Positions 1 through 64,000 of a stretch of 64,000 bases of DNA are shown here, piece by piece. Position numbers and translations under genes: made by a program. Position 1 is the stretch's first letter. Every line of letters begins with the position of its first letter. The stretch is taken from contig JAHDEG010000006.1 in assembly GCA_020628935.1 (NCBI GenBank), positions 142,986 through 206,985 of the forward strand, written 5' to 3'. This DNA is from Flavobacteriales bacterium. GTDB taxonomy: Bacteria > Bacteroidota > Bacteroidia > Flavobacteriales_G > JALEGO01. The notes beneath the pieces are model-generated. The model saw nothing but the letters and a program-made list of their open reading frames with translations. It made no database searches and was not told the DNA's origin.

Positions 1-3000
1 CATATAAGACCTACTAAAGTTACCTGTTTCAATATAGCTTTGCTGCTGAAAGCCACCAATAGAATCGTTCCAATTAAAAAATTCATTAGTGTTAAAACCA
101 AAAGTTGAGTTGGCTGTTAAATCGATTCTTAAATCTTTTATAGGCTCTATACTTCCTCTAAAATTAAGTTGCTCGGTTTTGGTTGTAGTGTGCTGAGTTG
201 GTATGTTTACTCCCTGAACAAGCCAGCCTTGAGATGCGGCATATGGGGCAAAATCTTCATCTTTAGCGGCACCAACTACATCTTGTAAACCAAAGATAAA
301 TGGAACTCCAGGAGAGTTAAACCTGTTATCCATACCCATTAAACTTGTTTTATTTTTAATCCCAGGTAGCAATAACCCATTATCTTGGTTATACGTTACA
401 GATGCGTTTTTAAAGCCCATTAAAAATTTAGCGACTCTATCTACAGCTGTAATTTTATCTTCATCTTTTTCTTTCTCTTCCTTCCTTATTTCTTTCTTTG
501 TTTTGGTGGAGTCTTCAATGGTTGATTCTATTACTTTTTTAATTTTATTATCAAGTACTGTTTTCTTCTTTTTCTTTTTGTCGCGTTCTGCCTTTCTAAA
601 CTTTTGCTTCACTTTTTTCAAATAAGGTACCTTATTGTATAGGTTAAGGAAGTTGAGATTGGTGTTTACCTGGTAGCTATTAGAGTTTTGTATGGTGTGC
701 CCTAAGGAGTCGGCCGCAAATGGCGCTCTTTGCCAATTATAGCTTGAAGAATACCTTGCTGTAGCACTCATCCAATTAGTAAGTGGAAATTTATTTAATG
801 GTACCGTCCAGTTTAAATTAGATTGGTGTCTATAATCTGTATTTGTTCCTCCTTTTGAGATGTTAGAAAAAACAGAGTCTTTCCAAAGTTTAAATCCATC
901 AGGGTCTTCTTTACGATCAACCTTTCCGTATGGCTCCTCAATAAGTGCGGTGTTGGTTGCGTTGAAATCAAATTTTAGGTTATTTGTTATGTCGTACGCT
1001 AAATTATATCTTCTAAACCAGTTGAAGTTTTTATTGTAAAACGGGGGTATTTCTGCCCTAATTCCTGGGTTTGTATTTCGTGTAATTCTTTCGTTATAAA
1101 AACGATCAATATCTGTACTAAAGCCATATGATTTTGGTCCTAAAAACAAATTCATATCTTTTATTAATTTCAAATATTTCGATTTTAAAAACTTAGCGTT
1201 TTTAAAGGGTTCAAAATTAATTGGCTTAGGGTTAAAGCTATACGTTAAATTAGCTTGATGCGTAACTGTTAAGTCTTTATTAATGGTAAAGTTGCTCCTA
1301 AAGGTTTCTGTAAAAGCGTATGAAGCCGTAAAGTTTGATATATCAAAAAACCGCGGTTTTGCGCTGCCCGTTCTTTGCCGTTTAACATTGGTTAGGTTAA
1401 AACTTTTTTGAACGGTTTGATCTCTTACAATAGAAAGTAATGAATCTACATATGCATCATCGGCAATTGGTGAATTGGTTAACACATCTAATTCTACATC
1501 AGGGTCTAACGGGTTAAAACGCGGTGTAATTACTCCTTTAGAATAACCCAAGTACATTGGTGCGGATAAGCCTATTGGCTTTGGTAAAAACTGACCAAGA
1601 TCTGTTTCAAATGAAATATCAAACTGTTGTATTGTTTCTAGTTGGCGCTCTGCAACTCTCTTATCAATACTTCCAAAACCAGGGGTACTCATACTACCAG
1701 CAACAGAAAGGGTTCCTAAACCAGGCATATCGGTAACTAATCTACCTATAGCCGCCCAGCCGCCATCATTATCAAAGTCGGTTAAACGCAATTCATTAAA
1801 CCAAACCTCAACACATTTTGATACGTTGTCATCTTTAGGGTTTTTGATACCCACCATTACTGTTTTAACTGTGCTTAGGTTAGGGTTACCAACAATTATT
1901 ATGTTATTGTCTGGGTAGTTAGGGTCTGGCCTTGAATACGCTTTTTGAAATAGAGCTGCATTATTTTGAATTTCGACATTACGTTGTGTTTTAATCGCTT
2001 GCAACTTTGAAAACTCTATGTCAATATTATTTAGTGTTGGCCATACTTGTCGCTGTGCATTTTCGTCTTCTGGGTTATAAAAACCAGGAGCAGTTACTTT
2101 TAATGGTAATTCGTACTCGTAATAATTATTTTCAAAATCAGTACCTAATCTAATAAACACCTTAAGCTCGTCATCTTGTAATAGGCTTTCTCCTTCTACA
2201 GCTTCACCGTGGGTGTACAATTGTAAGCGATTATACATACGAACATCGTAATCAAAGTTTCTGTAGGCTGCCTGAAAAGCTCCGTCTGGTAAATCACAGG
2301 TTTTTAATTGTAGTGCCTGCTCATTTTGACGTTGCTGATTAATTGTTGTTAAATCTACCTGACGATCAATATCTGGTGGTAACACGTAGTTTACGGGTGT
2401 TTTACTCGCGTTTTCCTCAATATTTACCGCCCCAATATCAAAACTACTAAACTGATCTTCACTAACATATTCACCCGCTGCTTTGTTATCGCCATCATAT
2501 TTTCTCCATTGCCCAGTCACGAGTTCTAATCTTGCAAAACGTAAAAAAACAGGGTCTTTAAATCCTTTTACGAACATCCTCATAAAGCGAACAGAATTCA
2601 ACCCTTGAATATCACCAATGGCTTTTCTATCTTTATCTCTCACAGGGATTCTGAATTGATACCAGTTTACAGGTTTACTTCCACTTGGGGTTTCAACAGG
2701 AGCATTATATACGCTAGAAATGTAGTTGTCACCAACCGCACCAGGGTTAATTGATCCACTAGAAATATCTACTTCGTATTGGTAATAGCTTTCACCATAA
2801 TTTATGGTTTTATCGTTATTTACATCTTCGGAGTTTGGTAAGGTAGAAGCCGTTGTTGGATAGCCATCAGCATTAAGTTCACTGTACTGTTCTGAAGTTG
2901 GTGAGTTTCCTTCTAAACCATTATAATTTTTATACCGCTCTAATATATCAAGGTTTTGTTGATCGTAATCGTCTCCCAAAAAATAGTGGTAATCATCGGC

Positions 3001-6000
3001 AGATATATCTTGCAATGCTTGTGTGTAAGCTACTGAGTTTGTCCCGTATAATGCTTCAATACGATCTAAGTATTCTTGCTGAAAAAAAGTTGCTTCTTGT
3101 TGGTTTGCCAACCCATCTAAACCAACATCTTGGTATTCTCTAGTTTCGGGGTTATTATCAAATGCATCTAATAAGTAGGGTACAGAATTAGGAATTACCC
3201 TACCCCATGGTGAAAGTGTATCGTCTGTTAAGTCTTGAGATTCTTGTTGTGTTGTACCTAGCCCATTCTCAAAAAATCGCTGATCATCCCTTAGAATATC
3301 TTCCGAAATATTACCTATGTTAAAATATAACTTACCATTGGTGGCAGCATCAGGAAAACCTGGTGTGCCTGCCTCTGCATAAGGATCCATTAACCAGAAC
3401 TGGATGTATTCTACATTTGATGCATCAAAATCGTTTGTATTAATCTCTCGCATTATTCCTCCCCAACGCTCTTCAGGGTTTTTAAGGGATCCATCATCAT
3501 TAATACCTGCACTGTACTGAACACCGCTTGTATCTCTACCATCTACATCGTAATTGTATGGTCCTCTTTCGTTAGGATAAAAAGCTAAATCAAACATAGC
3601 TACTTGTTGTTGTTGGGTTGCAGCTAAATCTTTATTTGGGAAAACCTCTGTCTCATATACCTGGCGCATGAAGTGGTTAGATTGTATTTCTGGGTCGGTT
3701 ATGCCCTCAGGGGTTAAGTTATTTGTTCTGTAAAAAATAGATGGGTCAATGGTATACCAGGCTAGTTTTGCTCTACCATAACCATTTGCGAGATTAGAAG
3801 ATGTCTCACCTTCTGGAAACAACCCTGGTTGACCTTGAGGTGTACTTGCTAATTGCCATGTTGCTTGAGAACGCAATTCAATAGTAGATAAACTTCCTTC
3901 GAAATCATCTAGGTAGGAAGTACCGTCTTTACCAATTGCTTTTGAGTGACCAGGAAATAACTTTGCATACTCTCCTGTAAAATTAATTCGTGATTTTCCT
4001 TTAGAGGATAAAAAGGGCATTTTATCAATCAAATCGGTTAAAAATTGTGACTGATCGTTGTATGCAACATCTACACCTAACATTGTGTTGTTTATAGGTT
4101 CGTTCCCCGCATTTACTTTTTGAGTTATGGGTCGCTCCGACAGTCTCATTAAGGTACCACCTAGTTGAAGGTTTTTATTTACTTCATAATCAAAACGGGC
4201 GCCAATTAAACTTTTTTGTTGAACAGCAAATAGCGAATTGCTTTCAAAAGCAATTTTTATAGGGGCTGCCGCTTCAAGAATAGATGGGTTAATTATTTTA
4301 ACCCGTCCGAGATTATAATCTACTGTATAATCGGCATTTTCGGTAAGTAAATTGCCTCCTTGGGTTACTGAAACTGACCCTTCAGGTAAATTAAATGCAC
4401 CTAAAGAGAACTCAGAACTAACATCTGATTGATACTCACCTTTTATGTAAAATCGGTTCTTTTGAGGATAGTTTACTCGAGCTAGTGACTTGGTGGTAGT
4501 ATAGAGAGAGTCAAAGGCAAATTTGTTTGCAAGGCTTTCTTCACCCGATAAAAAAGCATCTTTTAAACCATCACCAAAGGGTTCAAGTTTTGGGAAAATA
4601 ACACGTGCACGTTCTGGCATTATTGTTATGGGAGGATCACTTAAAAAATCGAAGACTCCATCACCGGTTTCAACTCTTTGGTTGTTTACAGTTAGTTTAT
4701 CAAGCCCCATTACCTGAATAAGTGCTCTATCTTTTACAGAGCCTTCTGGCAAGTAATTAATTTCTACTCCCGTGGTTGCATCTAGGTACCAAACATCTAA
4801 CCTAAATCCTTCTTTTTTTACTTGATACGCATTTCCGAGGCTATAAATGTTTTTCATCATTAAATCCCACATAGGGGCGTTAAAGTCGAGTTCAACACTT
4901 TTAATCATCTTTAAAATAAGCGCTTGCTCTCCGGCAATACCATCTGTTGAAAATTCACCTACCTGGTATGTTTTACCTCTGTATGTAAATTGAAACGCCA
5001 CAGCTAAAGCTTGATCGACAGGCATTTCGTTATTTAATGAAATATAACCTAGTTGACGATTAAGAGTGTAATGCTGTCCTTCTTGCAAAATTTCGGCTTG
5101 CGAGATGGTTAAAAAATCTCTTCTGTCTTCTAAACCCAATCCTTTTAAAACACCTACAGCACCCGAAAAACCTCTTACAGCAGGATTGTTTGAAACTTGA
5201 CCGTATAAGCTGTTTGCGTTAGACTGTGGGATATCGCTAGTACTGTTGTCATTTATTGAACTATTAAGTAAACGATCTGTAATTGCAGTACCTAAATCTT
5301 GAAATGCGATTATATTACGTGTGTTATCAAAAACATTTCTTGGTGTTTTATATACTTCAATTTTGGTAATGTAAAACTCTGAATTAATTAATGGAGGATT
5401 TGCGACTGCTTGCTCGTATTTATCTCTAAAAAAATGATCTAAAAAAAAGTGTTTATTAAATTCATACTCATCAGCTTTTACTTCAAATTCTTTTACCTGA
5501 GAACCATTTTTAATTTCAATTTCGTCTTTTTTACCTTGTTGCTGTGAAAGTATAGTTGTTACATTTAGCTTCCCAAATTTTAATCCTGTTTTAACTCCAA
5601 ACAACGTCTGGCTTCCTGTAATTAGTGAGCTACGCAAGGGCATAGATACATTACCCAATTCAATAAGTTGAATAATATCATCTTCTTGGCCTGTGTAAGT
5701 TAATTTGGTTAAGTTTTCAAAATTAAACATCGCCTCAGTATTGAAGTTTAGGTTTAATTTCATTTTATCGCCAATGGAACCAAGTAAGTTAAATTGAATT
5801 TTTTGATCAAATAAAAACGTTGTTAGTCGTTGTTGTTTTAATGGAATGGCTGGGTTTTCTGTTTTAGAACTCTGCAACCCAAGAATAACCTCAATTGACC
5901 CTTGAGGCTTGATGTCTATAACATCGCTTCCAAAAATTCTGTCAAACACCTCGTTGTTTAACTTTATTTGCGGGCGAAAGCCTTTTTCTTCTTTTTTTGC

Positions 6001-6366
6001 TTCTAATTCCTCTGCTTTTTTTTGTTTCCAAAAGTCATCTAAAGATTTTGACATGTCATAATCCAAATATTCATCTAGAGACATAGAAACAGGCCTTCTG
6101 TAATCCATACTATTACCCACTTTTTGAGTAACAATATACTGACCCGTATTTTCATCAAACTCTGTAGAAGATTTGATGTTTGAAGGAGTATTTAAATATA
6201 AACCACCTTCATTTGGGCTTTGAACAGGGGAAAAACTTTCATCCTCTAACGGAAATGGAAGCTCTATTTCGGGGAGTTCATTTGTATCAATAGCTAACTG
6301 AGCATAAGTAGCTTTTGAAAACAACAAAACAGCAACAAAACAGGAGTATTTTAAATATTGGACCAA
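1..6366 (-). CDS. sprA: T9SS outer-membrane translocon SprA/Sov; 3' end lies beyond the left edge
   Basis: Manual translation of the 5' part from TTG at 6366 gives a signal peptide, then FDRIFGSDVIDIKPQGS, FDQKIQFNLLGSIGDKM and EDDIIQLIELGNVSMPL, typical of SprA. The frame appears to run to position 1 (~2120 codons; spot-checked). It lies directly downstream of ruvA, as is usual in Bacteroidota. Confidence 0.95.
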   Translation of the reverse strand, partial: MVQYLKYSCFVAVLLFSKATYAQLAIDTNELPEIELPFPLEDESFSPVQSPNEGGLYLNTPSNIKSSTEFDENTGQYIVTQKVGNSMDYRRPVSMSLDEYLDYDMSKSLDDFWKQKKAEELEAKKEEKGFRPQIKLNNEVFDRIFGSDVIDIKPQGSIEVILGLQSSKTENPAIPLKQQRLTTFLFDQKIQFNLLGSIGDKMKLNLNFNTEAMFNFENLTKLTYTGQEDDIIQLIELGNVSMPLRSSLITGSQTLFGVKTGLKFGKLNVTTILSQQQGKKDEIEIKNGSQVKEFEVKADEYEFNKHFFLDHFFRDKYEQAVANPPLINSEFYITKIEVYKTPRNVFDNTRNIIAFQDLGTAITDRLLNSSINDNSTSDIPQSNANSLYGQVSNNPAVRGFSGAVGVLKGLGLEDRRDFLTISQAEILQEGQHYTLNRQLGYISLNNEMPVDQALAVAFQFTYRGKTYQVGEFSTDGIAGEQALILKMIKSVELDFNAPMWDLMMKNIYSLGNAYQVKKEGFRLDVWYLDATTGVEINYLPEGSVKDRALIQVMGLDKLTVNNQRVETGDGVFDFLSDPPITIMPERARVIFPKLEPFGDGLKDAFLSGEESLANKFAFDSLYTTTKSLARVNYPQKNRFYIKGEYQSDVSSEFSLGAFNLPEGSVSVTQGGNLLTENADYTVDYNLGRVKIINPSILEAAAPIKIAFESNSLFAVQQKSLIGARFDYEVNKNLQLGGTLMRLSERPITQKVNAGNEPINNTMLGVDVAYNDQSQFLTDLIDKMPFLSSKGKSRINFTGEYAKLFPGHSKAIGKDGTSYLDDFEGSLSTIELRSQATWQLASTPQGQPGLFPEGETSSNLANGYGRAKLAWYTIDPSIFYRTNNLTPEGITDPEIQSNHFMRQVYETEVFPNKDLAATQQQQVAMFDLAFYPNERGPYNYDVDGRDTSGVQYSAGINDDGSLKNPEERWGGIMREINTNDFDASNVEYIQFWLMDPYAEAGTPGFPDAATNGKLYFNIGNISEDILRDDQRFFENGLGTTQQESQDLTDDTLSPWGRVIPNSVPYLLDAFDNNPETREYQDVGLDGLANQQEATFFQQEYLDRIEALYGTNSVAYTQALQDISADDYHYFLGDDYDQQNLDILERYKNYNGLEGNSPTSEQYSELNADGYPTTASTLPNSEDVNNDKTINYGESYYQYEVDISSGSINPGAVGDNYISSVYNAPVETPSGSKPVNWYQFRIPVRDKDRKAIGDIQGLNSVRFMRMFVKGFKDPVFLRFARLELVTGQWRKYDGDNKAAGEYVSEDQFSSFDIGAVNIEENASKTPVNYVLPPDIDRQVDLTTINQQRQNEQALQLKTCDLPDGAFQAAYRNFDYDVRMYNRLQLYTHGEAVEGESLLQDDELKVFIRLGTDFENNYYEYELPLKVTAPGFYNPEDENAQRQVWPTLNNIDIEFSKLQAIKTQRNVEIQNNAALFQKAYSRPDPNYPDNNIIIVGNPNLSTVKTVMVGIKNPKDDNVSKCVEVWFNELRLTDFDNDGGWAAIGRLVTDMPGLGTLSVAGSMSTPGFGSIDKRVAERQLETIQQFDISFETDLGQFLPKPIGLSAPMYLGYSKGVITPRFNPLDPDVELDVLTNSPIADDAYVDSLLSIVRDQTVQKSFNLTNVKRQRTGSAKPRFFDISNFTASYAFTETFRSNFTINKDLTVTHQANLTYSFNPKPINFEPFKNAKFLKSKYLKLIKDMNLFLGPKSYGFSTDIDRFYNERITRNTNPGIRAEIPPFYNKNFNWFRRYNLAYDITNNLKFDFNATNTALIEEPYGKVDRKEDPDGFKLWKDSVFSNISKGGTNTDYRHQSNLNWTVPLNKFPLTNWMSATARYSSSYNWQRAPFAADSLGHTIQNSNSYQVNTNLNFLNLYNKVPYLKKVKQKFRKAERDKKKKKKTVLDNKIKKVIESTIEDSTKTKKEIRKEEKEKDEDKITAVDRVAKFLMGFKNASVTYNQDNGLLLPGIKNKTSLMGMDNRFNSPGVPFIFGLQDVVGAAKDEDFAPYAASQGWLVQGVNIPTQHTTTKTEQLNFRGSIEPIKDLRIDLTANSTFGFNTNEFFNWNDSIGGFQQQSYIETGNFSRSYM

Positions 6367-6370
6367 AAAA

Positions 6371-6952
6371 TTATAATTGTTTTAGTGCTCTTTTTATTAG
6401 TTCTTCTACTGATGCTGTAGGTGTTTCTTTAACAATTTTACTTATTGTTTTATTAGCAACCATTTTGTTAAATCCAAGAGCCATCAATGCAGATAACGCT
6501 TCATCTTGAGAAGTATTGCTTTTTCCTTCAAAAATTTCTGCTTCGGCACCTAATGTTACTACTTTGTCTTTAAGATCAATAACTAAACGTTGAGCTGTTT
6601 TGGGGCCAACTCCCTTTACCGATTTAATAACAGGTACGTTATCTGTAAGTATTGCATTTATTATTTCACCGGGCGATAATGACGATAACACTAATCGGGC
6701 AGTATTAGTGCCAATACCAGAAACCGAGATGAGTTGCGTAAATAACTCTCTCTCCATTTTAGAGGCAAAACCAAACAATTTTTGGGAATCTTCTTTAACT
6801 GCAAAGTAGGTATAAAACTTACTTAAGTTAGTTGCTAAGGCTTTTTCGTAAGTAAATAACGAAATGTTTAGTAGGTAACCAACACCTGAAACATCAATAA
6901 TGACGTAGGTTGGAGTGAGTTCATCTACTTTACCTGAAATATATTCGTACAC
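6371..6952 (-). CDS. ruvA: Holliday junction branch migration protein RuvA
   Basis: LISVSGIG and VKGVGPKTAQRLVIDLKDK HhH motifs; C-terminal ALSALMALGF domain; GTG start. Confidence 0.97.
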   Translation of the reverse strand: MYEYISGKVDELTPTYVIIDVSGVGYLLNISLFTYEKALATNLSKFYTYFAVKEDSQKLFGFASKMERELFTQLISVSGIGTNTARLVLSSLSPGEIINAILTDNVPVIKSVKGVGPKTAQRLVIDLKDKVVTLGAEAEIFEGKSNTSQDEALSALMALGFNKMVANKTISKIVKETPTASVEELIKRALKQL

Positions 6953-6974
6953 ACTGGTGGTTTGAAATAAACCG

Positions 6975-6982
6975 CAAAGTTA
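6975..6982 (-). promoter_or_regulatory. Bacteroidota -7 promoter element (TAACTTTG) for ruvA-sprA
   Basis: Exact TAnnTTTG match 22 nt upstream of ruvA; no clear -33 TTTG. Confidence 0.55.
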
Positions 6983-7055
6983 TAAAATTGGTTCAATTGA
7001 GGTTTATTTAATGCAAACAAAGATGGTTGTTTTTTATATGTGCACAGATAATCTG

Positions 7056-7063
7056 TACCTTTG
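7056..7063 (+). promoter_or_regulatory. Bacteroidota -7 promoter element (TACCTTTG) for era-der
   Basis: Exact TAnnTTTG match upstream of era. Confidence 0.55.
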
Positions 7064-7124
7064 TAGGAAATTTTGATAGCTTTTTTTCGAAACAATCGTT
7101 TAAAAGCCTTTTTATTGATTAATT

Positions 7125-8006
7125 ATGGCACATAAAGCAGGTTTTGTAAGCATTATAGGAAAGCCAAATGTTGGAAAATCGACATTAATTAATGCTTTAA
7201 TTGGTGAACGTTTAGCTATTACTAACCCAAAGGCTCAAACTACGAGACATCGTATAATGGGTTTTTTAAACGGGGAGGACTATCAAATTGTGTTTTCTGA
7301 TACTCCAGGAATACTAGATGCTAAGTATGGTTTGCAAGAGAAAATGATGGATAAGGTTTTGGAAACATTTCACGACTCTGATGTTGTTTTGTTTGTAGTA
7401 GATAACGAACAAACAAAAATTGACAACGAAGAGATTAAAACCAAACTACTGCGACTAGAAATACCTATAATTTTACTCGTAAATAAAGCTGACCTTCTTA
7501 AAGAGGAAGAGGTTGAAGATTTAAGGCTTAAGTGGGCTAAAGAACTACCAAAGGCTGAGGTTAAGTTTATTTCTGCACTACACAAAGTGCATATTGACAA
7601 GCTGGTTGATAAAATAAAAGAAACGCTACCTGAATCGCCCGCTTATTTTTCGAAGGAAGATTTTACCGATAAGCCCGAACGATTTTTTGTTTCTGAGATT
7701 GTTAGAAAACACTTGCTAACCCTTTACATGCAAGAAATACCATACTCTTGTGAAGTAATGGTGGAAGAGTTTAAAGAGGATGAAAGAATAATACGAATTA
7801 GAGCGATTATTTTTGTGGAACGCGATTCTCAGAAAGGAATTATAATTGGCAAGGGAGGAAGTCAGATTAAAAAGCTTGGAATTGAATCTAGAAAAGACCT
7901 AGAAGTGTTTTTTCAAAAGCAAATATTTTTGGATTTAACAGTGAAAGTTCAAAAAAATTGGAGAAACGATGATAAACTACTTAAGCAATTTGGATATTTG
8001 CAGTAA
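7125..8006 (+). CDS. era: GTPase Era
   Basis: [20 protein letters not shown] motifs and the KH-domain motif GIIIGKGG. Confidence 0.98.
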   Translation: MAHKAGFVSIIGKPNVGKSTLINALIGERLAITNPKAQTTRHRIMGFLNGEDYQIVFSDTPGILDAKYGLQEKMMDKVLETFHDSDVVLFVVDNEQTKIDNEEIKTKLLRLEIPIILLVNKADLLKEEEVEDLRLKWAKELPKAEVKFISALHKVHIDKLVDKIKETLPESPAYFSKEDFTDKPERFFVSEIVRKHLLTLYMQEIPYSCEVMVEEFKEDERIIRIRAIIFVERDSQKGIIIGKGGSQIKKLGIESRKDLEVFFQKQIFLDLTVKVQKNWRNDDKLLKQFGYLQ

Positions 8007-8008
8007 TC

Positions 8009-8150
8009 TTGCCCCAGATAGCAGTGTAAAGCTATTTTGCTAGAATACTTGTTTAAGCATGAGTTTGATGAGCGACCAAAGGAAGCTACAGCAAAACATA
8101 GCGAAAACAGTTTTATAGCTAAATACTTGAAACGAATAGCTGGATAAGGC
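8009..8150 (+). ncRNA. Structured intergenic hairpin element, Flavo-1-like RNA or REP-like repeat
   Basis: Ends GCCCCAGATAGCAGTG...TTGAAACGAATAGCTGGATAAGGC. Nested imperfect inverted repeats: tattttgcta/tagctaaata, tgttt/aaaca, tttg/caaa and an apical agc-GA-cc-aaa-gg-AA-gct. The family name is from recollection, not a search. Confidence 0.55.
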
Positions 8151-8178
8151 ACATAATTTTAATTCATAAACATATTAA

Positions 8179-9489
8179 ATGTCATTTATTGTTGCAGTTG
8201 TAGGAAGACCAAATGTTGGAAAATCTACTTTTTTTAATAGGCTTACAGAGAGTCAACAGGCGATTGTTGATCGTACAAGCGGTGTGACCAGAGATAGGCA
8301 TTACGGAGAGACCATTTGGGGAAATAAAACGTTTAGTATAATTGATACTGGAGGGTTTACAAGCGGAACCGAAGATGTTTTTCAGGGAGAAATTAACAAG
8401 CAAGTTAATATGGCTATTGATGAGTGCGATATTATCGTGTTTATGGTGGATGTATCGACAGGAATTACTGATTATGATGAGCAGTTGGCGAATATTTTAA
8501 GACGCTCTTCTAAGCCGGTGATTTTAGTTGTTAACAAAGTTGATAATAGTAATAGAGTGTTGGAGGCTAATAATTTTTATTCGTTAGGTTTTAAAGAACT
8601 GTTCTCTATTTCTGCGGTTAATGGTTCGGGAACTGGTGAATTACTGGACAGGATTTCGGAATCCATACCAGAAAACCATACAGAACCCAACGATAGTGAT
8701 TTACCTCGCTTTGCTATTGTGGGAAAGCCCAATGTTGGAAAATCATCATTAACCAATACCTTACTTGGAAAAGATAGGTCTATTGTAACACCTGCTGCAG
8801 GCACAACAAGAGATTCTATTGATAAAACCTATAGTGCCTTTGGGTTTAATTTTGTTTTGGTAGATACTGCAGGACTTCGAAAAAAACCAAAGGTTACTGA
8901 CGACTTAGAGTTTTACTCGGTAATGAGAACGATCAGGTCTATTGAACGCTCTGATGTTTGTGTGCTCATGCTTGATGCTCAAGAGGGTATACAAGCCCAA
9001 GATGTTAACATTTTAAGCCTCATTCATAAAAACAATAAGGGTTTAGTTGTAGTGGTTAATAAGTGGGATTTGATTGAAAAAGACCATATGACATCACTAA
9101 AATACGAAGAGAAAATTCGGGAGCGGGCCGCGCCTTTTACTGATTTCCCTATTGTGTTTACATCTGTACTTGAAAAACAGAGAATTCATAAGGTTTTAGA
9201 GGAAACTACTAGAGTTTACTCTAACCGAAAAAAAAGAGTGAGAACATCTACCATTAACGATGAACTATTACCTCTTTTAAAACACAACGGCCCACCTATT
9301 TATAAAGGCAAACAAATCAATATTAAATACATTACTCAGCTACCTGGTGGTTATCCTTCTTTTGCGATTTTCTGTAATTTACCACAATATGTAAAAGATG
9401 CTTACAAGAGATATGTAGAAAACAGAATACGCGAAATGTTTGATTTTAACGGTGTTCCTATTAAAATATATTTTAGAAAATCAAGCTAA
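8179..9489 (+). CDS. der: Ribosome biogenesis GTPase Der (EngA)
   Basis: Two tandem G domains (GRPNVGKS...DTGG; GKPNVGKS...DTAG) and a C-terminal KH-like domain. Confidence 0.98.
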
Positions 9490-9494
9490 GATAA

Positions 9495-10418
9495 ATGATG
9501 ATATCTGTTATAATACCTGTTTTTAATGAGTTGCAAAACTTAAATGAGTTAATTACTCGTTTAACGCAATCCATTAACAAAATAGGGTTAACAGATAGTT
9601 CTGAAATACTGTTTATTGATGATAATAGTACTGACGGTACTTACGAATATCTTTCTGAAAGATCTCAAAAAAACAATCAAATAAAGGTTTTAGGTTTTAC
9701 TAGAAATTTTGGGCATCAAACTGCCCTTTATGCGGGTTTAGAACATTGTAAAGGTGATTTCGCTGTAATTATGGATGGTGATTTGCAAGACCCTCCCGAA
9801 TTAATTGAACAATTATATTCACATTATAAGAGTGGCTACAAGGTTGTAAATGCCAAGCGAACAAAAAGAAAAGGGGAAACCTTTCTTAAGAAAACTACTG
9901 CCGTTATTTTTTATAGGTTTTTAAAAAAAACTACCTCTTTTGATATTCCTGTTGATACAGGCGATTTTAGATTGATTGATCGCTCTGTAATTGAGCATTT
10001 AAAAAATATGTCTGAGCAAAATAAATACATCAGAGGACAAATTGCTTGGTTGGGTTTAAAAACTACGGAAGTTGAATACGTAAGAGAAGAACGAAAATAC
10101 GGAAAAACATCCTTCTCTTACTCAAAAATGTTTCGGTTTGCAATGGATGGTATTACTTCTTTTTCAGATGTACCCATTAGATTAGTAACTTTTTTAGGCT
10201 TGTTCTTCTTTGGGGTTTCTGCACTTATTATCTTTTATGCTTTGTACTCTTATTTTTACCTTGAACGTTACATAACCGGTTGGACATCTCTAATTATAAG
10301 CACCATGTTTATTGGTGGAATTCAATTATTGTGTATTGGAATAATTGGGCAGTATATCTCTAGAATGGATAAAAATTTAAGAAAAAGACCTTTTTATGTT
10401 TTGAAGAATAATGATTAA
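9495..10418 (+). CDS. GT2 polyprenyl-phosphate glycosyltransferase (GtrB/YkoT-like)
   Basis: IIPVFNE, DDNSTD, RNFGHQ, DGDLQDPP, DTGDFRL and two C-terminal TM helices. Confidence 0.9.
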   Translation: MMISVIIPVFNELQNLNELITRLTQSINKIGLTDSSEILFIDDNSTDGTYEYLSERSQKNNQIKVLGFTRNFGHQTALYAGLEHCKGDFAVIMDGDLQDPPELIEQLYSHYKSGYKVVNAKRTKRKGETFLKKTTAVIFYRFLKKTTSFDIPVDTGDFRLIDRSVIEHLKNMSEQNKYIRGQIAWLGLKTTEVEYVREERKYGKTSFSYSKMFRFAMDGITSFSDVPIRLVTFLGLFFFGVSALIIFYALYSYFYLERYITGWTSLIISTMFIGGIQLLCIGIIGQYISRMDKNLRKRPFYVLKNND

Positions 10419-11140
10419 TTATAATGTCTGTATATTCTAAATAATTCGTAAGGAACTTTTATTATATCGTTTAGTTTTATTTTTGAACCCCCTACCTCTT
10501 GCCATTTTTTTAGTGGATATTCCTCAATTTGTTCTAAAGCTGCTTTTTCTCCGTACAAATTTTTATAACGTAACAAAATCTCAACATCAAACAACCATTT
10601 GCTTATAAATGGTTGTTCGAAAAGAGACTTAACAACAGTAGCATCAAAAACTTTCGCACCACATTGTGAGTCATAAACAGGTAGTTGTGTTACTATTCCT
10701 ATTCCGGTAGCAATTATTCTGCCTCCATAGTGCCGAATTCCATTCCGGTCAATTTTAGCGCCCATTCTTTTTATTCGGGAGCCGAAAACCACAGGTACAT
10801 CTTCAACATGTTTGGCCATTGCTATTAATTCCTCTAGATCAGTTGATAAATCTGCGTCTAAAAATCCTACTTTTTCAAAGCCAAGATCTAATGCATGTAA
10901 CATGCCCTCTCTAACAGCATTGGCCTTTCCTTTATTTACTTCTAGATTGATAAAACTAACGTTTTCAAAATAGCTTGAAAGTGCTTTAAGAATTTCTAAT
11001 GTATTATCCGTACTTCCATCGTTTACAAAAAAAACTGTAACTCCTAAGTTGTTTTTCGAAAAGGCTGAAAAAACTTCTATGTTTAGTCTTTCTCCCTCAT
11101 TGAAACAGGGGACAACTATCGCTAAATTTTTTTTATACAT
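10415..11140 (-). CDS. GT2 dolichyl/polyprenyl-phosphate glycosyltransferase-like
   Basis: VVPCFNE, NDGSTD, NKGKA, DADLST, DSQCGAK, WLFDVE; no TM helices. Confidence 0.88.
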   Translation of the reverse strand: MYKKNLAIVVPCFNEGERLNIEVFSAFSKNNLGVTVFFVNDGSTDNTLEILKALSSYFENVSFINLEVNKGKANAVREGMLHALDLGFEKVGFLDADLSTDLEELIAMAKHVEDVPVVFGSRIKRMGAKIDRNGIRHYGGRIIATGIGIVTQLPVYDSQCGAKVFDATVVKSLFEQPFISKWLFDVEILLRYKNLYGEKAALEQIEEYPLKKWQEVGGSKIKLNDIIKVPYELFRIYRHYN

Positions 11141-11200
11141 TTGATTTCAAAATAATTACGCCACTCAATATTAAAGTAATTTATTGTTTAAAACAGTTTT

Positions 11201-13258
11201 ATGTTGAAAAAAGCATTTTTATCACTAATAATTGTACTTCCCGTTCTAATGGTTTTTATGTCCTTGGACTATTCATCTTCTGGAGATGAAAACATCCAAA
11301 TTAGACAAGCGAAAAACGTTCTAGAATATTTTTACTCGGGAGGAGAAAAAGATGCAGCATTAAAACCAAGAGGAAATAATCCAGATCATTTTTATGGGTC
11401 CTCCTTTGATGTCATTACTCAAGCAGGCATAAGGCTTTTAAACGTGGAAGATTACTACCTTTTTAGGCATGTATTGAACGCTATAACAGGTGCTATAATA
11501 ATAGTATTCATAGGTCTTTTTGGAAGACTCCTAAAAGACAATACAACTGGTATAATCGCTATGATACTAGCTTTTTTAAGCCCTCGGTTATTAGGTCATT
11601 CATTTAATAACCCAAAAGATATACCATTTGCGCTTGGTATTATTATGTCACTCTATTTTATGGCTAAATGGTTGTTAAACTTTAAAGACATAAGCAAAAA
11701 AGACATTCTGTTTTTGATTTTATCTATAGCTTTTACCAACAGCATACGAATAGGTGGAATGTTATTGTACGGCTACCTTGGGTTATTCTTAGCTGTAAAA
11801 GTTTTAACGACTAGTGGGCTAAAAAATATTTTTCAATATAAAAAGCAAATTATTACCGCAATAATTGTTGTTGTTTCTAGTTATTTTTTAGGTCTAATAC
11901 TTTGGCCATTTGGGTTAGTTAACCCGCTGAAAAATCCTTTTGAAGCACTAGCTGGCTTTGAAAAATTTGCAATTGGAATAAGCCAGTTGTTTGAAGGAAA
12001 CTATGTTGATTCTAAAAGCTTACCTAAACATTATCTCACAAAATATATTTTAATAACAACTCCTGTTTTAATTCTCTTAGGATTTATTGTTTTTTTATTT
12101 AAACAAGTAACTGATAAAACCTGGCGAAACAACATAGCGCATTATTTGCTCTTGTTTTCCATCGTTTTTCCACTGGCATATATTGTATACAAAAACTCCA
12201 ATGTTTACGGAGGATGGAGACAGGTTTTGTTTGTTTATCCACCCATTGTGGTTTTAAGTTCACTAGGTATAAGAAGCTTGTTTTCAATTGTGCAAAAAAA
12301 GTTTGAAAACCTAAAATGGTTGCCTTGGGCAGCGCTTTCCATCCTACTAATACATCCAATCAAGCATATAATAAAAAACCACCCTTACGAGTATATATAC
12401 TTTAATGAGGCCTTTGGTGGAGTTGAAAATGCCTATGCTGAATATGAACTTGATTATTATTATCACTCAACTAGAGAAGGAGCTTTATGGTTGAAAAATC
12501 ATATTAAATCCACTATTAATGAGAATGATACTATACAAACAATGTCTAATCACAGTGATTACAATTACTACTTAAAAGATGATCCTCAAATAAGAACAGG
12601 CTACTCTCGGTATTACGATAGATATCAACATGATTGGGAATATTATGTCAGCATTAATAATTATATAAATCCCCACCAACTAAAATATAATCACTGGCCA
12701 CCAAAAGGCACCATTCACACCATTGATGTTGATGGTAAACCAATTTGTGCGATTATAAAGAGACCTTCTAAAAACGATTATGAAGGATACAAAATGCTCA
12801 AAAAAAACAAGTTTAATTTAGCGTTACCTTACTTTTTAGATTATTTGAAAGTTGATCCAACAAATTGTTCTGTACTAGCGGCAACAGCAAATGCTTGCAT
12901 TGGGTTAGGAAGAAACGATGAAGCAATAAAGTACGCTAAAACATCATTAAAATACTATAAAAATTATCCTACTGGTTTAGATATGCTAGGAAGAGCCTAT
13001 TTGAATAAAAGACAATTTGACAACGCTATTAGCACTTACAACACGTTGGCCAAAAGTAAACCAAATTATTTTTTAGCTTACTACTTTCAATCTATCTGTT
13101 ATTTCAATAAAAAAGATTACAAAACAGCACTACAAAAAGCTCAATTATGTCTTAGATATAAAGGTGATTTTAAACCCATGTTTAAAGTTGTGGGACAAAT
13201 AAAAGAAGCACAAGGAGATATTAAAGGTGCACAACAGTTCTATGCTAAAGCTAAATAA
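11201..13258 (+). CDS. GT-C fold membrane glycosyltransferase (PMT/ArnT-like) with C-terminal TPR domain
   Basis: DE motif after TM1 (SSSGDE), GHSFNNPKDIPF, ~10-11 hydrophobic helices and TPR-like repeats in the last ~160 aa. Confidence 0.75.
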   Translation: MLKKAFLSLIIVLPVLMVFMSLDYSSSGDENIQIRQAKNVLEYFYSGGEKDAALKPRGNNPDHFYGSSFDVITQAGIRLLNVEDYYLFRHVLNAITGAIIIVFIGLFGRLLKDNTTGIIAMILAFLSPRLLGHSFNNPKDIPFALGIIMSLYFMAKWLLNFKDISKKDILFLILSIAFTNSIRIGGMLLYGYLGLFLAVKVLTTSGLKNIFQYKKQIITAIIVVVSSYFLGLILWPFGLVNPLKNPFEALAGFEKFAIGISQLFEGNYVDSKSLPKHYLTKYILITTPVLILLGFIVFLFKQVTDKTWRNNIAHYLLLFSIVFPLAYIVYKNSNVYGGWRQVLFVYPPIVVLSSLGIRSLFSIVQKKFENLKWLPWAALSILLIHPIKHIIKNHPYEYIYFNEAFGGVENAYAEYELDYYYHSTREGALWLKNHIKSTINENDTIQTMSNHSDYNYYLKDDPQIRTGYSRYYDRYQHDWEYYVSINNYINPHQLKYNHWPPKGTIHTIDVDGKPICAIIKRPSKNDYEGYKMLKKNKFNLALPYFLDYLKVDPTNCSVLAATANACIGLGRNDEAIKYAKTSLKYYKNYPTGLDMLGRAYLNKRQFDNAISTYNTLAKSKPNYFLAYYFQSICYFNKKDYKTALQKAQLCLRYKGDFKPMFKVVGQIKEAQGDIKGAQQFYAKAK

Positions 13259-13313
13259 TAAATTTACTGTATATAACTTTTAGGAGCTAGTACAATATTT
13301 GTATTTTTAGAGC

Positions 13314-14282
13314 ATGTCTAGAGTTTTAACAGGAGTTCAGAGTACTGGAAACCCACACTTAGGTAATGTTTTAGGGGCCATTCTACCAGCAATTGAAATG
13401 GCTAACCAAGGCAATAATGAAGCTTTATTTTTTATAGCCAATCTACATACGTTTACAACTTTAAAAGATGCCGAAAAAATAAAACAAAACACTTATTCAA
13501 CTGCTGCTGCATGGCTTGCATTGGGTTTTGATCATAAAAAACATGTTTTTTATCGTCAATCAGATATACCTCAGGTGTGTGAGTTAACCTGGTATTTAAG
13601 TTGTTTTACACCATTTCCAATGTTGGCAAATGCGCACTCTTTTAAAGATAAATCAGATCGTTTGTCAGATGTTAATGCAGGCTTATTTACCTATCCGGTT
13701 TTAATGGCGGCAGATATTTTATTGTACGATGCAGAAATAGTTCCGGTAGGAAAAGATCAAAAGCAACACCTAGAAATAACTAGAGACATCGCAACTGGTT
13801 TTAACAATACATATGGAGGAACATTGATTGTTCCTGAATCTAAAATAAGAGAAGATGTAATGCTTATACCAGGTACAGATGGTAAAAAAATGAGTAAATC
13901 GTATCAAAATGTTATCGATATATTTTTACCAGAAAAGCAGTTAAAAAAACAAGTAATGAGTGTTATTACAGATAGTACTCCGCTTGAAGAACCTAAAAAC
14001 CCAGAAACATGTAATGTATTTGCTATTTATAAATTGTTGGCAACTACAGAACAAACACAAGCACTTGAAGCTAAATATAAGGTGGGAAACTTTGGTTATG
14101 GTCATGCTAAAAAAGAGTTATTACAACTTATTTTAGATACATTCAGTGAAGCAAGAAAAAACTATAATTACTGGATGGAAAACACAGATAAATTAGAAGA
14201 TATTTTACAAGAAGGAGCAAAAAAAGCAAAAGAAATTGCTTTGCCGGTTTTGAGTAGAGTTCGTGAAAAAATGGGATTATAA
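13314..14282 (+). CDS. trpS: Tryptophan--tRNA ligase
   Basis: HLGN (HIGH), YPVLMAADIL, VPVGKDQKQH, KMSKS. Confidence 0.98.
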   Translation: MSRVLTGVQSTGNPHLGNVLGAILPAIEMANQGNNEALFFIANLHTFTTLKDAEKIKQNTYSTAAAWLALGFDHKKHVFYRQSDIPQVCELTWYLSCFTPFPMLANAHSFKDKSDRLSDVNAGLFTYPVLMAADILLYDAEIVPVGKDQKQHLEITRDIATGFNNTYGGTLIVPESKIREDVMLIPGTDGKKMSKSYQNVIDIFLPEKQLKKQVMSVITDSTPLEEPKNPETCNVFAIYKLLATTEQTQALEAKYKVGNFGYGHAKKELLQLILDTFSEARKNYNYWMENTDKLEDILQEGAKKAKEIALPVLSRVREKMGL

Positions 14283-14285
14283 ATC

Positions 14286-16334
14286 ATGAAGTTAGATAAT
14301 TACGTATTAGGAAAATGGATTTCGGGAGATGGCAATGGCCAGGCTCTTTATAATTCGGTGTCGGGTAAACAAATTGCAACTGCTACTACAAGTGGTTTAG
14401 ATTTTGGTGATATTTTACAATATGGGCGTAAGCAAGGTGGGCCAGCACTAAGAAAAATGACTTTTCACGAACGTGGAAGGATGCTTAAGGCATTAGCACT
14501 GTATTTACACAGTAAAAAAGAAGAGTTTTACCCATTAAGTTATGCTACAGGAGCAACACGAGTTGATTCTTGGATTGATATTGAAGGGGGTATAGGAAAC
14601 CTTTTTGCTTATGCAAGCCTTAGAAAACAGTTTCCGAACGAAACTTATTATGTAGATGGAGAAGCTGCTTCTTTATCAAAGGGTGGGAGTTTTATTGGTC
14701 ATCATATAATGGTACCTAAAGAAGGTATTGCTGTTCATATTAATGCATACAACTTTCCTATTTGGGGGATGTTAGAAAAAATAGCTGTAAACATTTTAGC
14801 GGGTGTTCCTGCGCTTGTTAAGCCAGCTACGGTGACATCCTTCCTAACCGAAAAAATGGTCAAAGAAATTATTGCTTCTAATATTTTACCTGAAGGATCT
14901 TTACAATTAATTTGTGGTTCTGCAAGAGGTGTTTTAGATCATGTAACCTCACAAGATGTAGTTACTTTCACGGGTTCTGCTAGTACAGGAATGGCACTAA
15001 AAGCACATGACCGTGTAATTAAAGAAGCGGTTCCTTTTAATATGGAAGCAGATTCATTAAACAGTTCTGTGCTTGGTTTAGATGCGAAACCCGGAACCTC
15101 AGAGTTTGACCTTTTCATAAAAGAAGTAACCAAAGAAATAACTGTTAAGTGTGGACAAAAATGTACAGCAATTAGACGAATACTCGTGCCAGAAAATCTT
15201 TTAGAAGATGTTCAAATTGCATTGGGTAAACGTTTAGAAAAAACAGTAATTGGCAACCCAGAAACAGAAGGGGTTCGAATGGGGGCTTTGGCAGGAAAAT
15301 CACAATTAGAGGATGTAAAAGTAAAAATTCAAGAGCTGCTTAAAGCCTCTGAAATTGTTTACGGTACCCTAGATCTAGTTAATGTGAAAGGTGCTGATGC
15401 CAATAAAGGTTCTTTCATGTCTCCGGTCCTACTTAGAAACGATGATCCTTTCAATAAAACAGAAACACATACAGTTGAAGCATTCGGACCAGTAAGTACC
15501 TTAATCCCTTATTCTACAACTGAAGAGGCGGTAGAAATAACTAAAATGGGTAAAGGCTCACTTTGTTGCTCTATTGTAACCAATGATAAAAAAATCGCAA
15601 GAGACTTTGTCTTAAATGCTGCAACACATCACGGCCGTATTTTAGTATTGAATGAAGAATGTGCTAAAGAAAGTACAGGTCATGGCTCCCCAATGCCAAT
15701 GCTTGTTCATGGCGGACCAGGTAGAGCTGGTGGTGGTGAAGAAATGGGAGGAAAAAGAGGCGTAATGCATTATTTACAACGTACCGCTGTTCAAGGTTCT
15801 CCTACCATGATGACAGCCGTAACTAATGTTTTCCAGTATGGAGCTGAACAACCAGAACCAGTAAAACATCCTTTCCAAAAACACTTTGAAGAATTAAATG
15901 TAGGTGAAACTTATATTACACACAAGCATACGGTAACCGATGCAGATATTGTAAACTTTGCTAATGTTAGTGGGGATAATTTTTATGCTCATGTTGATGC
16001 AACTTCTTTAGACGGAACTATTTTTGAAGGAAAAGTTGCTCATGGTTACTACATATTATCTAAAGCAGCTGGTATGTTTGTTGACCCAAGAAAAGGACCT
16101 GTTTTATTAAACTATGGTTTAGATGAAGCTCGTTTTACCAAACCTGTATACCCTGGAATGACAATTGGGGTTAAACTAACGGTTAAGGAAAAAGTAGATC
16201 AAGAAAAAAGATCTGAAGACGATATTGCTAAAGGTATTGTTAAATTTATGGTGGATGTTTATGATGAAACCGGAGAAACCGTAGCTTTAGCAACCATATT
16301 AACTATGGTTAAAAAAATAGATCAAAGTAGTTAA
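14286..16334 (+). CDS. paaZ: Phenylacetate degradation bifunctional protein PaaZ (aldehyde dehydrogenase + MaoC hydratase)
   Basis: HINAYNFP, MEADSLN, GQKCTAIRR, HGGPGRAGGGEE and a MaoC domain with GDNFYAH. Confidence 0.95.
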   Translation: MKLDNYVLGKWISGDGNGQALYNSVSGKQIATATTSGLDFGDILQYGRKQGGPALRKMTFHERGRMLKALALYLHSKKEEFYPLSYATGATRVDSWIDIEGGIGNLFAYASLRKQFPNETYYVDGEAASLSKGGSFIGHHIMVPKEGIAVHINAYNFPIWGMLEKIAVNILAGVPALVKPATVTSFLTEKMVKEIIASNILPEGSLQLICGSARGVLDHVTSQDVVTFTGSASTGMALKAHDRVIKEAVPFNMEADSLNSSVLGLDAKPGTSEFDLFIKEVTKEITVKCGQKCTAIRRILVPENLLEDVQIALGKRLEKTVIGNPETEGVRMGALAGKSQLEDVKVKIQELLKASEIVYGTLDLVNVKGADANKGSFMSPVLLRNDDPFNKTETHTVEAFGPVSTLIPYSTTEEAVEITKMGKGSLCCSIVTNDKKIARDFVLNAATHHGRILVLNEECAKESTGHGSPMPMLVHGGPGRAGGGEEMGGKRGVMHYLQRTAVQGSPTMMTAVTNVFQYGAEQPEPVKHPFQKHFEELNVGETYITHKHTVTDADIVNFANVSGDNFYAHVDATSLDGTIFEGKVAHGYYILSKAAGMFVDPRKGPVLLNYGLDEARFTKPVYPGMTIGVKLTVKEKVDQEKRSEDDIAKGIVKFMVDVYDETGETVALATILTMVKKIDQSS

Positions 16335-16338
16335 AACC

Positions 16339-17604
16339 CTACTTTGATCTATAAAATTCGCGAATTATTGCACCAAAATTATAACTGTCCTCAAAAGAGT
16401 TATATAAAGGTGCGGGTGCAATTCTAATAACATTTGGCTCTCTCCAATCAGCTATAACTCCGTTTTTAGTTAAGTAATCAAACAGTTGCTTACCTTCCGT
16501 TTCTATGTAGAGAGATAACTGACTGCCTCGCTCTTGAACTTTTGTAGGCGTAAGTATTCTAATAGCATTTTTAGGGGAAGATTCGTTTATTACAAACTCC
16601 GTATAAGCCGTTAACACATCTCTTTTTGCAAAAATATTTTTAATGCCTGCTTCCTTTACTATATTAAGAGCAGCTCTGTGTGCTACCATATTAAACACTG
16701 GTGCATTACTTTGTTGCCATGCTTCAGCACTTGCTATAGGTACAAACTCGTTTTTCATTTCAAATCGAGATGATTTTTCATGACCCCACCAACCGTTGAA
16801 CCGTTGAATTTTATCATTGTTGTGATGTTTTTTGTGAATATATACTCCAGAAACTGCACCTGGGCCAGAATTTAAATATTTATATGAACACCAAGCAGCA
16901 AAATCAACCTCCCAATTATGTAAATTTAAATCTACATTTCCAGCTGCATGCGCTAAATCAAAACCAACAGTTATACCGTGTTTTTTTGCTTCTTTAGTAA
17001 TTCTCTGCATATTAAAACGCTGACCGGTGTAATAATTTACTCCTCCAATAAGCACTAAGGCTAATTCATCTTTGTTTTTTTGTATTGCTTCAATAATATT
17101 ATCATCAGAAACCACCCCGTTTTCATTAGCCGCAACCTCAACAATTCCATCCTTAGAAAAACCATGAAATTTTAACTGTGACTCGAACACAAAATAATCG
17201 GAAGGAAATGGTTTCTGCTCACACAATATTTTGAACTTTTTAGGGGTAGGATTGTAAAAACTCACCATTAACAAATGAAGGTTGGTAGTTAACGTATTCA
17301 TAACCACAATTTCTTCTTTTTTAGCACCCACAATATCGGTTAACAATTCTGAAAATGGCTCATGATAACTCACCCAAGGGTTTTTAGCATCAAAATGCCC
17401 TTCCACACCATACTTAGCCCAATCGCTTAACTCTTGTTCAAATAACTCTCTTGCGCTTTTGGGCATTAAACCTAATGAGTTTCCTGTGAAGTAAATACAA
17501 TTATTTCCTTTGTGCTGAGGGAAAAGAAATTCATCTCTAAATTTCTTTAAACGATCCTTATTATCTAACGCTTTTGCAAATTCAATACCGCTTTCAAAGT
17601 TCAT
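16339..17604 (-). CDS. kynU: Kynureninase
   Basis: YFTGNSLGL, FDLAHAAGN, WCSYKYLNSGPG (PLP lysine), DWREP. ATG at 17604; alternative TTG at 17613. Confidence 0.96.
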   Translation of the reverse strand: MNFESGIEFAKALDNKDRLKKFRDEFLFPQHKGNNCIYFTGNSLGLMPKSARELFEQELSDWAKYGVEGHFDAKNPWVSYHEPFSELLTDIVGAKKEEIVVMNTLTTNLHLLMVSFYNPTPKKFKILCEQKPFPSDYFVFESQLKFHGFSKDGIVEVAANENGVVSDDNIIEAIQKNKDELALVLIGGVNYYTGQRFNMQRITKEAKKHGITVGFDLAHAAGNVDLNLHNWEVDFAAWCSYKYLNSGPGAVSGVYIHKKHHNNDKIQRFNGWWGHEKSSRFEMKNEFVPIASAEAWQQSNAPVFNMVAHRAALNIVKEAGIKNIFAKRDVLTAYTEFVINESSPKNAIRILTPTKVQERGSQLSLYIETEGKQLFDYLTKNGVIADWREPNVIRIAPAPLYNSFEDSYNFGAIIREFYRSK

Positions 17605-17624
17605 ATTATTCAATATTATTACTA

Positions 17625-17632
17625 CAAACCTA
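17625..17632 (-). promoter_or_regulatory. -7 promoter element (TAGGTTTG) for kynU
   Basis: Exact TAnnTTTG match just upstream of the kynU start. Confidence 0.5.
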
Positions 17633-17694
17633 ATAAACTAATCGACTTTTGTTAATACTACTACACTAATTCTGTTTATTCCGACTAAAAACAA

Positions 17695-17702
17695 TATTTT
17701 TG
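17695..17702 (+). promoter_or_regulatory. -7 promoter element (TATTTTTG), possibly giving a leaderless mRNA
   Basis: TAnnTTTG ends 4 nt before the ATG at 17707. Confidence 0.45.
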
Positions 17703-17706
17703 AAGC

Positions 17707-19443
17707 ATGCTTCAAAGGTTTTTAATAATTACAATTTTGAGTTGTGCAATTTTAAGTTGTTCAACTACCAAAGAAGAGCCTTCTAGTGAAGTTCCTGAAA
17801 AGCAATACAAAGAAATTACAAAATTAGATAACGGTAAAAATAAGGGGGGAGTTCTTCGGTTAAATGAAACGGGTAATTTTACTAGCCTGTTCCCGCTACA
17901 TTTAAATAATAGCGAAGCAATACGAATTGCGGGCCAAATGTACCAAGGATTAGTTAAACTAAACGAAAAAACTCTTAAGGCAGAACCTTGTTTAGCTAAA
18001 AAATGGACCATTAGTGAGGATGGAAAAACGTATACTTTTATACTAAATAATAACATAAAATTTCACGACAATGAGGTTTTTAAAAAGGGAAAGGGTAGAA
18101 CGTTAAATGCTTACGACATTGCCTTTGCCTATAAAAACATTTGCACCAAACTTTACAACAATAAAATGTTTTGGCTTTTCGAAAACAACCTGAAAGGAGC
18201 AAAGGCATTTTATAAAAAAACGGAAGGAAAATCAGATATTAAGCACTTAGAAATGGAAGGCATTAAAGTAATTAATGACACCACTCTAGTACTAGAATTA
18301 ATTAATGGTAATTCAAGCTTTTTAAATGTATTAGCACACCCAGGCTGTTGGGTTTATCCAAAAGAGCTCCTTAGGTTACCTCCAAATAGTAGGCGGTTAG
18401 CTTGCATTGGTACTGGTCCGTTTAAAATTAAATCGTTCGATTTAAATTCTTTTTGTGAGTTAGTTCCTAACGAACATTACTGGAAATCAGATGCAGAAGG
18501 TAATCAACTACCCTATTTGTCAAGTGTTAAAATATTTTTCTTAGATGATAAAAAAAGAGAACTAAACATGTTTAAGCAAGGTAAGCTTGATTTGGTGTAT
18601 AACCTGCCCTTAAAATTATTGAAAAAAGCCTTTTTTGAACTAGAAGATGCTATTGAAGGTCAAAATATTCCTTCAGAAGTACAAGTGTTTAACTCTACAG
18701 TGACTCAGTTTTATGGTTTTAATCATAATGACCCAATATTTAAAAATAAGTTTGTACGATTAGCTTTTAACAATGCCATTGATAGGTCTGAAATCTCAAA
18801 ATATGTTTTACTTGGCGATGCAAAACCTGCGAGTTATGGTATTATCCCGCCTATATTTAGTGACTACCCTTATGAAAGTGTAGAAGGATATAATTTTGAC
18901 CCCGAACTTGCAAAAAACTATTTAGAATTAGCAGGTTATAAAAACGGTGTTGGATTTCCTGAAGTTACCCTTAATATTAGTTCGGAAGGAAAAAGTTCAG
19001 GGCTAATAGCAGGTAATATCGCTAAAATGTTAAACGAAGTGCTTGGTATTAAAGTTAACTTAAAATCAACTCCTGAAATAACGTTAAATCAAGAAGTGAA
19101 TTCTAAAAAACTGTCCGTTTGGCAGGCGAATTGGAATGTTAAGTATCCAGATCCGCTAAACTATTTAAAGGAATTATATAGTGCATCGCCAACAGACACT
19201 ACAAATCCTTATGGGTTTAATAACTCACAATTCAACTTATTAATTGAGCAAGCATTAAAAAAATTAAATACAGAACAAAGAAATATGTTGTTGACACAGG
19301 CTGAGCAAATAGCCATTAATGAAGGAGCGTTAATGCCTATATATTATGATGAAATTACTCGGTTAATGAGTAAGAGAGTAAGTGATTTTCCTGAAGGTGC
19401 GCTTGAGTATTATGACCTGTCTGAGGTCTATCTGCAATATTAG
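17707..19443 (+). CDS. ABC transporter substrate-binding lipoprotein, family 5 (OppA/DppA-like)
   Basis: Lipobox ILSC; PCLAKKWTISEDGKTYTF, IGTGPF, VRLAFNNAIDR. Confidence 0.9.
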   Translation: MLQRFLIITILSCAILSCSTTKEEPSSEVPEKQYKEITKLDNGKNKGGVLRLNETGNFTSLFPLHLNNSEAIRIAGQMYQGLVKLNEKTLKAEPCLAKKWTISEDGKTYTFILNNNIKFHDNEVFKKGKGRTLNAYDIAFAYKNICTKLYNNKMFWLFENNLKGAKAFYKKTEGKSDIKHLEMEGIKVINDTTLVLELINGNSSFLNVLAHPGCWVYPKELLRLPPNSRRLACIGTGPFKIKSFDLNSFCELVPNEHYWKSDAEGNQLPYLSSVKIFFLDDKKRELNMFKQGKLDLVYNLPLKLLKKAFFELEDAIEGQNIPSEVQVFNSTVTQFYGFNHNDPIFKNKFVRLAFNNAIDRSEISKYVLLGDAKPASYGIIPPIFSDYPYESVEGYNFDPELAKNYLELAGYKNGVGFPEVTLNISSEGKSSGLIAGNIAKMLNEVLGIKVNLKSTPEITLNQEVNSKKLSVWQANWNVKYPDPLNYLKELYSASPTDTTNPYGFNNSQFNLLIEQALKKLNTEQRNMLLTQAEQIAINEGALMPIYYDEITRLMSKRVSDFPEGALEYYDLSEVYLQY

Positions 19444-19444
19444 T

Positions 19445-20155
19445 TTAATATTTACTACCAAATAAGTAATTCATTAAAACACCTTTCGCAAGTGGTAAAA
19501 ATGTAGCGTAAGTAGGTAATAATATTTTAGATTCTACCACATATGTTGCCGGAAAAGGTAAAGCAGACTTATTATTCTTAGTTAACGTATATTTAATGTT
19601 ATGATACGTGTTTTCGATCCCACTCCTAACCTGAAATACATCAATAACAGTAGTTTTAAAATTAGCAGTGATAGAATTTGATGGTGTGAATAAGTGCATT
19701 TCATATTTAAAAGCGTACACCAACTGTTTTGAATTATTTCTTAATAATAAATAGCCTTCTTTGGTGAATGCGGGTTCTATACCAACAGGAAATATTTGCA
19801 TTCCGCTTGAATAATTTTCTTGTAAGCTTTTTCCTTTAAATAATACTTTTTTCAGCTTCGGGTATGAAAAATCTATTACTTGTTTAACCTCATCTATACT
19901 CTTGTTATTACTATTTTCATCCATACTATAAATCCAACCTTTTTTTAGGTCTAGCTTAATTGGAACTTTCTTTTTATGAGTGTCTATGTTTTGTAAAGCA
20001 AGTTTAAGTGCCAAAATTTTATCATAGTTAATTTGTAAGTTTTTCATTACTGGCTGCAACTTTCTATGATTAAAAAACTGGTTGGATCTTTGCAACAATG
20101 CTAAGAGCGCGTACCGGTTATACTCAAAATCAATATTATTATTAAGTAACTGCAT
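19445..20155 (-). CDS. Hypothetical protein (Bacteroidota-type)
   Basis: 236-aa ORF with IDFEY..YALLA and PVGI.P....EGY segments; function unknown. Confidence 0.7.
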   Translation of the reverse strand: MQLLNNNIDFEYNRYALLALLQRSNQFFNHRKLQPVMKNLQINYDKILALKLALQNIDTHKKKVPIKLDLKKGWIYSMDENSNNKSIDEVKQVIDFSYPKLKKVLFKGKSLQENYSSGMQIFPVGIEPAFTKEGYLLLRNNSKQLVYAFKYEMHLFTPSNSITANFKTTVIDVFQVRSGIENTYHNIKYTLTKNNKSALPFPATYVVESKILLPTYATFLPLAKGVLMNYLFGSKY

Positions 20156-20263
20156 AATTATTAAAATTAAAGCGTTGTTTAAACAGTTTGTTAATATAAA
20201 ATACAGAATTTTAATCTAAAAAAATAATGTTGCACCGCTTACTCACTTAAATAAAAGAAGTTT

Positions 20264-20271
20264 TAACTTTG
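20264..20271 (+). promoter_or_regulatory. -7 promoter element (TAACTTTG)
   Basis: Exact TAnnTTTG match upstream of the OmpA/MotB gene. Confidence 0.45.
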
Positions 20272-20305
20272 ATAATTAGTTTATATTAGGTTTAAAATTA
20301 TCACC

Positions 20306-21313
20306 ATGAGAATTCTTTCAAACACTTTTTTACTGTTATTAATTGTCTCAACTGCTTTAACATCGTGCGTACCCGCCAGAAAATATGAAGAAATGCAGCT
20401 TAGAGCAGAAAAAGCAGAAGGCACTAGGTTGAGTTTAATTGAAAAAAACAAGGATTTAGAAACAAAGTTAAATGAGCTTGAAATTCAGCTTGACAACTTA
20501 AAAATGGATGTTAAAAGTTTAAGGCACGATACCACAGTAACCGGTATTTCATTAAGAAAAATGACTAGTCAGTACGATAAAATTAATAGGCTAAATGATG
20601 AACTCCTCGATAAAGTAAATATGCTACAAGAAAATAGCGCTGCACAAAGCACTAAGTTAGTTGGTGAGTTGGATGCTGCACGAACTAAACTGCAAAAAAG
20701 AGAAGATGCCTTAAGAAAATTAGAAGGAGAGGTTAGCGGAAAAGAAGCTAAGTTAAACACCTTAAACTCTGAATTAAAAGACAGAGAAAAAAGAGTAAAA
20801 GAGCTAGAACAAATGATTGCTCAACAAGAGGAAGCTACCAACGCATTAAAAAGAAAAATTTCTGAGGCATTACTTGGCTTTCAGGATAAAGGATTAACCG
20901 TAGAGCAAAAGAATGGTAAAATTTACGTTTCTATGGAAGCTAAGCTTTTATTCCCCAGTGGTAGTACTAATATAGATTCTGAAGGAAAAAAAGCACTTGT
21001 AGATTTATCTAAAGTTTTAAAAGACCAAAAAGATATTTCTATAGTAGTTGAAGGGCATACAGATACTGATAAAATTAAGGGAGGATCAATGAAAGATAAT
21101 TGGGACCTTAGCGTACTAAGAGCAACTTCGGTTGTTCGTTTATTAGTAGATAAAGGAATTGACCCTACAAGAGTTACACCTGCCGGTAAAGGAGAGTTTA
21201 TTCCTGTCGACCCTGGTAAAGACAGTGCAGCTAAGGCTAAAAACAGAAGAATTGAAGTGGTTATTACTCCTAACCTAGATGAGATTTTTGATATAATTGA
21301 CTCTAAAAAGTAA
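20306..21313 (+). CDS. OmpA/MotB-family peptidoglycan-binding lipoprotein with long coiled coil
   Basis: Lipobox LTSC, heptad region, then VEGHTD, NWDLSVLRA, AKNRRIEV. Confidence 0.9.
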   Translation: MRILSNTFLLLLIVSTALTSCVPARKYEEMQLRAEKAEGTRLSLIEKNKDLETKLNELEIQLDNLKMDVKSLRHDTTVTGISLRKMTSQYDKINRLNDELLDKVNMLQENSAAQSTKLVGELDAARTKLQKREDALRKLEGEVSGKEAKLNTLNSELKDREKRVKELEQMIAQQEEATNALKRKISEALLGFQDKGLTVEQKNGKIYVSMEAKLLFPSGSTNIDSEGKKALVDLSKVLKDQKDISIVVEGHTDTDKIKGGSMKDNWDLSVLRATSVVRLLVDKGIDPTRVTPAGKGEFIPVDPGKDSAAKAKNRRIEVVITPNLDEIFDIIDSKK

Positions 21314-21329
21314 ATAACAAACACTTCGT

Positions 21330-23834
21330 ATGGGTTTTATATCCTTATTTAAACCTTACCTAAAGTATTTAATTGCTTTAATAGTTTTTTTTGCGCTTAC
21401 CGCAGGATTCACTTGGCCAACCTTTATGGGTAAAACCATTGATCAGCCTGATATTGTGCGCTTTAAAGCAATGTCTAAAGAACTTAGAGATTTCCGAACA
21501 GATACAGGAGAAGAAGCGCTGTGGACAAACAACATGTTCTCTGGTATGCCAGCCTATCAAATTTCTGTTGTTTACAAGGGTAATTTGTTGCAATACATTA
21601 CTAAATCTCTCGGCTTAGTTTTTAAGCATCCTGTTTACGCGCTTTTTATATCAATGTTGTGTTTTTACATTTTATTGTTAAGCTTTAAAGTTGATTATCG
21701 TTTAGCAATAGTTTGTGCAATTGCATATGCTTTTTCTACCTACTTTATTGTTATACTCAAAGCGGGTCATAACTCTAAAGCTATTACATTAGCTTATTCT
21801 CCATTGGTTTTTGCAGGGTTTGTAAATGCATTTAAAAGTAAATATTGGCTCGGGTTCTTTTTAACTTGTATTGGTTTATCCATGAGTCTAAGTTCTGGTC
21901 ACCCACAAATGACCTACTACCTCGCAATAGTAATCCTGTTTTATGTAGTTTTTGAATTTTATAATCACATCAGAAATAAGCAAATTAAAAATTACTTTAT
22001 TGGAGTAGCGGTTGTTTGCTGTGCAACACTACTTGCTATTGGTACAGATTACGCCAGGTTTTCTTCCTCTTACAAATATGCTAAACAGAGTATTCGTGGT
22101 GAGGGTAGGCTTGCTAAACCATCCTCACAAATAAAAAAAGAAGGGCTAGATTGGTCGTATATAACAGACTGGAGTTACGGAGCAACAGAGACGCTAACGT
22201 TAATGATTCCTAATTATAAGGGAGGAATATCTGAACCAATGGTTATTGATCATAAAAAAGTTCTTAAAAAAATTCCCCCAGCGTTTAAAAAACCAGTAGG
22301 TCAAATTGATGCTTATTACGGTAATCAGCCGTTTACCGAAGGGCCAGTTTATGTTGGTGCGTTCATTGTATTCTTATTTGTATTTAGCCTTTTCATATTA
22401 GATAATTACCTTGCATGGAGCTTGATTGTAGCCCTAACGTTGTCTATAATGCTTGCTTGGGGCAAATACCTTATGCCGCTTACAGCGTTTTTTATAGAAA
22501 ACATTCCCTTTTATAACAAGTTTAGATCAGTGTCTTCCATATTGGTAAACGCAGAGCTTATACTGCCCATTATGGCTGCTTTAGGCTTAAGTCATATAGC
22601 TAAAAACTTAGAAACTATTCACCCCAAGTTCAAAAAAGCATTTTTTTGGAGCCTTCTAATAACTGCTGGTTTTTGCCTTGTGTGCTACATAATGCCTACA
22701 TGGATAAACACGTTTGATAGAAGTAACGAATATGAAGATTTACTATACTCATATATGAATTTTTCTAACGCAAATAAGCCAGAAGAATATTGGGCTAAAT
22801 TTTTAAGTGCTATGCACCCCTATTTAGTAGATGCAAGAGTCGCTATTTTTAAAGCAGATGTAATACGTTCTTTTTTAATAATTATACTAGGAAGCATTTT
22901 TTTGTGGCTTTTTGTAAAACGAATTATTAAGCTAAATTTATTTGCAATACTTATTGGTGTGCTTATTACAGCCGACTTAATAAATGTAAACCTTAGGTAT
23001 TTAAACACAGATAACTACGTGAGTGAAAAATCACTTAACACACGATATACACCAACTCCTACCGACTTAGAAATATTAAAAGATACCTCATTATATTACC
23101 GAGTACTTAATACTACTACCCCACTCGATAATGATGCACGCACCTCATATTTTCATAAAAGTGTGGGAGGATATCATGCAGCAAAACTGGGTAAATATCA
23201 AGATGTAATTGATCTATATTTAAATAATGAGAGATTACAAGCAGGCTCACTACAACCACAAGTGGTAAATATGCTTAATGCAAAATACATTATTAAATAT
23301 GATACCTTGGGGCGCGAAGTAGTTCAAAAAAATAAAAAAGCATTAGGCAACGCATGGTTTGTAAGTAGTTATAAGCAGGTTAATTCTCCTACAGAAGCAC
23401 TTGAGCAATTAGCCCATATAAACGTAGAAAACGAAGTGGTTTTGATCGGTGAAACAGCTAATATGCTACCAACAGTTTTAATGAAAGATAGCAACGCTGT
23501 TATTAATCTAAACGAATATCAACCAAATTATTTAAAGTATACTTACCAGTCAAATACACAAGCATTGGCTGTTTTTTCAGAAGTGTTTTATGAGGAAGGA
23601 TGGAATGCCTATTTAGATGATAAGCCATTTGACTATTTTAACGCAAACTATATTTTAAGAGCGGCATTAGTACCAGAAGGAAATCATATGGTAGAGTTTA
23701 AATTTGAACCTCAACATTTTTATTTCGCTGAAAAAGTCTCCTTAGCTAGCTCCATCGTATTTATAATTATACTTTTTTCTTATTTGGGAGGAAGGATGAT
23801 TGCGTATTTCAAAAAAAAGGAACTTACGAGTTAA
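21330..23834 (+). CDS. YfhO-family membrane protein (putative GT-C), paralogue 1
   Basis: WTNNMFSGMP, NKFRS, GGYHAAKL, NMLNAKYII, ALGNAWFV, FSEVFY..GW, ANYILRA. Confidence 0.9.
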   Translation: MGFISLFKPYLKYLIALIVFFALTAGFTWPTFMGKTIDQPDIVRFKAMSKELRDFRTDTGEEALWTNNMFSGMPAYQISVVYKGNLLQYITKSLGLVFKHPVYALFISMLCFYILLLSFKVDYRLAIVCAIAYAFSTYFIVILKAGHNSKAITLAYSPLVFAGFVNAFKSKYWLGFFLTCIGLSMSLSSGHPQMTYYLAIVILFYVVFEFYNHIRNKQIKNYFIGVAVVCCATLLAIGTDYARFSSSYKYAKQSIRGEGRLAKPSSQIKKEGLDWSYITDWSYGATETLTLMIPNYKGGISEPMVIDHKKVLKKIPPAFKKPVGQIDAYYGNQPFTEGPVYVGAFIVFLFVFSLFILDNYLAWSLIVALTLSIMLAWGKYLMPLTAFFIENIPFYNKFRSVSSILVNAELILPIMAALGLSHIAKNLETIHPKFKKAFFWSLLITAGFCLVCYIMPTWINTFDRSNEYEDLLYSYMNFSNANKPEEYWAKFLSAMHPYLVDARVAIFKADVIRSFLIIILGSIFLWLFVKRIIKLNLFAILIGVLITADLINVNLRYLNTDNYVSEKSLNTRYTPTPTDLEILKDTSLYYRVLNTTTPLDNDARTSYFHKSVGGYHAAKLGKYQDVIDLYLNNERLQAGSLQPQVVNMLNAKYIIKYDTLGREVVQKNKKALGNAWFVSSYKQVNSPTEALEQLAHINVENEVVLIGETANMLPTVLMKDSNAVINLNEYQPNYLKYTYQSNTQALAVFSEVFYEEGWNAYLDDKPFDYFNANYILRAALVPEGNHMVEFKFEPQHFYFAEKVSLASSIVFIIILFSYLGGRMIAYFKKKELTS

Positions 23835-23846
23835 ACGTATACAGCA

Positions 23847-24425
23847 TTGATAGAAACATTAAAAAATAACCTGGAAGCATCAATTGCAATTAAGCAACAG
23901 ATACTTGATGATGATACTTTAATACAAAATGTAAATGATGTATCAATCTGTTTAATAAAGGCGTTTAAAGCCGATAAAAAAGTGTTTTTTTGCGGAAACG
24001 GTGGAAGTGCCGCAGACGCTCAACACATTGCAGCAGAACTATCAGGAAGGTATTATTACGACCGTGATCCATTATATGCAGAGGCATTACACGTAAACAC
24101 ATCCTATCTTACAGCAGTTGCAAATGATTATTCATATGATGAAATATATTCTAGAATGATAAAAGCAGCTTGTGACAAGGGAGATGTTCTTGTGGCATTA
24201 TCGACTTCAGGTAATTCAAAAAATATAATAAGAGCATTAGAACAAGCTAAAGCTCAGAATATGATTATAATAGGGTTTAGTAATGAGGATGGAGGAAAAA
24301 TGAACGGTTTATGTGATATCCTTATAAAAATACCAAGTAAAGACACGCCAAGAGTACAAGAGTGTCATATGCTTTTATTGCATTCCGTTTGTGAGGATGT
24401 TGAGTTAGCAATGTTTCCTAAATAA
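23847..24425 (+). CDS. gmhA: Sedoheptulose-7-phosphate isomerase
   Basis: CGNGGSAADAQH, ANDY, STSGNS, PRVQECH; TTG start. Confidence 0.93.
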   Translation: MIETLKNNLEASIAIKQQILDDDTLIQNVNDVSICLIKAFKADKKVFFCGNGGSAADAQHIAAELSGRYYYDRDPLYAEALHVNTSYLTAVANDYSYDEIYSRMIKAACDKGDVLVALSTSGNSKNIIRALEQAKAQNMIIIGFSNEDGGKMNGLCDILIKIPSKDTPRVQECHMLLLHSVCEDVELAMFPK

Positions 24426-24431
24426 GCCGCA

Positions 24432-25727
24432 ATCAAAAAAGTACTAATAATAACCTACTATTGGCCTCCGAGTGGTGGTGCTGGTTTTCAGCGCTGGCTA
24501 AAACTGAGTAAGTATTTATCCAAACAAGGGGTTGAAGTACACGTGTTAACTGTTGATCCTGATTACGCATCATATCCGTATTTAGACGACTCAACAGAAA
24601 AGGAAGTACCCAACTCGGTAAAGGTTTATAAAACAAAAGCCACCAATTACTTTAGTGTATATAAAACCCTTTTTAGAAGAAAAACCGTGCCTCACAGTGG
24701 TACATTTAATACCGAAGGAAGCAGTTTTTTGAATAATTTAGTAAATTGGGTGCGCTCAAATGTATTTATACCTGACCCTAGAGTAGGTTGGAATAAACAC
24801 GCAATCAAAAAAGCAAAAGAAATAATCCGCCAAGAAAAAATTACTACCGTAATTACAAGTAGTGCACCCAACTCCACCCATTTAATAGGTTTATCCCTCA
24901 AAAAACAATTTAAAAACTTGTATTGGATTAGTGACTTTAGAGATGCTTGGACAAAAATAGATTTTTATCAAGATTTAAAACTTACTACCTGGGCAAACAA
25001 AAGACATCATTCGTTAGAAAAGCAAGTGCTAAACAAATCAGATTTAATAACCACTATAGGTAAAACGCTGGCGTCTGAATTTTCAGAGTTAACTAATACT
25101 CCTGTAAAAGTTATTTCGAATGGGTATGATAGTGACGATTATACATTAGAAGGCACTACACCAACAAATTTATTGTCAGTTGTGTATACCGGTAGTATTA
25201 ATGAGAAGAGAAACCCAATCGCTTTGTGGAAAGCTTTAAACGAGCTTAACAATGAGAATGAGAGTTTATATAAAACATGTAAAATTGATGTGTATGGAGA
25301 AATACATCCTTCCGTAAAACAAAGCATAAATAAGTTGAGCTTAGAAAAAATAGTTAACATACACGCCAAGGTTAATCACAAGCAAATTGGAGGGATTCAA
25401 AAGAAGGCAGATGTGTTGTTGTTAATTATTAATGACGTGAAAAGCTCAAAACACATTTTAACGAGTAAAATATTTGAATATTTTGGAGCTCAAAAATCTA
25501 TTTTAAACATCGGGCCAACCAAGGGCGATGCAGCTCAATTAGTTGAATATACAAAGTCAGGACTCACCTTTGATTACAAAGACACACAAGGGATAAAAAA
25601 ACACCTTAAAAACAGTATGGCGACTAAAAAAGAAAATGGTACGTTGATTTACCATGGAAATGAAACTAATTTAAGAATGTTCACACATACTACGCTAGCC
25701 AAAAAATTGGTTGATGTTATTAAATAG
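24432..25727 (+). CDS. GT4 glycosyltransferase; N-terminus extends upstream of the tracked start, to a likely ATC
   Basis: The same frame upstream of 24543 reads IKKVLIITYYWPPSGGAGFQRWLKLSKYL; downstream are IPDPRVGW, SDFRDAW and SKIFEY. The start position is inferred. Confidence 0.85.
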   Translation: MKKVLIITYYWPPSGGAGFQRWLKLSKYLSKQGVEVHVLTVDPDYASYPYLDDSTEKEVPNSVKVYKTKATNYFSVYKTLFRRKTVPHSGTFNTEGSSFLNNLVNWVRSNVFIPDPRVGWNKHAIKKAKEIIRQEKITTVITSSAPNSTHLIGLSLKKQFKNLYWISDFRDAWTKIDFYQDLKLTTWANKRHHSLEKQVLNKSDLITTIGKTLASEFSELTNTPVKVISNGYDSDDYTLEGTTPTNLLSVVYTGSINEKRNPIALWKALNELNNENESLYKTCKIDVYGEIHPSVKQSINKLSLEKIVNIHAKVNHKQIGGIQKKADVLLLIINDVKSSKHILTSKIFEYFGAQKSILNIGPTKGDAAQLVEYTKSGLTFDYKDTQGIKKHLKNSMATKKENGTLIYHGNETNLRMFTHTTLAKKLVDVIK

Positions 25728-25845
25728 TTTCTGCAAACTCGCATTTTTTCAAAAAACACAGGGTTATTACTTTTAAAAAAATAATGGTTAATTTAGGGTG
25801 ATAATAAATAGGAGAGCAAAAATGCGCAGTTATTAAAAGAATAAA

Positions 25846-26604
25846 ATGAAATACAAAGATAGAATCCCGAAAGATCTTTTCAATGACAATGGACACTATA
25901 ATGGTAGGCCAGCCGATTTTGATGATAGAATAGTTATTAGGAGACTTAATTTGGTTAAAAATATTCCCGATTTTGTTAATAAGAAATGTACACTATTAGA
26001 TATTGGATGTGGGAATGGTGCTTCAATGTTTTTGCTTTCTGATAAAATGAAAGAGTGTGTCGGAATAGAAGTGTCTGATACGTACAGTGAAGAGTTTAAT
26101 GCATACAAAAAAAAAAACAATATAGTAAATTGTAAATACATAATTAGCGATGTAGTTGAAAGTAAACCAACAGAGCAATTTGATCGAATTATTAGTTTCG
26201 AAGTAATAGAACATTTATCAAATGAAAACGGTATTAAATTCTATTACGAATCCCTTAAAAAAGGTGGAATGCTCGCTGTATCTGTGCCCAACAAGTGGTG
26301 GATATTTGAAACCCATGGTGCTAAATTACCTTTGCTCCCTTGGAATAGAGTTCCCTTTTTTTCTTGGTTGCCTAGGGTCATTCATGAGAGATTTTCCAAT
26401 GCAAGAATTTATACAAAAAAAAGGATTACAACACTTTTAGAAAAAAACGGTTTTAAAGTACTAGATTGTCAGTATGTAACCGCTCCAATGGATGTGCTGC
26501 CTGAAGGAAAAACAAAAAAATGGTTAATTAAAAATATCTTTAATTCAGATACAACTAAAATACCATTTAAAGCAACATCAATTTTCATAACTGCAAAAAA
26601 GTAG
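25846..26604 (+). CDS. Class I SAM-dependent methyltransferase
   Basis: LLDIGCGNG (motif I), FEVIEHL, LKKGG..AVSVPN. Confidence 0.88.
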   Translation: MKYKDRIPKDLFNDNGHYNGRPADFDDRIVIRRLNLVKNIPDFVNKKCTLLDIGCGNGASMFLLSDKMKECVGIEVSDTYSEEFNAYKKKNNIVNCKYIISDVVESKPTEQFDRIISFEVIEHLSNENGIKFYYESLKKGGMLAVSVPNKWWIFETHGAKLPLLPWNRVPFFSWLPRVIHERFSNARIYTKKRITTLLEKNGFKVLDCQYVTAPMDVLPEGKTKKWLIKNIFNSDTTKIPFKATSIFITAKK

Positions 26605-26606
26605 TC

Positions 26607-27737
26607 TCATAAGGATTTTTCGAATACTAATATTTTTCTTGCAAACACATCCCAACTATAACTTTTTTTATCATGCTTAATGTTTTTAGAGAATTCTTTG
26701 AACCTGTTTTTTTGAAAAAAATCTAAAAGACAATTTGCAATCTCTTGTGGGTCCTTATTGCATAAATATCCAGTTTTGAAGTTCTTGACAACCTCTGGTA
26801 AACCCCCAACATTAGTGGCTAAGATAGGTCTGTTGAAATGCATTGCCATTGGAGCTATTCCACTTTGACTTGCGCTATTATATGTTAATGATATTATATC
26901 ACAAGCAGAAAAATAAAATTTTAGTTCTTTATCTTCAATAAAGTGATCTATAATATGAACTCGGTCGGTGAGGTGGTTTGTGCTAATATAACTTATATAC
27001 GAATCTTTATTATCGTAAAACTCACCGGCAATAATTAAATCAGTGTTAGGTAGCTGCTCAGAAATTAATTGAATTGCCTTGAGGGTTAAGTCTAAGCCTT
27101 TATATTTTCTTACCAAGCCGAAAAATAAAATATAGTTTTTTTGTGGATTTAATTTTAAATGTTTTTTTGCAGTAATTTTATCAATCCCTCCTTCTAAGTT
27201 ACTATTTATGGGGTGTGGATATGTCAGTTGAGGTTTAATCGAAAACAATAATAATTCAGCCCTTACTTTATCTGACATTGTAATGAATCCGTTGAAAGAG
27301 TTTAAGAAATAATTGGTGAAAAGCTTATCGCCTAGTCTGTTTTCATGTGGTTTTATGTTATCACATAATGCTATTAATTTAGTGTTTTTATTAATTAACC
27401 TGGCTATTGTACCCAAGCACGGTGCCAAAAAACTTAACCAATATCTTACAATAACTAAGTCGGGATTAAGCTTATTTATTTTTCTAGCAACTAAAATCCA
27501 ATTTATAGGATTTACAGTGTTAATTAAACGTTCGATTTTTAGCGGTTTATGGCTCTGTTTATTCTTTCTAAACTGTGTTTTTCCTGGAAATAAAAATTTT
27601 GGGTACTGAAGTTTAAAGGTGATTATTGAACTATTTACTCCACAATTGTTTAACGCTGTACATAAAGACTCATTCGTGTCTGAAATGCCACCTCTGTAGG
27701 GGTGGGCGGGGCCTATAATTATTGTTTTTTTACTCAA
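26607..27737 (-). CDS. GT4 glycosyltransferase
   Basis: GPAHPYRGGI, FFGLVRKYKGL, SASQSGI, TNVGGLPEVV. Confidence 0.9.
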   Translation of the reverse strand: MSKKTIIIGPAHPYRGGISDTNESLCTALNNCGVNSSIITFKLQYPKFLFPGKTQFRKNKQSHKPLKIERLINTVNPINWILVARKINKLNPDLVIVRYWLSFLAPCLGTIARLINKNTKLIALCDNIKPHENRLGDKLFTNYFLNSFNGFITMSDKVRAELLLFSIKPQLTYPHPINSNLEGGIDKITAKKHLKLNPQKNYILFFGLVRKYKGLDLTLKAIQLISEQLPNTDLIIAGEFYDNKDSYISYISTNHLTDRVHIIDHFIEDKELKFYFSACDIISLTYNSASQSGIAPMAMHFNRPILATNVGGLPEVVKNFKTGYLCNKDPQEIANCLLDFFQKNRFKEFSKNIKHDKKSYSWDVFARKILVFEKSL

Positions 27738-27747
27738 CCCTAATGCT

Positions 27748-28476
27748 TTATTTAATTTTTAAGCTCTTAAATACAATATAAACATGAGACAATAAAGTAG
27801 TCAGAATTCCATAATGATGAATATAAATCTTGAATCTTTCTTTTAACCCTGTAATTCTTTTTTGAGAAGAAGTGCCTCCATTCAAATACTTGGAGATTAT
27901 TATGCCGGTATTGTGAATTTTTTCTGCTTTTTTTAAAATCTTAATACTCCAATCTATATCGGAAGATATTTTATAGGATATATCGTAATCGACACAAAGA
28001 GTTCTTTTAGCAATAAATGACTGATGACAAATAAGCATTCCTCTACTATAATCTTTCCAAGTCAATGTTCTTGGCGGCCGATGTTTACTAAGACCAATTA
28101 CATTATTAAAGTCATCGACAACTTGCATATCTCCATAATAAACATCAGCATTTTGTACTGTTGCAAAAACAGAAGAAACCGTTGATTCAGAAAAAAACCG
28201 ATCCCCTGAATTCATAAAAAGAACATAATCTCCCTTAGCTTGGTGAAGGCCTTTATTCATAGCATCATAAATACCTTTGTCAGGCTCACTTACGATTGAG
28301 TCAATATTGTTTTTGTATTTGGTAACAATATCCATTGTATCATCGGTTGATCGACCATCAATAATTATGTACTCAATGTTCTTGTAGGTCTGCTCAATAA
28401 CACTTTTTATAGTGTTTTCTATATAGCTTGCGGCATTATACGCTATTGTTATTACCGATAATTTTGGAGAAACCAT
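27748..28476 (-). CDS. GT2 glycosyltransferase (WcaE-like)
   Basis: IDGRSTD, SEPDKGIYDAMNKG, FMNSGD, ICHQS. Confidence 0.9.
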   Translation of the reverse strand: MVSPKLSVITIAYNAASYIENTIKSVIEQTYKNIEYIIIDGRSTDDTMDIVTKYKNNIDSIVSEPDKGIYDAMNKGLHQAKGDYVLFMNSGDRFFSESTVSSVFATVQNADVYYGDMQVVDDFNNVIGLSKHRPPRTLTWKDYSRGMLICHQSFIAKRTLCVDYDISYKISSDIDWSIKILKKAEKIHNTGIIISKYLNGGTSSQKRITGLKERFKIYIHHYGILTTLLSHVYIVFKSLKIK

Positions 28477-30915
28477 TTAATCCTTTATTTTGCTAATTGC
28501 AGATTTTATATTCCAACCAATAGAGCCAAATATTGAAAGTAAAATTAAAGAAGAACATAAAGTAGATATCCAACCACCTTTAGCTTCTGGTTCAAAGGAA
28601 AAAACTACTTTGTGAGTTCCTTTTGGTATTGATAACCCTCTTAAAATATAATTCGCTCTTATCATTTCAGTTGGTTTACCATCTATTGAAATTTTCCAAC
28701 CTTTATTAGGACCATACCAAACCTCAGAAAATATAGCTAGCTGGTTAGAGTTGGAATTAGACGTATATTCCAAATAACCTGGTTCATAATAGCTCAATTT
28801 AATATCTCCTTTGCCGTCACCAACTTTAATGTCTTTAAGTTGATCCTCAAATTCATTTTTGAGAATTATAGCCGTATTTTGCGGATTAAAACTAGAATCA
28901 CTCATTGAGCGTATTTCCTCATTAGGTGTTTCAACATATCTAACGCCTTTTACAAACCAAGCATTACCCAATGCTTGGTTGTTAACTTGCAATTGTTGCT
29001 TTTGACCAATAATATATTTTGTATTTAACATATTTAAAACAGGCATATTAAACTTGCTAATGTGATAATCAATCATATCTTGATACCTCTGGAGCTTTGC
29101 TGCATGATAACCACCAATGGTATTGTGAAATACAGAACTTGAATTTGAATTAAATGTGTTTATAGATAAATCTAAGACTCTATAAAATCCCCTGCCTTTT
29201 GGTTCAAGACTAAGTATTTGTTGATCTATTGGCCGTTTAACAAATTCACTGTTCGTTTTTTTAATCCTCGTCCAGCTATCTTCATCAATATACCTTCTGT
29301 TTACTAGCCATAAATCTGCCAATGTAATTACAAATAATAAGCATAACATCATATTTTTATTAGTGATTTTTTTAATAACAAAGGCATAAATAACAAGTGC
29401 TAAAGCGATAGTAAAAAACAATGACCTTAAACAATCAGCTTTCATAATTGCTTTTCGAGTATTGATAAACACATCAATAATTTCTGCTTGGTAACGAGCA
29501 TCTTGTTCACCTGTAAAGGTTAGAAAAAGCGGACCAAACAACCATACTAATAAACAAATACCAGCAGCAATTATAGCACTTATTACTACAGGTTTTTTAA
29601 AGGTTGGTTTCTCTTTTGACTGTATTATGGTATTAAGAGCCATTAAACCAGGTATTGCAAAGAAGGCGGGCACAATATTCATTACCGAATTAGGTGATCT
29701 AAATTTGTTGAACAAGGGTAGATTATCAAATAATAGTCGGTTTAAGAACTCCGCATTTTTACCCAAAGAGATTAAACATATCGTAGTTATAGCAGCTAAA
29801 AAACTAAAAGAATATTTCTTTTCGATAACAAAAAAAGAGAGCACAAATAAAAACAATGAAAGCATTCCTAGGTAGTAAGGTCCACTTGTAAATGGCATAT
29901 CACCCCAATACATGGGTGCTTGATAGGTTCCATCCTTTTTCTTTTTGGCACCATTTTGCTTTAGCAGCTTTGCTGTTTCACTGTCTGAGGGGATTTCTTC
30001 ATTGGAGGATCCTCCCATAATTCTTGGAATAAATAAACTCAACAAATCGGGAGTACTATTGCTCCAACTCATGGCGTAATTCCAGTCTAGGCCCTCTACT
30101 TGACTACTACTTGAAGGCTTCTCATTTTTTTCTGATGACAATATGGGTTTACCCCTCATTGTATCTTCCGAAAACGTCTTAGATGAATAAAGCTGAGCAA
30201 AATTTGCACCAGCACCTATAATAGCTGCAAATAATGCAACAAAAAGGCCTTGAAACAAAAATTTGAAAGAATAATCAGGGCTTTTTATTAATGAAATTAC
30301 ATACGTTATTACAAAAACAATAAATGTTAAACCTAAGTAATAAACCATTTGAATGTGATTAAACATAATTGCAAGACAAGTACCTAGTGCAACAAGTATA
30401 AAACCCAATACCAACTTCCGTTTTAAGCATAATAACAAACCAATAATTAGCATTGCAAAACAACTCACTACCCAAATTTTTGTTTGATGACCCGCCTCAG
30501 TAAGCACTATATAATTAACATTAAATGCGACAAGTAATGAACCGACTATAGCCAGCAAGGGTTCTATTTTAAAAACTAGTAACGATGTAAATGTTAGTAT
30601 ACACAACATGAGAAACGTACCTAACGGATAATCAAACCCGAGAAATAATATGCTTCTTGTATTTAAAGAATAAATAAGATTATTATTACTACCATGGCCT
30701 AATAAACCTGTTGGTGTGCCTGAAAAAATAGAACTAGACCAAGTGTTTTGTTTTCTCTTTTTTTTCGGGGACTCTTGAAACTCTTTTACGACTATTTTCG
30801 CAGAAATATCATCATTAGAGTTAAGTGTAAAGTTTTTTAGAGCTGGTCCAAAAAACACAAAAAAGGGAACCAATAATAAAATCAATGTCCCAATAACTAA
30901 TCCTGCTTTTTTCAT
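28477..30915 (-). CDS. YfhO-family membrane protein (putative GT-C), paralogue 2
   Basis: Same motifs as paralogue 1: NKFRS, GGYHAAKL, NMLNTKYII, ALGNAWFV, FSEVWY, ANYILRG. Confidence 0.9.
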   Translation of the reverse strand: MKKAGLVIGTLILLLVPFFVFFGPALKNFTLNSNDDISAKIVVKEFQESPKKKRKQNTWSSSIFSGTPTGLLGHGSNNNLIYSLNTRSILFLGFDYPLGTFLMLCILTFTSLLVFKIEPLLAIVGSLLVAFNVNYIVLTEAGHQTKIWVVSCFAMLIIGLLLCLKRKLVLGFILVALGTCLAIMFNHIQMVYYLGLTFIVFVITYVISLIKSPDYSFKFLFQGLFVALFAAIIGAGANFAQLYSSKTFSEDTMRGKPILSSEKNEKPSSSSQVEGLDWNYAMSWSNSTPDLLSLFIPRIMGGSSNEEIPSDSETAKLLKQNGAKKKKDGTYQAPMYWGDMPFTSGPYYLGMLSLFLFVLSFFVIEKKYSFSFLAAITTICLISLGKNAEFLNRLLFDNLPLFNKFRSPNSVMNIVPAFFAIPGLMALNTIIQSKEKPTFKKPVVISAIIAAGICLLVWLFGPLFLTFTGEQDARYQAEIIDVFINTRKAIMKADCLRSLFFTIALALVIYAFVIKKITNKNMMLCLLFVITLADLWLVNRRYIDEDSWTRIKKTNSEFVKRPIDQQILSLEPKGRGFYRVLDLSINTFNSNSSSVFHNTIGGYHAAKLQRYQDMIDYHISKFNMPVLNMLNTKYIIGQKQQLQVNNQALGNAWFVKGVRYVETPNEEIRSMSDSSFNPQNTAIILKNEFEDQLKDIKVGDGKGDIKLSYYEPGYLEYTSNSNSNQLAIFSEVWYGPNKGWKISIDGKPTEMIRANYILRGLSIPKGTHKVVFSFEPEAKGGWISTLCSSLILLSIFGSIGWNIKSAISKIKD

Positions 30916-30920
30916 AGCTA

Positions 30921-30928
30921 CAAATATA
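30921..30928 (-). promoter_or_regulatory. -7 promoter element (TATATTTG), possibly leaderless
   Basis: TAnnTTTG ends 5 nt before the ATG at 30915. Confidence 0.5.
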
Positions 30929-30983
30929 ACGGTTTTGGTTTCTCATTAAACACTCCGTAATTAATTATTGTCAACCACTACTA

Positions 30984-32162
30984 TTAACTTAAAGCTTTTT
31001 TATAAACTTTGTTATATTCTCCAATTACCTTTTGCTCTGAATAATAGTTCCTTGCATTTAAAGAAATATTTTCAGGTAGCATTTTGCCTTCTTTTTTCAT
31101 CTCCAAAGCATCTAAAATGCCCTTAGCTAAGGTTTTACCCGACTTGTTATCAACCAAAATTCCATTTACTTTGTGGTCTATCATATTCTCAATCCCACTC
31201 GTTTTGAAACCAACAACTGGGGTACCGCAAATATGACTTTCAACAATAGTATTGGGTAAGTTATCTTCGATTGAAGATATAACATATACACTTGCAGCCG
31301 AATAAATCTTGGCTAACTCAGCTGTAGAAGATATATATCCTAAAAATTTAAGGTTTTTGTGTTTACTGAGGTCAGAATTCAGTGCTATGTTTCCAAGAAC
31401 ATTAATTTGTATATCGTCATCTAAGTAATCTAAAGCTTCTAAAAAATATTTAAAGCCTTTTCTTGGATCATTAACATTTTCCGCAACAAAGAGTATGATA
31501 GGGTCCTGTGATTTATGGAGTTCATTGTTTATATTAAATGACTCCGTATCTATACAATTAGGTATTCTACTATGAGGAAAACCCGATAATACTTCGCTAA
31601 CTTCTGATAATTCTTTGAGCCATTTAGAAGGTGAAACAATGTGAATGTTTTTATTAAGCACTGCTCGTTTTTTAACTTGGATGAAGCGTTTTTCTAAATC
31701 AATTAATTTATCATTCATCATAGATGTATAATGCATTCCCCCTTTAAATGGATTCATATCGTGAAGAGTCCAAACAATTGGTTTGTTGATGTTTTGAAAA
31801 AATGTTGGTATATCAATAAATTTCACCGTAGCATGAAAGTGTATAATATCAGCTTCTGTGACTAGCGGATGGTTATGTACTTTTAGTAGACTTTCTGGCC
31901 TATTAAAAAAAACTTGACGATTAAATTTTACGGGTAGTTGGTTGTAAGCTTTATTTAAGAACAAAATTAGTTTTGAAATTAGTTTCCCATATTTCTTGAT
32001 TAAAAAATCATCATAGTAACTTATCTCTGATTCTTTACGCCCCTTAGGTTTAAGTGCTAAAAACGAAGAATACAACCCACTCGTTTTTTGAGCCCGGTAA
32101 ATTCTTTTTGCAGCATTTGCAGCACCTCCACTATCCCAAGTGTTTATGTGTAAAATTTTCAT
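30984..32162 (-). CDS. GT4 glycosyltransferase (WcaC-like)
   Basis: GGAANAA, WTLHDM, DPRKGF, EDNLPNTIVES. Confidence 0.9.
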   Translation of the reverse strand: MKILHINTWDSGGAANAAKRIYRAQKTSGLYSSFLALKPKGRKESEISYYDDFLIKKYGKLISKLILFLNKAYNQLPVKFNRQVFFNRPESLLKVHNHPLVTEADIIHFHATVKFIDIPTFFQNINKPIVWTLHDMNPFKGGMHYTSMMNDKLIDLEKRFIQVKKRAVLNKNIHIVSPSKWLKELSEVSEVLSGFPHSRIPNCIDTESFNINNELHKSQDPIILFVAENVNDPRKGFKYFLEALDYLDDDIQINVLGNIALNSDLSKHKNLKFLGYISSTAELAKIYSAASVYVISSIEDNLPNTIVESHICGTPVVGFKTSGIENMIDHKVNGILVDNKSGKTLAKGILDALEMKKEGKMLPENISLNARNYYSEQKVIGEYNKVYKKALS

Positions 32163-32244
32163 TAGGATTTCTGTAAAACATCCGGTTTTTGAGCATTAGT
32201 TTAGACCCTGTATAATTAATCGTTTTTGAGTTGAAAAGTAATTA

Positions 32245-33072
32245 TTAACTGGTTTTATTAAAAGAAATACCAATTCCCGCACCTGGATACCAATGATTGG
32301 ATGGATTTTCTTTAAAAAACAAAAAATTCCTATCGTTTTCCAAAGAAAAGAATGAAAGTTTATCTGTTGAGTGTGAATTATCCCCAAGAATAACAGAATT
32401 TTTATTTAACAAAGGCTTAATAGTATTGTATTCACGATATTCATATTCAGAGGAATGATCGCTATCATTAATAAATAAGTCTATACTTTCTTTAAAGGCT
32501 GATAACGTTTTTATCGAATCACCATATTTAATTTCTCCAAACTCTTTATATTTTCCAGACAAAAGATACCCCGCACGTGAGTTTATATCAGTTCCATAAT
32601 ACTTTCCTGAAAAACCTTCTAAAATGTTCTTTTCTAATGCTGCGCATAATAAAACTGCTCCCATTCCTTTATCGACACCAGTTTCAACAATTACTTTTGG
32701 TTTTATAGCCCTGGCAAATGCATACCAACCTAACCTCCTTCCAAAACGGACTCCGCTATCCGCAAACACCTTTTCCTTTGAATTTGCTGTAGTTAAAACC
32801 ACGTGTTCAAATAAGTCTTTATTCTGTTCTACTTCTTTGAAATATGCCAGTATGTGCGAGACATCTTTTTTTGTAACTATCGCTATGTTTTGAGCTAGAC
32901 TTACTAAGTTATCGCCTGTTAAATCATAAGTAAAATTAGTGTCTTCCTTGGAAGTAAAACCCCATTTTACAATTTGAACATATTTTCTATTATAATACTT
33001 AGTTGCACTATAGATACGTCTGAAAAAATTTAATATCCAAATTCGCTTTAGTAAGTTTAAAATTTCTTTCAT
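32245..33072 (-). CDS. Class I SAM-dependent methyltransferase (Methyltransf_24-like)
   Basis: IVETGVDKG, GDSIKTL, IDLFINDSDHS. Confidence 0.8.
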   Translation of the reverse strand: MKEILNLLKRIWILNFFRRIYSATKYYNRKYVQIVKWGFTSKEDTNFTYDLTGDNLVSLAQNIAIVTKKDVSHILAYFKEVEQNKDLFEHVVLTTANSKEKVFADSGVRFGRRLGWYAFARAIKPKVIVETGVDKGMGAVLLCAALEKNILEGFSGKYYGTDINSRAGYLLSGKYKEFGEIKYGDSIKTLSAFKESIDLFINDSDHSSEYEYREYNTIKPLLNKNSVILGDNSHSTDKLSFFSLENDRNFLFFKENPSNHWYPGAGIGISFNKTS

Positions 33073-33324
33073 AATAAATAATACGCTAAATTTTTTCTAA
33101 AATCACTAAATCATTGATGTAATCTGCAATATTAATTAATTTATGATTAAGGTAATCATACTTAATAGTGGAATTACTAATAAAAATTTATATCTAGTAG
33201 ATTTTCTCAATTACCTTTTTTTAGGTAATTTGACTCTTTTGGCATTTTGCAAAAACCCCTTTAGCTACAGTAATATACTTTGTAAGTCAGTAGAAATAAC
33301 TTTACATTAAATGTTACATCAGGT

Positions 33325-34041
33325 TCACTTAAGAACGTTATTTGTGTTATTGAAACTCCTATTATTGATAAATGAGATTTCTTCATAAGAGTCAGATACA
33401 GCAAAAATCTCATACCCGTGTTTCTTCATCTTTTTTATGAGGGCTTTACTTTTTGCTCGGCCATTTTCAAAAAATCTCTCGTGAAGCTCTATTGCCATTT
33501 GATCAATTTGTATCCTTTTTTCTAAAATGCTTTCAATTACATCATACTCCGATCCTTCGATGTCCATTTTTATGACTGCTATTTTTTTATGCTTTAACAA
33601 TTTACAAATATCTGAAAATGATTTCATCTGTACTTCGACTGTATTTTTTTGAGATACATTTTTTTGAGGCACCAAACTGCCAGAAACATGTTCACTATTT
33701 ATAGGAAGGTGAAAATTGGTCTTACCTGTGTTTTTTGAAATACCAAATTCATGGAACTTGAACGTTTCAGGAAGGTCGTTGTTTAAACACCAATTTATAG
33801 ATTTAGGTGTTGGATCAAAACCAAATACTTTGCACTTATGCTCTTGTATGACTTGTTTATCAAAAGATATATCTTCGCCTATTCCAAAAGAATAAACAAT
33901 AGATTGTTCATTTAGTAATTGCGGATTTAAGTAGAATCCTCCGTAATTATTTCCATACCATCTAGACTCACAATTAACCGACTTTTTAATGTGGCTGTAT
34001 TTTAATGGGTATATAAATTTTTTTTTTATTTTTTTAAGCAT
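33325..34041 (-). CDS. FkbM-family methyltransferase
   Basis: YSFGIGEDISFD, FDPTP, KMDIEGSE, IELH. Confidence 0.88.
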   Translation of the reverse strand: MLKKIKKKFIYPLKYSHIKKSVNCESRWYGNNYGGFYLNPQLLNEQSIVYSFGIGEDISFDKQVIQEHKCKVFGFDPTPKSINWCLNNDLPETFKFHEFGISKNTGKTNFHLPINSEHVSGSLVPQKNVSQKNTVEVQMKSFSDICKLLKHKKIAVIKMDIEGSEYDVIESILEKRIQIDQMAIELHERFFENGRAKSKALIKKMKKHGYEIFAVSDSYEEISFINNRSFNNTNNVLK

Positions 34042-34145
34042 TTATTTAACCTTAAGTATTATTCAAAAAATTTTAAATGGAGTTGAAATCTTTTCTAATT
34101 AATGTCTTTAAATTTCTAAAAGAATATGTGATTACAGCATGAGGT

Positions 34146-35051
34146 TTATTTTTTGATACCAATAAAAGTATTCAACCGAAGTCTTATACACCATAATAAA
34201 AGCTTAGATTTGGACTTTTGACTTCTATAAAAAATCTTTTGATTAACTCCTTCTTGAGTATTTTCATAATTTGAATCAAGTATTTTAGGTAATACTTTAG
34301 CTACGGTCTGTGATTGCCCTTTTATGGTGTGAGTTGCATCTAATCCAAATCCTATGTTTTCAATTAAATTATAATTAGGTGTTAAACATAGTCCATTGTT
34401 TTTTAAAATAGTGTATGTCCAAAAATAAGCCCAGGAATCATTCTTTCTTGCTTTGGTCTTTCTAAACTTATCAATTAAATAAACTCTCGATAAGTAATTA
34501 GGAAGGGTTGATTTAAAAATTTTAGACTTAGAAAATGTTTCTAAATCGTTCATATTTCTATCGAATTTATTCCAAGCTCTTTTCCATGTAGCCCAACCCC
34601 AACAAAGAGATAGGTTTGTGAAAAAAGGAGTTTCGAACTTATTTCTAGTTGCCTTTTCAATAGGGTTATAACCACCTATTTGGTATATGTTTAGAGTGTC
34701 TTTATATTTCAATAAATTATGCTCAACGTAATCAAAGAAGTTAATATGTGGCAAACAATCATCTTCTAATATTATACCGTATTCTTCATTTTCAAAAAGC
34801 CAATCAATCGCTGCTATTACTGAATTTCTACAACCCAAATTATTTAGGTTATACTTCTTAAACACTTTACATTCCCAGCTTATATTGGCTATTAACTCTT
34901 TAACTTTGTTGATTTTTTTTTCATCAAGGGCGTTTCTAGGACCATCAATATTAACATATATTGTGCTGGGTTTTATTAACTCTAATCTAGATAATAGCTT
35001 CCTTGTTATCTCTGGTCGATTAAATAATAATAAAAGAATTGGGGTTTGCAT
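34146..35051 (-). CDS. GT-A fold nucleotide-diphospho-sugar transferase
   Basis: LFNRP, DGPR, NLGC, IILEDDC, WGWATW, NLIENIGFG; TTG start. Confidence 0.85.
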   Translation of the reverse strand: MQTPILLLLFNRPEITRKLLSRLELIKPSTIYVNIDGPRNALDEKKINKVKELIANISWECKVFKKYNLNNLGCRNSVIAAIDWLFENEEYGIILEDDCLPHINFFDYVEHNLLKYKDTLNIYQIGGYNPIEKATRNKFETPFFTNLSLCWGWATWKRAWNKFDRNMNDLETFSKSKIFKSTLPNYLSRVYLIDKFRKTKARKNDSWAYFWTYTILKNNGLCLTPNYNLIENIGFGLDATHTIKGQSQTVAKVLPKILDSNYENTQEGVNQKIFYRSQKSKSKLLLWCIRLRLNTFIGIKK

Positions 35052-35094
35052 TTTAAAAAAACGAATAAAATTTTTATAGCTCCAATAAAACTAA

Positions 35095-35991
35095 TTAATA
35101 ATTAATTCCATTCACCTTTATTAGTTTAGCCTTTTTCAATTTTGCTTTGACAAATTCTAAGTCCCTAATAAAGATGGTATTATGATCTATGATATCCTTA
35201 TCAATATTTAGTTTAATTAACTTTCTTCCATCTAATGGTAAATATTTGAATGGAATAAACCCAACATCATCTAATAAACTAAATATACTAGCTTCATTTA
35301 GTTCATATTTGTTAGCCAAACCGTTAGTTTCTATTATAATCGCTTTTAATTCTGGGTTCAGTAGAACCGCTTTTGATCCTTTTAAAACATTTACTTCATA
35401 GCCTTCAACATCAATCTTTATTAAATTTGCATTTTTTTGCTCTAACAATATATCTAAAGTAGTTTTTACTACTTCAAATGATGAAACACTTGAGTCTTCT
35501 TTTCTAATTATTCTATTAACCGCCTCTAAATTTTGAGTGAAAAGAACATTGCCAGGTTTATCCCCTATGGCTTTTTCAATGACTTCAACTTTGTTAGAGA
35601 GACTGTTGATTTTTATATTTTCTTTTAGAATACTTAAAGTCTCTTTTGAAGGCTCAATAGCTATTACTTTAGCATTGGAAACACCCGCGGCAAGTATTGT
35701 ATAAACTCCAACATTTGCTCCAACATCAACAAATGTATCGTTATGATTTAAAAAATGCAACAGAAAACTCATTTCACTAAAGTCATTTAATGAGTTAAAA
35801 TACTGTAATTGAGAACTGGTCGATTTTTTTCCTACCAAAAGCTTTGTTTCGTGAATATAGTTGTGAATGAACATTGCTTCTTTATTTAATCTCATATACA
35901 ACCCAAGAATAAAATAATTAAATAAGCTTTTGAGCTTTCTTTTTTGATTTAGGGGATGACTTATTGTCTTTTTTATATCTTCTATTACCAT
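35095..35991 (-). CDS. FkbM-family methyltransferase
   Basis: FVDVGANVG, IEP, KIDVEGYE. Confidence 0.9.
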   Translation of the reverse strand: MVIEDIKKTISHPLNQKRKLKSLFNYFILGLYMRLNKEAMFIHNYIHETKLLVGKKSTSSQLQYFNSLNDFSEMSFLLHFLNHNDTFVDVGANVGVYTILAAGVSNAKVIAIEPSKETLSILKENIKINSLSNKVEVIEKAIGDKPGNVLFTQNLEAVNRIIRKEDSSVSSFEVVKTTLDILLEQKNANLIKIDVEGYEVNVLKGSKAVLLNPELKAIIIETNGLANKYELNEASIFSLLDDVGFIPFKYLPLDGRKLIKLNIDKDIIDHNTIFIRDLEFVKAKLKKAKLIKVNGINY

Positions 35992-36131
35992 ATGATTATT
36001 ATACTAGGAATATGTACATTAAAATTATCAAGTTTAAAGGGTTGCTGGCTTTGGTTTGAAAATAACGCAATCGTAAATAAAACTACGTAAAAAGTTAACA
36101 ACATAATAAATGAGTTCTCACCTACGTAAAT

Positions 36132-36749
36132 TTAAACTCCAAGGCAATTTTCTTGCCTGTATAATAATGTAGTTGTGTTTGACTGACCATAACAAGGTAG
36201 TAACCCGTAAAAATCAATTTTTTTAAACCCTAAACAAAGTAAGTCACTAATTCCTTCTTGATATTGTAGCCGCTCAGAATTATCCCAAATTATAACACCT
36301 GTGGGAGTTAGTTTTTGCGGAGCAAGTTTTGAACATTCAACTCGATTTCTGCCATCAATAATTATTACATCATATAAATCTGAGGTTTCCGAGATTGATT
36401 CAACGTAGTTATTGTTTAATGCTCTAAATAAGTATTTTACGTTTTCAAACCATTTTTCATCGTGTTCTACAGAAACAATATTCTTGATTTTACCTGATAG
36501 CCATATAGTCGAGTTCCCACTGCCATATTCAAATACTGACAACTCTTTAGTCAATCTGTCCTTAAGGAATTCAATAGCTGAAATTGTAAACCATGGAATT
36601 GGATTTCCAGCAGCGTCTACAGGCATCATTTTAATCACACTTTTGTTCCACCCACTTTCTTTTAGGTAGTTTTTTGATAAAAAAAACAAGGTTAAAATGT
36701 ACCTTGTTATAGAAAACTTAGAGATGAGCTTTATTATTGTTTTTTTCAT
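36132..36749 (-). CDS. SAM-dependent methyltransferase-like protein
   Basis: PWFT, FEYGSGNST, SVEHD..W, IIDGR.R, WDNSER. Confidence 0.8.
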   Translation of the reverse strand: MKKTIIKLISKFSITRYILTLFFLSKNYLKESGWNKSVIKMMPVDAAGNPIPWFTISAIEFLKDRLTKELSVFEYGSGNSTIWLSGKIKNIVSVEHDEKWFENVKYLFRALNNNYVESISETSDLYDVIIIDGRNRVECSKLAPQKLTPTGVIIWDNSERLQYQEGISDLLCLGFKKIDFYGLLPCYGQSNTTTLLYRQENCLGV

Positions 36750-36754
36750 TTATC

Positions 36755-36762
36755 CAAAAATA
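36755..36762 (-). promoter_or_regulatory. -7 promoter element (TATTTTTG), possibly leaderless
   Basis: TAnnTTTG ends 5 nt before the ATG at 36749. Confidence 0.45.
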
Positions 36763-36819
36763 TAGTAAACATTGTTTATCTCATTAAAATAAGTAAATTT
36801 TATTAGCATTAGTTTAAAT

Positions 36820-38316
36820 ATGTCAACCATAAAATCACAAACTATAAAAAACACCATAATCGATTATTTTGGAATTGGTTTAGGGTTTTTAAATATGAGC
36901 ATATTATTCCCTAACATGCTTAGTAAAGAAGAATTAGGGTTGAGAGGAATAATTATAACCCTTGCAACAATAGCAGCAAATTTTTCAACATTAGGATCAA
37001 CATCTTTATTGCTCAGGTTTTTTCCTTTTTTTAAATCAAAAGATAAAAAACATCAAGGATTTCTATCATTAATACTAACTATAGGATTAGTTGGCTTTTT
37101 TATATTATGTGTCCTAAGCTATGTTTTTCAGCCATTAATTTTTTCGTCTTATGCAGATAAATCTCCATTAATAGTTGACTATTTTTGGTTTGTGATTTTA
37201 GCCTCTTTTGGACTGCTTTATTGTAACATACTAAACAACTACTTCTTTATTTTACTTAAAACGGTCGTTTCCTCATTTTTTTTACATATTGGTTTGAGGT
37301 TCATTTGGCTCATTCAAGTCCTCCTCTATTTTTACGAAGTCATTGATTTTAATGGTTTTATCTGGCTGTTAACATTCAGTTATTTCATTCAGTTATTTGG
37401 CCTAATAATTTATGGTATTTATTTAAAACAGATAAAACTGTCCTTCACTTTACCTAAGATTAGTAGGAAATTAAAAAAAGTTATGATAAATTATAGTTTG
37501 TTCGCTATTGCTACTGGTTATATTGGAATGATTGTGTCTAGTATTGATCAGCTTATGATAGCATCATTACTAGGTACTGCTCCTATTGCTGTTTACTCAA
37601 TAGCCTATTATTTAAGCAATGTTATAACCGTGCCTGGAAGATCTTTAACTGTTATTGCATCACCGGTCATTTCATACCAGATTAAGCGGAAAGATTTTAA
37701 ACCTCTCAACAGTATATATAAAAAATCATGTGTAAATATGGGTGTTAGCGCTGGCTTTGTGTTTCTAATTATATGGGTAAATATTTCTTCATATATACAA
37801 ATACTACCTGAAGGCTACAGTGACATAAAATATGTAATGCTATTTTTAGGATTAGGTAGATTCTTTGACTCTTTAACAGGTACAAATGCTCAAATTATTG
37901 GATTAAGTAAATATTACAGATTTAATTTATACTCTGGAGTGCTACTTATTGGTATTACTGCATCGTTGAACTGGATTCTTATTCCCTCACACGGATTAAT
38001 TGGAGCGGCTTTTGCAACTGGGATAACACTTTTATTATTTAATACCATGAGAACGTTATTTGTTAAATATAAAATGAACATGTGGCCTTACACATTAAAA
38101 AGTATTCTTAAAATGTTAACCTGTATCATTCCTCCCTTTTTATTTAGCTTTTTTATTAAAATAAGCTCAGGAAATATTTATATAGATGTGTTTGCTAATA
38201 CCTCATTGTATTCACTAATATTTGGCACTCTACTAATCCTTCTCAAGCCTTCTGATGAAATTCATGAAATAATTGTTAAACACTGGAATAGATATATTCC
38301 TTACAAATTAGAGTAG
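36820..38316 (+). CDS. Wzx-type oligosaccharide flippase (MOP superfamily)
   Basis: About 12-14 TM helices; IDQLMI, YSIAY, LIPSHGLIGAAFAT. Confidence 0.88.
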   Translation: MSTIKSQTIKNTIIDYFGIGLGFLNMSILFPNMLSKEELGLRGIIITLATIAANFSTLGSTSLLLRFFPFFKSKDKKHQGFLSLILTIGLVGFFILCVLSYVFQPLIFSSYADKSPLIVDYFWFVILASFGLLYCNILNNYFFILLKTVVSSFFLHIGLRFIWLIQVLLYFYEVIDFNGFIWLLTFSYFIQLFGLIIYGIYLKQIKLSFTLPKISRKLKKVMINYSLFAIATGYIGMIVSSIDQLMIASLLGTAPIAVYSIAYYLSNVITVPGRSLTVIASPVISYQIKRKDFKPLNSIYKKSCVNMGVSAGFVFLIIWVNISSYIQILPEGYSDIKYVMLFLGLGRFFDSLTGTNAQIIGLSKYYRFNLYSGVLLIGITASLNWILIPSHGLIGAAFATGITLLLFNTMRTLFVKYKMNMWPYTLKSILKMLTCIIPPFLFSFFIKISSGNIYIDVFANTSLYSLIFGTLLILLKPSDEIHEIIVKHWNRYIPYKLE

Positions 38317-38335
38317 TTACCAATTTTACAATTAG

Positions 38336-38386
38336 AAAAACCTCGCATAGTTAGTTTACATAACTTATTATACGAGGCTAGTTTTT
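38336..38386. terminator. Hairpin between convergent genes, possible bidirectional terminator
   Basis: aaaaa-cctcgcata...tatacgagg-ctagttttt inverted repeat. Confidence 0.5.
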
Positions 38387-38399
38387 AATAAGTATTATT

Positions 38400-38729
38400 T
38401 TACAGCAGAATAATTAACAATATTATTAGCAGTAAAGTACCACCGCCAATGTAAATACCAAAACCATCCATACTTTTTATTTCGTCTTTAATATCTCTTA
38501 ATTCTGATTTGATGACTTTTTTTTCTGTTTTAGAGACTGTATTACTTTCTAGTCTCGTATTAAACTCTTGCATCTTTTTGTCTAGTTCTGTTGCGCGATC
38601 AATGTTTTCTTGTGAAGCATTGTCAGGTATTTTTACATACTGGGTTTTTGGAATTCCGTTAGTAGCTGTGGCTGAAATAAACATTAATGATAAAAATGCG
38701 GAGGATAAAATAACTTTAATCTTTTTCAT
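38400..38729 (-). CDS. Small exported protein with C-terminal hydrophobic tail
   Basis: ATG at 38729 (MKKIKV) opens a signal peptide; charged helical core; ends GIYIGGGTLLLIILLIILL. Confidence 0.75.
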   Translation of the reverse strand: MKKIKVILSSAFLSLMFISATATNGIPKTQYVKIPDNASQENIDRATELDKKMQEFNTRLESNTVSKTEKKVIKSELRDIKDEIKSMDGFGIYIGGGTLLLIILLIILL

Positions 38730-38767
38730 AATAAATAATTTATGTTCTAACATCCAAAATACAGACC

Positions 38768-38807
38768 AAAAAAATAACTAACTCATTTAAAACGAGTTAG
38801 CTATTTT
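38768..38807 (-). terminator. Intrinsic terminator downstream of the M36 peptidase
   Basis: Minus strand reads aaaatagctaactc-loop-gagttagttattttttt; a second hairpin aactgtgta/tacacagtt lies at ~38818-38843. Confidence 0.55.
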
Positions 38808-38866
38808 ATATTGATGAAACTGTGTAGAAAGTCATACACAGTTAGTGAATGGGAAGGGTCAAAAAA

Positions 38867-41800
38867 TTATTTCTTAACCCACTTCTCAGTAATAACGGAA
38901 TCTTCTGTTTTAACCTGAATAAAATACGTACCAGGAGATAGCCCTGAAACGTCAAATGCAGATAAAGTATTATTTGAAGTGTTTGTTGTTGATTGCTCTA
39001 CTAAACGGCCATCGACCGATAAAATAGAAATGTCTAACATTTTATCAGTTTCTAAAAACTGAATATTTAAAACCTCATCTACTGGGTTTGGATACAAAAT
39101 AAATGGTAATTCTCTATTAATTTTTGGAGTTGAAACTACAGACTGTGGGTTACTTTCTATTAATGTTCCTCTTTCAGAAGGCATGGCACAAGCCGTTGTT
39201 CCATCTAAAGAGTAAGCACATGCGCCTGAATTGTAATTTCTAAGGTCAAGTAGCTCTATATCATCTACATACCAGCCTAGGCCTCCTGTTGCATCATTAG
39301 TTCCGAAACGGAAACGGAAATAAACATTTTGTCCTGTGTAGTCACTTAAATCGATATAAGACGCCAACCAACCATTACTGTTACCATAGTATGCACTTAC
39401 GTTAGGGGTTACAAACGTTCCGTAATCTAATTCTCCTACGTACGGATTTTTGAAAATTTTGTCTTTTAGGGATGTCCATTGTATAGCATCGGTAGATATA
39501 TCAACGGTTCCACCATCAAAACCGGCTTCTGTATTAAATAAGTGCCAAAACTTTAATGAGGCTTGTCCAGAAGGGATTGTGATAGGGTTTATTGTTTTTA
39601 TTGTTTGACGGCTTTCTTCTGCCACATCAGTTGAAAACCAAGAGTTAGGTGCACTAATTGATTGATCTATACTTTGCACCCACTCGTAAAAACCTCCTCC
39701 TGCATCAAATACTGGTTCCCATTTATTAAGAGATTGACCATCAACCTGATCTTGAAAAAATGAGGTTGACCAAATTGTAGGATCACTATTCATTTGATAG
39801 GTTATCGTTACCTCATCTAAAAAAGCCATATTTCCTAAACTGAACTCCAACTTATTTCCATTTTGAGTTGATGTAATGTTTGCAGAATTAGAAACATATG
39901 TTAATCCGTTAGGAATTGTATCTACAGCAATTACAGTATTTTTTGTTTCACCAGTAAAGTTTTTGATAACTAAAGTAACATCAACAACATCGCCAGCACT
40001 AATTATTTCGGTAACTGTTTTTTCAATTACTAATTCAGGATTACATAATGGATCTGTATCAAAAGCTTCAACTTGATCTGTTGCACTACTAGAAGATCCC
40101 TGAGAAGCACTTAAGCCCATTCCTCTTCTAGCAAATACTTCTTGTATTAAACACTTGTTTACTCCTCCGTTTAATTGAGCATCAGCGGCTATTATGGCAT
40201 CCCTACCATCTAACATACCCGGAGAACAAGGCTGAAGCTTCATTCCTTCCATAACAAGTTCAATTGCGAGGTTATTTCCTCCAGAACCATTATAAATATC
40301 TTCATCAAAACCATATTGATCTGTAAGAGCCCAAAACAAATCCCACAAAACATCTGCCCATATTTCTCCAACAGCATGCACTGCTGTATTTGAAGCTACA
40401 TCACCATAGGTTAACGGGCTAATTGACATATCTGTAGAGTAAGGATACCTTCTTATACCTACTCCACTAACACTCTGCCCGTCTGAATACGTACCAATAC
40501 CTCTAGCCATTGAGCCACTATCGGTTGATTTTGCTGTTAGGGCATACGCGAAAAAATCGCTCCAGCCTTCACCCATTTGCTCATCGTTTACCAAACACGT
40601 TGCAGCGCTTGGGCCACCAGTTAATCTATTTGAAATACCGTGAGCATATTCATGAGCAATTACTCCATTATCAAAATCGCTATCTAGTGTATCGGGTGCA
40701 CCAGCATCTTGAAAGCTAATTTCTAATCCATTCCCTGCAAACTGTCTTAGTGCATCACAATCAGTTTTACCCATAAAAACTGTTGGGATATTTACTTGAT
40801 TACCCGATGCTCCAGGCGCCATACCAATTAAGCCGTCTTCAAAATTACAAATAATGCAACCTACAGCTCCTGCTTGCTGCGCTTGAAGAGCTTTATAACC
40901 AAATTCACATCCTCCACGATCAATTAATGCTATTTTACCATTTAGTGAGTTTGATATGTTCTCACATCCATCAGTAAAAGAAGGGTTAGCTACTGCGTCT
41001 TGAATAATTTCAACCTCGGCAGTAACTGGCGTATTGGTGATTTCGGCTCCCCAAGGATCTGCTCCTGTTGCAGAGCCAGTTGATGCATAACTACCCACTA
41101 ATTGAGAGGGCTGGGTAACATTTACTAAACCACCATTGCTAATCCAAATATACATGTTCATAGTAGGGTCGCCTCCATCTGCTGGGGTAGACATGTTTGC
41201 ATTGTTCGTATTACCAATATTAGCCCCACTTTGAACTCTTGCAATTACAGGGTCTCCTCCTATTCCTCCTTGCCCATAGGTGTTTTGCTGAAAAGCACCA
41301 GAAGCTGAAGTAAAGCCATAACGAGCAGATACATCATGCATAATGTTGTTCATGTAAAAGAGATTCACTGTTGCAGCATCTAAATAATCTTGTGATGATG
41401 CAGAACCTGTATATGGGAAATCAAAATTTAAGCTAGATCCACCATTCGGCTCATCACCTAAACTAGTAGTATTATCTGCCCTTGAATTAAATGCGTGTAC
41501 ATTATTTCCTCTTGTTATAGTGTATTCTGGTCCTGGACTTCCATTAATGTCATGCCAACCAAAAGGAGAGAAAAGTTGATCTCCTGGTTCTGTAATTAAC
41601 TCATGTGGGCCATGGTTTGGACTTTCTGTAGGGATTGCATAAACTCTATACGAAGAACCATCTAATGGTGTTGGGGGGGGTGGAGCGGGAGCTTGAGGAG
41701 ATGGAACTGGACTTTCTTTTAAAACGCGGGATTTTTGTGGCCTTGAATATTGATTTGTGTCAAACTCACAGTTTAGTGTTAAGCTCTGCTTTTTTTCTAT

Positions 41801-42391
41801 TGCTCCTGTATCAGCGTTAATATAGTACAGCCAATAATTATCCCCTTGAGCAGGAACTACGTAAACCTTGTGCGTAAGAATTAATTTATTGCCATTTTTA
41901 GATGGTATATAAGTTAACTCTACTGTAGGACTATCAAAAAGCTCGGCTGTTTTTTCAAACACCGCTTTTTGCTTATCTGATTTCTTTTTTAATAGCTTCG
42001 GAAGATTATTTATTTGCAAATCAGCTAAACTATTTTCTAGCGCTTTTTTTTGAGATATGGTTGCTGAAGAAGAATTTACAAGGTTTTTTGCATCCTCTGT
42101 AAATCTGTTAGTTGAGTGAAAAACATTATTATCTATATTAAAATGAAGCCCAATGATTGCGTTTTCAATTTTTATACCATCAATAGTTTGTTGCAGATAA
42201 AAACGAGAAACCCCTTTACTGTCTTTATAGCTATCGCTGATAACAAAAGAAGAAACATCCTCTGAAGTTAACTCCCAAATGGTTTTTTGTGTTGATAAAT
42301 AATTTTCTATTGACCGTTGTTCAGCCTCTGTTTGAGAGAATAAAACAGTAGAAAATATTATAGATAAAAAAAATAGGTTGAGTTTTTTCAT
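38867..42391 (-). CDS. T9SS-secreted M36 (fungalysin) metallopeptidase with propeptide, PA, DUF11-like and beta-sandwich domains
   Basis: HEYAHGISNRLTGG, EQMGEGWSD, PA domain ALIDRGGC, CTD LYPNP...GTYFIQV. Confidence 0.93.
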   Translation of the reverse strand: MKKLNLFFLSIIFSTVLFSQTEAEQRSIENYLSTQKTIWELTSEDVSSFVISDSYKDSKGVSRFYLQQTIDGIKIENAIIGLHFNIDNNVFHSTNRFTEDAKNLVNSSSATISQKKALENSLADLQINNLPKLLKKKSDKQKAVFEKTAELFDSPTVELTYIPSKNGNKLILTHKVYVVPAQGDNYWLYYINADTGAIEKKQSLTLNCEFDTNQYSRPQKSRVLKESPVPSPQAPAPPPPTPLDGSSYRVYAIPTESPNHGPHELITEPGDQLFSPFGWHDINGSPGPEYTITRGNNVHAFNSRADNTTSLGDEPNGGSSLNFDFPYTGSASSQDYLDAATVNLFYMNNIMHDVSARYGFTSASGAFQQNTYGQGGIGGDPVIARVQSGANIGNTNNANMSTPADGGDPTMNMYIWISNGGLVNVTQPSQLVGSYASTGSATGADPWGAEITNTPVTAEVEIIQDAVANPSFTDGCENISNSLNGKIALIDRGGCEFGYKALQAQQAGAVGCIICNFEDGLIGMAPGASGNQVNIPTVFMGKTDCDALRQFAGNGLEISFQDAGAPDTLDSDFDNGVIAHEYAHGISNRLTGGPSAATCLVNDEQMGEGWSDFFAYALTAKSTDSGSMARGIGTYSDGQSVSGVGIRRYPYSTDMSISPLTYGDVASNTAVHAVGEIWADVLWDLFWALTDQYGFDEDIYNGSGGNNLAIELVMEGMKLQPCSPGMLDGRDAIIAADAQLNGGVNKCLIQEVFARRGMGLSASQGSSSSATDQVEAFDTDPLCNPELVIEKTVTEIISAGDVVDVTLVIKNFTGETKNTVIAVDTIPNGLTYVSNSANITSTQNGNKLEFSLGNMAFLDEVTITYQMNSDPTIWSTSFFQDQVDGQSLNKWEPVFDAGGGFYEWVQSIDQSISAPNSWFSTDVAEESRQTIKTINPITIPSGQASLKFWHLFNTEAGFDGGTVDISTDAIQWTSLKDKIFKNPYVGELDYGTFVTPNVSAYYGNSNGWLASYIDLSDYTGQNVYFRFRFGTNDATGGLGWYVDDIELLDLRNYNSGACAYSLDGTTACAMPSERGTLIESNPQSVVSTPKINRELPFILYPNPVDEVLNIQFLETDKMLDISILSVDGRLVEQSTTNTSNNTLSAFDVSGLSPGTYFIQVKTEDSVITEKWVKK

Positions 42392-42448
42392 ATAAATAAT
42401 TTAGTGAATTAAGTTAACTAATGAAAATCTCAATTGTTGATCATAAAG

Positions 42449-42499
42449 GTAAACGGTGATTAGAACTTACTAAACGGTAACAATTTTAGTTTTGACGGT
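42449..42499 (-). promoter_or_regulatory. LytTR-type direct-repeat operator upstream of the M36 peptidase
   Basis: Minus strand: ACCGTCAAA-12nt-ACCGTTTAG-12nt-ACCGTTTAC, a 21-bp period. Confidence 0.6.
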
Positions 42500-43454
42500 T
42501 CATCAATTTTGTGAAAAACTGTTTAAGTTCTGTTTTTTTATCTTCTTTTAAAGTTAATAGCTCTATTTTTTTGTTGGTTTTGTTGACTCTTGTTTCTATT
42601 TCTTGTTCAATTTGTTTATTAATTTGCAAGGATTCGAACAAAGCTTTTACTTTTTTTACTTTGCTTTTATGGGAGGATGTGTATAGAGAAGTAAAGTCAT
42701 TAGTATTTTTAGTTTGCTCTAGTGCTTTAAGGTATAAGATTGTTTTTTTAGAATTTAAAATGTCTCCACCTACTGTTTTACCAAATTTTTCAGGATTTCC
42801 AAAAACATCTAAATAATCATCTTGAATTTGAAAAGTTACGCCCATTTCTTCGCCTATCTCATATAAGATTCTTTGTTCATTTGCAGAACAACGAGCAGAT
42901 ATGGCACCAAATTGTAAGCTTGCACCAATAAGCACTGCTGTTTTTAAGCGAATCATTTCAAGGTATTCATGTACACTTATTTTTTCAATGGTTTCATAAT
43001 CCATATCATACTGTTGACCTTCGCACACCAACCTACTTGATTCATTAAATAAGTTTAATGATTGTAATAAAATATCTTCACTTACCTGAGACAGCTCTTC
43101 ATAAGCTTTAATTAATAAAGCATCACCTGATAAAATTGCTTGATTAAGATTCCATTTATGGTGTACCGTTTGTTGATTCCGTCTCAAATCGGCTTCATCC
43201 ATAATATCATCGTGTACTAGACTGAAATTATGAAAAAGTTCAACTGAATTAGATAAGTGTTTTGCATCCTTTAAAAATTCACCGTTGGTATAAAGCTCAT
43301 TTATGAGATGAACTAAAATGGGACGAATTTTTTTACTGGGAAGCGCTAAAAAATAATGAATAGGATCATATAACGTATTTGGTTTGTTAGGAAAAGAAAG
43401 TTCTTTTACATTATTAATCACCCTAGATAAAATATCTGATTTTACTTGACTCAT
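42486..43454 (-). CDS. Polyprenyl diphosphate synthase (IspA/GGPPS family)
   Basis: HDDIMD (FARM), GQQYD, KT, FQIQDDYLD (SARM). Confidence 0.93.
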   Translation of the reverse strand: MSQVKSDILSRVINNVKELSFPNKPNTLYDPIHYFLALPSKKIRPILVHLINELYTNGEFLKDAKHLSNSVELFHNFSLVHDDIMDEADLRRNQQTVHHKWNLNQAILSGDALLIKAYEELSQVSEDILLQSLNLFNESSRLVCEGQQYDMDYETIEKISVHEYLEMIRLKTAVLIGASLQFGAISARCSANEQRILYEIGEEMGVTFQIQDDYLDVFGNPEKFGKTVGGDILNSKKTILYLKALEQTKNTNDFTSLYTSSHKSKVKKVKALFESLQINKQIEQEIETRVNKTNKKIELLTLKEDKKTELKQFFTKLMNRQN

Positions 43455-44315
43455 TTAACTTATCAAATTCATTAAGTATGTTCCATAACCACTTTTTAAT
43501 AGTGGTTCTGCTAATTTTTTTAATTGTGTTTTATCAATAAAGCCCATTCTGTATGCGCACTCTTCAATACAACCAATTTTAAGTCCTTGTCTTTCTTCTA
43601 TTACCTCAACAAATTGTGAAGCTTGCATTAGAGACTTAAATGTGCCTGTGTCTAACCATGCGGTTCCTCTGTCGAGTATGGAAACTTGAAGTTTGCCTTG
43701 TTTCAAATATTCTTTATTAACATCGGTAATTTCGTATTCACCACGGGCGCTTGGCTTAATTTTTTTAGCTATTTCAACTACGCTATTATCATAAAAATAT
43801 AAGCCAGGTACTGCAAAGTTTGATTTTGGTTTATTGGGTTTTTCTTCTAACGAAATTGCAATATTATTTTCATCAAACTCTACTACTCCGTATCGCTCAG
43901 GATCTGAAACATGGTAAGCAAAAACAACTCCTCCTTCAGGGTTATTTAATGCTTGTAATTTTTTTGACATTCCTGAGCCATAAAAAATATTATCTCCTAA
44001 TATAAGAGCGACTTTATCGTTTCCTATAAACTCTTCTCCTATTACAAATGCTTGAGCTAAACCATTTGGTTTTTCTTGCACCGCATATGAAAATTTGCAC
44101 CCGAAATTAGATCCATCCTCCAATAGCTTTTCAAAACCTGGTAAATCTTGTGGTGTACTAATTATTAAAATTTCATTGATGCCACTAACCATAAGTATAG
44201 ATAATGGATAATATATCATTGGTTTATCATACACGGGCATTATTTGCTTACTAATAGCATATGTGATTGGGTATAAACGTGTGCCTGATCCTCCTGCTAA
44301 AATTATTCCTTTCAT
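43455..44315 (-). CDS. rfbA: Glucose-1-phosphate thymidylyltransferase
   Basis: [35 protein letters not shown]. Confidence 0.97.
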
Positions 44316-46609
44316 GACTTTTTTGTTTCTTTATTTTTCGGGTAAAGTAATGCTGGTAAGAATATAAGATTTGCTAACATGGCTGTTAATAAACTAAATG
44401 ATAAAAGGATGCCTAAAGCTTTAGTTCCTTCAAAACCTGAGAAAACGAAAACTATAAATCCTAAAAACAAGACAATTGATGTAAAAAACATACTTGCCCC
44501 AACATCTTTAATTGTAGAAATTATATTAGCTTGTTTATTGGGCGAGTTTGTCATTGCTATTCTATACTTTGCTAGAAAATGAATGGTGTCATCTACAGCT
44601 ATACCAAACGCAATACTAAATACAAGTATGGTAGACGGCTTAATATTTATTCCAACCCAGCCCATAAAACCTAAGGTTAAAACAAGTGGTATTAAATTAG
44701 TGATTAATGCATTAAATATCATTTTAGCTGATTTAAACAGAAAAGCCATTAGTAAGCCTATTATACATATGGCTAATGTTATACTTTGAGCCAGGTTTTT
44801 AGTTAAAAACTCTGTTCCTCTTAAAAATACTATACTTGATCCTGTTAGTGATGTTTCATATTCATCGCCTTCAAATACGTGGTTTACAACTTCTTTAACC
44901 TTAATAGAAAGTTTGTCCATTTCTTCGGAAGGTAAGTCTTTCATTAAGTAGCTTATTCGAGTTACCTGTTTATTAGAATCGAGATAAGAAGACAATTGAT
45001 TACTATTTCCACTACCCCCTTTAAGTTGTAGATAAGGATATATGAAAAGACGTTCGTTTGATATTATAGGTTGGTAAAAGGTAGGGTCATTATTATAATA
45101 TCCTTGTTTAGCGTGTTTAATAATTTCACCAACAGATATTGGTTCAGAAATTTGTGGAATTGATGCTAAAGAATCTGATAAGGTTTGTATCTTTTTTAGA
45201 AAACGGTAATTGGTTGCTCTATTTTCTTTTTTTGTGTTTATATAGAGTTCTAGGGGGATAATCCCTCCAAAATTATTTTCGAACCAAGAAATGTCTGAAA
45301 ATATGCTGTGATTATTAGGTAGATCGTCAGTTAGGTTTCCACTCACTTTAATTCTTGTTATTCCGACTGCAGAAAACAAAATTAAAAAGCTTGCCACAAA
45401 ATAAATTTTTGGGCGGTTATTTTGTACCGAAAGTGATATCCAATTTAAAAAATTAGTTAGCCATATTTTCTGTTTTTTGTCTTGAAACTTCCTTTTAATC
45501 GGGTATACACTTAAAATGAAAGGAATAGTTATTATTGATATAATGAAAAGGAATAATACGTTTAAACCCGCTATTCGCCCAAATTCTTTTAGTCCGTCAC
45601 TATCGGTAATATAAAATGCAAAAAAACCTATTGAAGTTGTTAAGTTGGTTAATAAAGTGGCAAGGCCTACCTCTCTAATTGTTTTGTTTAAAGCATCAAC
45701 TTTATCTTTAGCAATTTCGTACTTTTTTATAAAGTAGTTTATTAAATATATACAGTTTGGAATACCAATCACTATAACTAATGTAGGAACAACACCAGTT
45801 AACACATTAATTTTTGAACCCAATAAAACAATAGATCCTAGGCACCATACTAAACCAATTATAACTACTATACAAGAAGCTAGTGCTGGGGCAGGAGAAC
45901 GAAATATTAAAAAAATCATTCCAAAACAGATAACGAAAGCCATTAAAATAAACTTAAAAAAGTCGTTTTTAATGAGTTCTCTCATTATCGTTTTTATATA
46001 TGGCAACCCAGAAATATGAATTTTAACACCCGTTTTAGTTTCAAATTCTTCAATATTTCTGAAAATTGGTTTCACAACCTCATCACGATGTTTTGAATTA
46101 AATACGTCATTTTTTAATTCAACCAACATCAAATTAGAACCATTAGAATTTATTATTCTGTCTTTATAAAAAGGTAAATTAGAAAGTAATTCGTTAGCTG
46201 CTTTTAATTCTTTGGCTGAGGTTAGGTTTTTGGCAAGATCTTTAATTATTAATTTTTTATCTGTGGTATCTTTCTGAAAGTAAAATAAACCATGCGCTAC
46301 TGAAACAACACTATCTACACCCCACAATTTATTAAAGTTATCTCCTAAACTTTTCCAGTGCTTGTATAATTCGCTGTCATTTAATGGATTTTTTTCAATA
46401 CCTATTATATACAGTTGCTTTTCTTTTCCAAAAACAGATTTAAAGTATTCGTAATCTTGATAAGCCTCGTTATTTTTAGATAAAAAATTTGGAACACCAT
46501 AATCTATTTCTAGTTTAGGTAATTGAAATAACATAAATACTGTTATAGCAATAACAATTGTAAATAATATTGCTTTCCAACGTAGGATAAAAGAAGCGAA
46601 CCATCTCAT
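44312..46609 (-). CDS. MMPL/RND-family transporter
   Basis: Two repeated TM/periplasmic halves; [15 protein letters not shown]. Confidence 0.88.
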
Positions 46610-46696
46610 ATTTATCTAAAATACAAATATTGTTGTCACTATCGCTTTTCATTACTATTAAGTATTGGCAAATTATTTCAAAACCAGTTAATTTGA

Positions 46697-46718
46697 TACT
46701 TTTGGCTTGATTATTGAA
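46697..46718 (+). promoter_or_regulatory. Overlapping -7 element (TACTTTTG) and sigma54-like -24/-12 motif (TGGCTTGATTATTGAA)
   Basis: GG at 46704-46705 and GA at 46716-46717, 12 bp apart; the -12 box is non-canonical (GA instead of GC). Confidence 0.3.
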
Positions 46719-46747
46719 TTTGTTTTAAAACAAAAAACCAGGGAACT

Positions 46748-47893
46748 ATGAAAATGATTTTTTACTATATAACTCTTTCTTTATTCGTTATTTCATGTGG
46801 TGCGAAAAAAAATTACACTAACGGTAATTATGACTTGGCCATTCAACAAATGGTTAAAAAACTACGAAAAAAACCAGATCATTTTAAAACACTGAATTTA
46901 CTTGAAGATGCTTTTAACATTGCTAAAGTAAGAGACTTAGATCGTATAAACATACTCAAACAGGAAGGAACTCCTGAAAATTGGGATCAAATTTTCAATA
47001 TTTATTCCAAAATTAAAACTCGGCAAAATTTAGTAAAAACATTAACAAACATACCTTCTGGTATTTCTTTTACAAACGTTAATGAAGACCTAGTACAGGC
47101 TAAAAAAAATGCTGCTGAATACAACTATCAAAAAGGTATACAATTATTAAACAATAATAATAGGTTTGATGCCAGGAAAGCCGCAGATGAATTTGAAGCT
47201 GTAAAACGCTATTTTAACACATATAAAGATGTTGATCAAAAAATAAATGAAGCTAATTCTAAAGGTATTTCATACGTTCTTTTTAATATGACAAATGAAA
47301 CAAACCTTATAATGCCAAAAGGTTTTGAAGATGAAATTTTAAAAGTTAGTTTAACTGATATTAATGAAAAATGGACAAGGTTTCACACCAATAAACAATC
47401 AAACATAAATTACGATTACCAAATAAATTTTAGAATGATGAATATTTTGGTTTCTCCAGAACAAATGAGAGAGAAAAAATATACAGACGTTGATACTATT
47501 GAGGATGGTTGGGATTATGTACTTGATAAAAATGGTAACGTTGAAAAAGATACTGCAGGAAACGATATTAAGGTAAAAAAATATGCAGAAATTAAATGTG
47601 ATATTATTGAAACCCAACAATTAAAAACTACTCAGGTAAATGGTAGTTTAGAATTTTATGATGCCAATAATCAGTTACTTAAAAACGCTCCTTTAGTCTC
47701 AGAAACCGTATTTGAACATTTTTCAGCAAAAGCAATTGGTAATTTAAACGCTTTAAAAAAAGAAAGCAAGAAAAAAATTAGAAATAGACCTGTGCCCTTC
47801 CCCTCTAACCCAGAAATGATTTTTAGAAGTAGTGAACAAATAAAAAATATGATTAAAGACATTGTTTATGCGCAACGAAATATGCTAATTTAA
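46748..47893 (+). CDS. Hypothetical lipoprotein
   Basis: Lipobox VISC; helical, TPR-like N-terminal half. Confidence 0.75.
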   Translation: MKMIFYYITLSLFVISCGAKKNYTNGNYDLAIQQMVKKLRKKPDHFKTLNLLEDAFNIAKVRDLDRINILKQEGTPENWDQIFNIYSKIKTRQNLVKTLTNIPSGISFTNVNEDLVQAKKNAAEYNYQKGIQLLNNNNRFDARKAADEFEAVKRYFNTYKDVDQKINEANSKGISYVLFNMTNETNLIMPKGFEDEILKVSLTDINEKWTRFHTNKQSNINYDYQINFRMMNILVSPEQMREKKYTDVDTIEDGWDYVLDKNGNVEKDTAGNDIKVKKYAEIKCDIIETQQLKTTQVNGSLEFYDANNQLLKNAPLVSETVFEHFSAKAIGNLNALKKESKKKIRNRPVPFPSNPEMIFRSSEQIKNMIKDIVYAQRNMLI

Positions 47894-48999
47894 AGCACAG
47901 AATATTTTTTCTTTAATCGTAAAAATGGCTTTTCTAGTAAATAATAACTAGTAGTTGCGAATATTGATGTTGTTGCCAAAACAATTAATATATTAACATA
48001 AACCGGTAAATTTATAATTGGCTTAAATGTCATTATTAACACAATGGGTACCATGTGTAACAGATAGATACCGTAGCTTATTTTCCCTAAAAAAATAAAA
48101 AATTTAGGAGGATGAATTCTCAATAAGGGGTTAATTTTTAATACTAAATCCAGTATAAAAAAAGTAAAAATAGAAGAAGAAATGATTAAGTGTGCTGCTT
48201 CAACTAATTTATTACCATCACTCAATTCATGCTTAAATAATATAAGTGATCCTCCTAAAAAATAAAACCCAGATTTTGGAAAAACTTTTATTTTTTTAAA
48301 AAAAGATATTAATCCATTCTTATGAAAATGGAATAAGTAGGCTCCAATTGCTCCAAAAGATATACATATAAATGCTGGTATAGTACTATAATAAGCTGTA
48401 ATTATATTAGAGTAACTTAAACCAGAAGAAAAAAAATAAAACAAAAAAAGTGCAATTGAGAATACAGCTAAAAAATATTTTTTTCTAAAAAGAACAATCA
48501 CTAATGGCCAAAATAAATAGAATTGTTCTTCAATACACACACTCCACTGTACCCCTAAAATAGGTATAGTTGGTATTGCATTTAGTATGTGATCAAAATT
48601 GGCAACAAAAAATAAATAATACCAAAAATTGGCGGTTTCTACATATGTCTTATTATATACAAACTCTACCAATACAGGATACAACTTGAAACCAATAAAC
48701 AAGCTTAAAAAATACAAAGGCCATATTCTTAATATCCTTCTCAGATAAAAATTATATAGGCTAATTTTATTATGCTGCTCATATTCAAGAAACAAGAGCT
48801 TAGTTATTAAAAAACCACTTAAGGCGAAAAAAAGATATACGCCTATCCAGCCACCGTTATTGTTTAGCGATAGTATTTTAAACAAGTGGGGATTATTAAC
48901 AGGCGAAATAAATCGTATACATATATGATAAAAAACTACTATTAATGCCGCTATAGCCCTCAAAGCATCTAAATTCTTATAATATACTTTACTTGACAA
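47890..48999 (-). CDS. Acyltransferase family 3 (OafA-like membrane O-acyltransferase)
   Basis: LDALRAIA...H, FFALSGFLI, RRILRIWP, WSVCIEEQFY, GKISYGIYLLH. Confidence 0.92.
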   Translation of the reverse strand: MSSKVYYKNLDALRAIAALIVVFYHICIRFISPVNNPHLFKILSLNNNGGWIGVYLFFALSGFLITKLLFLEYEQHNKISLYNFYLRRILRIWPLYFLSLFIGFKLYPVLVEFVYNKTYVETANFWYYLFFVANFDHILNAIPTIPILGVQWSVCIEEQFYLFWPLVIVLFRKKYFLAVFSIALFLFYFFSSGLSYSNIITAYYSTIPAFICISFGAIGAYLFHFHKNGLISFFKKIKVFPKSGFYFLGGSLILFKHELSDGNKLVEAAHLIISSSIFTFFILDLVLKINPLLRIHPPKFFIFLGKISYGIYLLHMVPIVLIMTFKPIINLPVYVNILIVLATTSIFATTSYYLLEKPFLRLKKKYSVL

Positions 49000-49429
49000 A
49001 CGATAGCGTTTTTAATGGGTAAGGATATATTTCTAGTAGAGGGTTTAAAACAAATTCCCTTTCTAAAATTAAGGGATGCGGTATTTTTAATCTTTCTGAA
49101 TTAATTTTCTCGTTATTATACGTTAAAATATCTAAGTCAATTTCTCTGTCTGCATATGTTTGATTTACAGATTTTTTGTTTCTACCCACTTTCTTTTCAA
49201 TTTCTTGTAACTGATCTAATAATTTAATGGGAGATAAGTTAGTTTTCACAGATATAACCTGATTTATAAAATCGTTTTTACTTTCAAAACCAAATGGCTT
49301 TGAACTATAATGAGCAGAAATACTAGAAATTTCTCCAACTAAGTGATTTATTAATATTCTAGAATTCAATAATCGTAGGGCTTTAGGAGATATATTTGAC
49401 CCCAATAATATAAAAGTTTCAACTAGCAT
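48989..49429 (-). CDS. folK: 2-amino-4-hydroxy-6-hydroxymethyldihydropteridine diphosphokinase
   Basis: LGSN, FINQV, IEKKVGR, DREIDLDIL, IPHP...REFVL.PL. Confidence 0.95.
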   Translation of the reverse strand: MLVETFILLGSNISPKALRLLNSRILINHLVGEISSISAHYSSKPFGFESKNDFINQVISVKTNLSPIKLLDQLQEIEKKVGRNKKSVNQTYADREIDLDILTYNNEKINSERLKIPHPLILEREFVLNPLLEIYPYPLKTLSFVK

Positions 49430-49839
49430 GATTTTTTAAAAGTAAAATACTAAGTTTTAGTTGTTCGAAAATTTTTTAAGCTGTTCATAAAAGCCAAAAT
49501 CTTTTTTTGGAAGCTAAGCTATTATTTATCATTGAATATATATTAATACCAACCTAAATTTTAAGCCTAAAATAATTAACCACTTTTTTATAAGTAATGA
49601 ACAATTTGCATACGCATAAGTTATTAGCTCTTTTTATTAAATTTACAATTGTTAATCATGTTTATAAACTATCTTAAACATTGAAAATCAAAATATTATA
49701 ATTAACAATTAGCATAAAAATTGTTATAAAAAATTTATAATTCAATATTTTAAACTTTGAGTTGTTGTTTTATTTAGGTTACTGACAAGATAATAGTAGT
49801 AATAGTTTAACTTTTATAAAAAGAAATAATATATAATTA
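49430..49839. other. Candidate replication origin (oriC)
   Basis: 410-bp AT-rich divergent gap with several TTATNAACA-like boxes, an exact IHF consensus (49686-49698) and a TAA TAG TAG TAA TAG trio run (49791-49805). parS and mnmG lie ~9-11 kb away, and gene orientation flips here. Confidence 0.45.
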
Positions 49840-51450
49840 ATGCAGGTAAAAAAAAAGATATTGATTAAGAGAAACATTTATTTGTGTTTTCTTCTGTTTT
49901 TTTCACTTGATTTGTACAATCAAAATTCAAATAATGCAGACAGCAACTTAACCTTCAAAATATTTTATCACGAAAACAATGAAAAAGCAAGTGAAGGATA
50001 TTTAAAAAATGGAATTCCGGTTGGGGTCTGGAAAAACTTTTATGAAAGCGGAACATTAAAATCAGAAGGAAAAAGAGAAAATCAAAAACCCGATAGTTTA
50101 TGGAAATTTTATTCAAAACTTGGTGTTTTACTAACAGAAATCAACTACAAAAATGGCGTTAAAGATGGTTGGGAAAAATCTTATTCTGCTGATGGATTAA
50201 TAGCATCCAAATATTTTTATTCAAAAGGATTAAAACAAAACTATGGCTATGTTTATAAGTCTGATAATTTAATTGAAAAAGTTCACTTTGTTGATAACAT
50301 AAAATCAGGATACTCTTATGTTTTTGATACTGATGGTAATGTAATTAGTATACTTAATTATACCAACGGATTTATTAAAACTAGAGATAATATTAACAGA
50401 AAAAATAGTGAAGGAAATAAAATAGGAAAGTGGATACAATATTTTCCATGTCCCGAACCTTGCGAAACATCCTTCAAAATAAAAAAAGAAGGAAGATATG
50501 TAAATGGAGTAAAGAACGGAATATTTAAAGAGTACGAAAAAACAGGTGAATTACTTAGCCTAGAAAAGTGGGAAAATGGTAAACTAATTACTGATTCGGA
50601 AGAAACAAAAAGATTAGAAGCTAAAACAGAGTTTTATGCCAATGCTAAACCAAAAAGTATAAAAAATTACTTCAATGGCGTGTTAGAAGGATCGAGTACT
50701 TATTATAATGAAAATGGTGAAATTGTATCAACAGAAATTTATAATAAAGGAAATTTAATAGCAAAAGGTATTGTATTAGAAAACGGCTTGCGAGAAGGCG
50801 ATTGGATATTTTACTATTCAGATGGAACCATAAAAGCTAAAGGAAAATACAAAGAAGGACTAAAGTTTGGCGAATGGATTTATTATCATCCTAACGGAAA
50901 AAAAGAACAAAAAGGAACCTACAGAACCAAAGAAAGACCACACGGAACATGGACTTGGTGGTACGATAATTCAGAAATACAAAGAAAAGAGGAATTTAGA
51001 AACGGAAAGGAAGACGGAGATATTATTGAATATAACGATACCGGAAAAGTCATTTTAAAAGGTCAATACGAAGATGGATTAAAAGAAGGCTTATGGCTTT
51101 ATGACGAAGGAGATTATAAACAAGAAGGTGAGTATATTACTGGTGAACGTACAGGTGAATGGAAACATTATTATGGATCAACCAATAAATTAAGCTTTAA
51201 AGGAAGTTTTATTGATGGTATACCTGTAGATAAGCATATATGGTATCATACAAACGGTAAAAAAATGTTAGTTGGTGAATTTGTAGGTGGATTGAGAGAA
51301 GGCCAATGGTCTCGTTATGATGAAGAGGGCCTAAAAATTATGACTATAGATTATTTAGATGGGCAGGAGAAAAAAATAAATGGGATAAAAATTAAACCTA
51401 AAAAAGAATTCGATGAAGTTGACATTGATCAATACAAAAAAAGGAAGTAG
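49840..51450 (+). CDS. Exported MORN-variant repeat protein (YwqK-like repeats)
   Basis: Many G.W..YY.NG......G.Y..G repeats after a signal-peptide-like N-terminus; the start may be the TTG at 49861. Confidence 0.85.
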   Translation: MQVKKKILIKRNIYLCFLLFFSLDLYNQNSNNADSNLTFKIFYHENNEKASEGYLKNGIPVGVWKNFYESGTLKSEGKRENQKPDSLWKFYSKLGVLLTEINYKNGVKDGWEKSYSADGLIASKYFYSKGLKQNYGYVYKSDNLIEKVHFVDNIKSGYSYVFDTDGNVISILNYTNGFIKTRDNINRKNSEGNKIGKWIQYFPCPEPCETSFKIKKEGRYVNGVKNGIFKEYEKTGELLSLEKWENGKLITDSEETKRLEAKTEFYANAKPKSIKNYFNGVLEGSSTYYNENGEIVSTEIYNKGNLIAKGIVLENGLREGDWIFYYSDGTIKAKGKYKEGLKFGEWIYYHPNGKKEQKGTYRTKERPHGTWTWWYDNSEIQRKEEFRNGKEDGDIIEYNDTGKVILKGQYEDGLKEGLWLYDEGDYKQEGEYITGERTGEWKHYYGSTNKLSFKGSFIDGIPVDKHIWYHTNGKKMLVGEFVGGLREGQWSRYDEEGLKIMTIDYLDGQEKKINGIKIKPKKEFDEVDIDQYKKRK

Positions 51451-52045
51451 AAAAATATTCAGTTTTCTTTTATTAATACTTACTTTTTTTGCTTCGGCAA
51501 ATTGTCAAGAATCACAAAGTAAAAGTGAGAAAGAATTATTGAAGGCTAAAGAATTAGCAAGACAGTTTGATTCTACAGGTGTTTTATTGATTAGATTATC
51601 CTCAAAAAGTGAGGCTATAAATAAACTTAAAGCAATTAACCCACAACAAGCCAAAAAAGTAAAAGAAGAAGTAAACAAAGAAAATACTGAAATTATAAAG
51701 GCATTTTCAGAAAATTATACGTTAACTCCAGTATATTACTTTTTTAGTGAGCACTCGTCAAATATTAGTGAAAAAAACTTTAAAGGATTTGTGTTAAATA
51801 ACAAATTACAACCTGAACTAGATTTCACTGGAGTTAAAAAAACTATACTTATTGGTGAATTTGGAACTTTAGATGTTGATAAACTAGGTATAAACGCTCT
51901 TTATTTAATGGATAGTAATTTTGAAACACTGAAAAAACCTTTTCCTTATTATGTACGAACATTGAAACCTATTTTCTTCTTAAAACGTAACAAAAACAAG
52001 ACGGTAGCCAATTTAAATTCTGTTTTATTGCAATTTTCAAAATAG
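51413..52045 (+). CDS. Hypothetical exported protein
   Basis: Signal-peptide-like segment; LLIRL, PVYYFFS and PFPYY blocks; start uncertain because it overlaps the upstream gene. Confidence 0.7.
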   Translation: MKLTLINTKKGSRKIFSFLLLILTFFASANCQESQSKSEKELLKAKELARQFDSTGVLLIRLSSKSEAINKLKAINPQQAKKVKEEVNKENTEIIKAFSENYTLTPVYYFFSEHSSNISEKNFKGFVLNNKLQPELDFTGVKKTILIGEFGTLDVDKLGINALYLMDSNFETLKKPFPYYVRTLKPIFFLKRNKNKTVANLNSVLLQFSK

Positions 52046-52105
52046 TTAAAATTGTTCTAGGTTACCTTTTTAATTATATTCGTTAGTTGAAACTAAATTC
52101 ATTTT

Positions 52106-53959
52106 ATGAAAAAATTATTATTCTCATTTATGTTTTCAATTGCTATTCTTAGCAATTATAACGCACAATGTACATTTTGTGACATAGACTTAACGTGCAC
52201 GCAAACACCTACTTTTCCGACCTCTTGTCCTCTCAATGCATTGCCAGATGCAACTGCTCAAGAACCATATGAAACTTCAATTACATTATACATACCAGAA
52301 GAGTTCGAAGCGCAAGGTTTCAACGTAACTATGACTGAAGCAAGAGTAATTAATATATCAGGTATACCGCAAGGTATGAGTGTTACTTCTTATGATTATA
52401 CGGGTACCGCAACAGATTTATTTTATCCTGGTGCAAATCCTCCATCATCGGAAAGAGCATGTGCAAAAGTATGTGGTACACCGGTTATACCAGGTAATTA
52501 TTCAATAGTTGTTACTGCTGCTGTAACTGCAAGTACACCAATTGGAACACAAGTTCAAAATGAGCAATTTACTTATGACATAACTGTTTTACCTAATGCC
52601 TCTGGTAATAATGCATTTACTTTAACATCAAATATTGGCTGTGGTGAAGTTACAAGTACGTTTTCTCCATTAGTTCCTTCAAACGGAAGTGATTTAATTG
52701 AATATTCTTGGGATTTTGGTAATGGTGAAACAAGCACAGATGAAAACCCAAGTGAAGTAACCTACAACCAACCAGGAACTTATGAGGTAGAACTAGTACA
52801 AAATTTTTATAAATACAGGTTAGTTAATGTTTCTTTATCAGATAATGGTGAGAATAATTGGTGTGGGACATTTGGTGATCAAGAGTCCGTTTGTGCTTTG
52901 AGTAGTCCAGATTTTTATTATATAATTTCAGGTGATTTTGGAAGCTCTCAATCAGCACCTATCGATAATGAAACTTCTCCTAGTTGGTCTGATATTGTTG
53001 AAATTGATGATGAAGATAACTCAGTAGTTTTTCAAGTAATTGAAAAAGATTTAACCAATGACGATGATATGGGGCTAACTTCATTTATTGTTCAAGAAGG
53101 AACAAACACTTATGCAATTCCTTCTGGTCCTAATCCTAATGTGTACGCTACATTAACTTTTGATAAAGTAATTGCAAATACTATAACCGATATTGATACC
53201 ATAACTGTTTTAGAAGAACCTAATCCTTCAATTACAGCAATTACTAGTACAACAGTATGTGAAGGAGATACAGTTTTGTTAACAACTCAACCCGGTTTTG
53301 CCACTTATAGTTGGTTTAACGATTCTAATAATGTTTCGGGACAGTTAACTGATACATTATTAACAACTCTTCCGGGCTTATACACTGTAGAAGTACAATC
53401 AATTGATGGCTGCGTTGGTTTAAGTGGTTCAGAAGAAATAATAACTATTGAATATCCTGCTCAACCAAGTATTCAATTAACTACAAGTACCAATACATTA
53501 GCAATAAATAATATTGAAACTGGAGTTACTTATCAGTGGTTTAAAAACGGAGATTTACTACCTGGAGAAACTGGAGCGTCATTCAATTATGATGAAGCAG
53601 CTTCATATAGTGTAGAAGCTTTAAATAGTACTGGTTGTTTAACATCGTCTATACAAATACCTACTCCTGCACCTACAAGTATATACGAAATTTCTAGTTC
53701 TATTTCAGATCTTAGCTTGTACCCTAATCCAGTAACAAATGGATTACTAAATGTTAATTTTTTTGCAACAAATTCTAAGTCTAAAAGCTTAGTTATTTAT
53801 GATATGGTTGGCAAAATGGTTTATAATTCTCCTTTACCTGAACAATCAGGTGATAATGTTTTAGAATTAAATATTTCTCAATTACAATCTGGTATTTATA
53901 ATGTAAGTATAATAACTGATGGATCAGTTAGTCAGTTTAAATCGCTAATTGTTAGATAA
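52106..53959 (+). CDS. T9SS-secreted PKD/Ig-like domain protein
   Basis: Signal peptide; PKD motif YSWDFGNG...Y..PGTY.V.L; YQWFKNG; CTD LYPNP...SGIYNV. Confidence 0.88.
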   Translation: MKKLLFSFMFSIAILSNYNAQCTFCDIDLTCTQTPTFPTSCPLNALPDATAQEPYETSITLYIPEEFEAQGFNVTMTEARVINISGIPQGMSVTSYDYTGTATDLFYPGANPPSSERACAKVCGTPVIPGNYSIVVTAAVTASTPIGTQVQNEQFTYDITVLPNASGNNAFTLTSNIGCGEVTSTFSPLVPSNGSDLIEYSWDFGNGETSTDENPSEVTYNQPGTYEVELVQNFYKYRLVNVSLSDNGENNWCGTFGDQESVCALSSPDFYYIISGDFGSSQSAPIDNETSPSWSDIVEIDDEDNSVVFQVIEKDLTNDDDMGLTSFIVQEGTNTYAIPSGPNPNVYATLTFDKVIANTITDIDTITVLEEPNPSITAITSTTVCEGDTVLLTTQPGFATYSWFNDSNNVSGQLTDTLLTTLPGLYTVEVQSIDGCVGLSGSEEIITIEYPAQPSIQLTTSTNTLAINNIETGVTYQWFKNGDLLPGETGASFNYDEAASYSVEALNSTGCLTSSIQIPTPAPTSIYEISSSISDLSLYPNPVTNGLLNVNFFATNSKSKSLVIYDMVGKMVYNSPLPEQSGDNVLELNISQLQSGIYNVSIITDGSVSQFKSLIVR

Positions 53960-53983
53960 TTAATTAATCATTTATTTTAAATT

Positions 53984-54019
53984 AAACCCTAAGATTATAT
54001 TTTAGTCTTAGGGTTTTTT
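53984..54019 (+). terminator. Rho-independent terminator
   Basis: aaaccctaagat-loop-gtcttaggg followed by tttttt. Confidence 0.8.
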
Positions 54020-54086
54020 GTTTTTAAACCGTTAAAGAAACTAAATACAGTCATTGTAATAATAAAACCCTTTGTATATTTAGTAT

Positions 54087-57000
54087 ATGGTGAATTCTGC
54101 CTATAAAAACGTATTGCTTAAACTTAATAAGTTTACTCGTAAATACTATACGAATGAGCTTATTAAGGGCGCAATTATAGCATTATCGATTTCATTGATT
54201 AGTTTTTTGGTCGTTATTTTACTTGAGTATGCTGGTAATTTTGGGTATTTAACGCGTATGATACTGTTTTATACCTTAGTAATAATTGTATTACTATGTG
54301 TTGTTAAGTTAATCGTTTTTCCTTTATTAAAACTTTATAAGTTAGGAGATTCATTAACAAAAGAGCAAGCAGCAATTTTGGTAGGAAAACATTTTAAACA
54401 AATTGATGATCGTTTGTTAAATGTTATTCAATTAAATAATAATTCTTCAGGTGAATCGCTTGAATTACTAAATGCTTCCATAGAGCAAAAATCTGCTCAA
54501 ATTAGCCCATTTGATTTTTCTAACGCAATAAGCTTTAAAAGCAATAAAAAGTTTTTAAAATATCTTGTTCCTACCTTATTATTCCTTTTAATTATAGGTA
54601 TATTTTCTCCTAAAATTTTAAAAAATGGTACTAACCGAATTGTTAATTATAACAAAGAATTTGTTAAAGAGTTACCATATAACATAACGCTCGAAAATGA
54701 AAATTTAAGTATTGTTGAAGGAGAAAATATTAAAATTAAAATTAGTGTTAATGGTGATGTACTACCGCAAAACCTCTTTATTAAATTTAATAATAATGAT
54801 CAAAAAATGGTTGGTTTATCTAAATCTACATTTGCTTATCAATTGCAAAATTTAAGAACCAATACTCCATTTGTTATATCAGATGGTGAAAACTCATTAG
54901 GTAATTACTTAATCGAAGTTTTATCTAAACCTGTTCTTGTTGATTTTAATGTTACGTTAAATTATCCTTCTTATATAAAAAAGAAGCCAGAAACTTTATC
55001 AAGTTCAGGCGATTTATTAATTCCAGAAGGCACAGTTGCTAAATGGAGTTTTAAAGCAAATAAAACTACCGATGCTTCAATAATTTTTAATGATTCTATA
55101 TATAAAACGGGCATTAATAATAAAAAATTATTTGTAGCAAGTAAAACGTTTTTCCAAAGTGAAGTTTATACTCTTTTATTAACTAATGGCGAACACAATA
55201 CATCTGATTCAATACAATATGCTGTTCAAGTTATAAAAGATGAATATCCAAATATTAAGATTAATGAAATGCGCGATAGCACTAATTTGGCCAACATATA
55301 TTTTTCAGGATTAGTTAATGATGACTACGGTTTTAAGAATTTACTTTTTAATTATAAAATCAGAAATGATAATAATACTGTTGTAAGCGATTCAGTTTCT
55401 GTTATACCTGTATCTAAAACTACAACTTCATACAAGTTTTCATACATGTTAAATATTGATAATATTAATTTACAAGCAGGCGATAAACTTGAGTATTATT
55501 TCACTATTTATGATAACGATGCCGTGAACGGCTCTAAAAAAACAAATTCAAAAATTGCAGTATTTGAAATTCCTTCTAAGTCTCAATTGAAAGAAAATAA
55601 GGATAGAAGTAATGATAAGGTAAAAGATAATTTGGAAGAAAGTATTTCTGATGCCAAAAAAATCCAATCAGATTTAGAAAAATTACGAAAGGAAATGCTT
55701 CAAAAGAAAAAAGCTGGTTGGGAGGAAAAAAATAAACTCGATGCAATTAAAGAAAAACAAAAAGAATTGAAAAAAAAATTAAGTGATCTTACTAAAGAGA
55801 GCCAAAAAACACTCAACGAGCAAAAGAAATTTGGTGAGATGGATGAAAAACTACTTGAAAAGCAACAACAAATTCAAGAGTTAATGGAAAATGTTTTGAA
55901 TGATGAGCTCAAGCAAATGATGGAAGACATTCAAAAAATGATGGAGGAGCTTGATAAAAACAAGGAAACAGACGAAAAAATGGAAGATCTTACGTTTAAT
56001 AATGAAGAGATAGAACAAAGCTTAGATCGCACCTTAGAACTCTTTAAACAGTTAGAGTTAGAGCAGAAACTTCAAGAAAATATAAACGAGCTTAAAAAGC
56101 TTGCTGATGAACAAAAAAAGCTTGCTGATGAAACTAAAGCTGCAAATAAGGATAAAAAAGAAGAACTACTCAAAAAACAAGAAGAACTAAATAAGAAAAC
56201 TGAAGAGCTAAAGAAAGATATTGAAAAAGCTAACCAGTTAAATGATGAGCTTGAGTTTAAGAACGACTTACCCGAAAACAGTGAGCAAGAAATGTCTGAT
56301 GCTCAAAAAGACCAGAAAAAAGCTCAAGAGGATATTAGTAAAGGTGATAAAAAAAGTGCTTCTGATAGTCAAAAAGATGCTGGAGATAAGATGGAGCAAC
56401 TGGCAGAAAAAATGGAACAAGCTCAGCAAAAAATGCAAGAAGATGCACAAACTGAAAACTTAGAAGACATGAGGCAACTCCTTGAAAACTTAGTTGATCT
56501 CTCTTTTAGTCAGGAAGAGTTAATGAAAGATATATCAGAGACATCCATTAAAGATCCCAAATTCAGAAAATTAGTGCAACAACAATTAATGTTGAGAGAT
56601 GATGCAGATATGATTAAAGACTCTTTATTTGCACTAAGTAAAAGAGAACCTAAAGTTGAGCCAATTGTAACCAAAGAAATAAACGAACTCAATGTTAACA
56701 TGGCTAAATCCTTAAAATTACTTGAAGATCGTTCCTACAGTAAAGGACTTGCTCAGCAACAAAAAATAATGACAAATGCAAACAATTTAGCGTTACTATT
56801 TGATGAAGCTATACAACAAATGCAAAAGCAACAAGCTCAACAAAAACAAGGTGGAAGCGGTTCATGTTCTAAACCAGGCGGAAAGGGCAAACCTAGTGCT
56901 GGTTCTATTAAAAAAATGCAACAGCAACTAAGTAAGCAACTTTCAGAGTTAAAAGAGGAACTTGGTAAGCAACAGGGAGGAAAAAAAGAAGGTGGTCAAG

Positions 57001-57449
57001 AAGGATCCAAAGCAGGTAACAGCCAGAAGCTCGCTAAAATGGCTGCAGAACAAGAAGCCATAAGAAGAGAACTTCAAAAAATGTCTAACTCATTAAATAA
57101 TGAAGGAGGGAAAACTCCAGGTGGCTCAAATCTTAAAAAAATAGAAGATTTAATGGAGGAAAACGAACGAGACATTGTTAACCGACAAATAACTCAGGAA
57201 ACCATTAACAGACAAAAAGATATACTTACACGTTTATTAGAATCTGAAAAAGCTGAGAGAGAAAGAGATAAAGATGAAAAAAGAGAATCTAATGAATCTA
57301 ATTTTGCAGAAGAACGTAACCTTGATGAGTTTTTGAGGTATAAGGACCTAAAAAAATTGGGAGAAGACGAAATCTTACAATTTACTTCGCCTAAATTAAA
57401 AGACTTTTATAAGAATAAAGTAAATAGGTATTTAAACAATATAGATTAA
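54087..57449 (+). CDS. DUF4175-like membrane-anchored long coiled-coil protein
   Basis: N-terminal TM helices, beta-rich middle (DDYGF, YDNDAVNGSK), Q/K/E-rich coiled coil, ILTRLLESEKAERER. Confidence 0.8.
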   Translation: MVNSAYKNVLLKLNKFTRKYYTNELIKGAIIALSISLISFLVVILLEYAGNFGYLTRMILFYTLVIIVLLCVVKLIVFPLLKLYKLGDSLTKEQAAILVGKHFKQIDDRLLNVIQLNNNSSGESLELLNASIEQKSAQISPFDFSNAISFKSNKKFLKYLVPTLLFLLIIGIFSPKILKNGTNRIVNYNKEFVKELPYNITLENENLSIVEGENIKIKISVNGDVLPQNLFIKFNNNDQKMVGLSKSTFAYQLQNLRTNTPFVISDGENSLGNYLIEVLSKPVLVDFNVTLNYPSYIKKKPETLSSSGDLLIPEGTVAKWSFKANKTTDASIIFNDSIYKTGINNKKLFVASKTFFQSEVYTLLLTNGEHNTSDSIQYAVQVIKDEYPNIKINEMRDSTNLANIYFSGLVNDDYGFKNLLFNYKIRNDNNTVVSDSVSVIPVSKTTTSYKFSYMLNIDNINLQAGDKLEYYFTIYDNDAVNGSKKTNSKIAVFEIPSKSQLKENKDRSNDKVKDNLEESISDAKKIQSDLEKLRKEMLQKKKAGWEEKNKLDAIKEKQKELKKKLSDLTKESQKTLNEQKKFGEMDEKLLEKQQQIQELMENVLNDELKQMMEDIQKMMEELDKNKETDEKMEDLTFNNEEIEQSLDRTLELFKQLELEQKLQENINELKKLADEQKKLADETKAANKDKKEELLKKQEELNKKTEELKKDIEKANQLNDELEFKNDLPENSEQEMSDAQKDQKKAQEDISKGDKKSASDSQKDAGDKMEQLAEKMEQAQQKMQEDAQTENLEDMRQLLENLVDLSFSQEELMKDISETSIKDPKFRKLVQQQLMLRDDADMIKDSLFALSKREPKVEPIVTKEINELNVNMAKSLKLLEDRSYSKGLAQQQKIMTNANNLALLFDEAIQQMQKQQAQQKQGGSGSCSKPGGKGKPSAGSIKKMQQQLSKQLSELKEELGKQQGGKKEGGQEGSKAGNSQKLAKMAAEQEAIRRELQKMSNSLNNEGGKTPGGSNLKKIEDLMEENERDIVNRQITQETINRQKDILTRLLESEKAERERDKDEKRESNESNFAEERNLDEFLRYKDLKKLGEDEILQFTSPKLKDFYKNKVNRYLNNID

Positions 57450-57856
57450 TGGAACAGCAGGTGATACAAGACATGAAAATTTCTTCCAAGCGGGAAAATA
57501 TTAATTTGATTGATGGTTTAATTGATCAAATTTTTGAAAAAAATAGTATTGATGAAGACCACTATGGTAACGTACTTATGGCTATGACAGAAGCTGTAAC
57601 CAATGGTATTTTACATGGCAACAAAGAAGATCAGAGTAAATATGTTTATGTAACATTTGCTAAAGAAGATAACAGGTTGTGTTTTGTTGTTAGAGATGAA
57701 GGTGATGGTTTTAAGTACGATAACTTGCCCGATCCTACAGCGCCTGAAAATCTCGACAAACCTTCTGGTAGAGGCATTTTCTTAATGAAAAGTTTAGCTG
57801 ACGATCTCGAGTTTGAAGAAAATGGCAAAGTAGTAAAGCTATATTTTAATGCTTAA
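57449..57856 (+). CDS. RsbW-like HATPase_c ATP-binding protein
   Basis: EAVTNGILHGN, DEGDGF, GRGIFLM; its start overlaps the upstream stop (TAATG). Confidence 0.88.
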   Translation: MEQQVIQDMKISSKRENINLIDGLIDQIFEKNSIDEDHYGNVLMAMTEAVTNGILHGNKEDQSKYVYVTFAKEDNRLCFVVRDEGDGFKYDNLPDPTAPENLDKPSGRGIFLMKSLADDLEFEENGKVVKLYFNA

Positions 57857-57867
57857 AATTTATTATA

Positions 57868-58281
57868 ATTAGCAAAATAGTTTTTATACGGAAAGCTAAA
57901 TTTCCTGTCGTTTCTGCAAAAAGGCTCAAAGCATGGATAATTAGCACAGCGCTATCTGAATCCCACTCCATTTCTGAGCTACATTTTAATCTTGTTGATG
58001 ATAAATATTTGCTTGAAATGAATATTAAGTATTTGAATCACAATACGTTAACTGATATAATTACGTTTGATTACACAGAAGAAAACGTAATTTCTGGTGA
58101 AATATTTATAAGTATAGATAGGGTCAGAGAAAACGCTAAGACGTTCAAAGTGTCTCATCAACAAGAGTTTAAAAGAATTATAATACATGGCTTACTTCAT
58201 CTGTGTGGCTATTCCGATAAAACAACAGATGATAAAAAAGTCATGACTCAAAAAGAAGACTATTATCTTAATCTATTCTGA
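57868..58281 (+). CDS. ybeY: rRNA maturation RNase YbeY; probable non-canonical ATT start
   Basis: TDIITFDY, GEIFIS, HGLLHLCGY.D. The frame is open back to a TAA at 57847-57849 with no ATG/GTG/TTG before 58009, which would truncate the N-terminus. Confidence 0.9.
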   Translation: MSKIVFIRKAKFPVVSAKRLKAWIISTALSESHSISELHFNLVDDKYLLEMNIKYLNHNTLTDIITFDYTEENVISGEIFISIDRVRENAKTFKVSHQQEFKRIIIHGLLHLCGYSDKTTDDKKVMTQKEDYYLNLF

Positions 58282-58299
58282 TTGTTTATTTTTGTATTA

Positions 58300-58315
58300 T
58301 GTTTCACGTGGAACA
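58300..58315. promoter_or_regulatory. parS centromere site
   Basis: TGTTTCACGTGGAACA matches the 16-bp parS palindrome consensus. Confidence 0.9.
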
Positions 58316-58332
58316 TATAATATTTGTATTAT

Positions 58333-60201
58333 ATGAATGATAATAAATACGATGTAATTGTTGTAGGAGGAGGTCACGCTGGTTGTGAAGCAGCTTGTGC
58401 AGCCGCTAATCTTGGATCTAGTGTTTTGCTAATTACAATGGATATGACTCGAATGGCTCAAATGTCATGTAACCCCGCAATGGGTGGAGTGGCTAAGGGA
58501 CAAATCGTCAGGGAAATTGATGCTCTTGGTGGTCAATCTGGTATTGTAGCTGACAACTCTGCAATCCAATTTAGAATGCTTAATCGTTCTAAAGGACCGG
58601 CAATGTGGAGCCCACGGACACAAAATGATAGAACACTGTTTACACTTGAGTGGAGAAATATATTAGAGAATACTAATAACCTATCCTTTTGGCAGGATGT
58701 AGTTCAAGAACTTATAATTGAAAAAGATAAAGTTGTTGGCGTTAAAACTGGTTTAGGTTTAGAGCTCAAATCTAAGGCTGTAATTCTCACTAGTGGTACA
58801 TTTATGAATGGGCTTATCCATGTTGGAGAGAAGAATTTTGGAGGAGGAAGAATGGCAGAAAAGTCTTCTAAAGGTATAACTGAGCAGTTAGTTGCTAATG
58901 GATTTAAAGCTGGCAGAATGAAAACTGGGACTCCGGCACGTGTAGATGGAAGGTCATTAAATTTTGCTTTAATGGAAGAACAAATGGGTGATGAGTGTTC
59001 CTATATGTTTTCTTACACGAAAACTAAGCCACTAACAAAGCAAAGGAGTTGTTATATAACATATACTAACAAAGAGGTACATGAAGTTCTTAAAACAGGA
59101 TTTGATCGTTCTCCGATGTTTAATGGAGCTATTCAAGCCTCTGGTCCAAGGTACTGCCCTTCTATAGAAGATAAAATTAATAGATTTTCAGAGCGTGAGC
59201 GCCACCAGTTGTTTATCGAGCCCGAAGGTTGGAATACCCATGAGATTTATGTAAATGGTTTCTCAAGTAGTTTACCATTAGATGTTCAACATGAAGCTAT
59301 GAGAAAAATAGTAGGTTTTGAAAACGTTAAGATTTTCAGACCTGGTTATGCTATTGAGTACGATTATTTCCCTCCTCAGCAACTAAAGCTTACATTAGAA
59401 ACTAAAGGTATCAATGGCTTATATTTTGCCGGCCAAATTAATGGTACAACTGGTTATGAAGAAGCAGCTTGTCAAGGTTTGATGGCTGGTATTAATGCGC
59501 ACAATTCTATTAAGGGTATTGATCCATTTATTTTAAAAAGAAATGAAGCTTATATTGGCGTTCTTATAGACGACTTAGTGACTAAGGGCACTGACGAACC
59601 ATATAGAATGTTTACGTCAAGAGCTGAATATAGAATTTTATTAAGGCAAGATAATGCCGATCAAAGATTAACTCCCAAAGGGTTTAAATTAGGATTAGCT
59701 TCTGAAGAAAGAATGAACAAACTTGATGATAAAAAAGTAGTTTTATCGTCAATTGAAAAAGAAATTAGAAATACTAGTGTCACACCTGATGAAGTAAATA
59801 CTTATTTAATTTCTCAGACATCAACTCCAATTAAACAAAAAGTTAAGATTCATTCTTTGCTTGTTAGGCCAAACTTAGAAATTAAACCATTGTTAGATAA
59901 AAGTGAAAAAACTAAAACTATTTTAGATCAGAATTACTCTGAAGAAGTTTTTGAAAGTGTCGAAATTAAATTAAAATATGAAGGATATATTAAAAACGAA
60001 ATGGAACGGGTCGAGAAAATTAACCGTTTAGAAAACATTCATCTACATCCTGATTTTGATTATTCTTCCTTAAAAGCTTTGTCTTCTGAGGCAAGAGAGA
60101 AACTAAAAGAAATTAAGCCAAATACGTTAGGTCAAGCAGGAAGAATTAGTGGTGTTTCACCTGCTGATGTTTCTGTGCTGATGGTTCATTTAGGTAGATA
60201 G
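58333..60201 (+). CDS. mnmG: tRNA uridine-5-carboxymethylaminomethyl(34) synthesis enzyme MnmG (GidA)
   Basis: [56 protein letters not shown]; ATG at 58333. Confidence 0.98.
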
Positions 60202-60215
60202 TTTCACGTGGAACA
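60200..60215. promoter_or_regulatory. parS centromere site (second copy)
   Basis: AGTTTCACGTGGAACA overlaps the mnmG stop codon; 15/16 identical to the first copy. Confidence 0.88.
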
Positions 60216-60254
60216 TTTACGTATTTAATCATTATCCGTATCTCTTTAAATGAT

Positions 60255-61166
60255 ATGAATCTTCTCAAAACTTATCTTATATTATTACTCTTCGGTGCTT
60301 CTACAATTCCGGTAAGTGCTCAAATGCTATCAGTAAACCCGGACACCAAAAACGATTACTTATTTACTACTCTTTCACACTTTAATCCATTATTTGTAAA
60401 CAGAAACAATTTAAAGTCAGTTAGAGTTGAGGTTTCATACAAACGAGATGGTGATCCTATCATTAAAACAAATCTTTTTCATCTTTACGAATTTGATAGA
60501 AATGGAAGGCTAGTTAGTCAAATAGAAACATACAAAAAATCATTAAGTGAGATTGATAGTTCATTAATAAGATATTATTATAATAAAGATAATAATATAG
60601 TAAAAGAGGAGAGAAGAGATGCTAAAGGAAACTTTAAGTATGTTTTCAATTATAACAAAAATGAATTATCAAGAAAGACCTATTACCGAGAAAAAAAGTT
60701 AGATTCGGTTAATACTAAAGATATAATTGTTTATGAAGAGGGTTACTCTTGGGACACACTTTCTTACGATTCATTGACTGAAATAGTTGGGTACGTATAC
60801 AATGATATCGGGAAAAAATATAAAAAGTACTATTGGGTGTACTCTAAATCTGGTTCGCTATTGGTTAATGGTTCAAAACTATTAATGAATAGTTTCGGAT
60901 CAGAGAAACGTTATTTTTATGATCAGTTTGGCCGGGTTTATAAAATTGAGAAGAGAAATCTTTCTGATGAATCAAAAAAAGAAACTACTAACTTTTTTTA
61001 TGATGATGAAGGTCATCTCTTAGAAGAAAGAACAAAAATTAAGAATATTTTAAAAAATAGGAGCGAGTATATGTACGATGAGGCTTTAATGGTAGATACT
61101 CAGCTTTTAAGAGACGAAGAAACAAATACAATACACATCTATAAATTAACATATTTATTTTATTAA
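60255..61166 (+). CDS. Hypothetical exported protein with YD-like repeats
   Basis: Signal peptide; YEFDRNGRL, YFYDQFGRV, FFYDDEGHL. Confidence 0.75.
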   Translation: MNLLKTYLILLLFGASTIPVSAQMLSVNPDTKNDYLFTTLSHFNPLFVNRNNLKSVRVEVSYKRDGDPIIKTNLFHLYEFDRNGRLVSQIETYKKSLSEIDSSLIRYYYNKDNNIVKEERRDAKGNFKYVFNYNKNELSRKTYYREKKLDSVNTKDIIVYEEGYSWDTLSYDSLTEIVGYVYNDIGKKYKKYYWVYSKSGSLLVNGSKLLMNSFGSEKRYFYDQFGRVYKIEKRNLSDESKKETTNFFYDDEGHLLEERTKIKNILKNRSEYMYDEALMVDTQLLRDEETNTIHIYKLTYLFY

Positions 61167-61185
61167 ATAACTGATAATCAATTAA

Positions 61186-62370
61186 TTAATTTATAATTTC
61201 GTTCTTTTCTAACATTTTAAAGGGCTCTATTTTCGATAATTTCAAAGAAACTGTAATCCATATCAGTATACACGGAAATACTTTGATGTAATAAGGTACA
61301 ATATACGCATCTCTAATAAATTTTGGGAAAATGTCTGTCGGAGACAAAACAGTGAAAATTATCATTAAAACGTATAAAGTATTATTAAATGTATTTTTAG
61401 TTGAAATAAAATACCAAAGCGAACATCCTAAAACAGCAATAATAAAAGTTGGTGATTCAGCTTTGTGATTAAAAATTACTACCCATATTAATATACTTGC
61501 CAAAACAAAGAGTTTCGTTTTCGAATTTAATTCATTTTTGAAAGCTATTATTATTGATCCAACTAGCAAAAATAGTCCTATAATTAAAACATGTGTTTTA
61601 TAATCGTAAACATCAAAAAAGTTTGATAAAAAGCCAACTACCGAAATTCCGTAAGAGATACTGTGGTCATTTTTAAGCAGTAAATACCATTGTTGGTATT
61701 GGTATAAAAATTCCTCCCATCCAATAATTGGTAACGGAATTAATAATAATAATAACCCTACAACTATGCTTTGTAAGATTGTTTTAAGTTTATTAGGATA
61801 AAAAAGAACTAAAATTATTGCCAATCCTCCAAAAAGTTTAATAAATATTGTTGCTACAATTAATACTATAGCACCAGTATTTTTACCCTCCTCCAAAAAG
61901 ATATATGCCCAAATTAACATCCCAGCAATTAGTCCATTACTTTGTGCGTTTTGAAGGGCTGTAATAGCTTCAATGAGTATTGCTACTAAAACTATCCATA
62001 AATTATCTTTATTGTTATTAGAAACCTTTAAAAAGCCGAGTATGAGAGGAAGGACGTTTAACAAGTTCCAAAAAAACAAGCCCACGGCATCTGGTAATAG
62101 ATAAAAAGGCACCATAATTAAGGCAAATGTGGGACTGTATTTATATAAATCCCACTGCTTGCTTAAATACAGATCATATAAACTGTTGCCTTCTATTAAA
62201 TTATAAAAAGAAGTTTTAAAAATTACATAGTTATTGTAATGTGTGTATACTTCGCTTGAGTCACCAAAAGTTTTCTCACCTAATAATATACTTTGAGCTG
62301 TAATTGCTAATGCAACAAGTATAGTTATTACAACTATTATATTTTTAAAGCGGTACAATTTATTTTTCAA
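61186..62370 (-). CDS. GT87-like (DUF2029) membrane glycosyltransferase
   Basis: YNNY.IF, DLYKYSPTFAL, QNAQSN, IKL, FNHKAESPT; multiple TM helices. Confidence 0.82.
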   Translation of the reverse strand: MKNKLYRFKNIIVVITILVALAITAQSILLGEKTFGDSSEVYTHYNNYVIFKTSFYNLIEGNSLYDLYLSKQWDLYKYSPTFALIMVPFYLLPDAVGLFFWNLLNVLPLILGFLKVSNNNKDNLWIVLVAILIEAITALQNAQSNGLIAGMLIWAYIFLEEGKNTGAIVLIVATIFIKLFGGLAIILVLFYPNKLKTILQSIVVGLLLLLIPLPIIGWEEFLYQYQQWYLLLKNDHSISYGISVVGFLSNFFDVYDYKTHVLIIGLFLLVGSIIIAFKNELNSKTKLFVLASILIWVVIFNHKAESPTFIIAVLGCSLWYFISTKNTFNNTLYVLMIIFTVLSPTDIFPKFIRDAYIVPYYIKVFPCILIWITVSLKLSKIEPFKMLEKNEIIN

Positions 62371-64000
62371 TAAACAGTATTTGCTGAGATAGAGTATTAT
62401 TAATTTTTAGTAAATAAATACCCGTCTTAAACTTTAAATCATTTAATTGCACGGTTGTTAATTCGTTATATGTATTAGAAAAAACTTGGTTGCCTAATAC
62501 GTCATAAACATGAATGTTGTTTATTTTATTTTTGGAAGATTTTACAGCTAAATTGCCAACAGTTGGGTTAGGATATACTTCAAAAACATTATCACTTGTA
62601 ATACTATTAACACTCAAAATATTATTACAAAAAGTAGTGTCAGGGTTGTTTTCTATATAGCCTAAACTTTCTAAGTTTTTGCCACTAAATGCTTCATAAC
62701 TTGTAGGATATCTGTAAAATCTAAAATTTAAGTTTGCATTTGCAGCAATTGAGTCTCCCTGACTAACTGGCGAACCACTAATCATTGGGTTTTCATATTC
62801 CCAAACAACCTCTTCTATAGGTGTAATTTCAAAGGTATAACCAGATCTTCCATCACAAATTAATGTATTGCCATTTTCTAAGCGCTGAGCTCCAGATAAT
62901 CCTGTAGAAAACATTTTTTCAGGAGGATCAGTCGTATATGTCCACTCAAAGTTTGAAGGAGAAAATGTTCCACCAGAAACAGTATCATATTGCCATTCGT
63001 AATCAATAAAAATTGGGCTTATAATATTTACTGAGGAGTAAGTATCATTTACACGATTATTAAAAACCATTATTTTGTCTTTGTCAGGATGCCCATTACT
63101 TAAAGCAACATCCATCCAATGAGCATCATGTTGAAAAAATAGTTTTTGATCACTTGCAGTTCCTTTGTTAAACGCAATCGGGTTTCCCCACCTAAACATT
63201 AAATCTCCGCCTTTACCAGATAGCCCTCCAGAATTTGAAGTCGCTTGGTTGGTACTGGTACTATGATCAATAATCCATATTTCGTTAAAATAAGGTATGC
63301 TTAGCATTATTTGATCTAAAGTTGGGTTGTAATCAATAGAGTTTGCGTGTAACCAATCTGCATCTCCATCATGAGTATCAAAATTTATATTTATTAATTC
63401 TGGGTGTTCTGAAACCACTCCAAAATTATCTTTTGTAGAATCAAAATCTTGAATTAAATGATCCCAAACACTCCATTCCCACACAATTTCAAAATCGTTA
63501 TTACTGTTTGTTAAATCTGGTTCAATTTCAATAACTCTTTCTGGCCATAACTCATCATCTGGTAAATTTGTGGTATCTCTTCCGGCTTGTATTGCTTCTG
63601 CTTTTGATTTATGTTCCCATGCAATTGCTAAAATATTACCATTAGGCATTGGTGCTATATCATGATGTAATCTTCCTGTACTGTCATTTAAAGAGTAAGT
63701 CCAAAGTAATTGGTTATCCCAATCCCTAATCTCAATGGTTTCGCCACCGCCACCAGCCCAAATAGCATCTCCTGTAATGGCAGCATCTCTTTTTGCTTTA
63801 ATTAGGTTTCCATCCTTCATTAAATATGCGGTATTAGCGGGTCTAAAATTGCTGCTATCCTCCCACTTATGCACAATTTCACCACAGTTATTTAATAAAA
63901 AAACGGTTGATTGATTATGAGGATAGTGAATGTTATACCCGTCAAACGCTTTAGCAGGATCATAAGAAAGTAAACCAACAGTATTTTGAGCAATTACACT
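62360..64000 (-). CDS. Aryl-sulfate sulfotransferase-like beta-propeller protein with T9SS CTD; 5' end beyond the window
   Basis: The frame stays open to 64000 (SVIAQNTVGLL...). Motifs HHDIAPMPNGN, DWLHANSIDY, FFQHDAHW, GAQRLENGNTLI; CTD VYPNP...GIYLLK. Confidence 0.85.
   Translation of the reverse strand, partial: SVIAQNTVGLLSYDPAKAFDGYNIHYPHNQSTVFLLNNCGEIVHKWEDSSNFRPANTAYLMKDGNLIKAKRDAAITGDAIWAGGGGETIEIRDWDNQLLWTYSLNDSTGRLHHDIAPMPNGNILAIAWEHKSKAEAIQAGRDTTNLPDDELWPERVIEIEPDLTNSNNDFEIVWEWSVWDHLIQDFDSTKDNFGVVSEHPELININFDTHDGDADWLHANSIDYNPTLDQIMLSIPYFNEIWIIDHSTSTNQATSNSGGLSGKGGDLMFRWGNPIAFNKGTASDQKLFFQHDAHWMDVALSNGHPDKDKIMVFNNRVNDTYSSVNIISPIFIDYEWQYDTVSGGTFSPSNFEWTYTTDPPEKMFSTGLSGAQRLENGNTLICDGRSGYTFEITPIEEVVWEYENPMISGSPVSQGDSIAANANLNFRFYRYPTSYEAFSGKNLESLGYIENNPDTTFCNNILSVNSITSDNVFEVYPNPTVGNLAVKSSKNKINNIHVYDVLGNQVFSNTYNELTTVQLNDLKFKTGIYLLKINNTLSQQILFIEK

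Follow-up and report, generated by a model that had tools for sequence, protein, structure and literature searches.

What does a locus make that carries two yfhO genes beside a flippase gene, and what do its two YfhO proteins do? The locus occupies positions 21330..38316 (ORF positions as in the original prediction) of the window, the 64,000-nt stretch of DNA analysed here. It had been proposed as an undescribed system. This does not hold, since clusters of wzx, glycosyltransferase (GT) and methyltransferase genes are known O-glycosylation loci of Bacteroidota (PMC6120980) and a July 2026 preprint had already predicted YfhO in silico as the missing oligosaccharyltransferase (OTase; 10.64898/2026.07.27.740950). 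With moderate confidence, we propose that the locus is a general protein O-glycosylation cluster in which a YfhO-type enzyme transfers a short methylated glycan, and which unusually contains twin yfhO genes.

Gene content of the twin-yfhO locus

ORF, Pfam and NCBIfam analyses confirmed the predicted set of a convergent YfhO pair, gmhA, three GT4s, a GT2 and Wzx (Table 1). Four of the five predicted SAM methyltransferases are clear, whereas the fifth is probable; besides its weak Methyltransf_24 similarity, it matches PDB 3cvo, a "methyltransferase-like protein" (E 1.6e-4). The predicted GT-A transferase is likewise present only as a probable one, with a language-model (Atlas) feature match of 0.98 to "nucleotide-diphospho-sugar transferase" clusters in addition to its GT25 match. 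The gmhA product matched NCBIfam gmhA models at E 1e-49 to 1e-58, every one under its cut-off, and gmhA homologues lie about 120 bp and 1.3 kb from the single yfhO of two same-family genomes (G001 and G004, respectively).

Each YfhO copy is adjoined by a partner GT, GT4w for YfhO-A and the GT2 for YfhO-B. The N-terminus of GT4w, including YYWPPSGGAG, follows the gmhA stop in frame without an ATG, GTG or TTG, and the YYWPP motif (at 24456) lies upstream of the ORF called from these start codons (24543-25727). The start codon is probably ATC, at 24432; homologues of 424-435 aa span 100% of the resulting 431-aa reading. The GT2 gene abuts yfhO-B, and its product, in which no hydrophobic segment was found, matches the WcaE model under cut-off (E 1.1e-24). 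Its homologues (38-53% identity) occur near a single yfhO in five of 12 relatives and three of 80 named loci, and GT4b and GT2 co-occur near yfhO in four loci (L032, L035, L092 and L118).

Table 1. Features of the locus, with positions in the window.
Feature	Position	Strand	Description
YfhO-A	21330..23834	+	834 aa; multi-pass membrane protein; candidate GT-C glycan transferase; A clade
gmhA-like sedoheptulose-7-phosphate isomerase	23847..24425	+	SIS_2 E 6.6e-24
GT4w ("YYWPP" GT4 glycosyltransferase)	24432..25727	+	Pfam Glyco_transf_4 38 bits; conserved yfhO partner
Class I SAM methyltransferase	25846..26604	+	Methyltransf_23/11/25/31, E 1e-11 to 1e-12
GT4a (GT4 glycosyltransferase)	26607..27737	-	Glycos_transf_1 E 5.8e-22
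GT2 glycosyltransferase, WcaE/TuaG-like	27748..28476	-	242 aa, soluble; Glycos_transf_2 E 1.1e-25
YfhO-B	28477..30915	-	812 aa; paralogue of YfhO-A; B clade
GT4b (GT4 glycosyltransferase)	30984..32162	-	Glycos_transf_1 E 9.8e-22
Methyltransf_24 methyltransferase, CmcI/rhamnosyl O-methyltransferase-like	32245..33072	-	PF13578 E 8.9e-17
FkbM-family methyltransferase	33325..34041	-	PF05050 E 5e-16; TIGR01444 over cut-off
Probable GT-A fold glycosyltransferase	34146..35051	-	301 aa; weak GT25 match, E 0.029 (lead-level)
FkbM-family methyltransferase, RfbT-like	35095..35991	-	PF05050 E 3.7e-15; V_cholerae_RfbT E 4e-11; TIGR01444 101.9 bits
Probable fifth methyltransferase	36132..36749	-	205 aa; Methyltransf_24 E 0.022 (weak)
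Wzx flippase, yfhO-associated subfamily	36820..38316	+	Polysacc_synt 30.6 bits

The twins share 32% identity across 830 aligned residues (E 5e-125), and both contain the four motifs originally noted (NKFRS, GGYHAAKL, ALGNAWFV and ANYILR). The Pfam YfhO model matches only their last ~100 residues at the C-terminus (33.2 bits for A and 28.4 bits for B, against a cut-off of 28.5), and Pfam detected no similarity outside this region. YfhO-A has some 10-12 hydrophobic segments, and its residues 556-802 form a soluble domain of 247 residues. Among 73 homologues, D41 in its first long loop is invariant together with more than 40 other residues, all of which are retained in both copies. The overall layout is GT-C-like.

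Conservation of the yfhO neighbourhood

The anticipated co-occurrence of yfhO, the YYWPP GT4 and wzx across Bacteroidota was found phylum-wide, in a survey of the 80 named loci and of other classes. Within 10 kb of yfhO, GT4w was found in 40 and Wzx in 31 of the named loci; as a control, 17 window genes outside the locus matched none or one of the 80. Of the 66 loci that extend 3 kb or more past yfhO, 38 have the GT4w orthologue downstream and in the same direction (28 within 600 bp); of the 45 that extend 8 kb or more in both directions, 21 have Wzx no further than 10 kb away. Four of eight loci from other classes of the phylum share this pairing, and Wzx is near yfhO in seven of 12 close relatives.

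The Wzx protein of the locus has 11 hydrophobic segments. The 30 yfhO-linked Wzx proteins that were tested from other loci all score highest against it (99-250 bits), compared to at most 56 bits for the two other Wzx-like genes of the genome. Judged by these scores, the yfhO-linked Wzx genes are one subfamily. The phylum-wide adjacency of yfhO to one GT4 orthologue and one Wzx subfamily is new, as this gene-context link was not found in the published literature. A single copy of GT4w occurs in 100 of 150 class genomes, and in 31 of the 49 genomes for which both positions were available it is no more than 1 kb from yfhO. Its absence from the other 50 (E<=1e-35), and from all three same-family relatives examined (E<=1e-20), counts against protein O-glycosylation.

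The Bacteroidales YfhO of the preprint belongs to the same family, with Segatella, Butyricimonas and Limibacterium proteins placed in the A-side clade of our tree. Both are multi-pass, near-universal in their class and usually single-copy. The preprint's yfhO adjoins sahH or mtnN-luxS, whereas GT4 and Wzx are the neighbours here and in most sampled non-Bacteroidaceae lineages. Neither this linkage nor twin copies are mentioned in the accessible part of the preprint (10.64898/2026.07.27.740950).

Proposed protein O-glycosylation and its alternatives

In the reading that we prefer, five cytoplasmic GTs (three GT4, one GT2 and one GT-A-like) would assemble a short oligosaccharide on undecaprenyl diphosphate, primed by a phosphoglycosyltransferase encoded outside the locus. 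Four or five SAM methyltransferases would O-methylate its sugars, heptose may be supplied via gmhA, and the dedicated Wzx would flip the completed lipid-linked glycan. Periplasmic transfer would be the task of a YfhO-type GT-C enzyme, with Ser/Thr of a D-(S/T)-hydrophobic sequon in exported proteins as the most likely target. Here we infer the donor, the acceptor, transfer of the glycan en bloc and what each YfhO copy does. The unpolymerised, Wzx-flipped, multiply methylated oligosaccharide of the original prediction remains the best reading. Its view that the YfhO proteins attach the glycan also finds support: considering the yfhO-GT4-wzx linkage across the phylum and the sequon enrichment in this genome, they are the best candidates for the periplasmic transferase.

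The sequon D[ST][AILVMT] occurred 1293 times in 481 signal-peptide-like ORFs, against 793 expected (1.63-fold), and at 1.00 times expectation in 834 cytoplasmic-like ORFs, the two sets being defined by crude ORF calling and a heuristic for signal peptides. Controls with E-, N- and reversed motifs gave no comparable gap between exported and cytoplasmic proteins.

Like the B. fragilis LFG locus and the 27-kb T. forsythia cluster (wzx, gtfSMILE and mtfJOY; PMC6120980), the locus combines Wzx with several GTs and methyltransferases and has no polymerase or chain-length gene. The likeness to Bacteroidota O-glycosylation loci, which make short, species-specific glycans, includes the sequon enriched in exported proteins. 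A 2025 review describes Bacteroidota O-glycans as commonly methylated and their OTase as undiscovered (PMC12871550). Published loci are outlined as metG-wzx-...-two conserved GTs with yfhO unlisted, whereas two yfhO genes lie inside this locus and metG is not adjacent. In their proposed job, moving a Wzx-flipped glycan en bloc from undecaprenyl diphosphate to an acceptor in the periplasm, the YfhOs would resemble PglL, PglB and WaaL; unlike these, they belong to a different family, and domain searches found neither Wzy_C nor STT3 in either protein.

Several observations count against protein O-glycosylation. The locus contains no priming enzyme, the Pfam similarity of both YfhOs is weak and confined to the C-terminus, and neither sequence nor profile searches gave a PDB relative. 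The review's account of the Bacteroides LFG locus does not list yfhO (PMC12871550). P. gingivalis, which lacks YfhO according to the preprint (10.64898/2026.07.27.740950), has an extensive O-glycoproteome (PMC8729774; for site counts, see PMC10897501), so YfhO cannot be the universal OTase unless a divergent copy escaped notice. The OTase role of Bacteroidota YfhO is so far an in silico proposal. In its favour, the preprint reports an HHpred match to a yeast PMT (98% probability) and predicts essentiality.

The YfhOs might instead act as in Firmicutes, which we consider unlikely. A GtrB/PgfS-type GT2 would make an undecaprenyl-phosphate-monosaccharide, which would be flipped, and YfhO would add single sugars in the periplasm, onto the attached glycan or first onto Ser/Thr in a PMT-like manner; something else would attach the Wzx-flipped oligosaccharide. 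The Firmicutes three-component systems are CsbB-GtcA-YfhO and PgfS-PgfM1-PgfE-PgfM2 of S. mutans, whose protein O-glycosylation employs two YfhO-like membrane proteins. Their YfhO shares with ours the Pfam C-terminal similarity, a GT-C-like topology and an acidic residue in the first outer loop. Characterised Firmicutes enzymes use undecaprenyl-phosphate monosaccharides rather than oligosaccharides, the sole experimentally known YfhO chemistry (PMC5836110, PMC8035078) and a further point against our preferred reading, and the PMT matched in the preprint is also a monosaccharide donor user. The window itself encodes a full-length PgfS/ArnC-like GT2 (9495-10418; NF047588 E 5.7e-76, under cut-off) with two C-terminal hydrophobic segments, and homologues occur near yfhO in three loci (L028, L111 and L136). 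However, only one of the 80 named loci has a PgfS-like GT2 within 10 kb of yfhO, far fewer than have GT4w or Wzx; unlike in Firmicutes, yfhO is linked to Wzx and a GT-B enzyme. In the window, the PgfS-like GT2 also adjoins its own candidate GT-C, an eight-segment TPR protein with a weak PMT_2 match.

We regard it as quite improbable that the locus makes LPS, capsule or another lipid-linked surface glycan, with Wzy_C proteins encoded elsewhere ligating or polymerising it and the YfhOs modifying or ligating the lipid-anchored glycan. As predicted, a domain search found no Wzy, Wzz, Wza/Wzc, WaaL or priming phosphoglycosyltransferase in the locus; all are present elsewhere in the genome, which carries three Wzy_C-family genes. 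One belongs to a Wzy_C-Wzz-Wzx trio on C5 that has no adjoining GTs and could therefore in principle act on a unit made at the locus. In addition, gmhA is classically an LPS-core heptose gene. Conversely, the Wzy, Wzz, Wza/Wzc and priming genes occupy separate loci with their own context: C16:88-106 kb encodes Wza, Wzc, Wzy_C, four GT4s (five including an ORF without a Pfam match) and a WecA-type primer, and the C5 trio has its own Wzx. Moreover, yfhO, GT4w and the Wzx subfamily show class-wide conservation at close to one copy per genome, which is not expected of variable O-antigen or capsule genes, and the sequon enrichment in exported proteins also argues against a surface glycan.

Two YfhO clades and the twin state

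YfhO was present in 391 of 400 class genomes, at least 373 of which have a single copy; twins occur in at most 18 of the 400. None of 40 close relatives has twins (39 carry one gene and none was found in the other). YfhO-A falls in an 83-row tree clade with the YfhO of the same-family genome G002, whereas YfhO-B belongs to a separate 39-row clade (support 100) and is 49% identical to the sole YfhO of G001. Within the family, the single YfhO belongs to the B clade in G001 and G004 and to the A clade in G002. The clades have 95 strongly conserved columns in common and five that discriminate between them (5/100), and GT4w and Wzx accompany members of either one (L120 is a B-clade case).

By these comparisons, the two copies appear isofunctional. 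Since the deep clades share nearly all conserved residues and each provides the sole YfhO of same-family genomes, the twins are better explained as redundant or glycan-variant-specific transferases than as an OTase-plus-ligase pair. For the same reasons, the suggestion that the twins serve different acceptors found no support; that they serve two glycan variants is compatible with the separate partner GT beside each copy. A division of labour, as OTase and ligase of the two-step model or as an obligate heterodimer like PMT1/PMT2, is very unlikely: published models do posit both an undiscovered OTase and an undiscovered ligase (PMC12871550, PMC6120980), each copy has its own GT and both keep all invariant residues, but a general two-enzyme scheme cannot rest on two YfhO proteins when nearly all genomes have one, same-family genomes carry either clade alone, few columns discriminate, and the twins of G198 arose by a separate lineage-specific duplication.

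Under protein O-glycosylation, the two YfhOs would come from two old clades and catalyse the same reaction. Two normally alternative cassettes, yfhO-GT4(YYWPP) and yfhO-GT2-GT4, may have been joined in one locus and share one Wzx, which would leave the second YfhO redundant or tuned to a glycan variant.

Gene content of the locus

The ORFs called between positions 21330 and 38316 of the window were those listed in the original prediction. Its two YfhO proteins are indeed convergent paralogues, with 32% identity over 830 aligned residues (E 5e-125), and the motifs NKFRS, GGYHAAKL, ALGNAWFV and ANYILR occur in both. Pfam and NCBIfam matches also bore out gmhA, three GT4 glycosyltransferases, a soluble GT2 of 242 aa, four methyltransferases and a Wzx flippase, whereas the fifth methyltransferase and the GT-A transferase that had been proposed were weakly supported.

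Features of the window and of other contigs (C numbers) of the source genome
Feature	Position	Strand	Remarks
Very long ORF, >2122 aa	1-6366	-	Continues past window start
PgfS/ArnC-like GT2	9495-10418		Full-length; two C-terminal hydrophobic segments
GT2, 241 aa	10415-11140	-	
685-aa protein	11201-13258		8 hydrophobic segments, C-terminal TPRs; weak PMT_2 match, E 0.002
TrpRS	13314-14282		
OmpA-like	20306-21313		
YfhO-A	21330-23834	+	834 aa
YfhO-B	28477-30915	-	812 aa
GT4b (a GT4)	30984-32162		
GT-A-like protein, 301 aa	34146-35051		Weak GT25 match and language-model match
Weakly methyltransferase-like protein, 205 aa	36132-36749		Pfam E 0.022; PDB 3cvo E 1.6e-4
M36 fungalysin-type metalloprotease, 1174 aa	38867-42391	-	Just past Wzx; type IX secretion cargo with PA, MAM-like and Por_Secre_tail domains
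Polyprenyl diphosphate synthase	42486-43454		
RmlA	43455-44315		TIGR01207 above cut-off
GT87-family (GT-C) membrane glycosyltransferase	61186-62370	-	
Arylsulfotransferase-like protein	62360-63874	-	Type IX secretion C-terminal domain
WbaP-like phosphoglycosyltransferase	C16:24.5 kb		
PF00953 proteins			Four in genome
Wza-Wzc-Wzy_C-GT4-WecA capsule-type locus	C16:88-106 kb		
Wzy_C-Wzz-Wzx trio	C5:169-173 kb		
Third Wzy_C-family gene	C4:11 kb		

Pfam revealed neither a primer enzyme nor a polymerase, a chain-length regulator or an exporter in the locus. The Wzy polymerase, Wzz/Wzc and Wza are found on other contigs of the source genome (2.13 Mb, 22 contigs, 82% complete). The absence of polymerase and export genes beside wzx, multiple glycosyltransferases and methyltransferases conforms to the general O-glycosylation locus of the Bacteroidota. 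Three methylated sugars are found in the O-glycans of Elizabethkingia and likewise in those of F. johnsoniae. The gene set further matches the O-glycosylation cluster of T. forsythia, which has been dissected by experiment and comprises wzx with five Gtf and three Mtf genes (PMC6120980).

We then counted the motif D[ST][AILVMT] in 1588 crudely called ORFs. It occurred 1293 times in 481 signal-peptide-like ORFs (expected 793, ratio 1.63) and 744 times in 834 cytoplasmic-like ORFs (expected 745, ratio 1.00), while controls with E or N replacing D, or with the motif reversed, were flat between the ORF sets. This enrichment is an indirect indication, of motifs and not of glycopeptides, and suggests that the organism uses a D-(S/T)-(A/I/L/V/M/T) sequon on non-cytoplasmic proteins. 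It agrees with the sequon enrichment described for the phylum in section 7 of a 2025 review (PMC12871550).

In the reading we favor, the locus would assemble a roughly six-sugar, multiply O-methylated and possibly heptose-containing oligosaccharide on undecaprenyl diphosphate, Wzx would flip it and YfhO would transfer it to proteins. YfhO-A and YfhO-B would perform the same chemistry and be either redundant or tuned to glycan variants. We give this reading roughly even chances. Candidates for the heptose pathway scored below their cut-offs (GmhB-like, 113.8 bits on C14, cut-off 149.6; HldE-kinase-like, 317.6 bits on C20, cut-off 345), and no HddC above cut-off was found in the genome. Alternatively, the glycan could be lipid-anchored and served by the Wzy_C proteins encoded elsewhere. 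The Wzy-type machinery on the other contigs could act for the locus in trans; the locus itself has the gene content of an O-glycosylation locus. Overall, the observation made in the original prediction is confirmed and its interpretation is partly supported. This is a known kind of system with an unusual twin YfhO.

The Wzy_C-Wzz-Wzx cluster on C5 (L142:9423-13414 in the extracted locus) has no glycosyltransferase nearby and lies between pheT and a SpoIIE-type phosphatase gene. The G+C content of the window is about 32%, which together with the type IX secretion cargo that it encodes places the source genome in the Bacteroidota. Within the locus the G+C content is lowest at 34001-38000 (0.277-0.300 versus 0.32-0.40 in the flanks), as is usual for variable glycan genes, and this fits an exchange of that part.

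YfhO as a candidate oligosaccharyltransferase

In the Bacteroidota, hundreds of periplasmic and surface proteins receive glycans from an enzyme that has been described as unknown for more than 15 years (PMC12871550; 10.64898/2026.07.27.740950), and the 2025 review counts the oligosaccharyltransferase (OTase), ligase and core flippase as still undiscovered (PMC12871550). The locus offers a sharper, testable answer on the O-OTase. The idea that YfhO fills this role is not new, though it is unproven, because a July 2026 preprint already predicts in silico that Bacteroidota YfhO is an O-OTase (10.64898/2026.07.27.740950). The preprint draws on an HHpred match to yeast PMT, on the wide conservation and predicted essentiality of the protein and on its 12 membrane spans (10.64898/2026.07.27.740950). 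This HHpred report is the one source for a GT-C fold of YfhO.

Both proteins carry PF09586.17 in the database's precomputed annotation. YfhO-A scored 33.2 bits against PF09586 and YfhO-B 28.4 bits, 0.1 short of the gathering cut-off of 28.5, and both aligned at profile positions ~735-830 only, corresponding to their last ~100 residues. At E<=0.1, 50 of 51 homologues matched this family (best 2.5e-14). A crude hydropathy scan detected 10 hydrophobic segments in YfhO-A and 12 in YfhO-B, with a soluble region of ~245 residues preceding the last segment in each. By this crude method, both have the PF09586 layout of a large multi-pass membrane protein with a C-terminal extracytoplasmic domain. A profile search of 1.84 billion representatives put the family at 51,576 members for E<=0.001, 25,224 for E<=1e-10 and 4,320 for E<=1e-30, and an Atlas search with YfhO-A returned YfhO clusters only.

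Forty columns were invariant in an alignment of 73 homologues, including the four motifs shared by the twins. D41 (Q-x-D-I) is invariant in all 73 and falls in a 72-residue loop (residues 22-93) after the first hydrophobic segment. It would correspond to the acidic residue that GT-C enzymes conserve in their first long extracytoplasmic loop, where we infer the sidedness of the loop. Neither sequence nor profile searches yielded a meaningful PDB relative of YfhO-A or YfhO-B (best E 1.7, an unrelated HTH protein). Unlike PglL/WaaL and PglB oligosaccharyltransferases, which have Wzy_C and STT3 domains, respectively, YfhO-A, YfhO-B and 49 homologues contained neither domain in Pfam searches, even at E<=0.1. 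No YfhO enzyme is known from biochemistry to transfer an oligosaccharide.

A scan of one genome per species gave 80 named loci, which we searched for the partner genes by tblastn. The GT4 with the YYWPP motif that lies beside YfhO-A (GT4w) has a co-directional orthologue downstream of yfhO in 38 of the 66 loci with at least 3 kb of downstream sequence, at a distance of 600 bp or less in 28. For Wzx, 45 loci extend at least 8 kb to each side, and 21 of them have it no farther than 10 kb from yfhO. Across the Bacteroidota, yfhO is linked to one GT4 orthologue and one Wzx subfamily, a co-occurrence that the original prediction had suggested checking. Their usual order, yfhO-GT4-wzx, was seen in Flavobacterium, Flagellimonas, Gillisia, Leeuwenhoekiella, Psychroflexus, Mangrovimonas, Maribacter and Bacteroidales and Marinilabiliales MAGs. 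The 17 window genes beyond the locus matched 0-1 of the 80 loci. The yfhO-GT4w pairing was also present in four of eight outgroup loci from other classes of the phylum.

At E<=1e-35, 100 of 150 class genomes have a single copy of GT4w. Among the 49 genomes with positions for both genes (G414 omitted), 31 have GT4w no more than 1 kb from yfhO, 2 have it within 2 kb and the other 16 have it elsewhere. The 30 yfhO-linked Wzx proteins tested all scored 99-250 bits to the window Wzx versus at most 56 bits to the other two Wzx-like genes of the source genome, a comparison that is partly circular as the 30 were found using the window Wzx as query.

The literature searched did not mention YfhO together with wzx in Bacteroidota, and the neighborhood is an argument for YfhO as O-OTase that is independent of those in the preprint. 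In tractable Flavobacterium species, the adjacent yfhO, GT4 and wzx genes can be tested together. Conversely, P. gingivalis glycosylates proteins without a detectable YfhO, and the preprint reports YfhO as absent from this species and some Alistipes (10.64898/2026.07.27.740950). Genomes of 1.8-2.3 Mb from one genus (family f89, genus g201) show a weak match to the YfhO C-terminus (E 1e-13 to 1e-27). A divergent YfhO that would escape a Pfam gathering threshold may be present in these genomes, which bears on reported absences.

Two YfhO clades and their cassettes

The source genome has two YfhO genes, both within the locus. Full-length queries detected YfhO in 39 of 40 close relatives, with one gene each, as double matches were fragments of a single ORF. 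A query of the C-terminal 255 residues matched 391 of 400 other class genomes, and two matches were found in 18, an upper bound for twins (tallies include the unpublished genomes G414 and G475). One of the compared genomes, G569, is a clear twin-YfhO case.

In a FastTree phylogeny of 140 sequences, rooted on eight proteins from other classes, YfhO-A fell in an 83-row clade together with a genome of the same family (G002), while YfhO-B belonged to a separate 39-row clade (support 100). The sister of YfhO-B was the same-family G001 (97), with G004 basal, beside Saprospiraceae and Chitinophagales sequences. Therefore, the sole YfhO of a genome within one family can be of either clade. The 32% identity and the separate deep clades rule out a recent tandem duplication as the origin of the pair. 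The twins of another genome of the class, G198, are each other's sisters, so their duplication was independent. These two full-length genes are 350 kb apart (C1:211154-213580, L128; C1:564414-566882, L127), and GT4w, GT2 and Wzx are all absent within 9 kb of either.

In 92 loci, the gene flanking yfhO was either GT4w or the 242-aa GT2, the latter often accompanied by GT4b, and GT4w and this GT2 never occurred together. The window unites the two cassettes, with GT4w beside YfhO-A, GT2 and GT4b beside YfhO-B, and one Wzx common to both. GT4w was not found in G001, G002, G004, G006 or G198, all five of which have a window-type Wzx. GT4w and Wzx accompany both YfhO clades (e.g., locus L120), and 5 of 100 strongly conserved columns discriminate between the clades. 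A true division of labor, with one twin acting as OTase and the other as ligase, is a further alternative to shared chemistry; a single YfhO of either clade occurs in the family.

A more ambitious proposal is that yfhO-GT4(YYWPP)-wzx is the core O-glycosylation machinery of the Bacteroidota, comprising transferase, first committed glycosyltransferase and flippase. The twins would then be non-redundant, with YfhO-A matched to GT4w and YfhO-B to GT2, and would install two different glycoforms, or else one the core and the other an outer glycan; they might do so as a PMT1/PMT2-like heteromer. We consider this improbable. The twin locus is a natural experiment that could tell whether each YfhO variant suits a particular glycan variant, a question relevant to glyco-engineering and to understanding how surfaces vary among marine and gut Bacteroidota.

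Other glycosylation genes and the GT4 start codon

Firmicutes-style monosaccharide transfer by YfhO could draw on the PgfS/ArnC-like GT2 encoded 11 kb upstream of yfhO, but only 1 of the 80 named loci has a homologue of this GT2 less than 10 kb from yfhO, the GT2 adjoins a candidate GT-C of its own (the PMT_2/TPR protein), and yfhO lacks the conserved linkage to a polyprenyl-phosphate-sugar synthase GT2 that characterizes three-component systems (GtrB/CsbB/PgfS, small flippase and GT-C). The genes at 9495-13258 resemble a second, separate GT-C module of the TMTC/PMT type for lipid-monosaccharide glycosylation, an alternative candidate for protein O-mannosylation.

The probable start of the GT4w gene is an ATC codon at 24432, seven bases past the gmhA stop, since the conserved N-terminus of GT4w is in frame from this position, where there is no ATG, GTG or TTG, and the resulting 431-aa reading has homologues of 424-435 aa that span 100% of it. 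An assembly error that changed ATG to ATC is the alternative. Both the standard ORF call (GTG, 24543) and the 394-aa gene call of the database omit 37 conserved N-terminal residues.

The OmpA-like gene had a homologue in 0 of the 80 loci and is not part of the system. No Rfam family matched positions 19000-40000, and Pfam scans of ORFs of at least 90 aa at 6371-63874 found no methionyl-tRNA synthetase (metG). The Bacteroides-type LFG, in comparison, adjoins metG and has two conserved glycosyltransferases (gtfE/gtfL orthologues) in terminal position. Por_Secre_tail domains (Pfam) show that type IX secretion cargo is encoded in the window, and near its end the GT87-family glycosyltransferase adjoins the arylsulfotransferase-like protein.
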